Assembly: GCA_963714275.1 (NCBI GenBank)
Contig: CAVQNT010000003.1
Span: 64,001-128,000, forward strand
Direction of reading: 5' to 3'
From: Candidatus Bathyarchaeota archaeon
GTDB taxonomy: Archaea; Thermoproteota; Bathyarchaeia; Bathyarchaeales; DTEX01
DNA length: 64,000 nt
The notes beneath the pieces are model-generated. The model did not search any database. It had not been told where the DNA came from and saw only the letters and a program-made list of their open reading frames with translations. Position 1 is the first letter of the stretch. Every line of letters starts with the position of its first letter. A program made the translations under genes and the position numbers. This document shows, one piece after another, positions 1-64,000 of this stretch.

Positions 1-1
1 A

Positions 2-969
2 GGATCTGGAAACGGTTACACCATAGGACACGCAATCTTTGCTTTGGAGAATGCTGAGGTTACTGTGACAAGAAATGACAGTATACAAGAACAATACAAG
101 ATTCCAGTGAACACATGGAAAGAGATATTGTGGCAACCTTTCAGAACATATAAAATTGTTTCAACAGGTTACATAATGATCCAGTCAGGAAGACCTGTGG
201 ATATTTGGGGATATGCTCGTTCGTTCTTTTTGCCTTCTACTGAAGGAGGGTTTATGGGCAATACCTTCTATTCGTGGTTCAACCTAGCTGGGACCCTATC
301 GAAGCCTATGGGTTCAGAGCGTCATCTGCCCAGGACGCGAAGATCACGGTTTTTAACCTTGAAACCAAACAACAAATACTGACAACAAACATACAAGCAG
401 GAAGCGGGTTCAGCTTTAAGCCTTCAGCAAACGCAATTGTCGTACAAAGCGACAAGCCAATCACGCTTCAATATCTCCACAACGGCTCAATTACTAATTC
501 ACAATATTCAACGGGACCCGGAATTTATGGTGCTTATGGATCAGGCGTTGCATACTTAGGTGTCAAGCCCAACGAGGATACTACGTTCTATCTTTCAGTG
601 GATTCGTATGTTGAAGCCTACATTTTCGCGTCCGAAGACACGGACATCACGTTAGATGGCAACAACGAGCCCATCAAAGCAGGCACCTACTTTTCGCTGT
701 CGACGCCTGGAACACATACAATAAGGGCAAACAAAAACGTAGTCGTTGAGACACTGAATTGGCCAAACACGCCAGAAAATCAAGGACTCGCATATGATGG
801 AGTCCAGATACCCAGCGTTCAAACAGTGGACATGGTTGTTGACGTAACATTGACTCCTCTTGGAGAAGGGTTCCCAATAATGTACGTGGTCATAGGAGCT
901 GCAGCTGCTGGAATATGCGTAATCGTGGCTTTTATTTTCATGAGAGGTCGAGGCAAAAAAATAGCGTAA
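2..969 (+). CDS. Membrane-anchored surface protein (IgGFc-binding N-terminal-like beta domains); 5'-truncated by the window edge; one frameshift near 280
   Basis: Frame open from base 2. ORFs 44-382 and 274-969 each align by eye with consecutive parts of paralog 45708-47189 (PSxEGGF, VQSDKPITL, PGTHTxR). Ends in EGFP + TM helix + basic tail. Confidence 0.7.
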
Positions 970-1124
970 ATTCCAAAAAAATAAGGGCTTTTTATAAGAA
1001 ACAGTGTGTGTATTTATTGTGGAGACTGCAATTTTTAGGGTTTTACTATCTAGCTCGATTATGTTCAAAAGAATAGTAAATGCACGATGATTGATTCGTT
1101 CAGACTATAAGAGAAGCAAAAAAT

Positions 1125-1929
1125 TCAATGTTTAGCAGAGTGCCACCAGAAGGATTCGGGTTTAACCTTATTTTTTAACTCGTCTTCTTCCCTTCTTTCT
1201 TTGTCTGTTAGAGAATAGTCTTTAAGATGTCCGACGAGACAGTCTTCTTCTAATTGCTCTAATGTTGTCACTCCCGGTACCACCGTAGCGTATTGGCTGA
1301 TTGAGAAGCCATTTTAACGCCAGTCTTGCTGGCAAAGCTCCCCAAGCAACGGGCTTCATAATAGTTATTCCAACCCCTTTGCTATTGCAAAGCGGGATAA
1401 GTTTTTTCAGCGGTTCACGCTCAACAACATTCATTGGTACTAAAATGATTTCAAAATTAAATCGCTCAAGCGCCATAATCAAGAGGCAGTCTTGATGACT
1501 AGTGCATCCAATATGCCTAATTAAGCCTTGATCACGCGCTTCTATAAGCGCTTCAAGCGCGCCTCCAGAGCCAAGTCGCACATCAATGTCTCGTTTGTCT
1601 TCTAGACAATGAAGATGATAATTATCTATGTAATCTGTCTGCAAACGTTCAAGAGACTCATGAATGCTCTTCCATGCTTCTTCTTTAGTCTTAGCACCAG
1701 TCTTGGAGGAGATGTAAATCCTTTTTCGATCATCCCCTAAACCTTGACCTAGATTAATTTCGCTATTAGTATAAGCATGTGCAGTATCAAAATAATTAAC
1801 GCCATAATCTAATGATTTTCGAATAATTTCATCCGGTTGCTTTGTTTTTGAAGTATCACCCAACCAGCCGCAGCCAAAACCAATGACTGAAACTTTAAGA
1901 CCTGTGTTCCCTAACTCTCGATATTGCAA
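1125..1929 (-). CDS. Aldo/keto reductase; frameshift near 1290
   Basis: MQYRELGNTGLKVSVIGFG, NYFDTAHAY, SKT, SLERLQTDYID motifs. Removing one base at ~1290 continues NQPIATVVPGVTTLEQLEED to a TGA at 1125. Confidence 0.88.
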
Positions 1930-2167
1930 TAAAACACCTCATTCAGCCAGTATTTCACTTTCCTCTCACAGCGTCTAACAAATTCACTACATCCTCTTCT
2001 ATTAGCCCCATATGTTTAATATTTACCATATTAGTGAGCTTAACTATAGTTAGTGAGCTAATTCGATCGACTTGGCTTTGTTTAGATAATGACAGATGCA
2101 TTTAAAAAAAATTTATGTAATTGTTGTTATCTTTGTTTATTAGAATTCAACGTTTGGAGACAATGAC

Positions 2168-3235
2168 ATGATCAGACTTGGCATAATAGGCACGGGTGGC
2201 ATGGGTAATCACCATGCTAGCCAATTCAGCAGCATTGAAGGAGTAAAGATCGTAGCCTGCTGCGACATTTCTGAACAGCGACGAAAGGCGTTTGCTAAAA
2301 AGTGGAAGGTTCCAGCTATGTATGAAGACTATCACGAAATGTTAGAAAGAGAGGAGATAGATGGCGTTGCCAATGTGACACTCGACGCGATGCACGCGCC
2401 GATCTCAATTGCTGCGATAGAGAAAGGTATCCCGATTCTGTGCGAAAAGCCCATGGCAACCAATGTTAATGAGGCTAGGCAGATGCTTGAAGCAGCAACC
2501 AAACACAAGGTTATCAACATGGTCAACTTCTCTTACCGTAGTTCAAGCGGACTGCAGGCAGCGGCAAAGGTAATCCGTCAAGGCAAGATCGGCAATATTA
2601 GGCATGTTGAGTCCAGCTATCTGCAAAGCTGGCTTGTAAATCGAGCATGGGGAGATTGGCGAAAATCAGAAGGTTTACTGTGGCGGCTATCAACGAAACA
2701 CGGAAGTACAGGCACCTTAGGAGACCTTGGAGTCCACATATATGATCTTACCAGCCTCCTATGCGGCGATTTTGCACAAATTCACTGCAAGCTAAAAAGT
2801 TTCGATAAAGGAGTTCTAGGAAACCAAATCGGCGAGTACGTTTTGGATGCCAACGACAGCTTCATCTCGGCTGTGATATTCAAGAATGGCGCCCTTGGAA
2901 CGATTACTGGGTCACGATGGGCAGTTGGGCAGATCAACAGCTTACAGGCCCATGTTTATGGGGACAAAGGTGCAGTTAAGATCGATTTGGACAAAGCATA
3001 TGATGAATACCGAATTTGCGTGGGTCAGAGAAATACTGACAAGGCCGTGTGGAAAACAGTAAAATGCCCTCCTACGCCAAATAATTATGAAAGATTCATC
3101 AATGCCATCAAAACTGGTATAAATGACCCGTCCGACTTCGCTAATGGCGTGAAGATCCAGGCTTTTCTCGAATGCAGCTTTGAGTCTGATCGTCTGGGCA
3201 GATGGGTCAGCATCGAATCTTATAAAAATGGCTAA
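2168..3235 (+). CDS. Gfo/Idh/MocA family oxidoreductase
   Basis: GIIGTGGMG Rossmann motif, CEKP, GDLGVHIYD. Confidence 0.93.
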   Translation: MIRLGIIGTGGMGNHHASQFSSIEGVKIVACCDISEQRRKAFAKKWKVPAMYEDYHEMLEREEIDGVANVTLDAMHAPISIAAIEKGIPILCEKPMATNVNEARQMLEAATKHKVINMVNFSYRSSSGLQAAAKVIRQGKIGNIRHVESSYLQSWLVNRAWGDWRKSEGLLWRLSTKHGSTGTLGDLGVHIYDLTSLLCGDFAQIHCKLKSFDKGVLGNQIGEYVLDANDSFISAVIFKNGALGTITGSRWAVGQINSLQAHVYGDKGAVKIDLDKAYDEYRICVGQRNTDKAVWKTVKCPPTPNNYERFINAIKTGINDPSDFANGVKIQAFLECSFESDRLGRWVSIESYKNG

Positions 3236-3263
3236 TAGGAGCGAAATAGAAGAGGTTAACTAG

Positions 3264-4241
3264 TCAGCCAGCCAGCTTTAGTTTTTTAACTGCTTTTTTC
3301 GCCCAGTTTGAATCATTAAAAAGTGCTCTGCCTACTGCTACCAAATCCACCTTTCCTTCCTTTATGATTTTATCTGCATATTCTGGTTCAGTGATTCCTC
3401 CAACGCCGATAATTGGAATCTTAACGACTTTTTTTATTTTATGGGCAATGGGGATAAAATAGCCCTGTCCAGTTTGAAGAGATTCTGGACTTGATCCACA
3501 GAAACCTCCTGAAACATGAATTACGTCGACACCAGCCTCTTCCATTTTAACAACAAATTTCTTAGAATCCTTAATATCGACACCAGCTGGGTCAAGGTCA
3601 ACTGCGCCCAGACGGTAAGACAGAATTTTCCCACTAAGTTTTTCTCTAACTCTTTCAACAACCTCTAAAGGAAAACGCATACGATTTTCCAAAGAGCCGC
3701 CGTAATTGTCAGTGCGTCTGTTCACAAGTGGCGAGAAAAACTGGTTCAGCAGATAACCGTGGGCACCGTGCAACTCAACTCCGTCGAAATCCGCTTTCAC
3801 AGCCCTCTCAGTAGCTAAAGCGAAGGCTTCAGTCACAGCCTCGATTTCTTTAACTTCCAGTTGCCTAGAACCCCCAAAAGGTGAAGGAGCAACTGGCTGC
3901 GTTCCAGTTATTTCAGCATTTGCCGATTTCCCAGCATGGTTAATCTGTATAATAACAGATGTACCTTTTTTGTGGATGCTGTGTGCAAGTTCCTTCAACC
4001 CAGAAACTAAGTTATCGCCGTATATGCCCAGCCGGTTTTGGCTGACCCTTCCTTCAATTGTTACGTAACTATGTTCAACAATTACTAAACCCAACGCTTC
4101 TGACCTTTGAACATAATGTTCAATCAACGAGTCGGTTACAGCTCCATTATTAGTAGCAAGGCCAGTATGCATGGGAGGCATTACAAATCGGTTTCTAAGC
4201 GTCAACCCTCGTATATTCAAAGGGTCAAGAATGCCAACCAA
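3264..4241 (-). CDS. NADH:flavin oxidoreductase (Old Yellow Enzyme family)
   Basis: LRNRFVMPPM, QINHAG, ELHGAHGYLLNQFFSP, NRRTDNYGGSLENRMRF. Confidence 0.93.
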   Translation of the reverse strand: MVGILDPLNIRGLTLRNRFVMPPMHTGLATNNGAVTDSLIEHYVQRSEALGLVIVEHSYVTIEGRVSQNRLGIYGDNLVSGLKELAHSIHKKGTSVIIQINHAGKSANAEITGTQPVAPSPFGGSRQLEVKEIEAVTEAFALATERAVKADFDGVELHGAHGYLLNQFFSPLVNRRTDNYGGSLENRMRFPLEVVERVREKLSGKILSYRLGAVDLDPAGVDIKDSKKFVVKMEEAGVDVIHVSGGFCGSSPESLQTGQGYFIPIAHKIKKVVKIPIIGVGGITEPEYADKIIKEGKVDLVAVGRALFNDSNWAKKAVKKLKLAG

Positions 4242-4394
4242 TTTTAATCTCCTTCATTTTTCATTGAATTAAGATCGTTATAAACATTCAGTTCACACCA
4301 TTACAAAATGGAGCTTTCTGTAGAAAGCCATGACCAAATTGTGGAAGTAGATGATAGAAAAACATGAATTCTCAGTTGAAAGCATTAAAGTGCA

Positions 4395-6174
4395 TTAGAG
4401 ATTAATGGTTTTCAATAGATTTCCTGTCACAAGCTCTTCATTATTAGGTGTCTTCACGAAAGCAGGGACGTTCCTTTGTTTTGTTGCCTTATATGATACG
4501 AAGAGCCATTCTCCGATGTCTAGCTCGGTTGTTTTGTCAAGCAGGTCGTAGCTTAGACTGAAAGCGTCTGCAATGACCATTCTGTCATAGAACCGTGGAA
4601 GCACACTGACAAAGTAGCTATGCAATTGCTGTAGGGCGTTCACGTTGAGGTGGGCTACACGCTGACTGCATATCCAGCAGTTCGCACGGTACTTTCTCCC
4701 CTGACGCAAAAGTGCCTCAACAGCTGTGTTTGATTGTTCTGTGAAATCCTCTCTTCTTGTTCTGTCAGGGATGAACTCTTGAGCCTCATCTAGGACTGTC
4801 AGCACCGTTCTTCCAACACCTCTTGTTTTCTTCAGCCACAATAAGCGATTTATGAAGCGGCTAACGACCTGTCGGGCAATGTCAGGTTCTGGAGTGTAAA
4901 CAATGCTTATGCCTGAAAAGTCTTCAGTTGCAACTTTGGCAGCTAGCCATTCAGCATTTCTGATAACCCCTTTTCCCTGCTTTTCCTTGGTGGGGGCTTC
5001 TCCATCTAAGACCTTGATTATGGCTTGAATGTCTTTTACAGTGCCAGACATATGATGAATAGAAGATTCGAACTCTTGCAGTATTGCTTTGAGCTCTTCT
5101 TTTGCTATATTATCCTTGGTAATATCTTCTAATAGGGTTTCGTCGCTGTATCCTCTTTCCAAGGTGAAGGCGTTCAGATTGTCAAGTGCTATTGTTGCTT
5201 GAATTACTTCTTTCTCTTTCCCTCGTGCTATTCCACCGACGAGTTCCAGTATGAGCCCCATAGTGAGAGGGATTGATTCTAGCGGGTAAGAAAGTGACAG
5301 CCTCTGAACCTTTCCGTCATCAACCAATTTCTTAATCGCCTGGGCAATAAGGTGCTTGTCGAGCTTCATTTCAAGTGTTTCCGGAATGGCTTGCGAATCC
5401 ATGATTCTATCAATGTCTTTACCAAAGTCTTCTGTCGAGAACAATTTTGGAGCAAGATCCAAGAGGTGTATAAGGTATTCTCCAGCAACATCGAAAACTA
5501 CAACAGATAGATTAGGTATACTTGCCAACGATTTCCTTAGAAGAATAGAGCTTAGATTTGACTTTCCGCAGCCGGTGAAGCCAAATATTCCAGTGTGGTA
5601 ACGAACCATCTCAGACATTTTTACCGTAAGTGGGAGATCAAAACCGATAAGTGTTCCAACTTCTACCCCGCCTGCTATGCACAGAAAATCATTAACAATC
5701 TGTCTAGAAAGAATATTAGCTTCGCTTCCTACTAACGGCGTTAAATTTGACCTTTCAAAAGCAAGCCTATCATCATGAATGTTCATTCTATAATTTGTGG
5801 GGACAGCAACCACATCAATCCATGTTTCCTCACTAGCCTTCCAGCTGCTGTCAATAGTTTCCAAGAACTCCTTCCGAATCACCTTTGGCACAGAAATGTC
5901 CATGCCAAGCATTTGATAATGCATCGGACGGACACCCACAACCTCATAAATAATAAAAGTCTCGCCACCACCTGTTGGCCTTTTAAAAGTCTATAAAATT
6001 TGGCTCATGCAGTTTGTCCAAGACTTCAAGACTGAACTTTGCTTCAGCCACAGCAACCTGGCTTGTTACAGTTACCTCACCCTCCCTCATCCTGGAGGTT
6101 CTAGTCGATATCCTGTGGGCTCTCAAACGTGCAGAAAACCCGCCGTTCATTTCATCAAACACTTCATACAACAC
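4395..6174 (-). CDS. herA: HerA/FtsK-family ATPase (DUF87-like); frameshift near 5990
   Basis: Walker A GFTGCGKS, FDVAGEY, Walker B VLDEAQEF, RQGRKY. ORF 5983-6174 joins 4395-5939 after removing one base (NFIAFKRPTGGGETFIIYEVVGVRPM). Overlaps the nurA stop. Confidence 0.85.
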
Positions 6175-7976
6175 TATATCTCCATTAACGCTGCTTTTTC
6201 ACGCGCTCCCTCAGTCTCTCTCCTAATATCCCTAAATCTACGGGCTATAGTGAATATCTTTTGCTTCCTAGAGAGACTTCCTAACTCAAGATCAGCTACG
6301 CCTCTAAGCATACCCTTCATCATCTTCACCTCATTTTTGACAGCTTTGTCAGCTAAGTACAACAACTGGTTATGACCTATTGCTTCGATAACTTCGGGAT
6401 TGTCACACTTCGAAAGAAGACAGAGAATAAAGGTGTCAAGGGGATTCTCTTTCTTGCCTTCCCAAAAGGGATGAATCAAAGCTTTTCTTCCCCTTTCAAA
6501 AACTTCAATGTCCGCACCATAAGCATTGTCGATTTTAGGCACATAAAACCTGTCATAAAGAAACGTGGGAGATCGGACTTCAAAATCTGACTTGAACTCT
6601 CTGAGCTGAAAATAGCCCTTGACAAACTGTCTCTCCATAGAAACTACTTGTCTAGCAGCTCTCATCGGAACATCTCCTTCCCCTTCAATAAGAGTCGTGA
6701 AACAAGAATCATAGCTAAGTGTGCGCCAAGGAACCCTGAAAAGGCCAGGATTAGTACTACTGAGTATGGTTAAAAATGCGCGGTCATGCCTAAGATTAGG
6801 AAGCTTCTCCTCTTTGGGTATCAAGCCCTCAATTCTGGCATAGGGAATGGCTGCACGTATGTAATCTGAGGCAGAGGTGTCCTTAGCTATCCCGACAACA
6901 AGAACATTACTGGTCAGAGCCTTCTCCCTAAGCATTTGAATTAACATGACATTAACAGCGTTCATGTCAAGAACGGTTAACCAAGATTCGCCTTTCCCCA
7001 ACATCAACGGATGCTCAGAAGAATTGAAGACTGTCTCCACAACTTGTGTAGTAGTGTCCTTAACTCTTAACCAATAGTCTTTCACGTGACCCTTGAGTCT
7101 AATAACGGGATTCTCACGTTCTAAGTCGATGTCTTCAGCAAGAAGCCCATTATCCGAAGACTTATGCATCTTAACAAGCCTTTTAAGAAGCCTTTTGCCA
7201 GCCTTATCAGAAATCCCCAATCTTACCGACAATTCCTGTGCTGAGAGCTCACCAACCTGCAACAATTTTTGAACAGCAACAAAAGGAAGATACTGGCTCC
7301 TATCTGACACCCAATTCATTCCAGAACCAAGAACAGACGCTAAACTTAAGTCAAGAAGTGTAAGGGGACCATGAACAGTCTCTTTTCCGAAAAGAACCGA
7401 TCTCCTAATCCTCAGAAGCAGCCGAAGGTCTCTGGCTAAAGGTCCATGTGTACCATACAATGGCCTATCGAGAAATAGAAGCCGAACTCTGTCATCCTCA
7501 ATGGCCTTCAACGCTAGAGACAGCTCTGCCATCGTCATCAAGGCAAACGGTATACGTTCAGCAGACCTCGCTAAATCCTGCTCAGTAGAACCTTGCTCAT
7601 CAGTAACAAAGAAAAGGTCCTCAGTCCACAAAGGAACCGAAGCTGAAGCCGCAAGCCTCTCATCTCTGGAGACATTGTCTAGACTGAAATGAATCTCCTT
7701 GCCCACAGAAAAATCGCAGCGGAAACCAGAGGCACAGACATAAAAAAGAAGCATTTCGAGAAGTTCATCAAACTCCATGGAACCGTCGATGCCAACCGCC
7801 ACATAATTGCCTGGCTCCAAGAAAGCAGCCTGAACATCAGAGGACTTAGGACACCTAATACAGGGACTCAGCCTTTCCCTGTTCCTTAGCTCTTGTATCC
7901 TGCTGGTAAGTAAATCAGCCAACTCTGAAGTCTGCTTCCTAAGTCTCTCCGCAAGAAGAACCATTTTAGACCCCAA
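6174..7976 (-). CDS. nurA: NurA-family nuclease, long form with probable wHTH insertion
   Basis: VGIDGS, LFLDRPL, VVGIAKD and HNQLLYLADKAVK NurA-like motifs. Translationally coupled to the HerA gene. Confidence 0.78.
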   Translation of the reverse strand: MGSKMVLLAERLRKQTSELADLLTSRIQELRNRERLSPCIRCPKSSDVQAAFLEPGNYVAVGIDGSMEFDELLEMLLFYVCASGFRCDFSVGKEIHFSLDNVSRDERLAASASVPLWTEDLFFVTDEQGSTEQDLARSAERIPFALMTMAELSLALKAIEDDRVRLLFLDRPLYGTHGPLARDLRLLLRIRRSVLFGKETVHGPLTLLDLSLASVLGSGMNWVSDRSQYLPFVAVQKLLQVGELSAQELSVRLGISDKAGKRLLKRLVKMHKSSDNGLLAEDIDLERENPVIRLKGHVKDYWLRVKDTTTQVVETVFNSSEHPLMLGKGESWLTVLDMNAVNVMLIQMLREKALTSNVLVVGIAKDTSASDYIRAAIPYARIEGLIPKEEKLPNLRHDRAFLTILSSTNPGLFRVPWRTLSYDSCFTTLIEGEGDVPMRAARQVVSMERQFVKGYFQLREFKSDFEVRSPTFLYDRFYVPKIDNAYGADIEVFERGRKALIHPFWEGKKENPLDTFILCLLSKCDNPEVIEAIGHNQLLYLADKAVKNEVKMMKGMLRGVADLELGSLSRKQKIFTIARRFRDIRRETEGAREKAALMEI

Positions 7977-8269
7977 ACAGTATCAATTGTTCCAAAATTT
8001 ATCTTTTTTCTAAAGTGGCTAAACTCTTATCTTTCAATGACGCTCCAAACAACATTAATCTTGTTAGGGTAATGGTTGACATCCAAATTTTTTCCCCAGC
8101 CTTTGTGAATGTGAACGGAAAGCGCTAGGTCTTCCCTGTATGGTTATTGCACACAGGTTGAGGATCTCGTGAAGATAGCTGCTAATAAAATAAAATTCCA
8201 ACATGTTCATAAAGTTGACAGAGTAAATACTTAACCAAAAAGTTACAGTAACTCTAGAAGAAGTATCAT

Positions 8270-10931
8270 ATGAATAAAAATGGTGAATGGAAGACAATTC
8301 AGGGCGATCATTGCAGAACTGGACGCGTAGAGATGCCGGGTAATATTAAAAGCCCAAAGATTGTCTGGAACCTAGATACATCTGCCAACGAAATATACTT
8401 CCTTGTCAATGCGGACAAAATGGGCTGGCAGAGCCACACCATCAAACTGACTGATGTACCAAAATGGAACAGTGAGATGGAAGAGCATTGGGGTTTACGA
8501 ACTACAAAAGTGGATGTAAGCGGGGACGGAATGTTACATGATATCTTTGAAACGCCTCCGCTCGAAGTGTGGGGAAAATTTTTGCCGGAGGTGCCAGGCT
8601 ACCAGAAGATACGTTTCACGAATACCTGGACTGGTCCTGGACAAGCCAACTTGCAGCTACTTTCATATGAGAATGGTATCGATAAGCCCAGAATAGTGTG
8701 GGACATAAAGTTCGAACCCAAAGCGGAAGCTCCAATGTTAATTGTTGTTGATGTAGACGGAGACGGCCGGTTGGAGATCGCTGTGTCCCACTGGTACGGC
8801 GTAACCGTCTACGACCTGTATACTGGGGCAATGAAGTATCAAAAATTTTATCGTGGAAGCGATTTCGGCCGTCAGTATGGCCATTTCAGTGCAGTCATGT
8901 TTCCAGACGGCAGGGTGGCTCTTCTAGTAGTTGGCGATTTTTCGCCACATATTAGTGTGCTGATGGTTCGGGATGGTAAACTTGAAGTGCTCTGGTACCT
9001 CACATTCGAGAATGACCGCAATCAAGGTATCGATCGGCGGGTGACTATCAACCGTGTGGGTCCCGACCCTGCCGACGACTATGACGGCGACGGCCAAGTT
9101 GAGGTCATGATGAACTTCTTCAACGGCGCGGGTGATGACCGCTGGCACCTCATCGGATATGACGCCCTAACCGGTCGGGTGAAATATGATATTGGGGATT
9201 TTTACTTGGATGGCACCGTTGATGTTGACGGTGATGGTCGAAAAGAATGGGTTGGACGCCGTTATGGTGGTCGAGCTCTTAATACCTATGCACCTTTGCT
9301 CATTCTAAAACCTACTAATGGAAGTAAGACATGTGAAATCTGGAGTTTCCCGCGGGGCCACTGGTCGCTACGCCGGATTCTGCCAAGGCTGACAGTCCAA
9401 ACCTTTCAGTCAATAGGCACAAGGGTGCTCGAACTGGTGTCACACGGAAATGAGCAAGGAACGGGAGCCATCCTTTTCTTTACTGAACCGGTAAGCGACA
9501 CAAATATTGAGAAGCTTTCAGCCTTGAAATTTGAAATTGGCAAGCCGATTATTTTATGGGCTGTTGAAGGTTCATCCTATGGCAGATTGAATGCTCTCTC
9601 AGTCCGCGACGAAGGTGTGCTCGTTCGGCTTGAGCAACCTCATAGTCGTTTCGCAGAGATGCGTGCTGAAAATGCCAGCCTTGAAGCCATAGGCTTGGGA
9701 TGCTTGGTTTACTTTGCACCGCAGCCACTGGTTCTCAAAGATGGTAATAAAGCCCATATCATTGTGGCCACATCAGCCTGGCAGATTTGCTGTTTCCAGT
9801 CTCAAGGTCAGCGGGAGCCTAAGATGCTCTGGGCTTACCCGGGGAGACCGATGTCGACCAGTCGGTCCTCTCGTGATTCATGGTTTGGTCTGGAAGCTGG
9901 CGACATAGACGGTGATGGCGTCTCTGAGGTTCTTTACGTGACTGAGAATCCTGGGGGTGGAGCTCGCGTCTTTGCTAGGGATTTGGATGGCACGATTCGT
10001 TGGCAGTATGATTTTCCAGGGTTTTGTGGTTATGTTGCCGAATGGGGTGACTGCATGACGACCTTTTGGACTGCTGGTCGTTTCATCAGGGCTGATCGTT
10101 TTGACGTTTTTGTCAGCAACCGCCGTTCGACTATGCATAGTGATGAGTCTGTGGTAATCGATACACAGAAGAACAGCATAGTTTGGCAAAAGGATACGCT
10201 TGAAGTACGCGAACCATGGACGAGTGCATATCAACACACACGTGGGTATGGGGGCTCACTACCAGCACTTGCCGATTTTGACAATGATTGCCTAGATGAC
10301 ATTGTGCTCACATATCCTTGTGAACTCTCGATCGTGAAGGGTAAAGATGGTAGTCGAGCTCTTCGTTGAAAACATGGGTCCCGTGGCAGGTACACACTCG
10401 ATCGACCGACCGGATCAATCAGGCTTCTGGCTAATAGGCGGAAAAATACTCGTTGCAGATCTTGATGACGACGGAGTGAAGGAAACTTTGGTGACGCATC
10501 CCGGAATGCTTATAGTTTTTAAGCACAATGATCAGCGTAGCTGGATAGTTTGGCGAACCGAGCCTGGAGATGGTATTACCATTCTGCCTGCCATAGCGGA
10601 CACTGATGGTGATGGCGTTTTTGAACTTGGCCTGCCAGGGTGCCGCGATGGCTTTCGATGTGTTGACCCTAAGACAGGCAGAGTTCTCTGGAATATGGTG
10701 GGAAGCGCCTCTTCCAACTGTGTGGCATGCGATATTGATAGTGACGGACGAGAGGAATTTCTCTATGCTGATGGCGAATTACTCAGAGCGGTCAGAAACG
10801 GAAATGTTGTATGGGAGGCAAAATTACCAGCCAACATTACACAACTGGCTATCGCAGATGTAGACGGTGATGGCACCTCAGAAATTCTAACTGGCGCTGA
10901 AGATGGAAAAATGTATTGCATAGATGGATAG
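8270..10931 (+). CDS. Large FG-GAP/VCBS-repeat (beta-propeller) protein; frameshift near 10355
   Basis: Many DxDGDGxxE repeats in both ORFs 8270-10369 and 10347-10931. Confidence 0.8.
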
Positions 10932-11108
10932 ATGATGGTTCGTGGAAAATATTCAATTTGCTTATTATAATGGTAATGTTTACTCTTTTGTTTCTGACAT
11001 AAATGCATAAAATTATCTGGGATAAATGAGTTCGAAGTTTTCACAGATCACCAAAAGGTCTTCTTTCATCACGAATCCCAGTTTCTGACCTACTCGGGTC
11101 CAATACTT

Positions 11109-11240
11109 TCAGTGTTCTCTCCTCCAAGATTCAAGGACGGGCTGACGTTGATTTTTCTGACATATTTCTTTGATCAGACACCTTTCGCACCATCTCTTTG
11201 AACACAACTTAGATCCTATTGACCATGAGAGTAGTAATTT
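11109..11240 (-). pseudogene. C-terminal remnant resembling an HhH-GPD/endonuclease III Fe-S loop
   Basis: Manual translation WSIGSKLCSKRWCERCLIKEICQK (C-x4-C-x2-C-x5-C) with no start codon. Truncated next to a repeat element. Confidence 0.4.
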
Positions 11241-11292
11241 AAGTGTTCAAAAATCTGAACTGCAGTTCAAAAAAAATGCTAGGAACTCCTGA

Positions 11293-11375
11293 ATATGTAT
11301 GTGGGAGAGCGAGAGTAAGAACGTAAACAAATTTCAGAGAGAGAAAAAGATTAAAAATTAATTCCCAAACTTAAA
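11293..11375 (-). repeat. Dispersed intergenic element, copy A
   Basis: Minus strand reads GTTTGGGAATTAATTTTTAATC then a CT-rich arm. Confidence 0.65.
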
Positions 11376-11579
11376 CTAACTATCTACCAAGGGCGCGTAT
11401 TAAATAATATGAAAGTAATAAAAAACAAGGGACCTTAAATCATGTGCGTTTCTTTTTCTGTTTTGATGAGGTATAAATAAAGAAATTTATGAAAACAAGT
11501 CTAAGGAACAATTCTATCTAATGGCTTTTGGGTCAATGAAACAAATATTTTATTTAGTGATTAAAGGAAATATGTTTTC

Positions 11580-12509
11580 ATGAAGTATGGACTGTTGATT
11601 AGAAGATATTCTTATCGAGAGATACTTGACCAAGCTCTTCTTGCAGAAAAATATGGTTTTGATTCGGTGCACATTGATGACCACTTTTACAGTTTTGAAC
11701 CGGATAGTAAACAACCCTATTTTGATGCGCTTGTTGTGATGTCAGCCATTGCAGTGGAAACTTCGCGTGTAAAGTTGGGATATAGTGTGCTATGTAACTC
11801 ATACAGAAATCCCGCGTTACTAGCCAAAATGATAACTTCGATAGACCACATATCTCAAGGTCGTGCTCTTTTATGGATTGGAGCAGGATGGCGCCAAGAA
11901 GAATACAAAGCCTACGGCTATCCTTTTCCCACTGCTAAAGAACGTGTTGACCAATACGAAGAAGCAATAACAATTTTTAAGAAACTCTTTACCGAAGAAG
12001 TTACGAATTTTGAAGGGAAATTTTGGAGATTAGAGAAATGCATAAATTTCCCTAAACCCGTCCAGAAGCCCTATCCTCAAATTATTGTTGGTTCTCAAGG
12101 TAATCGAATGCAGACTATTGCGTGCCGAGAGGCTGATGGGATAAACATGTTTGAAAAAGAAGAAGAAGCTCTCAAAGAAAGTGTAAGATTCATCAACAAG
12201 AAATTGAAGAAATTTGGTAGAGATCCATCAAAGTTTGAAATCTCATTACAAAACTCTGTTACTCTGGTTAAAAACGAAGACGAAAAAGACAAAATAGTCG
12301 ATGAAATCCTCAAACAGACTAAAGACGAAAAATTAACAAAGGAAAAAATATTGGAAAACCGACTCATTGGAACTACGGATGAAGTAAGGGGAAGAATGCG
12401 AACCTTAGAGCAAATAGGAGTGAAAAAACTAGTGACACATGTTAGGGGAAGCCCGTCAATCAAAGACCCTCTAAAACTTTTTTACAAAGAAATAATGACT
12501 AATCATTAA
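11580..12509 (+). CDS. LLM-class flavin/F420-dependent oxidoreductase
   Basis: GFDSVHIDDHF, YRNPALLAKMITSIDHISQGR, GAGW, PKPVQKPYP. Confidence 0.92.
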   Translation: MKYGLLIRRYSYREILDQALLAEKYGFDSVHIDDHFYSFEPDSKQPYFDALVVMSAIAVETSRVKLGYSVLCNSYRNPALLAKMITSIDHISQGRALLWIGAGWRQEEYKAYGYPFPTAKERVDQYEEAITIFKKLFTEEVTNFEGKFWRLEKCINFPKPVQKPYPQIIVGSQGNRMQTIACREADGINMFEKEEEALKESVRFINKKLKKFGRDPSKFEISLQNSVTLVKNEDEKDKIVDEILKQTKDEKLTKEKILENRLIGTTDEVRGRMRTLEQIGVKKLVTHVRGSPSIKDPLKLFYKEIMTNH

Positions 12510-12595
12510 ACAAAGTTAAAACAAATTTTTAAAAGCTCAGCTAGTCATCCATCTCAGACACTCAGTTAGTCACTGATATTTCTACGTAAAGAATA

Positions 12596-12648
12596 TTTTT
12601 GGGTTTGGGGATTAAATTTTAATGCATACACACATTTTACGATTGAAT
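12596..12648 (+). repeat. Dispersed element copy B; left arm of a 38-bp inverted repeat (12611-12648)
   Basis: TTTTTGGGTTTGGGG-ATTAAATTTTAAT-GCATACACACATTTTACGATTGAAT. Confidence 0.8.
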
Positions 12649-12878
12649 ATTTAAGCGAAGAAGAAAAAGACGAGTTAAAGTCTATAACGGCTTAATGTAC
12701 CATTACGAAGTTTCACCCTTACTTGATCCTGAAACGATACAGCCAATAATTTTCTCAAAAAAGGAAATTCGCGGAATTGTAAACGAATATTTCAACCTTA
12801 TGAAAAAGTATCATCAGCCAGTTTTCGAGGTCCCATTTTACTTTCTGAAACATCAACAATTGTGTCTAATGTGAGTTA

Positions 12879-13718
12879 TTAGGGTTTCAGTCCCGCCAAT
12901 ATCGCCTGAAAAATGTATTTCGCAGTAGGTCGGTTTTGATAGAGCACCCTCTTCACAAGTCCCACTTGGAGGAATTTCTTCCTAAGCACTGGGCTTGCTC
13001 GCATTAGTTTAAGCAGAACTTTCGTAATTTTGAAGAGATTTTTCCAACCTCCCACATTTTTAATCTTTTCATGAAAATTCGGTTCAGAAAATTGTTCAGC
13101 TACATGAACGTGCTCAAACCCCGCTTGTGTCAACCATTCGACATAGTCAGTAATCAAGGGAATGTGAAATTTATATCCCAATACGGCGGAATATATTTGT
13201 TCTGCTGCTAGAATTTTTGCATCCGCTCTAGCATTTACCTTCGGATCTTTCATGAGTTCCGCCAATGCAATTTGTCCACCAGATTTTAATGCCGAAAAAA
13301 AACCCTCAAATGCACTCTGTTGCAGGAAAAACGCCATAAATTCAGTAATAACCACATCAAAAGTATTGGGTGGAAAGGATAATGCATGTGCATCCCCTAT
13401 TTGGAAATGTAATTTTTCATGGGCTGGCGACTTTGATGCAAGGGTATTGGCAGTGCGTATCGATTCTGGCGATATGTCAATTCCATACACCATTGCTCCT
13501 GTAGTCTCTGCCAAGTGCACGGAAGTACCACCCGCCCCACACCCAACTATTAATACCGTACTGGAATCTGTAATTCGGGCTAATTTGGCGATGAGTTCAA
13601 TCGGTTTATTCCCTTGAGAGTTAAATGATAGCAGCCCCAATTTACTGATTATTTCATACCAAGAAAGACCTTCAAGGTTCTTTGACGTGGCTGCCAAAAA
13701 TTTATCGATCTCTAACAT
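12879..13718 (-). CDS. Class I SAM-dependent methyltransferase
   Basis: VLIVGCGAGGT, GIDIS, GDAHALSFPPNTFDVV. Probable start at ATG 13718 with GAGGT upstream; the ORF track extends to 13766. Confidence 0.88.
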   Translation of the reverse strand: MLEIDKFLAATSKNLEGLSWYEIISKLGLLSFNSQGNKPIELIAKLARITDSSTVLIVGCGAGGTSVHLAETTGAMVYGIDISPESIRTANTLASKSPAHEKLHFQIGDAHALSFPPNTFDVVITEFMAFFLQQSAFEGFFSALKSGGQIALAELMKDPKVNARADAKILAAEQIYSAVLGYKFHIPLITDYVEWLTQAGFEHVHVAEQFSEPNFHEKIKNVGGWKNLFKITKVLLKLMRASPVLRKKFLQVGLVKRVLYQNRPTAKYIFQAILAGLKP

Positions 13719-13836
13719 GCCCAATACCTCAATATCGTGGAAAATGATAACAATGTATTGAAACATTGATTTTTCCCTTAATAATGGTCACTACCTCCCT
13801 TTCAATTTCTAGCTATCAACATGCATTACAATCGAC

Positions 13837-13874
13837 ATTCAATCGTAAAATGTGTGTGTGCATTAAATTTTAAT
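13837..13874 (-). repeat. Dispersed element copy C; right arm of the 38-bp inverted repeat
   Basis: Reverse complement ATTAAAATTTAATGCACACACACATTTTACGATTGAAT matches 12611-12648 at 36/38. Confidence 0.8.
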
Positions 13875-14929
13875 TAAAACTTGCCGTATTTCCACGCTTC
13901 ATCATACATGGCGATGATGTTTTTCACTGATGTAACGGGCTGGATGTTGTGACAAGGAGCTAAGATGTATCCTGTTTTGTCGCTGGCAAGTGCATTAATG
14001 CAGTGCCTGACCTCCGTACGCACCTCCTCCGACGTCCCAAATGGTAGAACTCGCTGATTGTCCACGCCACCGTGAAAACAGAAACTTGCACCAAACTCCT
14101 TTTTCAAGCCTTCGAGGTCCATTCCTGGGCAGGTCCACTGCAGCGGGTTCAAGATGTCTATGCCCATCTCTATGATGTCTGGTATGAAGAGGCGGATGGC
14201 GCCGTCATCGTGGTGGAATACCTTGATCCCGAAGCTGTGCGCCAGGTCGATGAACCTTTGCATGATCGGTCTGTAGAACTCGCGGAAGACTTTCAAGCTG
14301 ATCATAGGTCCTGCCTGGGTGCCAAAGTCGTCTGTCACTTGGGTGACATCGATCAGTCCGTCACATGCCTCAAACATGCGCCGATGCTGTTCATACAAGA
14401 AATTGGCTATTTCCTCCAGCAGTCGACGCGTGAACTCAGGGCGGACAAACGGATCGACCAGAGACGTCTTCAGACCACGAAGCTTGTTATGCTGGAAGAA
14501 AATCGCCATATAACCACACATGACAACCTGCTTTTCGCAACCGGCTTTGGCAGCTGCACGCATCTCCGAGTAATTAAACCAGTCTGCCCTTGGCCATGTG
14601 TATTTCTCCAAATCCTCGATGGTACGGGCATCTGACAGAGGATTATGTGTCATCTCGTCGTATACGCCCATTGCGTAGCTGACCTTCTTTGTGCGGATTC
14701 CCCAATAGTCAATAGTCTCGTCTTCAGCGACCATGGGCAGCTTCGGACCAACATAATTAGGTTCGACACTTGCCATTCCGTCAATATGCAGCTTGGCACG
14801 GACATCTGCTTCCTTGCCGAAATATGCCTTCAGCCTACCCCACACCTCTGGTGTGGTCCAGATATCCGTGGGGATGTGATCCAGCCTTTCATGGTTGAAG
14901 GCTGCAAGCACTCGTTCCCTTGAGTTCAT
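13874..14929 (-). CDS. Uroporphyrinogen decarboxylase / MtaA-CmuA-like family protein
   Basis: MNSRERVLAAFNHE, DDFGTQ, HDDG, FHGGVDNQ, GYILAPCHNIQ. Confidence 0.9.
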   Translation of the reverse strand: MNSRERVLAAFNHERLDHIPTDIWTTPEVWGRLKAYFGKEADVRAKLHIDGMASVEPNYVGPKLPMVAEDETIDYWGIRTKKVSYAMGVYDEMTHNPLSDARTIEDLEKYTWPRADWFNYSEMRAAAKAGCEKQVVMCGYMAIFFQHNKLRGLKTSLVDPFVRPEFTRRLLEEIANFLYEQHRRMFEACDGLIDVTQVTDDFGTQAGPMISLKVFREFYRPIMQRFIDLAHSFGIKVFHHDDGAIRLFIPDIIEMGIDILNPLQWTCPGMDLEGLKKEFGASFCFHGGVDNQRVLPFGTSEEVRTEVRHCINALASDKTGYILAPCHNIQPVTSVKNIIAMYDEAWKYGKF

Positions 14930-15011
14930 AATTGTTCCTCAGCGTCCACCATAATAAATAACTGTTGTCTTAGTGAATAGTAAGATCAAGAAACTAAAAG
15001 TGGTCTAGACA

Positions 15012-16097
15012 TTGAATATTAAGGAAAGAGCGATGGCAGTCTACCATAACGATGAGCCTGACAAGATACCTTGGTTGATCTATGAGGAACTATTCCCTAG
15101 AGGCTACATGGATCGACAACTAAGAAACAAAGGTTTAGGTCTAAAGGTTTCAGCAGTCGTTTTTAGAGAAGAAACCCCACATGTACGCGTTGAAACCAGA
15201 ACGGTCGGTGATTATACCTATCGGACCTTCCACACCCCCGTCGGTGATCTAACAACGAAGGAACGAATAGGACTAGCTGAAGGAGCCGGCGCCTCCTGGC
15301 TTATAGAGCATCCTGTAAAGGATGTTTCGGATTTCGCGGTAGCTGAGTACATGATAGAAGACACCGTTTATGTGCCCGATAATGATCTGTTCCTGAAAGC
15401 TGAACGGAACATCGGTGATGACGGAATAGTCTTCGTCTGGGCTGGACGTTCCCCTCTGCAAAAGATGCAGGTCGAGTTAATGGGGTACAGAACCTTTGCC
15501 ATCGCAATGTACCAGTTTCGGAAAGAATTCCAAAGCCTTCATAGAGTGTTAGAGAAGAAAGCAAACGAACGGTACAAGCTAATTTCTGAGTCTCCGGCTA
15601 AGATTATTAACGGAGGGGACAACATAAACAGCGAGATCGTGAACCCACGACTCTTCGACCAGTACATCGTCCCATTCTATGAGAGACAAGCTAGCCTCCT
15701 CCACAAGAAGGACAAGATCCTCGAAGATCACATGGACGGCAAGCTGAGGCATCTGAAAGACGCAATCGCCAAAATGGACTTGGACGCAATCGAGGCGTTC
15801 ACTCCACCGCCGATGGGAGACCTCCCACTAGTCGAAGCCAGATCAGCATGGAAAGGAAAGATCGTAAGCCTCAACTTTCCCGAATCTGTCTTCCTAGAAG
15901 GCGCCACCGCAGTCAAGAAGCAAACACTGAAGGTGCTGAATGAAGCCGCACCAGGCGACAACTTCATCATTACAGTCACAGAGGACATTCCGTCGGACCA
16001 TCGTTGGACCGGATTGTCAACAGTCACAACAACATTGCGGAAATATGGAGCATATCCATTAACTCATCTTCCACACAGCAGTAGCAGGTCCAATTGA
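15012..16097 (+). CDS. URO-D-superfamily protein (divergent)
   Basis: ERAMAVYHNDEPDKIP, TPVGDL, GDN, HMDG, EAFTPPPMGD. Confidence 0.75.
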   Translation: MNIKERAMAVYHNDEPDKIPWLIYEELFPRGYMDRQLRNKGLGLKVSAVVFREETPHVRVETRTVGDYTYRTFHTPVGDLTTKERIGLAEGAGASWLIEHPVKDVSDFAVAEYMIEDTVYVPDNDLFLKAERNIGDDGIVFVWAGRSPLQKMQVELMGYRTFAIAMYQFRKEFQSLHRVLEKKANERYKLISESPAKIINGGDNINSEIVNPRLFDQYIVPFYERQASLLHKKDKILEDHMDGKLRHLKDAIAKMDLDAIEAFTPPPMGDLPLVEARSAWKGKIVSLNFPESVFLEGATAVKKQTLKVLNEAAPGDNFIITVTEDIPSDHRWTGLSTVTTTLRKYGAYPLTHLPHSSSRSN

Positions 16098-16189
16098 GGA
16101 TTTAGCTGACTAGCGTTGTTTTCAAGTATCAACAAAATTTTATATATTATGAATACATGTGCCTTCATGAGCAAAAAGGAGGATAAAAG

Positions 16190-17402
16190 ATGGGTATGGA
16201 GCAACCAGTTTTTCCATTGAAGGTTAGTAAGAACGGAAGGTTTTTTGTAGATCAGAAAAATAATCCCTTCTTCTGGTTAGGAACTACACAATGGCAAATT
16301 TTTAGGGAGTACACTCTGGACGAAGCAAAGATTACTCTTGAAAAAGTAAAAAGCAAGGGATTCAGCGTCGTTCAAGCGATGCTCTTAGGCGTAAATGGTC
16401 CAATTTACCCCAACGTGTATGGTGAAATGCCTTGGTTAGATAATAATCCTACCTCACCGAACGAGGCATATTTCAAGAATGTGGATTCTAGTTGTAGAAA
16501 TGGCCCGTGAAAAAGGCTTGGTCATTTCGATGACACTTTATCATCAGAGATTCGGAGACTACATGAATCCCAAGAATGCCCGACCATGGGCTAAATGGGT
16601 TGCTCAGCGATACAAGAACGTACCCAACATTATCTGGTCGATGACACCTAAGGCTAATCAAGAGTATGTTCCAATACTTAGGGAGCTGGCAGCGGGTCTT
16701 CAAGAAGGAGATAGCGGTTTCCATATTATTTACTTTAAACCGGATCCTGCACCATTCTCTTCCAGCTTCATCCACAACGAAAGCTGGCTTGCCTTTAACT
16801 CTCTACAGACATGGAAGGATGTTGAATTAATCTACCCAATGGTGACCAACGATTACAACCTTAAGCCTGTGAAGCCCGTGGTCATGGCTGAAGGCGCCTA
16901 TGAAGCAGGCACAGAATATGGGTTTGACGTAACTCCGTTATGGATTCGAAGACAAGCTTATTACTCATACTTGGCTGGAGGCCATCACAGCTACGGGCAC
17001 AACGACAGTTGGCGTGTACTCCCCACATGGAAAAAATCTCTGGACGCGCCAGGCGCCTTCCAGATGAGTATACTACGAAAAATATTTCTGGACCGAGAAG
17101 AATGGTGGAATCTCGTTCCGGATCAATCAGTTTTCGCAAGCGAAGGACAAACCAAGGGAGACATACTGAATCTAGCTGCCCGTCACGAAAAAGGCAAATG
17201 GATTATAACATACTTTGGCAGTAGCACAACTGTTTCCATCAAGATGGATAAAATAACTGCAAGTAACACGGTCAAAGGATCATGGATCGACCCTTCGACT
17301 GGAGAAACTATTTCAATCGGCAATTTTTCAAATAAAGGAGTACAATCCTTTACAACTCCTGATGGATGGGAAGACGCTTTATTGATACTTGAGGCTCTTT
17401 GA
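16190..17402 (+). CDS. DUF4038/GH140 (apiosidase-like) glycoside hydrolase with C-terminal collagen-binding-like domain; frameshift near 16490
   Basis: LKVSKNGRFFV..PFFWLG, KPVVMAEGAYE, IRRQAY, YGHN, WIDPSTG, DALLIL. Confidence 0.8.
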
Positions 17403-17431
17403 ATGTGTAATTAATCTCAAATGGCTGTTAG

Positions 17432-20400
17432 TCATTTTAAGAAGTAGTCTTCCAGAATCTTGTATTGTCTGTAGGCGTCTGGTTTTTCGGACAAGACTAA
17501 ATATGATAATAGTTCCAGCGGGTTCTCCGGATCGACCACTACATCTGTATCGGTGGAAAGGTTTATTCCGAGCATCCCCCAGTCCTGCATTACTGGTCTG
17601 CTTCTCTCAGTGACTGTTGAGATCATAACCAAAGAGTCTCCTGTTTTCTCGTTTGTTGCTTGGAGCCAACTTTCATCTGGTACTATCCAAGCTATTGTCT
17701 GAGTTCTCTTTCTTTTCAAGATCTTTCTGTCTTTACGCAAGTAGGCAACGTTATTTTCTATAGTGCCGCCTGCTTTAACAAAAGTGTCCTGAGTTATTTT
17801 GAAATATAGTCTCGCTGAAGTTAAGTTTGTTATACGAAGTATTCGTGCGATTATTTTGCTTTCTGGTTTGGTTAAGTAGTAGCCCTCTATAGTGATGCCT
17901 TTCAGGTCTATGACGTGTTTTTCCGGTCTTGAGGTGATCTTTACGCCTATCCACCCGTTTCTTTCGGCTTTTTCGCATTGAAACTCCTCATCATACAGTT
18001 TATCGTATCTGTTGTCCCTCCAGGCGGAGAATCTGACGCCACCGAACCATGGGTTTTGAAAACTGTACGGTTTCCGCTCGGGGAAGGCGGATAGAAGATG
18101 GTCAGTCCCTGTTTTTTTGTCGACTAACGAGTAAACGGAGCCCGCTAGGTCGGGGCAGATCTTTATCTGAAGTCTGCCATTGTCTATACAGAAAACCTGT
18201 TTTCCTTGTTCCGTCAACTTTTCAACTTTGACGGTTCCTTTTTGTCCTATGGCAAGCAGGTGGAAAGGAGTCTCGATTGTGGTTAAGTTGCTTTCTATTT
18301 TAATGCTGCCTTCGTAAACTCTTGGGCTGGACAATTTTGGAGTGACAAGAACAGGTTTCTCATAGGGTTTATCCAGCTTTACGTTTTTAATTTTAAATGT
18401 TCTAGGTTTGATTGACAGGCTTGTTGGAGACTTTAAGGTTACATCTCCGCTGAGAGGTTTTTCTCTATTATTGAAAACCGTAACCTTTGCTTGAAAACTT
18501 TCCAGGTCCTCTATTATGGAAGGTTCAATTTTAGCTTCCACAAGCGGCTTTTCCTTTACCTTTTGATACGTGATTTCCTTATTGCCCTGACCTTTAATTA
18601 GAAGTCGCCAGAGTTGACTGACCTTTTGCCAGGTTCCGAACCCTCCGACTAGGTATATGGGTTTAAGTGTGACAGTGGACTGGGGTTCTACAGCTTCAGG
18701 TTTGAATGTAAGTTCAGCAACTCCCATCTTATTCGACACCATGTTCTCTGGATGCCAAAGGATTCCAGAAATTTCACCCGTCTTAGGATATTCAAGACAG
18801 AACCAAGTTTCGGAAAGGCTTTCAGGCTTCTCTGGTATATCAACGGCCCAATATGGAAAGTCTCCGTCAGCCATCGAGGAAAGGATTCCTTGCTTTAACG
18901 GTATCACTAATTTAGCTTCGCTTGTGTTTCCGTAAGTGCCCAATCTAAATTGGAAGTCATGCCTTTTAGTGGATGAAGAGTTCACAAATGAGTATTGAAC
19001 CTTCATAAGTTCTGTGGAAGGGAAAAGCGTCACATCTTTTATAATCCTTAACCCTTCATAGGTTTCTAAATCCGCGTAGAGCCTAGCACGGAGTGCGCCT
19101 TCTTCTTTTAGGATTTCGTAGTGGAAGTCCTTTATCGCTATCTCTGTCGGCCAGAATGGGGGACCTAATGAATCGTTTAACGACGTGGCGTAGAACGTAT
19201 CAAGTAGCTTACCATGAAATGAGTGAAGCCTTCCGCCTCTGTGAAGCCCTATGACGATTCGGGAAACCTCGTTTTCAAGAGTTAGAATCTGTCCGTCATC
19301 CTCAATTGCAGCTAAGACTCCTCCCGGAGCAAAGGATTTAATTTGATAGACTTTCTCTTCGGTTTTAACCTCTTCTTCCCCTGCCTTTAATGTGGCGTAG
19401 AACCGAAGCGGTAAGACTAAGGTTCCCACATTATCGGGTATCCTAATCTTGAACGTTGCACCTGCGTATCCCTCCTTCTCTGTTTCGAAGGGTCGGTTAA
19501 TAGGAGAAATTTGGACAGACGGATGAGGGACCACATGAAGGTTTCCTTTGATGGCTTGTTTAACGTTGCTTTTGATGGTTACTCTCAGTTCGCCTTCGCA
19601 GCCAGAATAGCTAGAGAAGTATTCTGGATCGAAATTCAAGTCAACTGGCTGCTTTACTCTCACGCCGAAGGCAAGCGGAATCATGGTTTCGTTCATGAAA
19701 AGTTTTGTCTCAACTTTGTGTGCGGGATCATCATCGTCTTTCTTTCTAGGCTTCGCATCGATCTTTACTTCGCCTTTCAATGTCACTGTCTTAAAGGGCT
19801 CAACTGTGAAGGTTTCTTGAGGCTTTCGAATGATTTGTAGGTCTTCTTCACAGGACACTAACATTGAGCATTTGATTGGTTCTCCGGTTTTGTTTTTTAT
19901 TTCCCACTCAACTTTCTGTCGGAAGCCTGCTGGAGCTTCATGCTCCGTCGGTCGGCACATAACTGAGATTCGGTTATCTTCTATTCCTGCTATGGCGAAG
20001 ACTTCACGGTCCACTGTTACTTTAAGGATGTCATTGTCTTTCCGCCATTCATAGTAAAAAATTTTCATTCCTTTGTCTTCTAGGTTGTCTTCCTCAACTT
20101 TTAGGTTTCTTTGCATGTTGTTGTACCATTCTGGATGTTTATTGAAGAACTCCTTGGCAACTGGATATCTAAGGATGGCTGGGACATAGTTCTGCATGAA
20201 GACACGGGTTCCAGGCACCCAGAAGAAGCCCATCTTCTTATACAGTGGAACTGCCTTCAGATTTCCCGGCCACGTGTTTATATCTAAACGTTCGAAACCC
20301 AAATTAATGACGTGTTTTACGCATTCGTACAGCAGCCTTCTACCAAAGCCTTGACCGTGATATTTAGGATGAAGGTTCAGAAAAGAAACATATGTAGCAT

Positions 20401-20680
20401 TCTTATCCTTTCGGTGGATACTAACAGTACAAATTCCTATAATACGTCGATTGAAGAAAATTAGTAGCTGAACTAAGGCGTTCTCTCTTTCTAGTTGTTC
20501 CCGCACCCTTTCTGCAGTGAAGGGAACACCTCGAGTTAAGCCTCCAGGGAAATTGTTATCGCTTTCGTTGTAAAGCCTAGCTACGCCCTTAGCGTCACTA
20601 TTTTTGAACGGTCGAATAACTATCTTATCATTGCCAATTTCTTCTTCGTAGCAGGATTTACTCAAACCTTTTTCCTCCAC
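17432..20680 (-). CDS. GNAT acetyltransferase fused to ~900 aa of predicted beta-rich domains
   Basis: N-terminal LHPKYHGQGFG and WPGNLKAVPLYKKMGF acetyl-CoA-binding motifs. Intact 1082-aa ORF. Confidence 0.82.
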   Translation of the reverse strand: MEEKGLSKSCYEEEIGNDKIVIRPFKNSDAKGVARLYNESDNNFPGGLTRGVPFTAERVREQLERENALVQLLIFFNRRIIGICTVSIHRKDKNATYVSFLNLHPKYHGQGFGRRLLYECVKHVINLGFERLDINTWPGNLKAVPLYKKMGFFWVPGTRVFMQNYVPAILRYPVAKEFFNKHPEWYNNMQRNLKVEEDNLEDKGMKIFYYEWRKDNDILKVTVDREVFAIAGIEDNRISVMCRPTEHEAPAGFRQKVEWEIKNKTGEPIKCSMLVSCEEDLQIIRKPQETFTVEPFKTVTLKGEVKIDAKPRKKDDDDPAHKVETKLFMNETMIPLAFGVRVKQPVDLNFDPEYFSSYSGCEGELRVTIKSNVKQAIKGNLHVVPHPSVQISPINRPFETEKEGYAGATFKIRIPDNVGTLVLPLRFYATLKAGEEEVKTEEKVYQIKSFAPGGVLAAIEDDGQILTLENEVSRIVIGLHRGGRLHSFHGKLLDTFYATSLNDSLGPPFWPTEIAIKDFHYEILKEEGALRARLYADLETYEGLRIIKDVTLFPSTELMKVQYSFVNSSSTKRHDFQFRLGTYGNTSEAKLVIPLKQGILSSMADGDFPYWAVDIPEKPESLSETWFCLEYPKTGEISGILWHPENMVSNKMGVAELTFKPEAVEPQSTVTLKPIYLVGGFGTWQKVSQLWRLLIKGQGNKEITYQKVKEKPLVEAKIEPSIIEDLESFQAKVTVFNNREKPLSGDVTLKSPTSLSIKPRTFKIKNVKLDKPYEKPVLVTPKLSSPRVYEGSIKIESNLTTIETPFHLLAIGQKGTVKVEKLTEQGKQVFCIDNGRLQIKICPDLAGSVYSLVDKKTGTDHLLSAFPERKPYSFQNPWFGGVRFSAWRDNRYDKLYDEEFQCEKAERNGWIGVKITSRPEKHVIDLKGITIEGYYLTKPESKIIARILRITNLTSARLYFKITQDTFVKAGGTIENNVAYLRKDRKILKRKRTQTIAWIVPDESWLQATNEKTGDSLVMISTVTERSRPVMQDWGMLGINLSTDTDVVVDPENPLELLSYLVLSEKPDAYRQYKILEDYFLK

Positions 20681-20852
20681 ATACTTTTATGAATTCGTCT
20701 GAAGGATAGTTCCTTTTTTTGCTTCTTTAAAACCTCTATGACATCGCATTATTTGTTCTTTCCTCTTTAACAAGTCTGCGAAAAGGAAGAGAGATAGAAA
20801 AAACTTAAGGTTCAAGTATTATGCGGATCACGGGTTCCAGCTAGTAAATGAA

Positions 20853-22274
20853 TTATAGGTTATACTCTTCCATGTATGTTGGGGCGCTCACTTCCCATCC
20901 GCCCTTAGACTGGAGGTAGCTCTCTAAGGCCAAAATTGGTCCTTCTTCGCCGTGGGTCAGAAAAACATGTTTTGGCGGAGATTTAAAGTTGTTGAGCCAG
21001 CGGTGCAGGTCGTTCATGCCAGCGTGGGCGGAAAAGGCGTCGATCTTTTCGATCTTCATCCTCACTGGAAAGTATTGTCCGAAGATTCTAACTGGGGAAA
21101 CATTATTCAAAATTTGGCGTCCAAGTGTCCCCACTGCCTGGTATCCCACGAAGAGAAGTGTGGATTCTGGACGAGTAATATTCATGGTTAGGTGATGTTT
21201 AATGCGTCCTCCTGTGATCATCCCTGAACCGGCCATGATAATAGTTGATCCTTTTATAAGGTTAATCGCCTTGGACGCTTCAACAGATTCGACGAGCTTC
21301 AATCCCGGAAAATCGAAGGGAGACTGACCATCTTTGAAGAGTCCAAGCGTCTCATTGTTAAGATATTTTTTACATCGTTCAAAGACCTTCGTGACTTCAA
21401 CAGCCATAGGACTGTCGAGAAAAGTCATAATATAAGGGATCCTTTTCTCACGCGCTAAACGGTCTAAATGATAAAGAAGTTCTTGAGCACGCTCGATGGC
21501 GAAGGTTGGGATGAGAAGATTTCCACCCGTCCGCACTGTACTGTTTATGATCGTGCATAGTTGTTCTTCAATGTCTCGGGATATACCATGGTCGCTATCT
21601 CCATAAGTGGACTCCATAACCACGTAATCCGCCCGGTCAAAAACAGAAGGATTGCCGAGCAGAGGCTTGTCCCACTGCCCAATGTCACCAGAAAAAATGA
21701 TGTTTCGTGAACCATTCTCATCTTGGACTACAATCTCAATCATAGCAGAGCCAAGGATGTGACCAGCATCATGGAAACAAACTTTAACTCGGTCATTTAA
21801 CTGTAGATAGTGCTCGTAGGGAACGTCTTTTAGTAAAGGAAAACAGTTCTTGGCATCCTGAACTGTATATAGAGGAATTTCTGGGTAAGGTCCCTTTCGG
21901 CCTTCCTTATCATGCCTTTTTTTCTTGAAAGCAGCATCTTCCTCTTGCATCTTGGCAGAATCCAAAATTACAATCGGAAAAAGCTCTTTTGACGCAGGGG
22001 TCAGCAGGATATCTCCGGTGAATCCTTCCTTGACAAGCTTTGGAATAAGCCCAGAGTGGTCTATATGAACATGGGTGAGAAGAAGATACTGAATCTGGTT
22101 TGGGGGAACAGGGAATTCCTTCCAGTTTCTGTTGGAATAGTCCCGCTCCTGAAACAGTCCACAATCGACAAGGATCTTCAGTCCACCAATATCAAGAAAG
22201 TAGCTTGATCCCGTCACTTGATGCGTTGCGCCTAAGAATTTTATTTTCATGAGCTTTTCCCCTTGCATCGACAT
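20853..22274 (-). CDS. MBL-fold beta-CASP ribonuclease (TTHA0252/YSH1-like)
   Basis: VTGS, THVHIDHSG, AGHILGS, FSGDIG, ESTYG, FSAHA, THGE. Confidence 0.92.
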   Translation of the reverse strand: MSMQGEKLMKIKFLGATHQVTGSSYFLDIGGLKILVDCGLFQERDYSNRNWKEFPVPPNQIQYLLLTHVHIDHSGLIPKLVKEGFTGDILLTPASKELFPIVILDSAKMQEEDAAFKKKRHDKEGRKGPYPEIPLYTVQDAKNCFPLLKDVPYEHYLQLNDRVKVCFHDAGHILGSAMIEIVVQDENGSRNIIFSGDIGQWDKPLLGNPSVFDRADYVVMESTYGDSDHGISRDIEEQLCTIINSTVRTGGNLLIPTFAIERAQELLYHLDRLAREKRIPYIMTFLDSPMAVEVTKVFERCKKYLNNETLGLFKDGQSPFDFPGLKLVESVEASKAINLIKGSTIIMAGSGMITGGRIKHHLTMNITRPESTLLFVGYQAVGTLGRQILNNVSPVRIFGQYFPVRMKIEKIDAFSAHAGMNDLHRWLNNFKSPPKHVFLTHGEEGPILALESYLQSKGGWEVSAPTYMEEYNL

Positions 22275-22483
22275 TGTTTATTTAACGGTTCTTCTAAGCA
22301 TGCTGTCCACTTCATAGTATCATCACAAAGAAGCATTTAAGAAATACACTGATCTTTTAAGCACACTCACTAAGAAAAGCCATGTTGACATTACGAATTG
22401 CCCAAAAGACTAACATCGCCATAAGACTAAATATAAAGTTGACAGATTCCATGTTAAGAACCCCTTTCCTAGAAGGTGACCTT

Positions 22484-23056
22484 ATGAAAAAATATAAGTC
22501 AATAGCATTTTTAGGCGGAGCCGACATCAAGCCGGAAGACCAAACCTACAAAGATGCCTATATGACGGCGAAGTATCTGGCTCAACTGGGCTTAACAATC
22601 TACAACGGCGGAGGACCAGGCGTGATGAGAGCATCAACCGAAGGCGCCAAATCAGCTGGAGGAAAAGTCATTGGAGTAACATATTACCCCAATGTGCCTC
22701 ATTCGAATTTTGAAGGAAAGGATCCCCAAAACGCCTTCGACGAGGAGATCAAGACATCAGATTATTTTGAACGAATAAAACAACTGCTAGTATTAAGTGA
22801 CATCCACATCGTCTTCAGAGGAGGAACCGGAACAATATCTGAGTTTGGCATGGCTTGGGCTGCCTCTAGGATTCGTGCTGGTCAAGAAAGACCCATTATC
22901 CTTTTTGGAGGGTTCTGGAAAACCATCATTGAGAACTTTAAGAGATACATGTACATGCGACCCGGCGAATTTCGACTGTATAAAATAGTAGAGTCTGTGG
23001 ATGAGGCTGTAGATGAAGTAAAACATCTTATCAGTTCAAAGGAAGAGGACGTATGA
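22484..23056 (+). CDS. LOG family protein
   Basis: GGGPGVMRA, GGKVIG, GGTGTISE. ATG 22484 preceded by AGGTGA. Confidence 0.87.
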   Translation: MKKYKSIAFLGGADIKPEDQTYKDAYMTAKYLAQLGLTIYNGGGPGVMRASTEGAKSAGGKVIGVTYYPNVPHSNFEGKDPQNAFDEEIKTSDYFERIKQLLVLSDIHIVFRGGTGTISEFGMAWAASRIRAGQERPIILFGGFWKTIIENFKRYMYMRPGEFRLYKIVESVDEAVDEVKHLISSKEEDV

Positions 23057-23154
23057 AGATGAACTGTACCTAGGAACTAACTAGCTAGTGATGTAGGATA
23101 AAAATATAAAGTCTAAATTACATATTAGAACATGCATAACAGTGTGAGAGATGA

Positions 23155-25130
23155 TTGTTTATGCCAAAAAAAACAGCCTTAACAACCTCATTGGTAATGA
23201 TACTCTTATTGACCTCAACGCCTTTTCTGTTTAAGCTTCCCATCGTACGTGCTCAGACTACTGAGATACCCAGAGAAGAAGCATTGTATATGGAATCTTG
23301 GGAAGATCCCACAGCCTTCAACCCATTCATTCCAAACATACCAGCTTTCCGCCCATTCCTTGAACCTTTATTCGTCTTCGATGCCTGGCACTTTAAACTT
23401 GTCCCTTGGCTTGCTGAAAGCAGCGAATGGATTAACGACCTAACCTTAAGGATTAAGCTCCACGACGGCACAAAGTGGAATGATGGCCAAAGCTTAACCT
23501 CAGCTGATATCAATTACACCTTCTGTTTGCCAATAAGGAAATCCGAAATTACAGGCGTCATCGCTGATTTGTGGACTTACCTAGACTCTATCACAGTTGT
23601 AAATTCCACAACAATAGATTTTGTTCTTAAAGCGGAAAATCCAAACAAATACATCTTGACACAAGCCCTAACCCAAATAGAGATTCTTCCAATGCACATA
23701 TGGACAGTAGCTGAAACACAGTATGCAAGCCTACTTGACTTTACGTATCTCGATAATCCAGTAGGATCCGGACCATACAAACTAATGTATTCATCTGCAT
23801 CTGAGCACAGAACCGTTTGGGTCAGGGACGACAATTATTGGGGTGAACAATACTTTGGCCTGCCACAACCAAAATACATAGTCAACATAGTTATCTCAAG
23901 TAATGAAATTGGGAACATGATGCTTGAAAAGGGAGAAATAGACTGGTCAGAATGCTTCATGCCGAATATTTGGGAACTTTGGGAAACTAAACATCTTGCC
24001 AGAGGATCATGGAGCACAGATCAACCATACTACATGCCTGTGCCATACATGACAGGACTTGTAATTTTTAATCACCTAAAGATTACGAATGACGACGCCC
24101 TTGCAAACCCAGAAGCTAGAAGGGCTATAGCTTTCGCTGTAGACTGGAATAAAGTATGCGACTTAGCATTCGCTAAGCTCACAACTCCAGCAAATCCGTC
24201 GATGCTGCCTGAGAATGTTCCAGAACTTGCTCAGTTCATAAATTCCACTGCCGTCGAAAAATATGGGTGGACCTTCAATGTTACAAGGGCTAATGAGATT
24301 CTTGATAGTCTAGGATATTCTATGGGAACAGATGGTTGGAGACATTATGCTAATGGCACGAAGATTGGGCCATATGAGCTGCTTATAGTTGAAGGTTGGA
24401 CCGATTGGGAGGGAGTGCAGAAATTTTCAAGGAGAACCTTATCAACGTAGGATTGGACATAACAGTGAAGTGAGTTGAAGACACCGCCTTTTTTGAGGAC
24501 ATTCAGAGTGGCGAATTCACCTTAACCTTTGATCAACCGTCAACATGGACTCCTGCAACGCCTTGGTACACTTACTACATAAACTTTGTTTCAAGAGCTT
24601 CACCAGCAGCTGGTAAACCAGCCTATGGAAACTGGGGAAGCTATAACAATACAAGGGTTGATGCTTTACTTGACGAAATTGCTAGGACAAATCCAGAAGA
24701 CGTGGAGACGTTAACTAACCTATATGGCGAACTGCAGTCAATAATATTAAAGGAACTTCCATACATAACTGGATGGTTCTATGGACCATTTTACATGTAT
24801 TCAGAAACCTACTGGACAAACTTCCCAAATAAAGACAACTCATATGCAGGCGCAGTTCCGTATTGGGATGGCTCTCACGGATCCTACCTGATGCTCTTCC
24901 GCCTGAAATCAACCATTACCCCCGCACCTCCCGTGATTCCAACGGAAATCATACAGGCTCTCAACCAAAGCATATTAGGACTCCAAGAAGATGTAGCGTC
25001 TCTCCAAGGGGATTTGACAACTCTACAAACCAATATGACTAATTTAGTCTACGGATCAATAGCCGTATCTGTCATTTCGGTGGTAATAGTGATAGTAGCT
25101 GTCATAAGATCCCGACGGGTTGAAGATTGA
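23155..25130 (+). CDS. ABC substrate-binding protein, family 5 (oligosaccharide/peptide), C-terminally anchored; frameshift ~24415 and in-frame TGA at 24471
   Basis: PWLAES, KWNDGQSLTSADI, PVGSGPY, GWTDWE. The intervening frame reads AEIFKENLINVGLDITVK*VED...GNWGSYNN. Ends in TM + RSRR. Confidence 0.88.
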
Positions 25131-26168
25131 CAAAAAAACGCGCAATTCCCCCTTTTTATTTATACTTAATCAAAAAAATAGTATTCTACATCATCACATA
25201 TTTCGTAGCCTTAACGATTACATTCATGATAGTCAGGCTCATGCCTGGAAACCCCATACAACAGCTCGTAAGTAGATTGGTAGCTGGAAGACAAAGGGGG
25301 ACAATTTACGGAGTCGACAAATTATATCTTCTTTTTATGGATAAATTCGGGCTTGATAAGCCATTAGATGAACAATTTATTCTATACATGCAGAACATGC
25401 TTACGTTCAACTTTGGATCAAGCATAATGTATTACCCAAGCACAGTATCTGACATAATTGAGGGTAGCCTACCATGGAGCCTCCTTATTCTTCTACCATC
25501 AATTATTGTAGGATTTGTCGTTGGGAATCAACTTGGCGCTATTGCTGCTCACAAGAAGAAATGGATGGATAACATCGTTTTTAACATCTCATTATTATTT
25601 TCCAATATTCCATATTACTGTTTGGCTTTGGTTCTTCTCTACTTGTTCGCATTCATATGGCCCATCTTTCCAATAGGAGGTGGCTATCCGTTTGGCAGAA
25701 CTGGCTTCTCCTTAACATTTGAATGGATCGCTGGTTATCTTTACCATTACATTCTGCCCTTCCTTTCTTTGGTTTTAATAAACATTGGGGGGCAAGCAAT
25801 CGGCATGAGAGTTATGATGATATATGAGTCTAACTCTGACTACTTTTTTTACTCTAAACAGCTGAGGTCTAGGCGAAAAAAAGCTTGTAAACTACGCTTA
25901 TAGAAACGCCATTCTCCCCCAGATTACTGGATTAGCCCTATCTTTTGGCTCAATTTTTAGCGGATCTTTAGTTACCGAGATAGTTTTCAATTATCCGGGC
26001 GTTGGTCTCGGATTGTACAATGCGATTCTAAGAGAGGACTATCCCTTAATTCAGGGTTACTTCGCTGTTATAACACTTACAACATTACTTGCCAACTTCA
26101 TTATGGATTTGCTCTACATGGTCATCGACCCAAGAATCAGATCTACCTATGCAGGAGAAAAAACATGA
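25127..26168 (+). CDS. ABC permease (DppB/OppB-like); frameshift ~25863
   Basis: RLMPGNP, FGLDKPL. The corrected frame gives YAYRNAILPQITG...EIVFNYPGVG...DPRIR. Confidence 0.88.
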
Positions 26169-26998
26169 AACTCAATCACCCTTTGTTAAGGTCAAAAAAG
26201 TTTCTTGTTGGAATAGGTACTTTTCTATTTTTCATCATCTTAGCGGCAGTTGGATCATGGCTTATGCCTAACCCAAAAGCTATGATAGACTTGCCTTGGA
26301 AACCTCCGTCATTCGAAAGAATTTTAGGAACTGATCTTTTTGGTAGAGACGTCTTCTCCTTATTTGCACATGGTTTGGATATGTCTATAAGAATAGGCGT
26401 CATTTCTGGCATCGGAGTTACATTACTTGGGGTCATAATTGGAGCCGTAGCTGGCTATAAAGGTGGATGGGTCGACGACTTACTAATGAGCATAACGAAT
26501 ATAATGCTCGTAATACCTAGTTTGGCCTTGCTTATTGTGATAGACTGCTTTTCTTAAGATAAGAAACGAAATGTTCTTGGCATTCATGATTGCGATTTTT
26601 TCATGGCCATGGACAGCAAGGTCCATAAGATCTCAGACTTTATCTCTAAAAGCAAGGGAATTTGTTGACCTACCTCGAATTCGGGGTTGTCAGAATTTGA
26701 GATAATAATCCAAGACATATTGCCAAACATGCTTTCCTATGTTTTCATGTGTTTTGTTCTTCAGATGGCAAGCGGAATACTTTCAGAAACAGGCTTAAGC
26801 ATGATAGGCTTAGGACCAACGGACATCGTTTCTCTTGGGATGATACTGAGATGGGCTCTTCTTTGGGAATCTGTAAGATTAGGAAAATGGTGGGTCTTCA
26901 TTCCTCCCACAATAGCCATAACCCTATTGACAACATCTCTTCTTCTCATAAATACTGCGATGGACGAAGTTTTTAACCCAAGAATGAGAAAAATGTAA
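26165..26998 (+). CDS. ABC permease (DppC/OppC-like); frameshifts ~26543 and ~26680
   Basis: LGTDLFGRDV, AGYKGG, ILPNM, DEVFNPRMR. Confidence 0.88.
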
Positions 26999-27013
26999 TG
27001 ACGAGGGGAGATA

Positions 27014-27982
27014 ATGTCAATATTAACGGCTGAGAACCTAAAAGTCTATTATAAACTTTTAGATGGCGATGTCAAAGCAGTTGAGGATGCGACGTTCACA
27101 TTAATGAACGGGGAAATTCTGGGAATAGCAGGAGAATCAGGATGCGGAAAATCAACACTGGCTGCAACGCTTTCATTAATTATACTTCCACCTCTTCAAT
27201 TAATTAATGGAAAACTTTACACCGAAGATGGAAAAGACATATTCAAGCTTTCAGAAAGAACACTTAGAAGAGACATACGCGGAAAGTACATAACTTTGAT
27301 TCCTCAAAGCGCCATGAACGCTTTGAATCCTACAAAAAAGATAAAGGACCTTGTCATCGACGCTATTATTGCCCATTATCCAAGGATGCACAAGGAGGAA
27401 ATTCTAAACACATCTAAAAAACGATTTGAAGAAATGGGTTTACCAGTTAGGGTTTTGGAGTCGTATTCTTTTGAGCTTAGCGGAGGAATGAAGCAGAGAA
27501 CAATCATAGCCATTTCTTCTCTCCTTAATCCTAAAGTGCTTATAGCAGATGAACCAACTTCAGCACTTGACGTTTCAACCCAAAAAACCGTTCTCACCCT
27601 TTTATTAAAATTGAAGAAGAGTAAGGCTGTTCAAAGCATAGTATTCATCACTCATGATATTGCTGTACTAAGACAAATTGCCGAGAGAGTGATGATAATG
27701 TATGCCGGAGTAATAGTTGAGATAGGCAACGTCGACGATGTTATTTTTAATCCACTTCACCCTTACTCTAAAGGGCTCATGCCAACTGTGATTGTGCCTG
27801 AACCAGAAATCAAAAAAAGAGTGTCAGCTGGAATTCCAGGAGCGCCACCAAACCTTAAAGATCCCCCAACAGGCTGTAGATTCCATCCAAGATGTACTCA
27901 GGTTATGCCAAAATGCAAACTAGAAACCCCAACACCATCAATAGTAGATGGTAGAACCATTAGGTGTTGGCTTTACAATTAG
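27014..27982 (+). CDS. ABC ATP-binding protein (DppD/OppD-like)
   Basis: GESGCGKST, LSGGMKQR, ADEPTSALD, GCRFHPRC. Confidence 0.95.
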   Translation: MSILTAENLKVYYKLLDGDVKAVEDATFTLMNGEILGIAGESGCGKSTLAATLSLIILPPLQLINGKLYTEDGKDIFKLSERTLRRDIRGKYITLIPQSAMNALNPTKKIKDLVIDAIIAHYPRMHKEEILNTSKKRFEEMGLPVRVLESYSFELSGGMKQRTIIAISSLLNPKVLIADEPTSALDVSTQKTVLTLLLKLKKSKAVQSIVFITHDIAVLRQIAERVMIMYAGVIVEIGNVDDVIFNPLHPYSKGLMPTVIVPEPEIKKRVSAGIPGAPPNLKDPPTGCRFHPRCTQVMPKCKLETPTPSIVDGRTIRCWLYN

Positions 27983-27990
27983 GTGATTCA

Positions 27991-28800
27991 ATGACAAACG
28001 AGATTGTTCTAGAAACACAGAAACTAACTAAGATATATGAGTCAGGGCTATTTAGAAAAAGATCCATCATCGCTCTCGACAACGTATCATTTCAGCTTAG
28101 CAAGAGAGAAGTAATTTCTTTAGTGGGTGAAAGCGGTAGTGGCAAGACCACTGTAGCAAAAATAATACTTAAATTACTTCGACCAACTAACGGTAAAGTC
28201 CTCTATAGAAATAAAGACATATCAGAATTCAAAAAAAAGAGCGAACATACAGAATATTGGCGGCATGTGCAGGGCATTTTCCAAGACCCATATGCCTCGT
28301 TCAACCTCTTCTATAAGGTTGACAGAGTCCTCAACATGATTTTTAAACTATTTGACAAGCTCCCTAACAAAGATGAAAGAAATACAATGGTAAGATCCTC
28401 ATTAAAAATGGTCGGCTTAAACGCTGACGAAATACTAGGAAAATATCCGCATCAACTGAGTGGCGGACAACGACAACGTGTGCTAATAGCTCGAAGCCTG
28501 ATAGTCAACCCCGAAATCTTAATAGCTGATGAACCTACAAGTATGATTGACGCCTCAACAAGGGTCGATATTCTTAAAGCATTTCTTGATCTCAAAGAAA
28601 AAAATGGATTATCTATTATATTCATTACACATGACCTAGGTTTAGCCTACTACATAAGCGACAGAATTATCGTCATGCAAACAGGCCATATAGTAGAAGA
28701 AGGAAAAGCTGATGACATAATAAATAATCCAAGACATGACTACACAAAAAATCTCTTATCATCCATACCAACCCTAAGCAAGAAATGGGAAGAGGTTTAA
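27991..28800 (+). CDS. ABC ATP-binding protein (DppF/OppF-like)
   Basis: GESGSGKTT, LSGGQRQR, ADEPTSMID. ATG 27991 follows AGGTGA. Confidence 0.95.
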   Translation: MTNEIVLETQKLTKIYESGLFRKRSIIALDNVSFQLSKREVISLVGESGSGKTTVAKIILKLLRPTNGKVLYRNKDISEFKKKSEHTEYWRHVQGIFQDPYASFNLFYKVDRVLNMIFKLFDKLPNKDERNTMVRSSLKMVGLNADEILGKYPHQLSGGQRQRVLIARSLIVNPEILIADEPTSMIDASTRVDILKAFLDLKEKNGLSIIFITHDLGLAYYISDRIIVMQTGHIVEEGKADDIINNPRHDYTKNLLSSIPTLSKKWEEV

Positions 28801-28801
28801 C

Positions 28802-30742
28802 ATGAACCCTATAGAGTTAGGTAAAGACTACTTCATAAAAGGGAAGCGATGTTTCTTTTTAGTCGGTACAAATTATATGCCGAGGAAATCCTTCTATCGT
28901 ATGTGGGAAGAATGGGAACCATCTCAAATTGAAGAAGACTTTAAACAGTTAAAGGATCTAGGAGTTGAAGCTTTAAGGATTCCGCTTTTTTGGAGTTCCG
29001 TTGAACCTGAAGAAGGCGTTATAAGCCCCACATTTTTAGAAAGATTCGACAAATTCCTTGAAATAGCATGCAAATACGGCGTGTACGTTATGCCCTTCCT
29101 CTTTGTAGGTGTATGTGTTGATTTATGGGACATTCCGTGGAGACAGAGTAGAAACATATACAAAGACCCTGAAATGATGAGACTCGAATGCAAACAGGCT
29201 GAAATTTTAGCATCTAGATATGCCAATAATCACACTATAATTGCCTGGGACATAAGTGACGAACCATACTATTATGCAGGAGTCACAGACACAGAAACAG
29301 CGACTAATTGGGTCTCAAGTATTTATAAAGCAATAAAGTCTTGCGACAAAAACCATCCAGTCACTCTTGGATTCGATAACAACCACATAGTAGAAGATAC
29401 AGGATTTCAAATTGAAAAACTGGCTCCATACCAAGACTTCTTCTCCTTATGCGCATACCCAATATATGGTTTAAAAACGCCTGAAGCTCACACTTCAACT
29501 CGGTCAACCTACTTTACTTCCTTCTTCATAAAATTCAGTGATGTTGGGAAACCGGTTTTACTTTCGGAAGGTCCAAGTACAACAACAGTGTGGACTTCAC
29601 TTGAAAGAGCTGGCAACTATTACAAAGTGGTCATGTATTCAAGTTTCATAAACAACTCAATAGGCGTAATGCCTTGGATACTTTATGACTACAGTACTGA
29701 TCATCATAACAAATTTCCTCTCGATGACAAACCATTCGAAACCTCCTTTGGGATACTGACAAGCTCAGGAGAGAAAAAGCCTCCCGCAGAAGAGTTAAAA
29801 AAAATTTGCTCAAGTAATAAAAAAAATTGACCTTGAAAAATTTCATTTCAGAAAACCTGAGGCAGGATTGTTAATACCTAAAGATTACTACAAACATGTA
29901 AAAACAGTCTGGCCAAGACTTTTTGAAGCCTATATCCTGGCTAAGGAAGCCCATATTGAACTGGACCTAATACGTGAAGGAGTAGACCTCACAAGTTATA
30001 AGCTCATTATTATTCCCAGCAGCCTCGTTCTGAGAACCTCATCATGGTATGCCCTTAAAAGATATGTGGAACAAAATGGAAACCTCTACTTTTCTTATGG
30101 TGGCTCATGGATTGGCTCTCCAAATCCTCTTGGCCCATTCTTCAATGAAATATTCGGTGTTCAACTTCAAGACAGAATCAGCTCCTATGCCATCTGAGCC
30201 ATTATTGTTCACGAAAGACTGGATGAGTTAAAGGGGAATAAGTTTGAGTATCCAAAAACTGATGGAGCATCCTGTTTAGAGGTAGAACCCAATAAAGGGC
30301 GCGTAATCGCATACGACAGCCATAAAAATCCCGCCATAATAGTCAACAAGCAGAAAGGAAAGGGTACAACCATGTTGGTTTCGCACCCAATTGAATCCTA
30401 TCTCAGCGTTCTCCCGGATGCTTACTTATCGGATAAAACATTTTTGATTTATGAAGCCTTGAAGAAGGCGGCTAAGTCTCTTGTCCTATTACATGCTATA
30501 ATCCTTTCATTGAGGCAGGCTGGATGGAGACTGATGACAAAGATGAAGCTGTCATTATCCTGATTAACCATGAAAGAGTCAAAATAAAAACATCTATTTT
30601 ATTGAATCAAGTCTGGCAACTTACATCCTTTCTCAATGGTAAAGGTTTCAAAGTCGGTGCCAAAGAAAATAAGACATTAATGAGATTGAGTTTTTCCCCC
30701 AGCGAAGTAAAAATTTTCCAAGCAATTCGTCGAGACACTTAA
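28802..30742 (+). CDS. Clan GH-A glycoside hydrolase (GH5/GH42-like) with beta-galactosidase trimerisation-like domain; several frameshifts
   Basis: GTNYMPR, LRIPLFWSSVEP, WDISDEP (acid/base), KPVLLSEG (nucleophile), FETSFG. Fragments 29868-30197, 30372-30563 and 30524-30742 continue the protein. Confidence 0.78.
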
Positions 30743-30760
30743 TTTTGAATTGACATCAAA

Positions 30761-31826
30761 TTGGTGAACATAACTATGAAAACTCCTTTTCAAAGTGAGA
30801 TTGATGAACAAGGAGAAGCCTTACGAAGAATGATTACATTCTACGGGCAAGAAGGCACCAGACTGCTAAAGAAATGGAAGAAACTGTTAAGTAAAATGGA
30901 TGGTAACTTACTTTTCGCTGGCATGGGGACATCATTTTTTTCGCCTTTTGTGATCAAACCGTTGCTCGCATCGAAAGGTATTATGGCTTCTATTTATGAG
31001 GCTGGTGAGCTTCTCCATTATGAACTGAAAGCTGTTCACAAAAATGACTTAATTGTGCTGATTTCACAATCAGGAGAAAGCATTGAAACATGTAAGGTGG
31101 CAGAACAACTGAATAACACCTGCCCAATAGTAGCGATTGTAAATAATGAGAATAGTACATTAGCCAGACATGGAGATCTAGTGCTACCCTTGGTGGCTGG
31201 AGAAGAGAAGAGCATTACAACAAAAACTTACACCAACACCCTTGGACTCCTAAATATGATGGGAGTGACTGCTGTTTCTGGTGACCTAGAAAAGGAACTG
31301 AACTCCTTAACAGAGGCTTCATTTCACATGGACAGACTTTCTTGAAAGTCGAGCTGAAGAAGTAACGCTTGCAGCAAAGAGACTTGAAAATGCTAATGTT
31401 ATCCATTTTCTTTCGCGAGGTCCATCTATGGCTGGGGCTTTTCAAGGAGCTTTGACATTCATGGAGGGAGCTCGTATGACAGCTTTAGCTATGCCCTGTG
31501 GCAGTTTTCGTCATGGCCCCTTTGAACTTGTTCGTGAAGGGCACCACGCAATTGTTTATGTTCCATCTTCCCAGAATGGAAGGCTAATCATAAAAATGGT
31601 TTCTGAGATGGCTGATAAAGGCAGTCGTATAGTGGCTTTTTCTGCTAACACTAAAAGGATAAAAAGGACTGAAGTTTTTGAGATAACTTTCCAAAACATT
31701 GATGATAGACACCTTTCTATTGCCGCAGCCACTCCGCAAGAGCTCCTATTGGATAAGATTGCCTCTCTTCGGGGCTTAACCTGTGGAGTGTTTGAGCACG
31801 GATCAAAAATAACAATGGTGGAATGA
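30761..31826 (+). CDS. Double SIS-domain sugar-phosphate isomerase/deaminase (GlmD/FrlB-like); frameshift ~31335
   Basis: GMGTS, ISQSGES, EEKSITTKTY, FRHGPFE, SKIT. Confidence 0.85.
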
Positions 31827-31830
31827 AAGC

Positions 31831-32679
31831 TTGTACAATCTAGGAATTGATTTAGGAGGCACCAAAATAGCAGCAGGAGTTGTGAAAGGCAAATTTAAAC
31901 TTTTAAGTTTTGTTGAGTGTCCTACGGACGCCTTCTCCTCAAGAGACATAATTCTCAATAACATAGAAAAAACAGCAAGAATTGCAGTTGAAAAGGCTTA
32001 CCTAAGGTTCAACGATATTTCATTTACTGGTCTTGCCATACCCGCATGCCCTGAAGAAAATGGCACAGTTATGCCTGAGTGCCCAAATCTACCAAAGCTA
32101 GGACGAGTCAGAATAAGATCAATACTTATGAAACGTTTGGGATGTAAAGTCGCGTTAGAAAATGATGCTAAATGCTTCATACTCGGGGAATGGCTTGCCG
32201 GGGTCGCTAAAAAAACTATGAACATTGTAGGAGTCACTTTAGGAACTGGAATAGGAGTTGGACTTCTATTAAATGGACAACTTTACCGAGGCTATCACTG
32301 GTATTCAGGAGAAGTTTGGGACCAACCTATGCTTGAAGGAGGAATCATCGAAGACAGAATCTCAGGAAGAAACTTAGCCAAAAATGCAGGAGCAGCATCA
32401 GGCAAGAATGTCGTACAAATGGCTCGTAAAGGAGATCAAAATGCCCTTAAACTGATTGGTTCTTACGGACGTAATGTAGGTTGGCTCCTATCCTTCATAG
32501 GGCGATTGCTTGATCCGGAACTTTTTGTTCTTGGAGGTTCATTAGCAGAAGCCTATGATTTGTTTAGGAAAGACATTGACATTTTCATAAAGGAACGATG
32601 GGAGATTCGTGTAAGTAAGCTAGGCCATAAGGCTCCAGTGATTGGAGTGCTATGCTTTTACAACATCCGTATCCAGTGA
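31831..32679 (+). CDS. ROK family sugar kinase
   Basis: GIDLGGTK, ENDA, TLGTGIGVG. Confidence 0.9.
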   Translation: MYNLGIDLGGTKIAAGVVKGKFKLLSFVECPTDAFSSRDIILNNIEKTARIAVEKAYLRFNDISFTGLAIPACPEENGTVMPECPNLPKLGRVRIRSILMKRLGCKVALENDAKCFILGEWLAGVAKKTMNIVGVTLGTGIGVGLLLNGQLYRGYHWYSGEVWDQPMLEGGIIEDRISGRNLAKNAGAASGKNVVQMARKGDQNALKLIGSYGRNVGWLLSFIGRLLDPELFVLGGSLAEAYDLFRKDIDIFIKERWEIRVSKLGHKAPVIGVLCFYNIRIQ

Positions 32680-32891
32680 AGCTGAATAACAATATTTTAT
32701 AATTGCAGGCTTCCTCAATAATTCTATAAAAAAATTACGAAGATAGGACTGTCTATCCATAATTGAATCGATGAAAGAGCCAAGCTGAAAAAGATTGTAG
32801 AAAGAGATGGCTGATAAAAACAAAGTTTTTTTCCATAATTTTAAATATTGTTGAGGGTTTGAACAGCCATTAGTGGATGGAAGACTCCTAA

Positions 32892-33752
32892 ATGATTTCA
32901 AAGAAAATTCTTTTTGTTATCCTTACGTTTGTGGTGGTTCTCTCCATAAGTGTCGTGGCAATCAAGCTCTGGCCTCAAGCTGCGCTCTTCAAGGAGTCCT
33001 TTGAGTTCGATGGCCTGACGCGAACCTATTTGGTCAACGTTCCATCAAGATACGACGATAATATGCCTACACCCTTGGTAATAGTGCTGCATGGATATAC
33101 AGGAACTGCGGAAGGCATGGAAACTTTGACAGGATTCACCACAAAATCAGATGAGGAAGGTTTCATTGTAGTCTATCCGCAAGGACTGGTTCAACGTTGG
33201 AACGTGGGATTTGGAACCCTAAAATTTGACACTGACGACGTCGGCTTCATCAATGAACTCATTAACAGGCTAGAACAAAAATACGCAATCGACCCAAACA
33301 AAATCTACGTTACAGGATTCTCAAATGGCGCAATGATGGCGTACCTTCTGGGAGCCGCGCTCTCGGACAAGATAGCCGCTATCGCTCCAGTCGCAGGCTC
33401 AATCGGCGCTATGATGAACAGTGTCCTTGAAATCATACCTGATCCTTCGCAACCAGTGTCCGTAATCGTCTTTCATGGCACAGCGGACACAAGCGTTCTC
33501 TACGAAGGTGACGGGTTCCTTTCAGTTGCTGAGTCAGCAGCTTTCTGGGTCAGGCATGACGGATGTTCCATAAATCCCCAGAATGAGACTATCTCTAACG
33601 GGCAAGTAATCAAGAGCGTCTACAGTGGTGGCACAAACGGCACAGAAGTCGTTTTATACACTATTGTAAATTTGGCTCACGATTGGCCAACTATGCCAAT
33701 AAAGGCTACTGACATAATCTGGGACTTCTTCATCAGCCACCCAAAACAATAG
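32892..33752 (+). CDS. Secreted/anchored alpha/beta-hydrolase esterase (LpqC/PHB-depolymerase-like)
   Basis: N-terminal TM, VLHG, VYPQG, GFSNGA nucleophile, HGTAD, HDWP. Confidence 0.9.
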   Translation: MISKKILFVILTFVVVLSISVVAIKLWPQAALFKESFEFDGLTRTYLVNVPSRYDDNMPTPLVIVLHGYTGTAEGMETLTGFTTKSDEEGFIVVYPQGLVQRWNVGFGTLKFDTDDVGFINELINRLEQKYAIDPNKIYVTGFSNGAMMAYLLGAALSDKIAAIAPVAGSIGAMMNSVLEIIPDPSQPVSVIVFHGTADTSVLYEGDGFLSVAESAAFWVRHDGCSINPQNETISNGQVIKSVYSGGTNGTEVVLYTIVNLAHDWPTMPIKATDIIWDFFISHPKQ

Positions 33753-33817
33753 GGGCTCTGAATCAAAAAAGCTAATTCCGATTCGTATTTAGTAAGTGAA
33801 GATAGTTAATTAACTAA

Positions 33818-34060
33818 ATTTTTATTTGTGTTTTTTTTTAGAGAGAGAGTGTATGTATATGTGAGTGAATGAGAGAAGGAAAGCAAGAGCGTATAAGTGA
33901 ATTTGTGTGTGGGTGGGGATTAAAATTTAATCTTTCTCTCTCTCTCTCGTCCTGTTACGTTCTATTCTCTACTGTTCTGTTCTGTTATATGTGCTCTCTA
34001 CACTCTACTCTACACTACTCTACTCTCACAACAAACAACAAACACAAATATAAAAATACA
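33818..34060. repeat. Dispersed element copy D: two-armed, hairpin-like ~240-bp element
   Basis: GA-rich left arm, central GGGG-ATTAAAATTTAAT-C (palindrome 33918-33932), CT/CA-rich right arm. Ends ATTTTTATTTGTGTTT and AAACACAAATATAAAAAT are imperfect inverted repeats. 33827-33937 recurs at 42503-42606. Confidence 0.75.
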
Positions 34061-34102
34061 AAAAGGCAAGAAAACTAATTATTTATCGCAGTTCTCCTTA
34101 TT

Positions 34103-35267
34103 ATGAATGAGATGATGCCATTGGGCTATGATATACACAACATACTCTTCTTTTTTGGTGCTGGAGCGTCGGCGCCATTCGGAATCCCAACCATGAAGCA
34201 ATTTGTGGACGATTTTGAACGGTTTCTGTCTGACAATAGTTCACGCGAAGAAATATCTTTCTATAAGAAAGTGAAAGATACTTTGAACAGTCAACTTAAT
34301 AGAGATATAGACTTAGAGGACGTTTTTACAGTTATTGACGGATATATCAATTTTAACTTTGAAAAACTAGGCGTATTGGCATTATACATTTTTTCTGAGC
34401 TTTCAAAACCAAGATCAAAATCTCCAGATTATATAGAGAAAGATTCTAAAATCTGCGAAAGTCTTAGAGATAAATATCGAAAATTCGTCAAGGATAAGTG
34501 TCTAATACCTGACCAATCCTTTGGAAAAATATCAAATGTTTACAAAGATTTTTTTAATAGATTATTTTTGGAATCTACATCCCCCCGATCTTATGTCGAT
34601 TACCAGAAAGGAGGTTATTGTTACAGTACGAATTGGACGATTTTCACAACAAATTATGATACATGCCTTGAGTATTACTTTCGTGAAGTAGCAGGAGTCT
34701 CATGTTAACACAGGATTCGTCCCCGATGTGGCATCCCAAAAATATGTAATGGATGCACTGACGCTGTTCAACGAACCTGCTGCAATAATAAGGCTCATCA
34801 AACTTCACGGTTCTGTAAACTGGCTTATTGATTCTGAAGGAACAGTATCAGAGGAGTCAGTTTTAGGTCAATCATTTTTCGGAAGGAAAATCGTAGGCGA
34901 GATGATGATATATCCAGTTCAGCAGAAGGACCTCTATCTAGAACCTTATATTTCCATGTACAAACTGTTGAACAATAAACTTTCGGAAAAATTAATTTGG
35001 ATCATTATCGGTTACTCATTCAATGACCCTATCATCCGTGAGATTTTCGTGAGGAACTCGCGTGCAGATAAAATTATGGTTTTCGTTCATCCTGACGCTC
35101 TAAGAATTGCTGTGGAAAGACTGAAGGGTCTCAAAAATGATGTACGACTATTGAATGAGTGGTTTGGGCAAGATGGGCATTACAGGAAGGTCAATTATGA
35201 CATAATAAGTAAACTTATCTCGAATCCGCGATTCGACGCGGAAGAAACACCTGTTTCTCAAAAATAA
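34103..35267 (+). CDS. Sir2-like (SIR2_2) protein; frameshift ~34698
   Basis: FFGAGASAPFGIP, FTTNYD, KLHGSVNW, IGYSFND. Confidence 0.88.
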
Positions 35268-35280
35268 ATATTCCATTTGC

Positions 35281-35318
35281 GTGTGTATTAAAATTAGTGA
35301 GCTAGCCCAAACCAAAAA
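35281..35318 (-). repeat. Dispersed element copy K (short, interrupted)
   Basis: Minus strand TTTTTGGTTTGGG-CTAGCTCA-CTAATTTTAAT-ACACAC. Confidence 0.5.
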
Positions 35319-35406
35319 GTAGAATCCTATCGCCTTGATTAATAGCGAGATTTTTTCTTATCTAGAAATTCATCCTTAAGTCGCTGAACATATACATCAT
35401 CACTAG

Positions 35407-36243
35407 TCAATAGCTTTCCTTCGGGGATAGCCCTTTTACTATGAAAGATGCTATTTCATGCCGTACAAGATAGCTTCGGACATTGTTTTTTCCTTTGCAT
35501 TGTTCATGCATCAAAAAATTGTTTAGTGCTATGTTCGAAATCCTCCTCAACCAACTATGACTTGGAAATATCGATATTTGATCGTTAGATATGAAAGCCA
35601 TTGACATCTTATCTGCAACTTGGCTAAGAGTAGGCAAAGTTCTAGCACCGTGAACATAATCGTTACGATAATTATAGTCTTGCTTCAACAACCTTTCAAA
35701 TAACAAATTGGTGTTCCCACGCTTTCCAAGGAATTCAATCTCACGGATCTCGTATTGTGTGAATCTATCAGTTGTAACGTAATTCATAACAAATCTTTTT
35801 AGATTTCTCCATTTTCCATTTCTGTAGAGAATATTTGAAATGCTTTCTAAAGAGAAAACGAGCAGGACAAACGCAATTGAGTAGTTGTTTTCCTTTGTGA
35901 TCAAAGACTCGTTAAATGTCTTAGAGCTATCAATGAAAGCATTGAAGAATGAGGAGTCAATGCAGAGAAGCTTGTTAAATTTTGATTCTACGGCAACTAT
36001 GTCTCTAAATGCACCATTTTCAATAGAAGCATTGAAAACTATATTAGTTCCATTTATTTTTCTACTAAGAATCCTCACTGCTTTGTTTGAAAGAAGAGAA
36101 ACAATATCGGCATATGTTTTAGCTTCAAATTCTTCATTTTCCAGAATAACATATTTAGCAAAGGCTTTGCTAATTCGAAATTCCGCAGATGATTCACTCT
36201 CAGAAGAAAACTTGCATTCTTCCAATTGGATAGAAATTGGCAT
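35407..36243 (-). CDS. Putative HEPN-domain protein
   Basis: Helical C-terminus with LVFSLES and RNDYVH (Rx4H). AT-rich. Confidence 0.55.
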   Translation of the reverse strand: MPISIQLEECKFSSESESSAEFRISKAFAKYVILENEEFEAKTYADIVSLLSNKAVRILSRKINGTNIVFNASIENGAFRDIVAVESKFNKLLCIDSSFFNAFIDSSKTFNESLITKENNYSIAFVLLVFSLESISNILYRNGKWRNLKRFVMNYVTTDRFTQYEIREIEFLGKRGNTNLLFERLLKQDYNYRNDYVHGARTLPTLSQVADKMSMAFISNDQISIFPSHSWLRRISNIALNNFLMHEQCKGKNNVRSYLVRHEIASFIVKGLSPKESY

Positions 36244-36337
36244 GATCGTAAATTATATTGACCTATTATTTATAGCATGGGAGATTGCTTAAGTCATAAA
36301 TCAGCAATTCTTGGAATCCATGTTTCACGTTCGCCTC

Positions 36338-36364
36338 TAAGGTAGGTAGGGTAGGTAGGTAGGT
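36338..36364 (+). repeat. (TAGG)n microsatellite
   Basis: TAAGGTAGGTAGGGTAGGTAGGTAGGT. Confidence 0.7.
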
Positions 36365-36626
36365 TGTCGTGGGCATCTCAGTACTTTCGCTTGCACTCTA
36401 AAACAGAAATCACCGCCATAACTTCACTAAATAGTTCTCTTTTTTTCCTTCAAATAGTGTTAACTAAGGGAGCGACAGCGAAGTGCACAGACAAAATAAC
36501 ATTTTATTTGGTAACTAACTAGGTAAACATCATTATTCTCTTAAGACGAGATATAATGATAAAGCTAAACTAACCCTGCGGATAATTTATAAACACTAAT
36601 AAATATTTTTTATATGGGTATGTTTT

Positions 36627-36905
36627 ATGAATTTAGAGGAATTGATAGGTAAACAAGTTGTAGATAGCCAAGCGCATATTCTTGGAAAAGTTTTTGGAAT
36701 CGAGTTTGATACGAGTACGTGGAAGATCATGGATATCTGCATAGATTTAGATAAAATGGTCGTAGAAATAATGGGGTTCCAGAAACCAAGGGTCATTGGG
36801 AGCGTTAAGGTCAGTATTCCTGTTGAAGAAGTCAATGCGATACACGATATTATAACATTGAAGAAAAACACGGTTGAGCTAAAAAGCATAGCTAAAAAAA
36901 TCTAA
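36627..36905 (+). CDS. PRC-barrel domain protein
   Basis: LIGKQVVDS..LGKV..IEFD..TWKI..IPVEEVNAIHDIITL. Confidence 0.85.
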   Translation: MNLEELIGKQVVDSQAHILGKVFGIEFDTSTWKIMDICIDLDKMVVEIMGFQKPRVIGSVKVSIPVEEVNAIHDIITLKKNTVELKSIAKKI

Positions 36906-36963
36906 GAATTAAATGTACTCCCAGTTAGCTACTAGATAGCCTCTTTTTTTCTTCTTATAATAT

Positions 36964-37095
36964 TAACTAGCTAATTGTGTGTGTTTTTGTTTGTTTGTTT
37001 GCGTAGAACGTCTGACAGACAGACGGTAGGCGTACGTGTGTGCGTAGCTCAGCTAGCGTCTAAGAGCCCAAAATTAGACTGTTCCCCAAACACAT
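36964..37095 (-). repeat. Dispersed element copy E
   Basis: Minus strand GTTTGGGGA..CTAATTTT, then microrepeats (GTCT)n, (CAAA)n and (CA)n, then TTAGCTAGTTA. Confidence 0.55.
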
Positions 37096-37184
37096 AGAAC
37101 TTCTAATTCATTTTTCTAGAATTTTCTTTCATATATTTTTTGAGATACAAGAGAAGAACAATCAAAAGAAGGATTTGAATCGGA

Positions 37185-37394
37185 ATGGAAGAACCATTTA
37201 TGGGAAAATATAAAATTGAGATGGTGAATGAATACAAAGTGTTACCTCCAATGGACGAGAAGGCAGTCGAAGCAACAATTAATTCCTACGCTATTGATGG
37301 TTGGAAAGTCTTCGTTTTTAGTCGCACTACAGATGGCGAATACTATGCTCTAATGTTTAGAGTAAAACAGAAAGAACTGAAACCTAAAGGTTAA
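37185..37394 (+). CDS. Small DUF4177-like protein
   Basis: EYKV..EATINSYAIDGWKV..MFR pattern. Confidence 0.55.
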   Translation: MEEPFMGKYKIEMVNEYKVLPPMDEKAVEATINSYAIDGWKVFVFSRTTDGEYYALMFRVKQKELKPKG

Positions 37395-38748
37395 TTAATT
37401 GTGAAAAAATTTCTCTGCTAGCTTTATACCTATTGCCAAAGCTGATGTCAAGATAGACGTAAGGACCAACATGCCAGAAGAAGCCATCATTAATTGAGAG
37501 GCATTCGTAAATTCACTTAAACCCATCAATACTAAACTTACAAGTAAAGGAATTATTAGAACTACATATGTACATCTTTTTACGTTTCCCAGAATACGGA
37601 CATGCTTATCTAGTAAAGCAATGAGAAACATCATCGGAAGAGAAAAATAAAAGGCTCCTATGAGGAAGCTTGTAGTTAAAATTGCCATGACCACGCTAAA
37701 CTCCGAGCTGAATGTAAGAAAGTTTTGTACTGAAAATGATATACGCATAATACCCATCAAAGGGTAAAGAAAGCCTTTCACAGCCAACTTTGCTGCTTGG
37801 TCTTTCGCAATATAATGTGCTACGCTAGGACTGAATGAATAATACCAAACGTTAAATATTTCTGTAAATTGACTGCCAACAAATGTTGATTTAACTTGAT
37901 TGTCTCTGAATTCTCTTATGAATTGCACTTCTCCTTGTAGCTCTGATTTGATGGTAGCCATGGAAACTAAACAATCTATTAATTCTGAACCGTTTTCCTG
38001 CACCTCTAACAAATACAATCCCGTTTCTAAGCTTACTAACCATAAAATCGACATACTTATAATCGTCCGGAGTCCATCCCAAAGGATTTCTGTCTCCCGT
38101 AGCCTCCACCCAGATCCATCCTGCACCTCTACCATCATCTATGTCCCAGTAAACGTTAGCATTGGGGTATTCAGGGAGATATATTAAAAGGGCAGCGTGA
38201 TCAATCGCATCAACAATCGTCACATCGTAGCCTGCAGCAGAATACATCGCCGTGAGAATGAATGCAAAATCTTCACAGTCCCCATAAGCAACCTCCTGGT
38301 TGTTATAAGCCAGATCGATCATATGAGCCATTTCGTCAGGATTCCAGGCCCATTCTTCTTCTATCTCATTATTAGTAACTGCGAGAACATAGGGGTTTTC
38401 TTCATCATATTTGTATTTTACCATAGATTGTACGAACTTCATTATTTTCTCTGCCCTGGTAACTTGATCAGGATATTCAGTTAGAAACCATCTGCCGTAC
38501 TGATAAGCAAGCTCTCTGTTTTGTCCTAGACTCTCAAAGACTACAGCAGGTAAGTAACCATCATCCCCTGTTGCAGAGTTTCTGTTAATATCCCAGCTAT
38601 CGTACCAATAATATCCTTTTTTAGTAAAGCCTTCACTTTGATCAGCAATCGTACTTTGCACAGGATACAAGAGTATAAGAATCGAACTAATCAAAAGTGG
38701 CAAAGACTTACTTTTCAATTCTCTATTTTCCTCATAGTGGTATAGCAA
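37395..38748 (-). CDS. Exported transglutaminase-like protein with C-terminal CFI-box-CTERM domain and TM helices; frameshift ~38031
   Basis: Signal-like N-terminus, GDCEDFA / DHAA / WVEAT. Corrected junction MVSKLETGLY leads into CLVSMATIKSEL..VQFIREFRDN..WYYSFSP. Confidence 0.78.
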
Positions 38749-39202
38749 GGCTGGAATTGATTACTAATCCCATAAAAACTTCGTAGCAGAAAATGAATAT
38801 ACCAACAGCTTTTGGCGACTTGTTTATGTTGTCAAGATCTATCCCTTTAGGTTTCACCTTGGCAAAAATATAGTAAAAAAGCCAACCAAAAAAGAGACTT
38901 ACAAACACGCTTATGATTACAATAAGAAACCTTTGAAAGTTAAAGAATCCCGTATACAATACTGTTTGACTTAGGAAAATAGGGTTCAGAGAAGTTCCAT
39001 GGATTACTAGTCCAACAAAAACGAGGAAGCCACCTACAAAGAGAGCAGTAGCATCTGGATCTTTTCTAATAATTGAGAACTCTTTTATGTCTATAGTTAT
39101 TCGGTCAAGAGCAGCTATTCCAAAGAAGCCAATTATCACACAGAACGAACTTGACAGAAGCACCCTTAAATACCACAAAAACATACCCGTTAAGAACGAC
39201 AA
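38732..39202 (-). CDS. DUF350-like four-TM membrane protein
   Basis: Two repeated hairpins (LDRITIDIKEF..ATALF / KVKPKGIDL..AVGIF). Overlaps the transglutaminase gene. Confidence 0.6.
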   Translation of the reverse strand: MSFLTGMFLWYLRVLLSSSFCVIIGFFGIAALDRITIDIKEFSIIRKDPDATALFVGGFLVFVGLVIHGTSLNPIFLSQTVLYTGFFNFQRFLIVIISVFVSLFFGWLFYYIFAKVKPKGIDLDNINKSPKAVGIFIFCYEVFMGLVINSSLAIPL

Positions 39203-39460
39203 TATATCTACCTCATTGATGCTCTTAATATTTTTTCTAGCTATGAATTTATATTTTTCCCAATTTTATAATAAATAAATTTTGCTTTGTATGTAGTTGA
39301 ATTTTTTGAAGCAATTTATGTTTGAATCAGCTGTAGTTTTGAGCACGATCTCTTTAAAGAAGGCTATTGCTGAATCACATATTGACAGTAGGAATTCCGA
39401 TTTCTTCGCTACTACAGCTGGAATAGATTGGGTTGAGTGTTATAGCACAAATTGTCAATG

Positions 39461-39790
39461 TTATGAGGAAGCTTTCTTTATAGATTCTTTTAAACCTTCA
39501 ACAGTCTTGTTAAGGACGATAACATCACCGATTGTCTCTACAGTGTCTACTGGAAGGAGAACTTCCATATGTTTCAGGCCAGGAGCCAACTTTAGTGTTA
39601 ATCCGAAAGGCTGTAACATTTTGTCAGACAATGCTATTACTAGGTGGATTACTTTCCAAGTTGAAGTGTCTATTTCAATGGCTGATACTGAGCCCAAATG
39701 TCTACCTTCCTTTGATATAACGTTCTTCGAATTTAAATCGTTTGGACGCAATCCTGCAACACCCCGTTGATGAACGATTATGATTCTCAA
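39461..39790 (-). CDS. PRC-barrel domain protein
   Basis: KNVISKEGRHLGSV..IEIDTSTWKV..LPVDTVETIGDVIVL. Confidence 0.85.
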   Translation of the reverse strand: MRIIIVHQRGVAGLRPNDLNSKNVISKEGRHLGSVSAIEIDTSTWKVIHLVIALSDKMLQPFGLTLKLAPGLKHMEVLLPVDTVETIGDVIVLNKTVEGLKESIKKASS

Positions 39791-39995
39791 TAATAAATCT
39801 TTTATGATTCATTATTTTTTCTGTTAGGTTTACTGTGGTTATGGCTAGCTGATATTTTTTAGCGACTGGATAGAATTGACAGATTCTAGTGACTATCTGC
39901 TCAGGTTGGCAATTCTCTACTTATCCTTTCCCAAATTTTGCTTGATTCCTATGAGCTATTTATAGCACACTGCAATATTCCATATTGGTGTCATT

Positions 39996-41679
39996 ATGAC
40001 GCAGTCATCAACAACCAAGCCTTCATTTCTTTCAGTGCAACCTGTCTCAAGGAAGGTTGGGCTTTATGAAAAATTCGAGCTTCGAATCGACTTGAACGCA
40101 ACATATGCCAATCCTTTCAATCCTGAAGAGATTGACTTACAAGCTGAGTTCACATCCCCCACTGGCAAAGAATGGAAGATATGGGGCTTCTATAACCATT
40201 CAAGCTGGTCTCATCTTTGGATGGTTCGTTTCGCGCCGACGGAGAAAGGGGTCTGGAAATATATCGTGAAAGTAAAAGACATAGAGGGCACAGCTCAAAG
40301 CCAAGCTGACACCTTCGAGGTGATTGACTCGTTGCATCATGGTTTCATCAGGATCTCGCCGAATAAGCGCTATCTGATGTATGATGATGGCACATCCTTC
40401 TATGGTGTTGGACTATGGTACAACGATGGTTATGACCTGTTCAACGAGGGACACATTACAGCAGATGGACTTGATGAGCTTAAACGTCGAGGTGCTAATT
40501 TCATCAGCTTCTTTCACACGCCTCTTGAGACTATGGGCACCGGTTTGGGTCGTTATGACCAGAATCGGTGTGGTCGACTTGACCAACTCTTTGAATGGTG
40601 TGAGAAGCGTAATATCCACATATCCTGGAACATGTGGTTTCACTCGCATCTTTCCCAGGCTGTTTGGGGTCCTGGTGGAGCACTATACAGACACAATCCC
40701 TTTCATCTTGTAGCTGATGCTGTTGACTTCTTCGGTAGTAAAGAAGCCTGGAAGTTTCAAGAAAAAATCTGCCGTTACATAATCGCTCGTTGGGGGTATA
40801 GCCATGCATTGTTCCTATGGTTCATCATCGATGAAATTAATGGCACCGAAGGATGGCAGGATGGCGATAAAGATGTCGCCGAAAAGTGGTGTAGAAAGAT
40901 GGACGCCTTTTTCAATGAGCATGATCCCTACGGACGCCCTACCACAGGCACCCAAAGTGGGGGCATCGACGAATGGTGGCCAGGTGGATACAAAATCTTC
41001 GATATTGCAGCTCGCGAAATATATGAAGCGCAGGGACATCCTATGCCAAAGACAGGTAAAATCGACTGTGCCATTGAAAGCCCACTGCAATATAGCCTAT
41101 CGCAACTACTCTACCCAGATCCATAATCTGTGGAAAGGCTTCAACAAACCCGCCATTATCGGTGAGTGTGGCTGGGACCATACATATTATGAACCGGGAA
41201 CGCCAGGATATCTGGCAATGTATCACAATGCCTTATGGGTCAGCCTGACAAATGGTTTATGCTGTACACCATTCTGGTGGGCTTACTCAGATTGGATCAA
41301 CGATAGTGTTGTTACCAATCAAATGCACCACTTAGCAAACTTCGTTTCAGACATCGATTTCGCTCACCATAACCTTAAACCCGCTGAGATCAAGGCAGGT
41401 GACTGCGATGCATGGTGTATGAAGAACGACAAAATTATCTTCGGCTGGGTTGTTAATCCGCGTACCAGTGTTGCCAAAGAATCCTTCACGATCTCGGGGT
41501 TAAAAGATGGGAACTATGAAGTACATATCTATCACACATGGCGAGGTCAATACTTGAATGCGAACACACTTCAGTGTCAAGATGGAAAGCTCACCATCAT
41601 GATTCCAGAATTACAGAGAAGCCAGGACCACGCTTCACACATCGGAAATGACATCGCTTTCAAAATCGTTAGAAAATAA
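39996..41679 (+). CDS. DUF5060-domain clan GH-A glycoside hydrolase; frameshift ~41096
   Basis: NPFNPEE, WMVRFAP..GVW, YIIARWGYS, IDEI, KPAIIGECG. Confidence 0.78.
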
Positions 41680-41814
41680 TACCTAAAAAACACATGGAAT
41701 CGCCTTTTCACCTATTCTTCGCTAGCTGACTAATATATCAAAAATAGAAAACGAAAAAAAATAAAATGAATCTTCATCAGCATGCAGTTTGCTGATAACT
41801 AGCGTATACTGCGT

Positions 41815-41970
41815 CTAGTATCTTCTTCTACCAAAACTTGACCTTGGGGGTCTTCTCTTGGCAAAGCACTCTTGGCAGTATACTGGTCTTGTGCCGTCGG
41901 GTTTGAAGGGAACTTCGCATTCTTTACCACAATCGGCGCAAACTGCTTTGTGCATTTCACGACTTTCCAT
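41815..41970 (-). CDS. CxxC-x17-CxxC domain protein (51 aa, absent from the ORF track)
   Basis: MESREMHKAVCADCGKECEVPFKPDGTRPVYCQECFAKRRPPRSSFGRRRY. GGAGTGA upstream. Confidence 0.92.
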   Translation of the reverse strand: MESREMHKAVCADCGKECEVPFKPDGTRPVYCQECFAKRRPPRSSFGRRRY

Positions 41971-42502
41971 GCTCTTTTCACTCCTATGCATTTTGTCTGC
42001 AAGAATAAAGTCTAGTTCTAGAAGCTTTGCTTCCTGCGCAATCTCAGAGAGACGTTTCCCTCTCTATTAAACTTATCCATGACGAAGTTAGAAAACTTAA
42101 TATGGTTAGCTGAAAACTTACGAATTGTGGATACAATGGCAAGGAATTTTAGCTGAAGCTATCTAGCCATGCCAGCCAAACAGCACTTAAGACCGTTTTA
42201 AGCCTAATTCGCTTTCGCAGGCTAAGCTGACTTTTCTCCTTACTAGATCTAGAGTAAATTCTCTTATTCTTTAGACTCTTCGTTAACCAACTTTTCTGCT
42301 TCCATCTTTTAAGAGCCCTTTCCTTTCTTTTTCTTTCCTTTGCTACTTTCTTCATTTTTCTTTTCTCTTTTGTTTTTTTATATTTCTTAGTGGTTCTCGC
42401 TTGATTAAAATTTGTTCTCTTCCATCTATCCTAACAAACCTACTTAACTCTTTAGCATCCAAGATCATCATGAGAAGGAAAAATGTGGGATGCAATCTTC
42501 TG

Positions 42503-42612
42503 TGTGTTTTTTAGAGAGAGTGTATGTATGTGAGTGAATGAGAGAAGGAAAGCAAAAGCATATAAGTGAAATAGTGTGTGACGGGGATTAAATTTTAATC
42601 TTTTTCTTCTTC
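42503..42612 (+). repeat. Dispersed element copy F; direct repeat of 33827-33937
   Basis: Shares GTGAGTGAATGAGAGAAGGAAAGCAA..TATAAGTGAA..GGGGATTAAAWTTTAATCTTT. Confidence 0.85.
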
Positions 42613-43061
42613 GCTGAAAGTGAAAGAATTGACTGGAAGACAAGCCATTATACAACGCAATATCCAAAATGTTAAGTCAAAACTTTTTTCACAGATAATG
42701 CTACCGTAAGCCAATTTGGTGCCGGGCCTGTGGATACTAAGGCTCAATAAAAGATTCGCCGAAAAGGAAGCAGACTAGAACGCCTAGAATGTGTTAATTC
42801 TTCATAAATTGTTTAAGCGCTAAGAAACGATTTTAGGGCATATCTTAATCTAAGAAACGCGGAAAATCATCGAGTTGTTCAGAAAAAAAAGACGCAAAGA
42901 CGAGATAGATCTAGCTGCCGAAACAGTGTTTCAGATTTTGAAGACTGGAGCAAAAAATGTAGAGAAACAGAAGGGAAAAAACCATTGAGGAACCTCAATG
43001 GGAGAAGCATGAATCCGAAGAAATCACTAAAGAAAAAACAACTATACTACCTTCAAATGAA

Positions 43062-43505
43062 GTGTTAAAGTTTCTTAATCCAATTGATAGAGATCTTGAA
43101 GAGATCGAGAATACTCTAGTAAAGATCCATCCCAAAATTGAATCGATCTCTAAGCTTCTACCAACACTGGACCCGTTGAAGGAACTACTACAACATAATA
43201 TTGCAGAAAATATAAAGGAACTGAAGAAAAAGACTGCTTTTTTACTAGAGCTAAAAAAACAAGAGGAAGATAAAAATCAAGAGCTTCAAAAAATGCAGCA
43301 GATTAAGGAAAATCTGGAAAAAGAGATAAATCAGATGGAAGATGCATTGGTACAAGTACGCAATAAGATACCCGAGATTACTGCCGAAAAAGAAAGAATC
43401 GAGGGCGATGTAACCCAGCGAGAAGAAAATCTTCGTTTGGTTGAAGAACACATTAGACGTATTCTAAATCTTCAGAAAGCCAGCTCAACGCCCCCCACTC
43501 ACTGA
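43062..43505 (+). CDS. Coiled-coil hypothetical protein (true start probably further upstream)
   Basis: E/K/Q-rich heptads. Frame stays open upstream of the GTG. Confidence 0.6.
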   Translation: MLKFLNPIDRDLEEIENTLVKIHPKIESISKLLPTLDPLKELLQHNIAENIKELKKKTAFLLELKKQEEDKNQELQKMQQIKENLEKEINQMEDALVQVRNKIPEITAEKERIEGDVTQREENLRLVEEHIRRILNLQKASSTPPTH

Positions 43506-43601
43506 AGCCAGCTAATGTCACTGCAGTGACCTGAAACTCGTATTTTTCTTTAAATACTTAACATATTTTGGAATTCGGTTTCTGTTTGTATAACATGCGC
43601 T

Positions 43602-44252
43602 CTAAGTATTGAAGAACAAGTAACTGAGGTATCGATGGTACTTTTTTATTCTCGGAAAAAACATAGGCACTTTTTCAGCATAGTCCTGATATTCTTTCCC
43701 AAACTCCTTTGTTAACTCGTTCTCTTCTTTCTTTGAAATGAGAAAAATTAACAGAATCATCAATGGAGTGGAAAGTAGAGAGTACCACGCAGAAAATAAA
43801 AAAGTGATTCCCACATGAGCTAGTAAACCTCCAAGATATTGCGGATGCCTAACTAAAGAATAAACACCCGAGGTAACGATTTTGTCCGCTCGATGGGTTT
43901 CAGCCACTTTTAAAGTGGTTCCTTTTACACCTGCAACTCCGAACCAAGCACCTGACAAAAACAAAGGAACAAAGACTATCAAGTGAACTATTGGAATCGA
44001 ATAGTTGATAAACGGAAAAACCACAGACAAATTTAAGAGGAGGGAGATAACAAACCTTGGTTGCGGAGAAACCCAGAGTCCAGCCCAAAAGACGAAGAAC
44101 CCCCAACCAGAAAGGAAACTGTAAATCCCGCCAATTTGTCTCCCTCTGTCTTGCCCATATTTCTCTTCAAGTTTAAGATGCTCCACTGATAAAAAATGAA
44201 GTGGTATCACAGCAATTATGCCAACCACGCAAATGAAGAAGAAAATGTACAT
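43602..44252 (-). CDS. Isoprenylcysteine carboxyl methyltransferase (ICMT/Ste14/PEMT) family membrane protein
   Basis: TSGVYSLVRHPQYLG, EENELTKEFGKEYQDY..VPMFFP. Confidence 0.9.
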   Translation of the reverse strand: MYIFFFICVVGIIAVIPLHFLSVEHLKLEEKYGQDRGRQIGGIYSFLSGWGFFVFWAGLWVSPQPRFVISLLLNLSVVFPFINYSIPIVHLIVFVPLFLSGAWFGVAGVKGTTLKVAETHRADKIVTSGVYSLVRHPQYLGGLLAHVGITFLFSAWYSLLSTPLMILLIFLISKKEENELTKEFGKEYQDYAEKVPMFFPRIKKYHRYLSYLFFNT

Positions 44253-44323
44253 TCTGCTATCATAGAATCAATAAAGGCTAACGAAATAAATCATTTCTTA
44301 TGGATACGTTGCCGACACAGGCG

Positions 44324-45265
44324 TCACTGCGTATTCCATTCTTGCTTTCTTCCGCAATTCGGACAGTATAAAGCATCTCCAGGCATCCTTTGTCCACAGC
44401 AGATACAGAATTTCAGCTGCCATTTCTGAATCTGAACACGCCTTCTTTGAAGAACGGTTTGAACGAAAAGACCGATTGCTACGAATGTACAGATTCCTAA
44501 CATGACCTCTCTGAGAAATATGCCGGTCTCTACCGAAATGGCTACTGTGAGGAAGCCTGTGGCATCATACACACCGTGAATCAGCGTAGGTATTAGAAGA
44601 TTTCCGCCTGAAAGATAATACGTCACCGCCATAGCCATTCCAAAGGCAACCAGATTAGTGAACAAGACCAAAGAAGCTACACCGTAAACGAGTCCGTAAT
44701 AGAGATGCACAGCAGCGAAAAGCACCGACGAAGCAAACGCAAGAACCAACCAGTGACGATTCTTAAAAATTGCCAACATACCGCCAAAAACGAAACCTCT
44801 AAAAAGATACTCTTCAACTGGCCCTACAACTAAAAAGGACACTAATACCATGGTCCAAGCTGCCTCAGGCGGTATCTGCAGCAACGGATTGGGTCTGTTC
44901 AGAAGATCAATTGCCGCTGGATCAAGCGCTAAAAAAGCGATTAGAATTACAACCGTAACGATTATAGCTAAATCCATGAAAACTCCGAACATGCCTAACC
45001 CAAACTTGAGAGCGGAAAAAACGTGGTTGTTGGCACGTCGAATTATGGACTTTCCCCAAAGCAAGCTTACGGTTATAACGGGTATTCCATAAACCACGAT
45101 TATCTGCGCGATGGCGCCAAGATCCCCGATAATATACTGGGAGAAAATTGAGAAGCAAATGACAATTAGCCCGATAAGATATGACCATTTTGTAATCGGC
45201 TTTTCCAAGGTTTCGTTCTTTCTCAAAACAGAACCGTCTTTTGCTAGCATTAGTCCAATTCTCAC
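44324..45265 (-). CDS. CPBP (Abi/Rce1-like) intramembrane glutamic protease with C-terminal zinc ribbon
   Basis: EEYLFRG, FAAVH, HGVYD motifs. C-terminal CICCG...YCPNCG. Confidence 0.9.
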   Translation of the reverse strand: MRIGLMLAKDGSVLRKNETLEKPITKWSYLIGLIVICFSIFSQYIIGDLGAIAQIIVVYGIPVITVSLLWGKSIIRRANNHVFSALKFGLGMFGVFMDLAIIVTVVILIAFLALDPAAIDLLNRPNPLLQIPPEAAWTMVLVSFLVVGPVEEYLFRGFVFGGMLAIFKNRHWLVLAFASSVLFAAVHLYYGLVYGVASLVLFTNLVAFGMAMAVTYYLSGGNLLIPTLIHGVYDATGFLTVAISVETGIFLREVMLGICTFVAIGLFVQTVLQRRRVQIQKWQLKFCICCGQRMPGDALYCPNCGRKQEWNTQ

Positions 45266-45475
45266 ATCAATGTTTTGACTGGTAAACTGTCGAAAAGGCT
45301 TACACTTCCCATCATATAATCCTTAGCTATACAAGGCATAATCTATGAAGTGAACACAAATAGCAAAGTCCAAGATCTGTCTGTGATATAGGAAAATCAA
45401 GGTTTATTATTGATGTTATTCGACGAATGTAGAAATCACTGTCATCTGAGCAGTGTATAATTTGTTATTCCTATA

Positions 45476-45590
45476 TTTTGGACAAAATTTAATTTTTTTC
45501 TCTGTTTATTCTTCTCACGTGTGTTGTGTGTTGTGCGTTATCTGTTATACGCTCTCTAGCCACGATATAGAACAACAAAACAACCATTCT
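45476..45590 (+). repeat. Dispersed element copy G (degenerate)
   Basis: TTTTGGACAAAATTTAAT, T/C-rich stretch, (GTGTT)n, then AACAACAAAACAACC. Confidence 0.5.
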
Positions 45591-45707
45591 AAAATTTATT
45601 ACTTGCCATTCTTTTTCTTTTTATTTTCAAGCATCTTTTAATACGGTTAAAAAAAATTATAAGGTTCAACATGCACTAGACCAAACTCTAGACATATCTG
45701 GAGTGTT

Positions 45708-47189
45708 CTAGCCGGGCTTGCTACGTCTTCTCATTACGAAAAGCCCTACAATGACAGCAACAGCAGCAGCTGCTGCTCCAATTATCACGTACATTATTGG
45801 GAAGCCTTCTTCCAGTGGAGTCAGCGTGACAGTCGGGTCGAGGTGCACTGTTTCAATACTTGGAATTATTGTCGCAACATACTCTAGTCCTTGGTATTCA
45901 GGTTCATTGGACCAAAAATTAATTTGAAGTATGATGTTGTGGTCAGATCGTACCGTATGGGTTCCTGGTTGAGTGAATAAGTAATACGAATCGACCTGAA
46001 CCGTTTGAGTGAGACCATCGATTGTTAATTGGGTTTCCTCCTTTGCGAAGAAGTATGCCTCAACAAATGCTTCAGTGGGCAGATGAATCATGGTATCTTG
46101 GTTTGGTTGAATGCCGATAAACATAACTCCATTAGCATACCCCGTGTAAATTCCTCCTAAGGAGGAACGTGTTATTTCGATACTTCCGTTATGAATAAAC
46201 GTTAATGTGATTGGTTTGTCGCTCTGCACAGCAATGGCGTATGCTGTTGGCTGGACTGCAACGCCAGTTCCTCCTGTTACTGTAAACTTAGTCATCAATT
46301 GCTTGGTTTCAAGATCATACACTCTCACTTCAGTATCCTCAGAAGCTAATATTCGGTATCCGTAATCCCTTTGGTTGTCCCACCCCCATTCCCCCCTCAA
46401 CGACCTTGTTAAGAAGAATGTTCCCACAAAACCTCCTTCAGCAGAGGGAACGGGAAAACATGTACAATCACCACCTCCTACAGCTGGAATTGCGACTGAC
46501 TGAATCATAATATTGCCTGTAGACTCAAATTTAAAGACCCTAAAAGGACTCAATATTATATTTTTATACGAGTTGGCATCAAGAGGATATTGTTGTTCAT
46601 CCCCGTCATCTCTAGTCACAGTAACCCTTGTTTTTTCTAAAGCCAGCATTGTGTATTCAGCGTTGATTCCTTGGCTAGAACCCATCAAAACGAATTCCTT
46701 GCCAACATACATGCCATCTGTAGACAAATAGGAGCCACGTGGTAATGGTCCCTCTCTAGCAGTAGCATTAGGAATACTATGATAATTAAGAAGCAAAACA
46801 GAAACCTGCTTATCTGATACTACCTTGAAGACTGTGCCATTGGAAAGTAACACAAAATGTTTCTTCATGCTATTTATTGTTACTTCCGAAACAAGTCTAT
46901 CAAGCGTCAGGTCATAGACCATTACGTTTGTGTCGTCCTCTGCAACGCTAATCGCAATCAAGGAGGTATTACCAACTGAGCCTGTGTCAAGCCTCCAAAC
47001 TGAGTTACGATCGTTCGTATCAGTAAGATTAAATCTGTATATTTTAGATGGCACAACACCATAGTAAGTATAATCCGGGTTTCCTAATGATGGAAAGACA
47101 TGGAGATAAAATGGGTATATGAGGAAAATTGTGAGTATAGTCACAACCAAATAAAATAATTTAATTTGTAAGCCTTTCCAGAACTGCAA
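45708..47189 (-). CDS. Membrane-anchored surface protein (IgGFc-binding-like), paralog of 2-969
   Basis: N-terminal TM, repeated AxEDTxVxV and SDKxxxV/L motifs, C-terminal EGFP + TM + RRRSK. Confidence 0.75.
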   Translation of the reverse strand: MQFWKGLQIKLFYLVVTILTIFLIYPFYLHVFPSLGNPDYTYYGVVPSKIYRFNLTDTNDRNSVWRLDTGSVGNTSLIAISVAEDDTNVMVYDLTLDRLVSEVTINSMKKHFVLLSNGTVFKVVSDKQVSVLLLNYHSIPNATAREGPLPRGSYLSTDGMYVGKEFVLMGSSQGINAEYTMLALEKTRVTVTRDDGDEQQYPLDANSYKNIILSPFRVFKFESTGNIMIQSVAIPAVGGGDCTCFPVPSAEGGFVGTFFLTRSLRGEWGWDNQRDYGYRILASEDTEVRVYDLETKQLMTKFTVTGGTGVAVQPTAYAIAVQSDKPITLTFIHNGSIEITRSSLGGIYTGYANGVMFIGIQPNQDTMIHLPTEAFVEAYFFAKEETQLTIDGLTQTVQVDSYYLFTQPGTHTVRSDHNIILQINFWSNEPEYQGLEYVATIIPSIETVHLDPTVTLTPLEEGFPIMYVIIGAAAAAVAVIVGLFVMRRRSKPG

Positions 47190-47535
47190 AATTATACGCT
47201 CCTAAATATCCGAACATTATATATATTAATTTATGTTATATTTAATTATAATGTCTGTAACAATCACGAGGTTTTTCCATGAAGCTTCTATTAGAGTCCA
47301 ATCAAAAAATAACCTAGAATAAGCGGTACAGTCTTAAAAGTCACAGACTAATGAAGGCTTTTTGGTAATAACACTAAATGTTGTCGGTTACGGCTTCTAA
47401 TAGTGCTAAGAAGATAGGTGAGATGACTATTCAAGCGTTTAAAGACTTCTTCGCTGGTAGAAAAGTCAGGAATAACATCAATTTAACTGAATTTGGCATA
47501 GCTTAGATGCGAGAATCATTCAAGATCGTATAAGC

Positions 47536-48072
47536 TTAAAAAGAGAACTTCTTGCCAAACTCTTCTAGGTAAGCTATTTTTTCAAGTTTCTTTCTCGGTC
47601 TTATTAAGTGAACCACCTTAGCTGAAATGTCCAGTTTCTCTTTTGGGTAGCCCAAAGCTAAAAGCGCAATAACCTTCAGGTGACTGGGTAGTTTTAACAT
47701 TTCTCTAATTTCTTTTTCGTTGAAAACGCCTATCCAACATGTTCCTATTCCTTCGCCAGTGGCAGCGAGTACAAGGTTTTCCATTGCAATGCATGTTTCA
47801 CAGGCATACCAGCGTGGAGAAGCTTTCTGATCTCCGCATCCAACAATAACAACGGGCGAATCAGCTAAAAAATGACCATATCTGCATCCCTTAGCGATTT
47901 TTTTTCTTTTATCTGAATCTGTGACTATGATAAAACGCCAAGGCTGAACACTTCCTGCTGAAGGAGCCAGTCTAGCCGCATCTAAAATCTTTTTCAACTT
48001 TGCATGTGGAACCGGCGTAGACTCATAAGACCTAATTGATCTCCGGTTTTGAATAACTTCAAAAACATCCAA
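47536..48072 (-). CDS. Nitroreductase family protein
   Basis: RRSIRSY, APSAGSVQPW, GIGTCWIG, LGYP. Confidence 0.93.
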   Translation of the reverse strand: MDVFEVIQNRRSIRSYESTPVPHAKLKKILDAARLAPSAGSVQPWRFIIVTDSDKRKKIAKGCRYGHFLADSPVVIVGCGDQKASPRWYACETCIAMENLVLAATGEGIGTCWIGVFNEKEIREMLKLPSHLKVIALLALGYPKEKLDISAKVVHLIRPRKKLEKIAYLEEFGKKFSF

Positions 48073-48236
48073 CTTAATTCCCTCGATTATTCAGTGAGTT
48101 TGTAACTATTTGAAATCACCATCGACTCCCTATTTAAAAAATTTTATTAGCTCAGCTCACTGTAAATTAATCTTAAAACTTTTAATGCAAAGATACCAAT
48201 ATAATGGCAAACTGCTTAAGAAAAAGTTGACCAATC

Positions 48237-49482
48237 TTGAATAGACCTGATGTTTACTACATTGAGGCACATGTACCAATTGAATATATTCCACAGGTCC
48301 CCTCCAAAAAATGGTACACATACAGCCTGATATATCAAACAAAAGAGCTTGCAGGAAAAATTTTGTTAGATACTATTAAACCGGGAGACACTGTTGCCAT
48401 TAAAACACATTTTGGTGAACGATACTCTCAATATTACATTAGACCAGCCTATGTAAGGAAGGTAGCTGATAAAATTAGGGAATTAGGTGGAAAACCCTTC
48501 GTGTGTGACACGCTTTTTTCTGGTATGGCTGTAGAGAGAGATGAAGCAGACGAACCCTTCCTGACCAGGAGATCTCTTGAAGAGGGTCTAGAAACTGCAG
48601 CTATGAATGGTTTCACCCGTGAAACTATGGGGTGTCCAGTCTTCTTTGCAGATGCTCCAAAGGGATTAAGATCAATAAAACATCCCTTTAATGGGACATA
48701 CATCAAAGAGGTTTTTATCGCTTCAGTTATCGCTGAGGCTGATGTCCTATTGAGCCTGGCGCATTTTAAGGCTCATGACTGTATGTCAGTGGGCGGAACT
48801 CTCAAGAATATCGGTGTGGGTTGCTCAGCTAAACAGGGAAAATGGTGGATTCACCACAGTTCTAAGCTTAAGTGTGGACTTGAAAAAATGCACAGAATGC
48901 GGCGAATGCGTATCTTATTGCCCAGTGGACGCAATAGAGATGGTTCAGGGAAAAGCCCATATTATTCCAGAGAAATGTATCGACTGCGCTGGCTGCATCG
49001 ACCATTGTAAATCTGCTGCATTTATTAGTAGGACATTTCCAACCATAGAGGAACAAGAGGCTAGAATCGCTGAAACTGCTACTGGCATCATTCAGTATTT
49101 TAAAGGTAAAGTAGCATTCATCAACTTAGCTGTTGACATTGTGCCCCTTTGCGACTGCGATCCCTTCCAAGGAGTTCCAATAGTTCCAGACCTAGGCGTA
49201 CTAGCATCAAAAGACCCAGTGGCTATCGATAGGGCATGCATAGACCTTGTAAACAACTCCTCAGGCATCCCTAACTCAATGGCTGAGGCTGCAGGTGTGC
49301 TGAAGCCTGGAGTAGAAAAACTTAACACCATCGCTAAAATGAGGTGGAAGGCTACGCCTGGAGCAACTCATGTGACACCGGACTGGAGGGTCATGCTTGA
49401 TACAGCTGAGAAGGTTGGACTTGGAACTCAACATTACAATTTAATTAAAATAAATTTTGGCTATCCTCCAAAGAAATCATGA
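48237..49482 (+). CDS. DUF362 protein with 2x[4Fe-4S] domain; frameshift ~48868
   Basis: VAIKTHFGE, HFKAH, GGTLKNIGVGC, CTECGECVSYCP / CIDCAGCIDHC, CDC..DLGVLASKDPVAID. Confidence 0.88.
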
Positions 49483-49628
49483 AATGTCTCAAGGTTACGG
49501 AAAACATTTTAACTAAAAGTGATCCAGGCCATTAAATTAATAAGATTTTTATAATTGGCGCCTTTTTGAGTGTATAAAAATCATCGTTTGGTGGAATTGA
49601 ACTGAGCAAAGTATATTTCCTTAAGGCA

Positions 49629-50537
49629 TTGAGATCCCGATATGACCAATCGGAAAGCTTAGTAAATAAGCTTCCTGAGCTGTTGGAAAAATCGGGAATA
49701 AATGATATTATTGCCAAAAAAAACTTGGTCGCCATTAAGATGCACATAGGTGTCATCGGTGGATATAGAACCATTCGACCTCAATTCGTAAGGAAAATGG
49801 TAGACACAATTAAACAATGCGGGGGAAGTCCATTTATAACTGACACTTGGGGGATAGGGCACATAGAGGCTGCATTCTACAATGGATACAGTTACGCAAC
49901 GGTTAATGCACCAGTACTACCAGCAAACGGAATCAAGGAGAACGATTACAGAATAGTAAAGTTAGACGATGGATTCCACTTGAAGGAGGTTAAAGTTGCA
50001 GGAAACATTTACGACGCCGATGTTCTCATCAACTTTGCACATGGCAAGGGGCATGGATCATGTGGTTATGCTGGTGCCATAAAAAATTTAGCTTTAGGTG
50101 GCACAACAGGAGATATAAGAAGTAAAGAACATGCTTTAGAAAGAACAGAGGAAGGCGCCAGAAAATTCCAAGAAGCCATGGTGGATGTCAATAAGGCGGT
50201 TCTAAGCAACAAGAAAGACAAGGCTTTACATATTGCATGGCTATTCGACATCGTTGAACACTGCGATTGCACCCCCTTTGGAATGGTTCCTTTCCTTCCC
50301 GATTTGGGCATACTTGCCTCAAAAGACATAGTAGCCTTAGAGAAGGCTAGCATAGATCTTATAAACAAAGCTCCTCCATTACCATGGTCAATTGCAGATA
50401 AATTTAACATTGAAGCTGGAGACAACAAGTTCCTAAAAATCCACGGCAAAGATCCTTACATCCAAGTCTACGCTGCTGAAAAGGCGGGTTTAGGCACAAC
50501 CCAGTATGAGATCATTGAGTCTGTAAAAGGCTTATGA
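49629..50537 (+). CDS. DUF362 protein without the ferredoxin insert
   Basis: VAIKMHIG, HGKGH, GAIKNLALG, CDC..DLGILASKD. Start may lie a few codons upstream. Confidence 0.85.
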   Translation: MRSRYDQSESLVNKLPELLEKSGINDIIAKKNLVAIKMHIGVIGGYRTIRPQFVRKMVDTIKQCGGSPFITDTWGIGHIEAAFYNGYSYATVNAPVLPANGIKENDYRIVKLDDGFHLKEVKVAGNIYDADVLINFAHGKGHGSCGYAGAIKNLALGGTTGDIRSKEHALERTEEGARKFQEAMVDVNKAVLSNKKDKALHIAWLFDIVEHCDCTPFGMVPFLPDLGILASKDIVALEKASIDLINKAPPLPWSIADKFNIEAGDNKFLKIHGKDPYIQVYAAEKAGLGTTQYEIIESVKGL

Positions 50538-51477
50538 AATACGAAACTTCTTCTATTGATATAGGGGGATTAAGGTTGAACCCTTTGGTTCTATGTTTGG
50601 ACATAAGTGAAAGTATGACCTACGGTGAACCATGGAAGATTAACCAAGCATTCACCATGATAGTAAAGACCATACAGAGCTTGAGCCAAGACAAACAGGT
50701 AGGATTGGTCACCTTCGACGTAACATCTGAAGTTTTGCTGGATCTGCAGCCATTAAACAAAGAAACAATTACTACCGAACTTAGTAAAATAGTGCCCAGA
50801 GGAGTCAGCTGCATAACGGCTGGATTGGCTGAGGCTGTCAACCTAATTAAAAAAAACGATAAGTTTGGTGAAGTTCTCCTATTAACTGATGGTCGAGTAA
50901 ACTTATCCAAGAATCAGATGGAAGGATTTGAAGGCAGCATAGACTTAGAGAAGGAACTCCTAAAGATATCAAGGGATGCTGCGCAAGAACAAATCACGGT
51001 TCATTCAGTCGCTGTCGGTGAAGACGCCTTTTCGGGAACTTTGTCCAATATTGCTAAAACAACTCGTGGCTGTTACTGGCTGGCAGAAGATTACCCTGGA
51101 CTTAGCATAGGAACATCATGGCCTTCGAGAGTTTTAGAGAGGTATGAGCTAAGTGTTCACAGTTCTCCAGTTGAGTGCCTTCAGCTCAGCCTACCTGGAC
51201 AAAAGAATCCCAGTTTATGCATGTTGCGGTTGTCTCTCAAAGCTTTTATGATATCTATTTAGGACACCATAAAGCGTTTCTAATTAACGCAGGCAAAGAG
51301 AGAGAAGCAAGAACTGCTTTGATCTCCATCGATTCTGATAAGCTGGCTGGTTACAGAGAGAGAAATCCTAAGATAGCGGAGAGGGTCAAAACTGGAAAAG
51401 CTGCACTTCTCGACAAAAGCTACCGTGACTATCTAAACTTGAGTAAAGGTAGTCTCATTGAACTTAATATTTACTAA
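50534..51477 (+). CDS. von Willebrand A domain protein with small C-terminal domain; frameshift ~51175
   Basis: MIDAS motif LDISESM, LLTDG. Overlaps the upstream stop (ATGA). Confidence 0.8.
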
Positions 51478-51496
51478 AAGCCCACCAGTAGTCAGC

Positions 51497-51540
51497 CAAT
51501 AAAATTTAATTTTCTCTCTCTTCTTCTCGCGCGCGCACTC
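51497..51540 (+). repeat. Dispersed element copy H (short)
   Basis: AATAAAATTTAAT-TTTCTCTCTCTTCTTCT-CGCGCGCGC. Confidence 0.5.
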
Positions 51541-51711
51541 GGAATTTCCGTTCATAGAGAAAAGCCTAGAGAAGTTTCTAGAGAATTTTATTTTAGGGAA
51601 GAAAAGGCTGAAGCTAAGACTTGTAAGTTTGAATGGATAGAGGTTAAGGGTCGCCCTCAGATGCGTTACCGTGACCTTAAGACGGGTCGTTTCATAAGAA
51701 AGCCTGAATAA
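51541..51711 (+). pseudogene. Start-less coding remnant
   Basis: Open frame ...KFEWIEVKGRPQMRYRDLKTGRFIRKPE* beginning directly at element H. Confidence 0.35.
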
Positions 51712-51770
51712 TGAATTCCAAAAAGGAATTTATTTGAAGATCTTAATAAAAATTTATAGCTAACTAGCTT

Positions 51771-52343
51771 CTATGTTGTTAATGGAGTAAAGTTTTTTTC
51801 ATGCATTAATATTTTGGATATTTTTATTTCAGCAAAAAATTCTCTTTTCGCTTTGCATATTGGGCAAATGTACGGCGGCTCTTCGCGGAAAACCACGTAA
51901 CCGCACTGTTTACAGTACCAGAATTTGAGTTTCGAACTTGAAATCCCTTTGTTCAATATGCCAAGTGTATCAATTGGTTTTTCAGTAACTGCCATGTTTA
52001 TTCCATGATCTCTGGATTGTTTTTCAATAGGTCGACGTTCAGGGATAGGCATTATGGGAGTTTTGTCTTCAAAGACATCTTTTCTGACGTAAAGTGCGCA
52101 ATAGCAGTATCCGAACTCAAGAACATCGATATCGCGGTAGTCGCAGGGACACATTATGTCTCTGTCAAACTCAAACTTTCCAGAGGCAAGCCTGCATGGG
52201 CATGAAGGATAACCATAACGTTCTTCATTTTTTTTAAGTCCTTCGAGAAGGTCTGCTAGAAATTCAGAGTCAGGGTTCAGGAAATAGCCATGGGTTTTTG
52301 CATCGCTTTCTGCCCTTCGCCGCACTTTTTCAAATTCTGTCAA
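51771..52343 (-). CDS. Ferredoxin:thioredoxin reductase catalytic subunit fused to a rubredoxin-like domain
   Basis: CPCR, CPC, CYC (FTR cluster/disulfide motifs) plus WYCKQCGY..PPYICPIC. Confidence 0.9.
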   Translation of the reverse strand: MTEFEKVRRRAESDAKTHGYFLNPDSEFLADLLEGLKKNEERYGYPSCPCRLASGKFEFDRDIMCPCDYRDIDVLEFGYCYCALYVRKDVFEDKTPIMPIPERRPIEKQSRDHGINMAVTEKPIDTLGILNKGISSSKLKFWYCKQCGYVVFREEPPYICPICKAKREFFAEIKISKILMHEKNFTPLTT

Positions 52344-52624
52344 ATTTCTAAAACCTCTCTTAGCCTATCTTCATAGAAACCATTCATTAAATTCTTATTA
52401 TCAATGATTATGACGGGATAGCTAGGCCTTCCACCCTTATTTCGAATGTCTTTCTCAATTTTTTCCCAATCTTCATTACTACATAAATCTACATCTATGT
52501 ACTCATATTCAAAGTTACTTTTTTTAAGGAATTTCTTTAACATTTTGCACCATGCGCACGTACTCAACGTGTACAATAGAATCTTATGTTTTTGGTTTCT
52601 GCCTGAAACTTTTATGGTATTCAT
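52340..52624 (-). CDS. Glutaredoxin/NrdH-like redoxin
   Basis: LSTCAWC, SYPVIII, GF. Overlaps the FTR start. Confidence 0.9.
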   Translation of the reverse strand: MNTIKVSGRNQKHKILLYTLSTCAWCKMLKKFLKKSNFEYEYIDVDLCSNEDWEKIEKDIRNKGGRPSYPVIIIDNKNLMNGFYEDRLREVLEI

Positions 52625-52821
52625 CTTTTAAACAGACTCTTTCCACAAGCTGGCAATGCCGCATATATTTCTTTCTTCAATACATTAAGACATACAAGAT
52701 GTTCTAATATATTGGTCCTTATAGAGAAGACGTTAAATTGGTTTTTAACACCTCTTAGGGAATTCTCAGACTTTGAAGAGTAAAATTTCTAACTTATAGT
52801 TCATTGCTATTGCACTTTGGA

Positions 52822-52965
52822 TTTTGGGATTAAAAATTAGTCTTTTTCTTCTTCTTACTTACTCTTACTTACATACTCTTCCGCTTCTGTTTACTCGGTA
52901 TATCGTGTGTATCGTATATCACACAAAAAAACAAACACAAACAACCAAAAACAAAAAGCTGACAA
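52822..52965 (+). repeat. Dispersed element copy I
   Basis: TTTTGGGATTAAAAATTAGTC, (CTT)n/(CTTA)n, TATATC repeats, (CAAA)n, AGCTGAC. Confidence 0.6.
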
Positions 52966-53366
52966 AAAATACTTAGAAGAGTAGGGAATAAATAAGAATT
53001 TAAAAAAATATGTAAATTTCTATTGGATAGCTCATCCTATTTATAGAGATATATATAGGAAAGACACTGTGCCATATTTCTTTATGTTAAAAAGTTTGAA
53101 GAACAAGAAATTTGTTAAACTAAAAAATAACAAAAACAAGCGGTGATAATAGGATTTGAGTAAACTTGCTTTCATCATTTTCTTTCCGCTTTTTCTTTAT
53201 TTCAGACTAGTCTTCTGGTTAGCTAGTAGAATGTGAACGAGTAAACCCTAATGACACAAGTTTCGTGTCTTTTTAACATGTTTTGTGATGCTTCTTCCAC
53301 ACATGAGTGTATGAGCATGAAACATAGAATAAATAAAAGTTATTAGACTAATAATATGTGTTTTAG

Positions 53367-53672
53367 GTGGCGACAGTCATGGTTACATGTACGAAATGTG
53401 GCGTAAAAAATGAAGATGAAGCAAAGTTCTGCATCAACTGTGGAGCTAATTTGCATGGTGGGGAAAGAAGATATGAAAGAAGCAGAGACGAATGCTTTGG
53501 GCTTCCTAATAGTGGCGCAATTGTGGGCATAGTTTTTGGATTACTAATCATTTTCTGGGGGCTATCAACGTTCTTCAATTTGGAAATTAATATTATGGCG
53601 ATCCTAGTGATCATTTTTGGTATACTCATTGTAGCAGGTGCCATCTATAGATTGATTCGAAGAAAGGTATAG
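53367..53672 (+). CDS. Zinc-ribbon + two-TM protein
   Basis: CTKCG..AKFCINCG followed by two hydrophobic helices. Confidence 0.8.
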   Translation: MATVMVTCTKCGVKNEDEAKFCINCGANLHGGERRYERSRDECFGLPNSGAIVGIVFGLLIIFWGLSTFFNLEINIMAILVIIFGILIVAGAIYRLIRRKV

Positions 53673-53959
53673 ATTTTTAGTTTGGGTTTGGGGACAAGCA
53701 TTCGCTGATACCATTCCATAGTTCAATCAACAGACTCGACTATGAAAGTCGCATACATCCCCCTTTTTGGCAACTAATTTTACTTTTCTGACATTTCAAT
53801 GAAAGCCTATATGAAAAAAACGTAATGAGAAAAGTCCATTTCAGAAGCCACAAACGAAAAACTCGCAAAAGTCATCAGTCGACTAGCAATACTAGCTCAG
53901 ACTAAAATCTACTGCCATGGCGTAACCCTTCACTCAGAAAAAATGGTTAAATCTGTTTT

Positions 53960-55054
53960 TTAGGGTATCTTGGCTTTTGGTCCGATCATGCCAGTTTCGA
54001 GCATAGAGATGAAAGGAGAATCTTCGATGTCAAGAGGCAGATAGATTCTTGCCCGTCTTCGGCTGGACTCGTAAGTGGCGAAAATTAGCTCTGTTGTTTG
54101 AAGGGCTTTTCTTCCGCTTATGACGGGTTCTCTGCCTGTCTTCAAACAGTCAACTAGGTCTCTAACAGCCAACACGTCTTCCATCTGCTCGCTGCTCTTG
54201 TACGGGTAAAGATCGCCAGAAGCATACCTGAGCTCAGGAGTCAACCAGCCCTTCGAATCCTCAGTTAAGACCCGAAGCAGTGGACCTTCCTTCTTTTCTC
54301 CCCAGATCTTGTGGTCCCAGAACATGTCCATCTCAATGATGCCTTTGCTGCCGATCAGCCTGTTTGCGCACCATCCTCCGGTGTCGCGTCCCGTGACCAT
54401 GAGCCCGCAGACCCCGTTTTTCCATTTCACGTAGGACAGCCCGTTGGTTTCGATGGGCACACCGAATATTGTATATGGCTTTTCCCATTCGTAGCTGAGC
54501 TGGCCCATAACCCAATCCGCAGGCTCGTCGTTATTATAGAAATTGAACATGTCAAACCAGTGCGTGCCCCAGTCGTAAAGGTTGTGGCAGTAACCCTCAA
54601 CCCTGTGCAGCTGCCCAATCGTGCCGTTGTTCGCCAGCTCACGAGCCTTAACGAAGAGCGGAGCAAACCTGCGCTGGTGAGAAACCGCAAGCATAACCTT
54701 GCCGTCCACGCACGACTGGTAAAGCTTCTTGGACTCACCCCACGTGGGAGCAAGAGGCTTCTCGAGAAAGACGGCTTTGACTCCAGCCTCGACACTGTCC
54801 ACCACCATCTGAGCGTGCGTCCCAGGCCAAGTACACACGCTGACTATGTCGGGCTTCTCATTCTTGAGCATCAGCTTATGGTCAGTGTAAACCTTGGACT
54901 CTGGAAGGTTCTGTTCCTTCGCCAGCGCGTCAGCATTCTCATTCTTTATGTCCATGCAAGCCACAACCTTGGCTTCCGAATTAACGGCGTAGGCTCTTGC
55001 GTGACATTTGCCGCGATTGCCTGAACCGATAATGGCAACTTTAAAACCCTTCAT
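53960..55054 (-). CDS. Gfo/Idh/MocA family oxidoreductase
   Basis: IIGSGNRG, LEKP, SHQRRF, DWGTHWFD. Probable start MKGFKV at 55054. Confidence 0.9.
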   Translation of the reverse strand: MKGFKVAIIGSGNRGKCHARAYAVNSEAKVVACMDIKNENADALAKEQNLPESKVYTDHKLMLKNEKPDIVSVCTWPGTHAQMVVDSVEAGVKAVFLEKPLAPTWGESKKLYQSCVDGKVMLAVSHQRRFAPLFVKARELANNGTIGQLHRVEGYCHNLYDWGTHWFDMFNFYNNDEPADWVMGQLSYEWEKPYTIFGVPIETNGLSYVKWKNGVCGLMVTGRDTGGWCANRLIGSKGIIEMDMFWDHKIWGEKKEGPLLRVLTEDSKGWLTPELRYASGDLYPYKSSEQMEDVLAVRDLVDCLKTGREPVISGRKALQTTELIFATYESSRRRARIYLPLDIEDSPFISMLETGMIGPKAKIP

Positions 55055-55255
55055 ACTGGAATCCACCGTTTTGCCCCTTAATGTCCACGAAAAAGGATAT
55101 AATACCATCGCCCAGACAAGACACTCACGATTTATGACAGGAAAAACCAATGTAAAAAAAGATGCAAAAACTTCAACGAAAAAACATAGTATTATAAAAA
55201 AGAATATGTTACCCTTTTTCTGAAACTTCTTTCTTATGATCCTTCAAAATTGTTT

Positions 55256-56176
55256 TTAGTTCATCGTATGCCTTTGAAACTTCAGTTTAGTAGCCTCCCT
55301 TATAGAGTTGAGTGCTTCTTGGGCGTCTCGTTTGATTCCGAACCTTTTTTGGAAAAATCGCAAAACATTCCTAACGTCCCTGCCGAGAAGCATTCCAGCG
55401 TTAGGATGATCCTTTCTTACGAACTGCGGCCAATCTATAATGAGAACATGGTAATTAGGTTCTAGAATCACATTAAACTCGCTGAGGTCAGCATGAATGA
55501 TCCCTGCCATGTGATAAGTCCGTTTTACATTTTCTAGGATTTCATCCAAAACCTTGGTTGGTTCAGGAAGTTCTGGAATGCGATAAAGATCTACTCCCTC
55601 AATCATGCCCATAACGACCACGTGGCGGTTTTGGCTAATGGGTTGGGGAACCGAAACTCCGCACGAATAAACCAGCTTTAAAGCTTCATACTCTTTTTCA
55701 GCAGCCAGTCGAGACTGATAAAGCCAGGAAATGTGCCTTCGGTTTGCGATGTATCCTCTGACACGTCTAGTCTGCCGGAAGCTTGTCCTACCTAAACGGT
55801 GAAATTTTGCAGCAACCCTTTCGCTGTTGGAGGTTAAAGCATCGTAGACATCCGATTCTTTCCCCACTCCTATAGGTTTCCCGAAGGCTGCGAGAACGTT
55901 AGACTTGACAAGAGCGTTTATGGCCAAACAGTCGTATCCTGCGACGTTTAATGTGTAACCGAAGTAAGAGCCTACCCAACGTTTAATCAATTTCAATTTG
56001 TTCAGTCGACTCAGCCTGTATCCGATTTGCCTATGTGTCTGACCTGCAAGATTCGGAAGATCCCTTTCAGGAACAAACTCATGTTTACTCATGCCAAGCT
56101 CGATGGCCAAAAGTACCCTGTAATCCTCAGGTTCAAGCTTAAGGAACACCCTTACTGCAACATCAGCTGAAGACAT
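55256..56176 (-). CDS. rio2: RIO2 serine/threonine kinase
   Basis: N-terminal wHTH, GYDCLA, GVGKESDVY, KFHRLGRTSF, HADLSEFN, IDWPQ. Confidence 0.95.
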   Translation of the reverse strand: MSSADVAVRVFLKLEPEDYRVLLAIELGMSKHEFVPERDLPNLAGQTHRQIGYRLSRLNKLKLIKRWVGSYFGYTLNVAGYDCLAINALVKSNVLAAFGKPIGVGKESDVYDALTSNSERVAAKFHRLGRTSFRQTRRVRGYIANRRHISWLYQSRLAAEKEYEALKLVYSCGVSVPQPISQNRHVVVMGMIEGVDLYRIPELPEPTKVLDEILENVKRTYHMAGIIHADLSEFNVILEPNYHVLIIDWPQFVRKDHPNAGMLLGRDVRNVLRFFQKRFGIKRDAQEALNSIREATKLKFQRHTMN

Positions 56177-56271
56177 TAAGTATAGATATAATAAACAGCC
56201 AAAAAGATATTTCTATTAAACAATAACCAGCCCACACAAGAAAACCTTTTAGGCGAAATGAAACAGCAAAC

Positions 56272-57224
56272 ATGAAACAGAGACCAAGAAAAGGAGAAGC
56301 AAGAATGACCACCCACAAGTTTCAACCAAAAAAATATTACACAGCCTTCGGTTCGTATGAGCCAGCGCTAAAGGTAGTTGATGGCGACACGGTTGTTACG
56401 TCAACAGCCGACAACGCTGGAAGAGACTTAACAGATAAACAAGTCACTTTTGGTCCAAATCCCCTAACAGGACCCTTCTACGTCGAAGGCGCTGAACCCG
56501 GAGACACCCTCGCCGTTCAGTCTGACCGACTTTGGCCTAACAGGCAGTTAGGCAGGTCAGCCACGGTTGTCGCATCGAACGCCGTCGACCCATACTACGT
56601 TTCTGAACTGCCGCCAAAACAGCCACGCGTAACAGCAGAGTGGAAGCTTAACCTTGACAAGGGAACAGCCACCTTGTTAAGCCCAGAAACGAAGCTTGAG
56701 CCAGCTTGTTTTGCCCTTGAACCCCATGTTAGGATGCATCGGCGTGGCGCCAGAAGACGGGCAAGCCATATCGTCCACGACTTCTGGACCATACGGGGGC
56801 AACATGGACTACAGCGGATTAACGTCAGGAGTGACCGTGTATTTGCCTGTTTATCGTTCCCGGTGGACTTTTCTTCATCGGAGACGGGCACGCCGTTCAG
56901 GGAGACGGAGAAATTGTGGGAACGGGAATCGAGGTTTCCTTTGACGCAAAATTTACATTCAAACTATTAAAAAACAAAAGAATCAACTGGCCACGCGCAG
57001 AAAACGCGAAATACATTATGACCGTGGGCAACACTCGTCCTTTAGATCAGGCTCTCCAACACGCAACGACTGAAATGGTGAGGTGGCTACAGGAAGACCA
57101 TGGCTTAGATGGTCGTTCCGCCCATATTTTGTTGGGGCAGTGCGTCGAATATGAGGTTGGAAACGTCTTTGACCCAGCTTACACTATGGTATGCAAGCTT
57201 CAGAAAAGATGGTTGCAAAAATAA
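56272..57224 (+). CDS. Acetamidase/formamidase family protein; frameshifts ~56699 and ~56853
   Basis: NPLTGPFYVEGAEPGDTL, PMLGCIGVAP, YGGNMD, GDGHAVQGDGE. Confidence 0.87.
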
Positions 57225-57307
57225 ACTGGTTTTTCGTTAGATTAAACCGTTTAATGCGAACCATTGCTGGATGCTGAATATGTTTTTATGCTTATTAACA
57301 GAAATGT

Positions 57308-58579
57308 TTGTGTATGGATTCCTTGAAGGCTGGTATAGCTAAGGCTGTGATCACTCCGCCTGTCGGTGTACGGTTATGTGGATATACTGCTAGAACTCAG
57401 CCATCAATCGGCGTGCTTGATGACTTGTACGCTAAGGCTCTTATCTTGGATGACGGAGAAAAAAGGCTTGCTCTTGTAGTATGCGACCTACTGTGGGTAG
57501 GAAAAGAGCTCGTGAACGACATCAGGAAAAGAATAAGGGAGCAAGCCGACATCAAAGAAGAAAACGTCATGATAGCGGCTATTCACACTCATTGTGGTCC
57601 CGACTTTGAACATATAAGTGACTCTTACATTGAGAACCTTAAGTCCCAAGTCGCAGGAACCGTCTTCGCAGCCTACAACCACATGAAAAATGCCAGAATC
57701 GGCGTTGCCAGCGGAGAATGCTACGTTGGGATGAATCGTCGAAATCCAAAAAGCCCTTCTGGACCGTACTTCCTATATAATTGGCCACAAGGTCTCGTGG
57801 ACCCTACGGTAATGGTCGCAAGAATCGAAGATGAAACAAGACACGTCGTGGGCGTCTTAGTCAATTATGCCTGTCACCCGGTAACCTTGGGTCCGAACGA
57901 ACTTAACATCTCCAGAGATTATCCAGGTCACACCCTTAGAGTCTTAGAGGACGTTTTTGGCGAAAACGTTGTAGCGATGTTTGCGAATGGTTGCTGCGGA
58001 AACATTAATCCAGCATGGATTTTTGACCGACCTGACGTTTCGCCTCCTCCACCACGCGTATTTCCCGAAAGCCTAGAAGAAAGATTAAGAGAAACTAGGC
58101 GTCTAGGCCAAATTTTGGGTGGAGAAGCCCTTAAAGCTCTTCAGTCAGTAACCAACCTTACTTCTGAAGCCAATTTAAAAATCAAACAGTCCGATGTAAG
58201 ACTGCCAGTAAGGAAGGACATGCCAGAAAATGTGTTTGAGTGGATCAAGAGTACAAAGGTCGGTGAGCCAGATTACGAGAATCATCAACGCATTCTGAAA
58301 GGTGAGGATGTAGTTACTGAAATACAAGCCATCCGACTGAACGATACAGCCATATTAGGGCTCCCCGGCGAAGTTTTTGTGGAATATCAACTTGAAATAA
58401 GAAGAAAATCGCCATTTAAACATACTTTCGTAAGCGAGTTGGCTAACGATTCAATCGGATACGTTCCAACAACCGACGCCTATAAAGAAGGAGGATACGA
58501 ACCGAACACGACATTTCTAGAACGCGACGCTGGCTCGAAACTTACACAAGCAGCCATAAATCTTCTAAAAAAACTGTAA
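57308..58579 (+). CDS. Neutral/alkaline ceramidase-like hydrolase
   Basis: ITPP, DDLYAKAL, HTHCGP, NYACHP, PGEVF, GYVPT..GGYE. Confidence 0.85.
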   Translation: MCMDSLKAGIAKAVITPPVGVRLCGYTARTQPSIGVLDDLYAKALILDDGEKRLALVVCDLLWVGKELVNDIRKRIREQADIKEENVMIAAIHTHCGPDFEHISDSYIENLKSQVAGTVFAAYNHMKNARIGVASGECYVGMNRRNPKSPSGPYFLYNWPQGLVDPTVMVARIEDETRHVVGVLVNYACHPVTLGPNELNISRDYPGHTLRVLEDVFGENVVAMFANGCCGNINPAWIFDRPDVSPPPPRVFPESLEERLRETRRLGQILGGEALKALQSVTNLTSEANLKIKQSDVRLPVRKDMPENVFEWIKSTKVGEPDYENHQRILKGEDVVTEIQAIRLNDTAILGLPGEVFVEYQLEIRRKSPFKHTFVSELANDSIGYVPTTDAYKEGGYEPNTTFLERDAGSKLTQAAINLLKKL

Positions 58580-58743
58580 AAGACCGATTTGTTTGACTAC
58601 AATTGACTATGCGTAGATAAAAAAATAAATTTTCTACCCCAATTTTACGAAGAAGCCTTATGAAGTGTTTGAGCTTCAAAAGTTGTTGAATGTTTCTTGA
58701 GAAATCCTATTTCAAATTTAAGTAGCGAACTATATATAATATT

Positions 58744-59067
58744 GTGCAGATATTGAGTTTTAGTTTTGACGCTGGCGAAGGGGATTTGCCGGTAGACAAG
58801 ATGATAGAGAAAGCCTACGACCTGATACAGAAAGGAAAGGCGGAACACATAGGTGATGGAGTCTACAATGTAGTCGGGGAGCACGGAACATATACGGTTG
58901 CACAAAAAATCGACGGCGCAGTGAACTGCAACTGCCCCGGCTTCGTCCGAAGGGGAAGATGCTCGCATGCTCTTGCTGTTTTAATGTTAATCCAGCCTGC
59001 ACTTTTGAGAAGCATCGAAAAAGAAATCAATAAATCAGCGGATAGAACCGAGTCCACGGTTAGATAA
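58744..59067 (+). CDS. SWIM zinc-finger protein
   Basis: CNCPGF..CSH. Confidence 0.8.
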   Translation: MQILSFSFDAGEGDLPVDKMIEKAYDLIQKGKAEHIGDGVYNVVGEHGTYTVAQKIDGAVNCNCPGFVRRGRCSHALAVLMLIQPALLRSIEKEINKSADRTESTVR

Positions 59068-59177
59068 CGTTTTTGGAAGCCTAAATGTTTAATTAGCTTG
59101 GTTTAGGTTATTTTGAAACCGAATAAAAGGCAACTACATCTCCAAATTCATGCATAATTTCAAGGTGCAAAGCAAGA

Positions 59178-60446
59178 ATGAGCCAGAAAAGAACGTCGCT
59201 TGAAAGGTTTCGTCTGAAAAGGATACTGGACACGCTGGCCTCGAGGGAGGGAAGAGGCACCCAACTCGTCACACTTTATGTGCCTTCTGGACGCCAGATA
59301 AGCGAAGTTACCCAGATGCTTAAGGAAGAATGGGGCACCGCCTCGAACATCAAATCAAACACGACCCGAAAGAACGTTCAAGACGCCATAGTAAAGGTCA
59401 CTCAGCGCCTAAGGCTTTTCAAGACAGTTCCAGACAATGGACTGGTCTTATTCTGCGGAGCAATCCCCCAGAACGGTCCGGGAAGCGAAAAGATAGAAGG
59501 TCCATACGTGGTTGTTCCCCCAGAACCAATCGGAATTTACCTTTACCGGTGCGACGACAAGTTCCACATTGAGCACTTGATGGACTTGCTGAAGGAAACG
59601 GAAACCTACGGAATCCTTTTGGTGGATACAAGCGCAGCGACCTTTGCTACCCTCAGAGGGCGCAGACTAGAAATCGTTGAAGACATAACCTCAGGCATAC
59701 CCGGCAAACACCGTGCGGGAGGTCAATCTGCCAGAAGGTTCGAGCGGCTACGTGAAGCGCAGGTTTTGGGGTTCTTTAAACGCATAGGCGACCATGCCAA
59801 TGAAGACTTTCTTCCTATACAGAACCTGAAGGGCATAATCCTGGGCGGACCGGGACCCACGAAGTACGATTTCGATAAAGGAAGATACCTCGATTACAGG
59901 CTTAAAGAAAAAATTGTTGGAACCATAGACACAGCCTACACTGGAGAACAGGGAATTGAGGAAATTTTTGAGAGAGCTCCCGAAATCGTTAAAAACGTCA
60001 GGTATGTTGAGGAAAAAAACATCGTGCAAAAATTCCTGTACGAGATTGGGCACGACACCGGGCTGGCGACCTACGGAGAAAGGGACGTTAGGAGAGCCTT
60101 GAAAGCTGGCTTAGTTGACACGGCTCTTCTTTCTGAGGCTCTTGAGACAACGCGGGTCAGAGTTGACTGCACATCATGTGGGCACACTTACTTTCAAACA
60201 ATGAAGGCGGCTGAGGTTTCTAGTTTCGAACAGTCTCTGGCTGGCTCCCCATGCCCGAAATGCCAGATTCCCACGCTTCAGGTCACTGAACAAAAGGACG
60301 TGATTGACGAGCTGGCGGAACAGGCTGAACAATCAGGGTCGAACGTCGAAGTGATTTCCACCGAAACCGAGGAAGGGCAGATGCTCTGGAAATCTTTTGG
60401 CGGAATAGCAGCAACGTTAAGGTATAAGCTGCCGAACCAGCCATAG
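59178..60446 (+). CDS. prf1: Peptide chain release factor aRF1
   Basis: NIKS, YRCDDKF, GGQS, FGGIAATLRY. CxxC..CxxC insert in domain 3. Confidence 0.97.
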   Translation: MSQKRTSLERFRLKRILDTLASREGRGTQLVTLYVPSGRQISEVTQMLKEEWGTASNIKSNTTRKNVQDAIVKVTQRLRLFKTVPDNGLVLFCGAIPQNGPGSEKIEGPYVVVPPEPIGIYLYRCDDKFHIEHLMDLLKETETYGILLVDTSAATFATLRGRRLEIVEDITSGIPGKHRAGGQSARRFERLREAQVLGFFKRIGDHANEDFLPIQNLKGIILGGPGPTKYDFDKGRYLDYRLKEKIVGTIDTAYTGEQGIEEIFERAPEIVKNVRYVEEKNIVQKFLYEIGHDTGLATYGERDVRRALKAGLVDTALLSEALETTRVRVDCTSCGHTYFQTMKAAEVSSFEQSLAGSPCPKCQIPTLQVTEQKDVIDELAEQAEQSGSNVEVISTETEEGQMLWKSFGGIAATLRYKLPNQP

Positions 60447-60515
60447 AGACGTAACGCTAATAGTAAGGAAACGCATTTTTACATTCTAGAACAAGTAAAG
60501 GAAAATGGACCTCAC

Positions 60516-60900
60516 ATGTCTGACAGGGAACTTGAATTCATAAGGCGAAAAAGGCTGCAAGAGACTAAAGAGGCAGTTCGGAAAGAAGACGGAAACAGAA
60601 ACTAAAGACGAAAAAGCGGAGACCCCGCAGGCAATTTTGAACCGTTTCTTTGTTGACAGAGCATGGGAAGTCCTTAACGCCGCTAAGGCTCAATACCCTC
60701 AGGCAGCAGAATACGTTGAGAAAACGCTTGTTAAACTCATAAGCGAAGGAAAGTTGAGGACCCAAATTTCTGGAGAAGAACTTTACGGGCTTTTCCTCCG
60801 CCTCGGGTACAGGGTTCGGCTTCAGACAAAAATATCGGTCCTTGAACATGGAAAGGTCAAAAGCCTCGAAGACAAAATAAAAGAAGAAACCTCACAATAA
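60516..60900 (+). CDS. PDCD5-like dsDNA-binding protein; frameshift ~60564
   Basis: MSDRELEFIRRKRLQEL...RAWEVL..YPQAA..LISEGKL..ISGEEL. Confidence 0.8.
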
Positions 60901-60907
60901 GAAACCG

Positions 60908-61174
60908 TTATTGAACGAATTTTCTTACGGTTCTCAGGGCTTCGAGGAACTCTCCTCCTCTGTTCGTTATCCTGAAAAGTTTTTTGTCGCCTATGTTCAC
61001 TTCTTTCAGGAGACCCCTCGACAACAGAAACTCAACCACGGTTTTGGTTCGGTCAACCGGAAGCCGAGCGGCATAAGACAACCTCGTAATCGGGCAGGCG
61101 CCTCTACTTCTAACCGTTCCCAGAATGGCAAGGTAAATTTCGTACCTCGTCCGTTTCATCAATCCATTCTCCAA
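60908..61174 (-). CDS. Small winged-helix regulator
   Basis: KRTRYEIYLAIL..ITRLSYAARL..LLSRGLL..FRITNRG. Confidence 0.82.
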   Translation of the reverse strand: MENGLMKRTRYEIYLAILGTVRSRGACPITRLSYAARLPVDRTKTVVEFLLSRGLLKEVNIGDKKLFRITNRGGEFLEALRTVRKFVQ

Positions 61175-61284
61175 AAGGCACCTTTCGAATTTTCTGGTTC
61201 AGTATGATTACTGTGGATGATTTTTCAATTGATTGTTATGGATGATTAGGCTTATATTTTCATATAGTCCAGCAGTCGGTGAGT

Positions 61285-61971
61285 TCAGTCTGTTGAAAGA
61301 AATACAGTTTGTCTCCACCTTGTTCTCGTAGAAAAGTAATAGTCCCAGTCACTGGCAAGCACCTTACATCGTTCTAGACTGTTCACGGTCAAATGGAAAT
61401 GTTGGCTTTCAACATGGTTATGTATCTCATCAAGTTCGCCTTCCTTCAATTTTTCTACGAAACTGTTACTCAGCGAAGTGTCCACAGGTAACTCGAATCC
61501 GTAGCCTACGACGCCTTCTTTCGAGATGACTGGTCTAATAGTCCACCTGGCTTCTTTCATGACCAGAACCATGTATAGCACGAAGGAACCGATACTTTTT
61601 ATCCAGACCCCATTTCCACTGTATTCCCATTCCTTCTCTAGTTCGCTGATGTCTCTTTCGAAACCCTCAGTTTTTGTAACCCTTTGGAACTCTTCAAGTT
61701 CTTTTGGGTTAAGCTCCTCGATTGTTGCTCCTGATTCCTGCAATTCCTCTGATAAGAAGATGTCGGGATGCAATCTCCTAAGGAGCAGAAGCTTCTCAAC
61801 GTGCCGATGTCTGGTCACGTAAACGTAGATGACGATTCCTTCTTTCGGTAACTGCTTCCGCACCATTATCGAACTGAAGTTCATCTTCTCGAAATTAACA
61901 TAAAAAGGTGGAACCTCAAGGGTCAGAAAGTTGCTGCCGAGACGAAACTGAATTCTACTAATCTGACTCAT
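61285..61971 (-). CDS. Hypothetical protein
   Basis: Intact 228-aa ORF, co-oriented with its neighbours. No motif recognised. Confidence 0.65.
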   Translation of the reverse strand: MSQISRIQFRLGSNFLTLEVPPFYVNFEKMNFSSIMVRKQLPKEGIVIYVYVTRHRHVEKLLLLRRLHPDIFLSEELQESGATIEELNPKELEEFQRVTKTEGFERDISELEKEWEYSGNGVWIKSIGSFVLYMVLVMKEARWTIRPVISKEGVVGYGFELPVDTSLSNSFVEKLKEGELDEIHNHVESQHFHLTVNSLERCKVLASDWDYYFSTRTRWRQTVFLSTD

Positions 61972-62008
61972 CTCTCAGCCGCCAATGGTATGCCCTTGAG
62001 TTCAATGC

Positions 62009-63342
62009 CTATATCGGAGGCGTTGGAAGATGCGCTGCTTTCACAGGTTCCTTTGCTAAGGTTACTTCCTGTTCTCTCTTCAACTCCTCCGTGTATTGCA
62101 ATTCCCCGATGATTCTGCATCCCCTTTCCAAGTGAACTCTCTTAGTGTAGACGTTTCTTGCAGTAGACTGCTCTTCCATAACCAGGGACTCGGCATAAAT
62201 GTCTTCAACTTCAGCCTTTTCTCCAAGTAATACATCTTTTGCCACAACGACCCCTATGATTTTACCATTCCTTCCGATTTCAACTTTGGTGGCCTTTGTT
62301 CCTTCTTCGGTCTCAATTCTACCACCAACGTCAACTGATGCCTCAAGCTTCAACCCTTCTAGCCTTCAATGAACCCCCAACACCTATAGACTCAGACTTT
62401 TAAGACTTCGCCAGCTTCGGCTGTTCCACCAACATCCAATTTTTTGGTCAATGTGAGATTTTTTTCTACAGATAGTTTCCCACCGACATCAATTGATTCG
62501 CCTTCAGCATCTCCGCGTATTTCTACAGTGCCACCGACGTCAATGTCCTCGAACTTCAGGTTTCCCTCGGTCCTTAAGGTTCCGCCAACATCAACCTTTC
62601 TTCCTTCACACCCACCAGCAAGTTCCACTTTGCCTCCGACATCAATCCAGTCGAAGGTTAAGGGCTTACTTGAAGCAAATGAACCGCCAACGCTTACTCT
62701 TCCTTTTACCTCGCCCCCTGCAACTTTAGCTGTTCCCCCGATGTGCAGTTCTTCGACTATGACCTCGGACTCTGATTCAAATGTGCCTCCGACGTTTATC
62801 TTGTCAGCCTTAACCAATCCTCTGCCATAAAACGTGCCACCTACGCTTATCCTAGAGATCGCTGTTGTGCCTTCTATCTTTGCAGTACCGCCTGCTTCTA
62901 ATTTTTTGGTTTCAACGTCGCCTTTCGCCTCGAAGACACCGCCAACCTCTATTTCGTCTGCCTTAGTGTTTCCTCCGACCCATATTTTTCCGCCTACTTC
63001 AACTTTCCCTGCGGAAAGGTCCTTCTCAACTGAAACCTTTTTGTCAACTTCAACATCGCCTGCCGTTAGGTTGCCTCCGACTTCTAAGCTGCCTTCGTAG
63101 ATTCTTATCGATTTTTCAATCGACAAGTCCCCCTTAACAATGAGGTCTCCATGTTTTCCTCTGATTGAGTTCGCATAAAGGCTGCACTCGAAGACGCAGT
63201 TGCCTTCGTATTGAACGCTACCTGAAACCTCAATTTTTTTAGCATCTTTCGCTTTAACTGTCGCCCCGTAAGTTAAGTTGAGATCACCGTCTACTCTGTC
63301 GAGTGTCTCTACTGATCCAGAATTTACATTTACACTTCCCAT
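62009..63342 (-). CDS. Long bactofilin-like (polymer-forming) beta-helix protein; frameshifts ~62396 and ~62348
   Basis: About 15 17-residue repeats with (V/I)xVGG. Corrected junction EVLKAESIGVGGSLKARRVEAEASVDVGG. Confidence 0.75.
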
Positions 63343-63573
63343 ATTTTTTCGCCTTGGTGAACACATTCTCGGATTCATATATAAGGGTAGGGCACCCGAT
63401 GTGGACACAGGTCGTAATCACAAAATGTTACTAGCTCACTTATGTGTAACAACACTCCAAACGATTCATTTTTGTCACTTTTGTGACGAACATAATAGAA
63501 AGATTTAAAAGCGTGTTTTGAAACGCATATTTTCTTCGTGGCATGTATGTGCCACAGCGCGTGTTACGATAAG

Positions 63574-64000
63574 ATGGTTGAAGACTGGGAAAATAGTCTT
63601 TCTGAAAGCATAACTAGACCCCATCAAATCCTCGAAAAATTTTCGGTCGATACAAAAGCTCTAGGCACCGTTGTCGCAAAATACCCAATGAAAATTTCTC
63701 GGTACTACTTTAACCTTATCCAAGAAGTGGGAGACCCAATCTGGAAACAGTGTGTCCCAAGTCCCTTTGAACTACAAGACCCGTGGGGAACCGAAGACCC
63801 TTTGAACGAAGAAGGCGACAGCCCAATATCAGGCTTGGTTCACCGCTACCCCGACAGAGTATTAATGTGTGTATCAAACAGCTGCGCAATGTTCTGCAGA
63901 TTCTGCACAAGAAAAAGGAAGGTTGGACAATCCTACGTTAACCTCTCAAAAGATGTCCTTTCAGAGCAAATAAGGTATGTTCAGAGGACCCTTGGCGTTC
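63574..64000 (+). CDS. kamA: KamA-family radical SAM protein (lysine 2,3-aminomutase-like); 3'-truncated by the window edge
   Basis: Manual translation: YPMKISRYY, DPIWKQCVP, DPLNEE..SP..GLVHRYPDRVL, CAMFCRFCTRKRKVG. Confidence 0.9.
   Translation, partial: MVEDWENSLSESITRPHQILEKFSVDTKALGTVVAKYPMKISRYYFNLIQEVGDPIWKQCVPSPFELQDPWGTEDPLNEEGDSPISGLVHRYPDRVLMCVSNSCAMFCRFCTRKRKVGQSYVNLSKDVLSEQIRYVQRTLGV

Follow-up and report, generated by a model that had tools for sequence, protein, structure and literature searches.

The intergenic regions of this locus raise the question of whether the short palindromes found there, each flanked by low-complexity arms, form a genuine repeat family and, if so, what such elements do. 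The window, that is, the whole 64-kb stretch of DNA that was analysed, comes from a Candidatus Bathyarchaeota archaeon genome (G000; 2.64 Mb, 91% complete). The repeat family is real. Its palindrome, ATTAAAWTTTAAT, consists of 13 A/T bases arranged as two 6-bp half sites flanking one A/T base, and a genome-wide scan found 39 exact and 51 one-mismatch copies, compared to 0 exact and 12 one-mismatch copies in the reversed genome. It ranked first among the 64 A/T-only 13-nt palindromes in the whole genome, where the runner-up had 10 copies and the median was 1. Enrichment over shuffled DNA was also confirmed for the window, which held 7 matches at ≤1 mismatch compared to 0.51 expected; none of 100 shuffles reached 7. 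All 39 exact copies read ATTAAAW, and GTTAAA began 9 of the 51 one-mismatch copies, as read off the site table.

At ≤1 mismatch there were 90 sites in the genome (the family comprises about 100 copies), distributed over 9 of the 10 contigs. The sequence-only reading had placed the elements between genes, and 81 of the 90 sites were indeed intergenic according to a crude ORF call, on which the gene-end counts given below also rest. The sites are arrayed within low-GC, strain-variable islands. Sixty-three of the 90 fell in 13 islands, and 24 adjacent pairs lay less than 3 kb apart, compared to 10.6 ± 2.8 (maximum 18) in 500 random placements. Site spacings ranged from 260 to 7898 bp, with genes inside; among the 44 spacings that did not exceed 8 kb, 10 measured 515-1261 bp, and each of these enclosed one ORF. 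The steps in base composition noticed earlier were evident in the window, where GC was 0.36-0.39 from the site at 11350 to that at 13874, compared to 0.47-0.51 outside, and 0.34-0.39 across 34000-39999.

Seven of the 11 places originally listed in the window carried the palindrome at ≤2 mismatches (Table 1). The other four lacked a full palindrome: 45476-45498 was a half site, 35287-35318 and 37070-37092 were degenerate look-alikes, and 53680-53695 was a bare run. An additional one-mismatch match at 49433 had no arms and was probably due to chance. The proposal that GGTTTGGGG forms a constant part of the core had to be abandoned; the exact sequence was present only at 12602, 53685 and, within a gene, 22097, and its 21 matches at ≤1 mismatch (11.7 expected) were also reached by 1 of 100 shuffles. 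It represents just one arm type among several, and the G-rich flank likewise belongs to a range of simple-repeat types. Elements 2 and 3 together formed an inverted repeat of ~38 bp enclosing a methyltransferase gene, 12879-13766(-), and the palindrome of element 3 shared 1 nt with the stop codon of a URO-D-like gene, 13874-14929(-).

Table 1. Positions of the palindrome elements and associated features in the window.
Position (strand)	Feature	Palindrome	Arms and flanks
11262..11390 (.)	Element 1	11350-11362, 1 mismatch	Left arm G-rich (top strand), (GA)n/AAAAAG run at end, homologous to C7_29288_L (79 nt, 81%); right side, short CCCAAA-type arm
12597..12660 (+)	Element 2	12611-12623, exact	GGGTTTGGGG; (CA)n-type arm
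13824..13874 (-)	Element 3	13862-13874, exact	(CA)n-type arm towards methyltransferase gene
33838..34052 (.)	Element 4, longest copy	33919-33931, exact	C-poor left arm 33838-33918; right arm G-poor, with blocks of (CT)n, (GTTCT)n, (ACTCT)n and (ACAACAA)n
34103..36335 (.)	Variable segment adjoining element 4		Genes 34103-34708, 34728-35267 and 35407-36243; low GC
35280..35318 (-)	Degenerate look-alike between convergent genes	Partial; none at ≤2 mismatches	(GT)n; CCCAAACC
36975..37095 (-)	Doubtful member	Not recognisable; none at ≤2 mismatches at 37070-37092	Arm-like (TTGT)n, (GACA)n, AGCT palindromes, CCCCAAAC run
42501..42612 (+)	Element	42587-42599, exact	C-poor left arm 42501-42586, matching arm at C4:99115 (93% over 105 nt); short (CTT)n arm
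45476..45590 (+)	Half site	About 45484-45493	G-poor/(GTGTGTT)n/AAAC-rich arm following
51498..51545 (+)	Element	51498-51510, 1 mismatch	(CT)n/(CG)n arm
52819..52960 (+)	Element	52829-52841, 2 mismatches	GGATTTTGGG flank; long G-poor arm with (CTT)n, TCTTAC repeats and AAAC-rich block
53680..53695 (+)	Arm remnant or chance	None	GGGTTTGGGG run

The arms adjoining each half site were 30-130 bp long and had a strict polarity, since the strand read outward from the palindrome was G-poor on both sides. The order previously described (C/T tract, microrepeats, AAAC-rich stretch, often followed by a TAGCT-type motif) was upheld: the arms led outward from a simple repeat, such as (CCCAAA)n, (CT)n or (CA)n, through microrepeats to an AAAC-rich stretch, AAAC-type words peaked 60-100 nt from the palindrome, and the short-period tandem arrays of the window were concentrated in the arms. 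The simple repeat beside the site varied in unit and copy number among copies and strains. The arms were modular: they fell into homology groups, and the combination of groups varied among sites. Within an element the arms differed in type, the most common pair being A+B (15 cases), and homologous inward arms were rare, being found in 3 of 94 adjacent site pairs. Whole elements with both arms were sometimes duplicated, as at C4:99115 and C4:105160.

Homology tended to stop at the palindrome. Alignment ends fell within ±25 nt of it in 43 of 101 cases, compared to 4 of 14 for (CTAG)n, 0 of 2 for (GC)n, 3 of 8 for AGCTSAGCT and 2 of 13 for 375 random intergenic sites. When 99 in-register pairs of homologous arms were considered, 35 ended inside the palindrome or at most 5 nt from it, and 29 ended 6-30 nt past it; the remainder comprised 25 long duplications or overlapping sites, 5 that ran 30-200 nt past and 5 that started within the arm. 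A one-gene cassette of ~520 bp was found in four contexts (C2:300574-301102, C6:364728-365255, C10:~14200-14683 and genome G004), with similarity that started and stopped at the flanking palindromes (95% over 444 nt between C10 and C2). Its module-side half sites shared a variant base, placed mirror-symmetrically (..TTTAAC / GTTAAA..), and the outer half sites were canonical, an arrangement that fits a central crossover. A direct target duplication around this cassette was excluded by the mirror-symmetric half sites, the sites being inverted rather than direct. A 535-nt module was present in three places at 93-94% identity, with one end at a palindrome. In a weak test of half-site inheritance, with non-independent pairs, the arm-side variant was common to 6 of 30 pairs and the far-side variant to 3 of 40; one arm pair with 95% identity differed in the arm-side half site. 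The modules mostly contained one gene, measured 0.5-2 kb and lay in either orientation, and those read as examples had their own TATA-like motif and ribosome-binding site.

Similar breaks were observed in other genomes. Three neighbouring genes of the window (11580-12509, 12879-13766 and 13874-14929) matched three separate contigs of a same-genus genome, G002, in which the ortholog of the third gene retained the palindrome overlapping its stop codon, with a different arm and a different gene beyond it; at this gene end homology ceased 8 nt beyond the palindrome. The palindrome was present in 39 copies here compared to 0-6 in close relatives, and an exact 22-nt motif recurred in another genus (G010) as well as on at least 120 metagenome contigs. 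Metagenome arrays included 80 loci with 3-6 sites, spaced about 790 bp apart (median). Array genes mostly lacked a Pfam family (L044, 7 of 10; L112, 3 of 10). A GYD-domain gene lay between sites in L044 according to Pfam, and one between sites in G000 we take, by eye, to be of the same family; a stand-alone AsnC ligand-domain gene was present in one metagenome array.

Some element-bounded segments were missing from metagenome strains. In each of the four metagenome runs, read depth over the variable segment adjoining element 4 was only about 0-3, with both flanks covered; 34335-36335 was almost devoid of reads, and many metagenome contigs diverged at 33904-33950, within that element. A 1978-nt contig from run X1 had 66 other letters in place of 45329-45689, and joints in runs X3 and X4 skipped 51502/3-51768, beginning within the palindrome at 51498-51510. 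Not every difference in gene content is element-bounded; palindrome ends were absent at a 3.4-kb insertion in G002 and at an 830-bp skip, 43493-44324.

These results point to an undescribed gene-cassette shuffling system, and we regard it as moderately probable that Bathyarchaeia have a cassette system other than the integron, with these elements as its recombination junctions. Capture and shuffling of cassettes had been suggested from the window itself, and the suggestion gained direct comparative support from the homology that ends at the palindrome, the shuffled arms, the G002 palindrome followed by different DNA, the segments missing from metagenome strains and the cassette-like clustered spacing; as the searches identified no enzyme, an active process of capture or shuffling is what we infer. 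Under such a scheme, each half site, along with its adjoining G-poor simple-repeat arm, would be part of the DNA module that lies on that side. A free module with one site, circular or in another form, would recombine with a resident site by a crossover in or beside the palindrome centre, so that the inserted module would come to lie between two hybrid sites and arms would be shuffled among the copies. The arms might serve as accessory sequence for synapsis or arise incidentally when slippage-prone repair synthesis starts at the site; their composition is not accounted for by the cassette model. No circular or excised module was observed.

No recombinase is tied to the sites. Tyrosine recombinases were the sole recombinase class detected in the genome, with 14 genes over the cut-off, and 1 of the 13 of these that were examined abutted a palindrome; G002 and G004, both of which have elements, yielded no member of its family. 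Across 31 genomes, integrase counts did not follow palindrome counts, G001, G013 and G024 having 9-12 integrases and 0 palindromes. A site of 13 bp is short for known tyrosine recombinases. The absence of an integrase from the window was corroborated, as there was no Phage_integrase match in the corresponding contig range. In the genome as assembled (91% complete), profile searches found no resolvase, no HUH/TnpB-type or DDE_Tnp_1 transposase, no Y1 transposase (PF01797, 0 matches) and no ResT/TelK catalytic domain of telomere resolvases (PF16684, 0 matches), and IntI (TIGR02249) gave 17 weak matches, the best scoring 44.3 bits compared to a cut-off of 265. No tRNA or tmRNA was found in the window.

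The conclusion that the elements are not attC, REP, dif or CRISPR sequences held for the features tested. The attC core is GTTRRRY, and its GTT was replaced by ATT in 39 of 39 exact copies. Gene-cassette arrays separated by a site, a feature of integrons, were found here. Integrons are also known from archaea (Ghaly et al. 2022, Sci Adv). Integron cassette arrays likewise consist mostly of single-gene modules 0.5-2 kb apart with a recurring recombination-type site between them, many of the genes belong to no known family, content varies among strains, and the site left after recombination is a hybrid of two parents. An attC site is an imperfect inverted repeat of 55-140 nt that folds single-stranded, whereas the site here is a 13-bp A/T palindrome with unpaired arms; unlike integrons, the present arrays have no IntI, and their genes, which face either way, seem to have their own promoters. 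Like REP/BIME and other extragenic palindromes, the elements are short, intergenic and multicopy, and are possible insertion targets or rearrangement boundaries. REPs, however, form stem-loops 20-40 nt long that are rich in G+C and are associated with a RAYT (Y1) transposase, whereas this palindrome is A/T only and too short for a stable hairpin, has strand-asymmetric microsatellite flanks and is not accompanied by Y1 in the genome. A CRISPR array has identical direct repeats set regularly, tens of bases apart, in contrast to a self-reverse-complementary repeat at 260 to 7898 bp with genes enclosed, and Xer/dif, compared by site number, has one site per replicon near the terminus as opposed to 90 sites over 9 of 10 contigs.

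Telomere-resolvase sites, or fused hairpin telomeres, are known from Borrelia (ResT) and phage N15 (TelN), and share with these elements a palindromic junction whose halves possibly come from two partners. The G-rich strand runs 5' to 3' towards the junction on both sides, as in chromosome ends placed head to head, and (GGGTTT)n is telomere-like; the differences are that no ResT/TelK domain was found, that the flanks are not mirror images and that there are about 90 chromosome-internal copies. It is conceivable, though well short of probable, that Bathyarchaeia possess a widespread cassette system, independent of integrons, in which modules are joined head to head at the A/T palindrome, the telomere-like polar arms arise from slippage-prone, strand-specific synthesis primed at the junction in the manner of telomere addition, and exchange is carried out by a type of recombinase new to cassettes; taken together, these features would make it a new mechanism of gene capture in Archaea.

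A regulatory or insulator function is a rather unlikely explanation of the family. The palindrome would then be the operator of a dimeric DNA-binding protein, or would signal transcription to stop or start in both directions, and the arms would be untranslated spacers; genes would travel with their regulatory flank, and the palindrome would merely mark the outer limit of conservation. The intergenic location agrees with this, as does a palindromic A/T site suitable for a dimer; Lrp/AsnC-type factors bind 13-bp palindromes with an A/T centre, and the AsnC ligand-domain gene in one array points the same way. Also favourable are the CCCAAA-type arms, which faced gene ends in 27 cases and gene starts in 11, the CT-type arms facing a gene start, which lay 87-463 nt from it (median 229), the T-runs at the distal edge of some arms, and the G-poor outward strand, which cannot contain ATG/GTG/TTG start codons or GGAGG. 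All four intergenic types were present, however (++23, --24, +-22 and -+12), and there was therefore no consistent link to gene direction. The distance from the palindrome to gene starts varied from 27 to 2730 nt, and gene ends were faced equally often. The core archaeal promoter (BRE/TATA) has a fixed position about 25-30 nt upstream of the transcript start, which implies a narrow range of distances to the start codon, and the TATA-like words of this genome peaked 40-50 nt upstream of start codons with a sequence unlike the palindrome. Moreover, identity of 94-99% was lost abruptly at the site, which indicates a rearrangement breakpoint and not selective conservation, and such unequal copy numbers among close relatives would be odd for a core regulator.

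It is less likely still that the sites are passive hot spots, at which the palindrome and microsatellites stall replication or break, microhomology-mediated joining of dispersed copies shuffles the flanks, and slippage lengthens the arms, all with no dedicated enzyme. Slippage-like synthesis, one of the alternatives first considered, fits the microsatellite make-up of the arms, which are chains of short tandem repeats whose site-adjacent unit and copy number vary across copies and strains; 13 identical bases and simple repeats would provide microhomology, and the profile searches of the genome found no dedicated enzyme. Such a process gives no reason for one palindrome to be 4 times commoner than the next of 64, and leaves unexplained both the 22-nt motif shared with metagenome contigs and the genus of G010 and the fact that the arms are strictly polar on either side. 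Furthermore, the other abundant intergenic palindromes and microsatellites of the genome were not breakpoints, and the mirror-symmetric half sites of the ~520-bp cassette fit a precise central exchange.

A MITE-like non-autonomous transposon or a small structured RNA gene, copied whole, is very improbable: the family is small, non-coding, dispersed and expanded in one lineage, with copy numbers unequal among relatives and some whole elements duplicated, but its copies are modular rather than unitary, with arms exchanged among copies and not copied jointly, target duplication is absent, there is no Y1, TnpB-type or DDE_Tnp_1 transposase in the genome, Rfam 15 gave 0 matches at the gathering score in the window, and the arms of one element paired no better than swapped arms (MFE -22.3 compared to -23.8 kcal/mol; n = 37, Wilcoxon p = 0.13), so that the elements lack both terminal inverted repeats and a stem. 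Neither of these suggestions of the sequence-only reading was supported.

Bathyarchaeia are among the most abundant sediment archaea, and their gain and exchange of accessory genes are poorly understood. If the elements are recombination junctions, the 13-mer and its polar flanks would provide a handle for mobile cassettes in metagenomes, by which the accessory gene pool could be delimited and the responsible enzyme sought. The arms are microsatellite chains whose G-rich strand always runs towards the junction, as in telomeres, and an explanation for them could bring to light a new activity in DNA synthesis or repair. As a separate observation, short-read assemblies of such genomes break at the palindrome sites.

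A lineage-wide family of elements was found, each consisting of a palindrome with polar, modular arms, at which homology and synteny break. Within the window, the 13-nt A/T palindrome ATTAAAWTTTAAT was matched seven times at one mismatch or fewer, against 0.51 expected, and the source genome, G000 (2.64 Mb in 10 contigs, C1 to C10; 91% complete), carried 39 exact and 51 one-mismatch copies. The window corresponds to C3:64001-128000. A proteasome alpha subunit encoded in G000 was 87% identical to its nearest named relatives, which are from Candidatus Bathyarchaeota/Bathyarchaeia, in agreement with the lineage proposed earlier. The reversed genome contained 0 exact, 12 one-mismatch and 160 two-mismatch copies, compared to 39, 51 and 208 in the real one, which places approximately 120 copies above background. 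When all 64 A/T-only 13-nt palindromes were counted in G000, ATTAAAWTTTAAT was a clear outlier at 39, the second reaching 10 and the median being 1. These counts confirmed the family proposed in the sequence-only reading. Seven of the 11 positions listed there carried the palindrome at two mismatches or fewer and one carried a half site; in the other three it was degenerate or absent. The inclusion of GGTTTGGGG in a constant core did not hold, as this sequence alone was not clearly enriched (21 occurrences versus 11.7 expected) and is one of several flank types. In G000, 63 of the 90 sites lay in 13 islands, and 24 pairs of neighbouring sites were no more than 3 kb apart, compared to 10.6 ± 2.8 under random placement. 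The centre base (A versus T) gave no information when set against arm orientation (9 versus 9).

The arms had a marked strand polarity. On the top strand the sequence was G-rich and C-poor to the left of the palindrome and C-rich and G-poor to its right; in the 10 nt adjoining the site C was 0.07 on the left and G was 0.05 on the right, and the bias faded across 60-120 nt. Both arms, read outward, therefore open with a G-free simple repeat, which was of the (CCCAAA)n, (CT)n/(CTT)n, (CA)n, (CCA)n or (TCCT)n type and, in metagenome copies, also (CCAA)n. Beyond this repeat came blocks of other tandem repeats with units of 4-7 nt, an AAAC-rich stretch that peaked 60-100 nt from the palindrome and often an AGCT- or CTAG-type palindrome. 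Since a half palindrome was located directly 5' of 45 of the 61 intergenic (CCCAAA)n-type runs in G000, these runs were considered to belong to the element; palindromes of the (GC)n and (CTAG)n types were abundant but mostly independent of the element. The two arms of an element were usually of different types, the combination of a CCCAAA-type and a CT-type arm being the commonest (15 cases). A detector of G-less runs was unspecific (48 + 58 runs in a shuffled contig versus 61 + 73 in the real one) and was dropped. The arms of an element paired no better with each other than did arms swapped between elements, and therefore a hairpin, cruciform or RNA stem is not selected; together with the lack of any match to an Rfam family in the 64-kb window, this result led to the rejection of the structured non-coding RNA put forward earlier as an alternative.

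The arms in G000 formed homology groups, and one arm was paired with different partners at different sites. Among 99 in-register homologous arm pairs, which include related copies so that the counts are not independent, 35 stopped within the palindrome ±5 nt and 29 stopped 6-30 nt beyond it; the rest comprised 25 long duplications or overlapping sites, five pairs that extended 30-200 nt and five that started in the arm. When control sites were treated in the same way as the palindrome, alignment ends fell within ±25 nt of the palindrome in 43 of 101 cases, compared to 2 of 13 at 375 random intergenic points. Three other intergenic palindrome types, (CTAG)n, (GC)n and AGCTSAGCT, gave 4/14, 0/2 and 3/8 in the same control and were rejected as further junction types, since they lacked a breakpoint signal.

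A module of approximately 520 bp that contains one small gene recurred in different contexts, and its similarity started and stopped at both flanking palindromes. The module-side half sites shared an unusual base, with mirror symmetry, and the outer half sites were canonical. On sequence grounds, this pattern would be the expected remnant of a central exchange between a module site and a target site. The module is not a target duplication, because its two sites are inverted, not direct, copies. A second module of 535 nt was present in three places at 93-94% identity; one end was at a palindrome and the other directly before AGCT-type palindromes. The 520-bp cassette lies inside an integrated plasmid- or virus-like element, three copies of which encode winged-helix-like small proteins, an integrase of the SSV type, which some copies have in split or broken form, and a large protein that, judged by eye from its sequence, we take to be ParB-like. 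A large inverted duplication on C2, its halves approximately 880 kb apart, includes several palindrome sites and was 97.5-99.4% identical in the views compared (approximately 1 kb each).

Coordinates of features in the window (unprefixed) and elsewhere in the source genome (contig prefix)
Feature	Location	Remarks
~520-bp module	C2:300574-301102; C6:364728-365255; C10	One end lost in C10; also in same-genus genome G004
Plasmid- or virus-like element	C2:299900-308200; C6:364000-370300; C10:14000-22700	
Inverted duplication	C2:81000-87400; C2:964600-971000	
Low-GC region	34000-39999	GC 0.34-0.39
Segment hardly covered by metagenome contigs	34335-36335	Follows site 33919
Segment replaced in X1	45329-45689	Holds half-site element
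Palindrome with joints in X3 and X4	51498-51510	
Region of contig divergence	33904-33950	
830-bp skip	43493-44324	
Gene within skip	43602-44252 (-)	
Multicopy sequence	41731-42507	86% identical to C6:474933-475679; partial copies in C1, C2, C4, C6 and relatives
Overlapping ORFs	39996-41126 (+); 40804-41679 (+)	Different frames; DUF5060 domain in first
493-aa protein	45708-47189 (-)	No Pfam family
(AGGT)6 tandem repeat	36340-36364	Lone, in non-coding stretch 36244-36595
Enriched self-complementary words, examples	12535-12545; 36920-36935; 37045-37060	
Integrase gene touching palindrome	C5:16142-17386	Sequence beyond palindrome recurs by another palindrome, C2:391418

Loci of the window were compared with G002, a genome of the same genus. 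The three genes split by sites 12611 and 13862 had their matches on three different G002 contigs (82, 88 and 91% identity), and the GC content between sites 11350 and 13874 was 0.36-0.39, compared to 0.47-0.51 outside. The window methyltransferase gene lies inside an inverted repeat of approximately 38 bp, made up of the palindrome and a (CA)n-type arm; there was no palindrome within 1.5 kb of its G002 homolog. Apart from this case, homologous inverted arms were found in only 3 of 94 adjacent pairs and were rejected as general cassette flanks. The URO-D-like gene has an ortholog in G002 in which the palindrome likewise overlaps the stop codon. Past the palindrome, G002 has a CCCCAAACCC arm, followed by blocks of (GGAC)n/(AGAC)n/(CAGT)n, an AAAC-rich stretch and then another gene; homology to the window ended 8 nt beyond the palindrome. 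Near 44324-47189 the neighbours in G002 and G004 differed and the comparison was uninformative.

Strain variation was assessed by mapping contigs, not reads, of four independent sediment or wetland metagenome runs (X1 to X4) to positions 33001-53000, and uncovered parts were used only where the four runs agreed and the flanks were covered. One segment was hardly covered in any of the four runs, with its flanks covered in all of them. A single 1978-nt contig of X1 had 66 other letters in place of the segment holding the half-site element, and joints in X3 and X4 began inside a palindrome. The divergence of many metagenome contigs in a further region is a weak point, because a dispersed repeat has the same effect on an assembler. 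The ends of the 830-bp skip were not at palindromes; the gene within it was skipped in X1, X3 and X4, and 20 other letters with an AGCT-type motif replaced the skipped stretch in X1 and X3. An insertion of 3.4 kb by which G002 differs from G000 also had its ends away from palindromes. Both cases speak against the cassette reading, and gene content must therefore also change by routes other than these sites. The (AGGT)6 repeat lies at the right-hand border of the segment that the metagenome strains lack. The multicopy sequence, which directly adjoins the element at 42587 and carries on its minus strand a small zinc-ribbon ORF (CxxC...CxxC) and a stretch rich in lysine and glutamate, reached a metagenome depth of up to 1346 (X3).

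Exact palindromes were far fewer in 30 relatives (0-6 each versus 39 in G000), with six in G002, four in G010 and two each in G004, G016, G026 and G028. Copies from G002, G004 and G010, the last of a different genus, had the same architecture as those of G000. The 22-nt motif GGGTTTGGG(N)ATTAAAWTTTAAT was present in at least 120 metagenome contigs and had 0 matches in viral contigs. In the 80 metagenome loci kept, the arm past the palindrome was again G-poor, its first 15 nt having G at 0.09 and C at 0.34, and 10 of these loci had 3-6 sites at a median spacing of approximately 790 bp. The elements form gene-spaced arrays within variable low-GC regions. Genes without a Pfam family made up 7 of 10 in one metagenome array (L044) and 3 of 10 in another (L112). 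Pfam identified a GYD-domain gene between sites in L044; a similar small gene between sites in G000 is, by eye, presumably of the same family.

In a Pfam scan of the window, the genes adjoining the listed sites were of ordinary accessory type: a luciferase-like monooxygenase, a SAM methyltransferase, a URO-D-like protein, an esterase, a SIR2-like piece, a ferredoxin-thioredoxin-reductase/glutaredoxin pair and several proteins without a Pfam family. The 64-kb window contained no tRNA. The 493-aa protein has at least eight further paralogs in G000, as part of a large family that also has many members in genomes of the same genus. The overlapping ORF pair may represent a fused gene or one with a frameshift.

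One of the two main rival explanations for the elements was a regulatory or insulator site that moves along with genes. By a crude longest-ORF rule, 81 of the 90 sites in G000 were intergenic, and intergenic sites occurred in all gene arrangements (++ 23, -- 24, +- 22 and -+ 12). CCCAAA-type arms faced gene ends in 27 cases and gene starts in 11; for CT-type arms the numbers were 20 versus 15, without clear bias. The palindrome was not supported as an ordinary TATA box, since the usual promoter words of G000 differ from it and lie 40-50 nt upstream of start codons, and in the examples read a separate TATA-like motif and ribosome-binding site were present between the arm and the start codon of the neighbouring gene. 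Thus, the element is not simply a promoter or a terminator, and it may have a regulatory or insulating side role. As a full explanation, a regulatory or insulator site fails to account together for the nucleotide-sharp breakpoints and for the conservation of the 13-mer across genera and habitats. The other main rival, a passive hot spot of breakage and slippage, fails on this same combination.

The reading we prefer is that the palindromes are recombination junctions of a non-integron cassette system, in which a free module and a resident site would undergo site-specific exchange in or beside the palindrome centre. On either side of the junction, the G-rich strand points towards it in the 5' to 3' direction. 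By way of analogy, a head-to-head fusion of two telomeres would have this polarity, and (GGGTTT)n resembles a telomere repeat. The elements are nevertheless unlike telomere-resolvase sites, as no telomere resolvase was found in G000 and one flank does not mirror the other. REP/BIME, MITE, CRISPR and dif sequences were set aside because their defining features were absent, and the earlier judgement that the elements do not look like attC, REP, dif or CRISPR repeats was upheld for the features tested. Closest in logic are integron cassette arrays, among them those of the archaeal integrons described in 2022 (PMC9668308). By the defining features tested, the elements differ from integrons in lacking IntI, a folding attC and a GTT core and in having genes in both orientations. 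No description of the motif or of such elements in Bathyarchaeia was found in the literature covered, which excluded the supplementary attC tables of PMC9668308. The elements would thus fall into a known class, that of recombination sites at the borders of mobile gene cassettes, as a member not described before. There is a real chance that they represent a categorically new kind, depending on the enzyme and on the origin of the arms.

A domain search of G000 gave 14 Phage_integrase matches over the cut-off, none of which fell in the window, in agreement with the sequence-only reading; it gave no Y1 transposase, TnpB-type, DDE_Tnp_1, serine resolvase or ResT/TelK domain and no integron integrase over the cut-off. 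None of these 14 tyrosine recombinases could be tied to the sites. Among the 13 genes examined, the only one that touches a palindrome encodes a tyrosine recombinase of 415 aa whose tail is coiled-coil-like; its last seven codons and stop come from a (GA)n/AAAAAG arm and an exact palindrome. A link of the sites to this integrase was rejected, as it was a single case, absent from the paralogs and from G010. Its family did not track the elements, and integrase numbers did not correspond to palindrome numbers across 31 genomes.

Self-complementary words were strongly enriched over composition in the intergenic DNA of G000, GCGCGCGC 53-fold and AGCTAGCT 18-fold; further enriched words were GCTAGCTA (15-fold) and AGCTSAGC (13-14-fold). 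Approximately 340 (CTAG)n-type and 96 (GC)4+ runs were present, in all intergenic types, and (CTAG)n yields stop codons in every frame.
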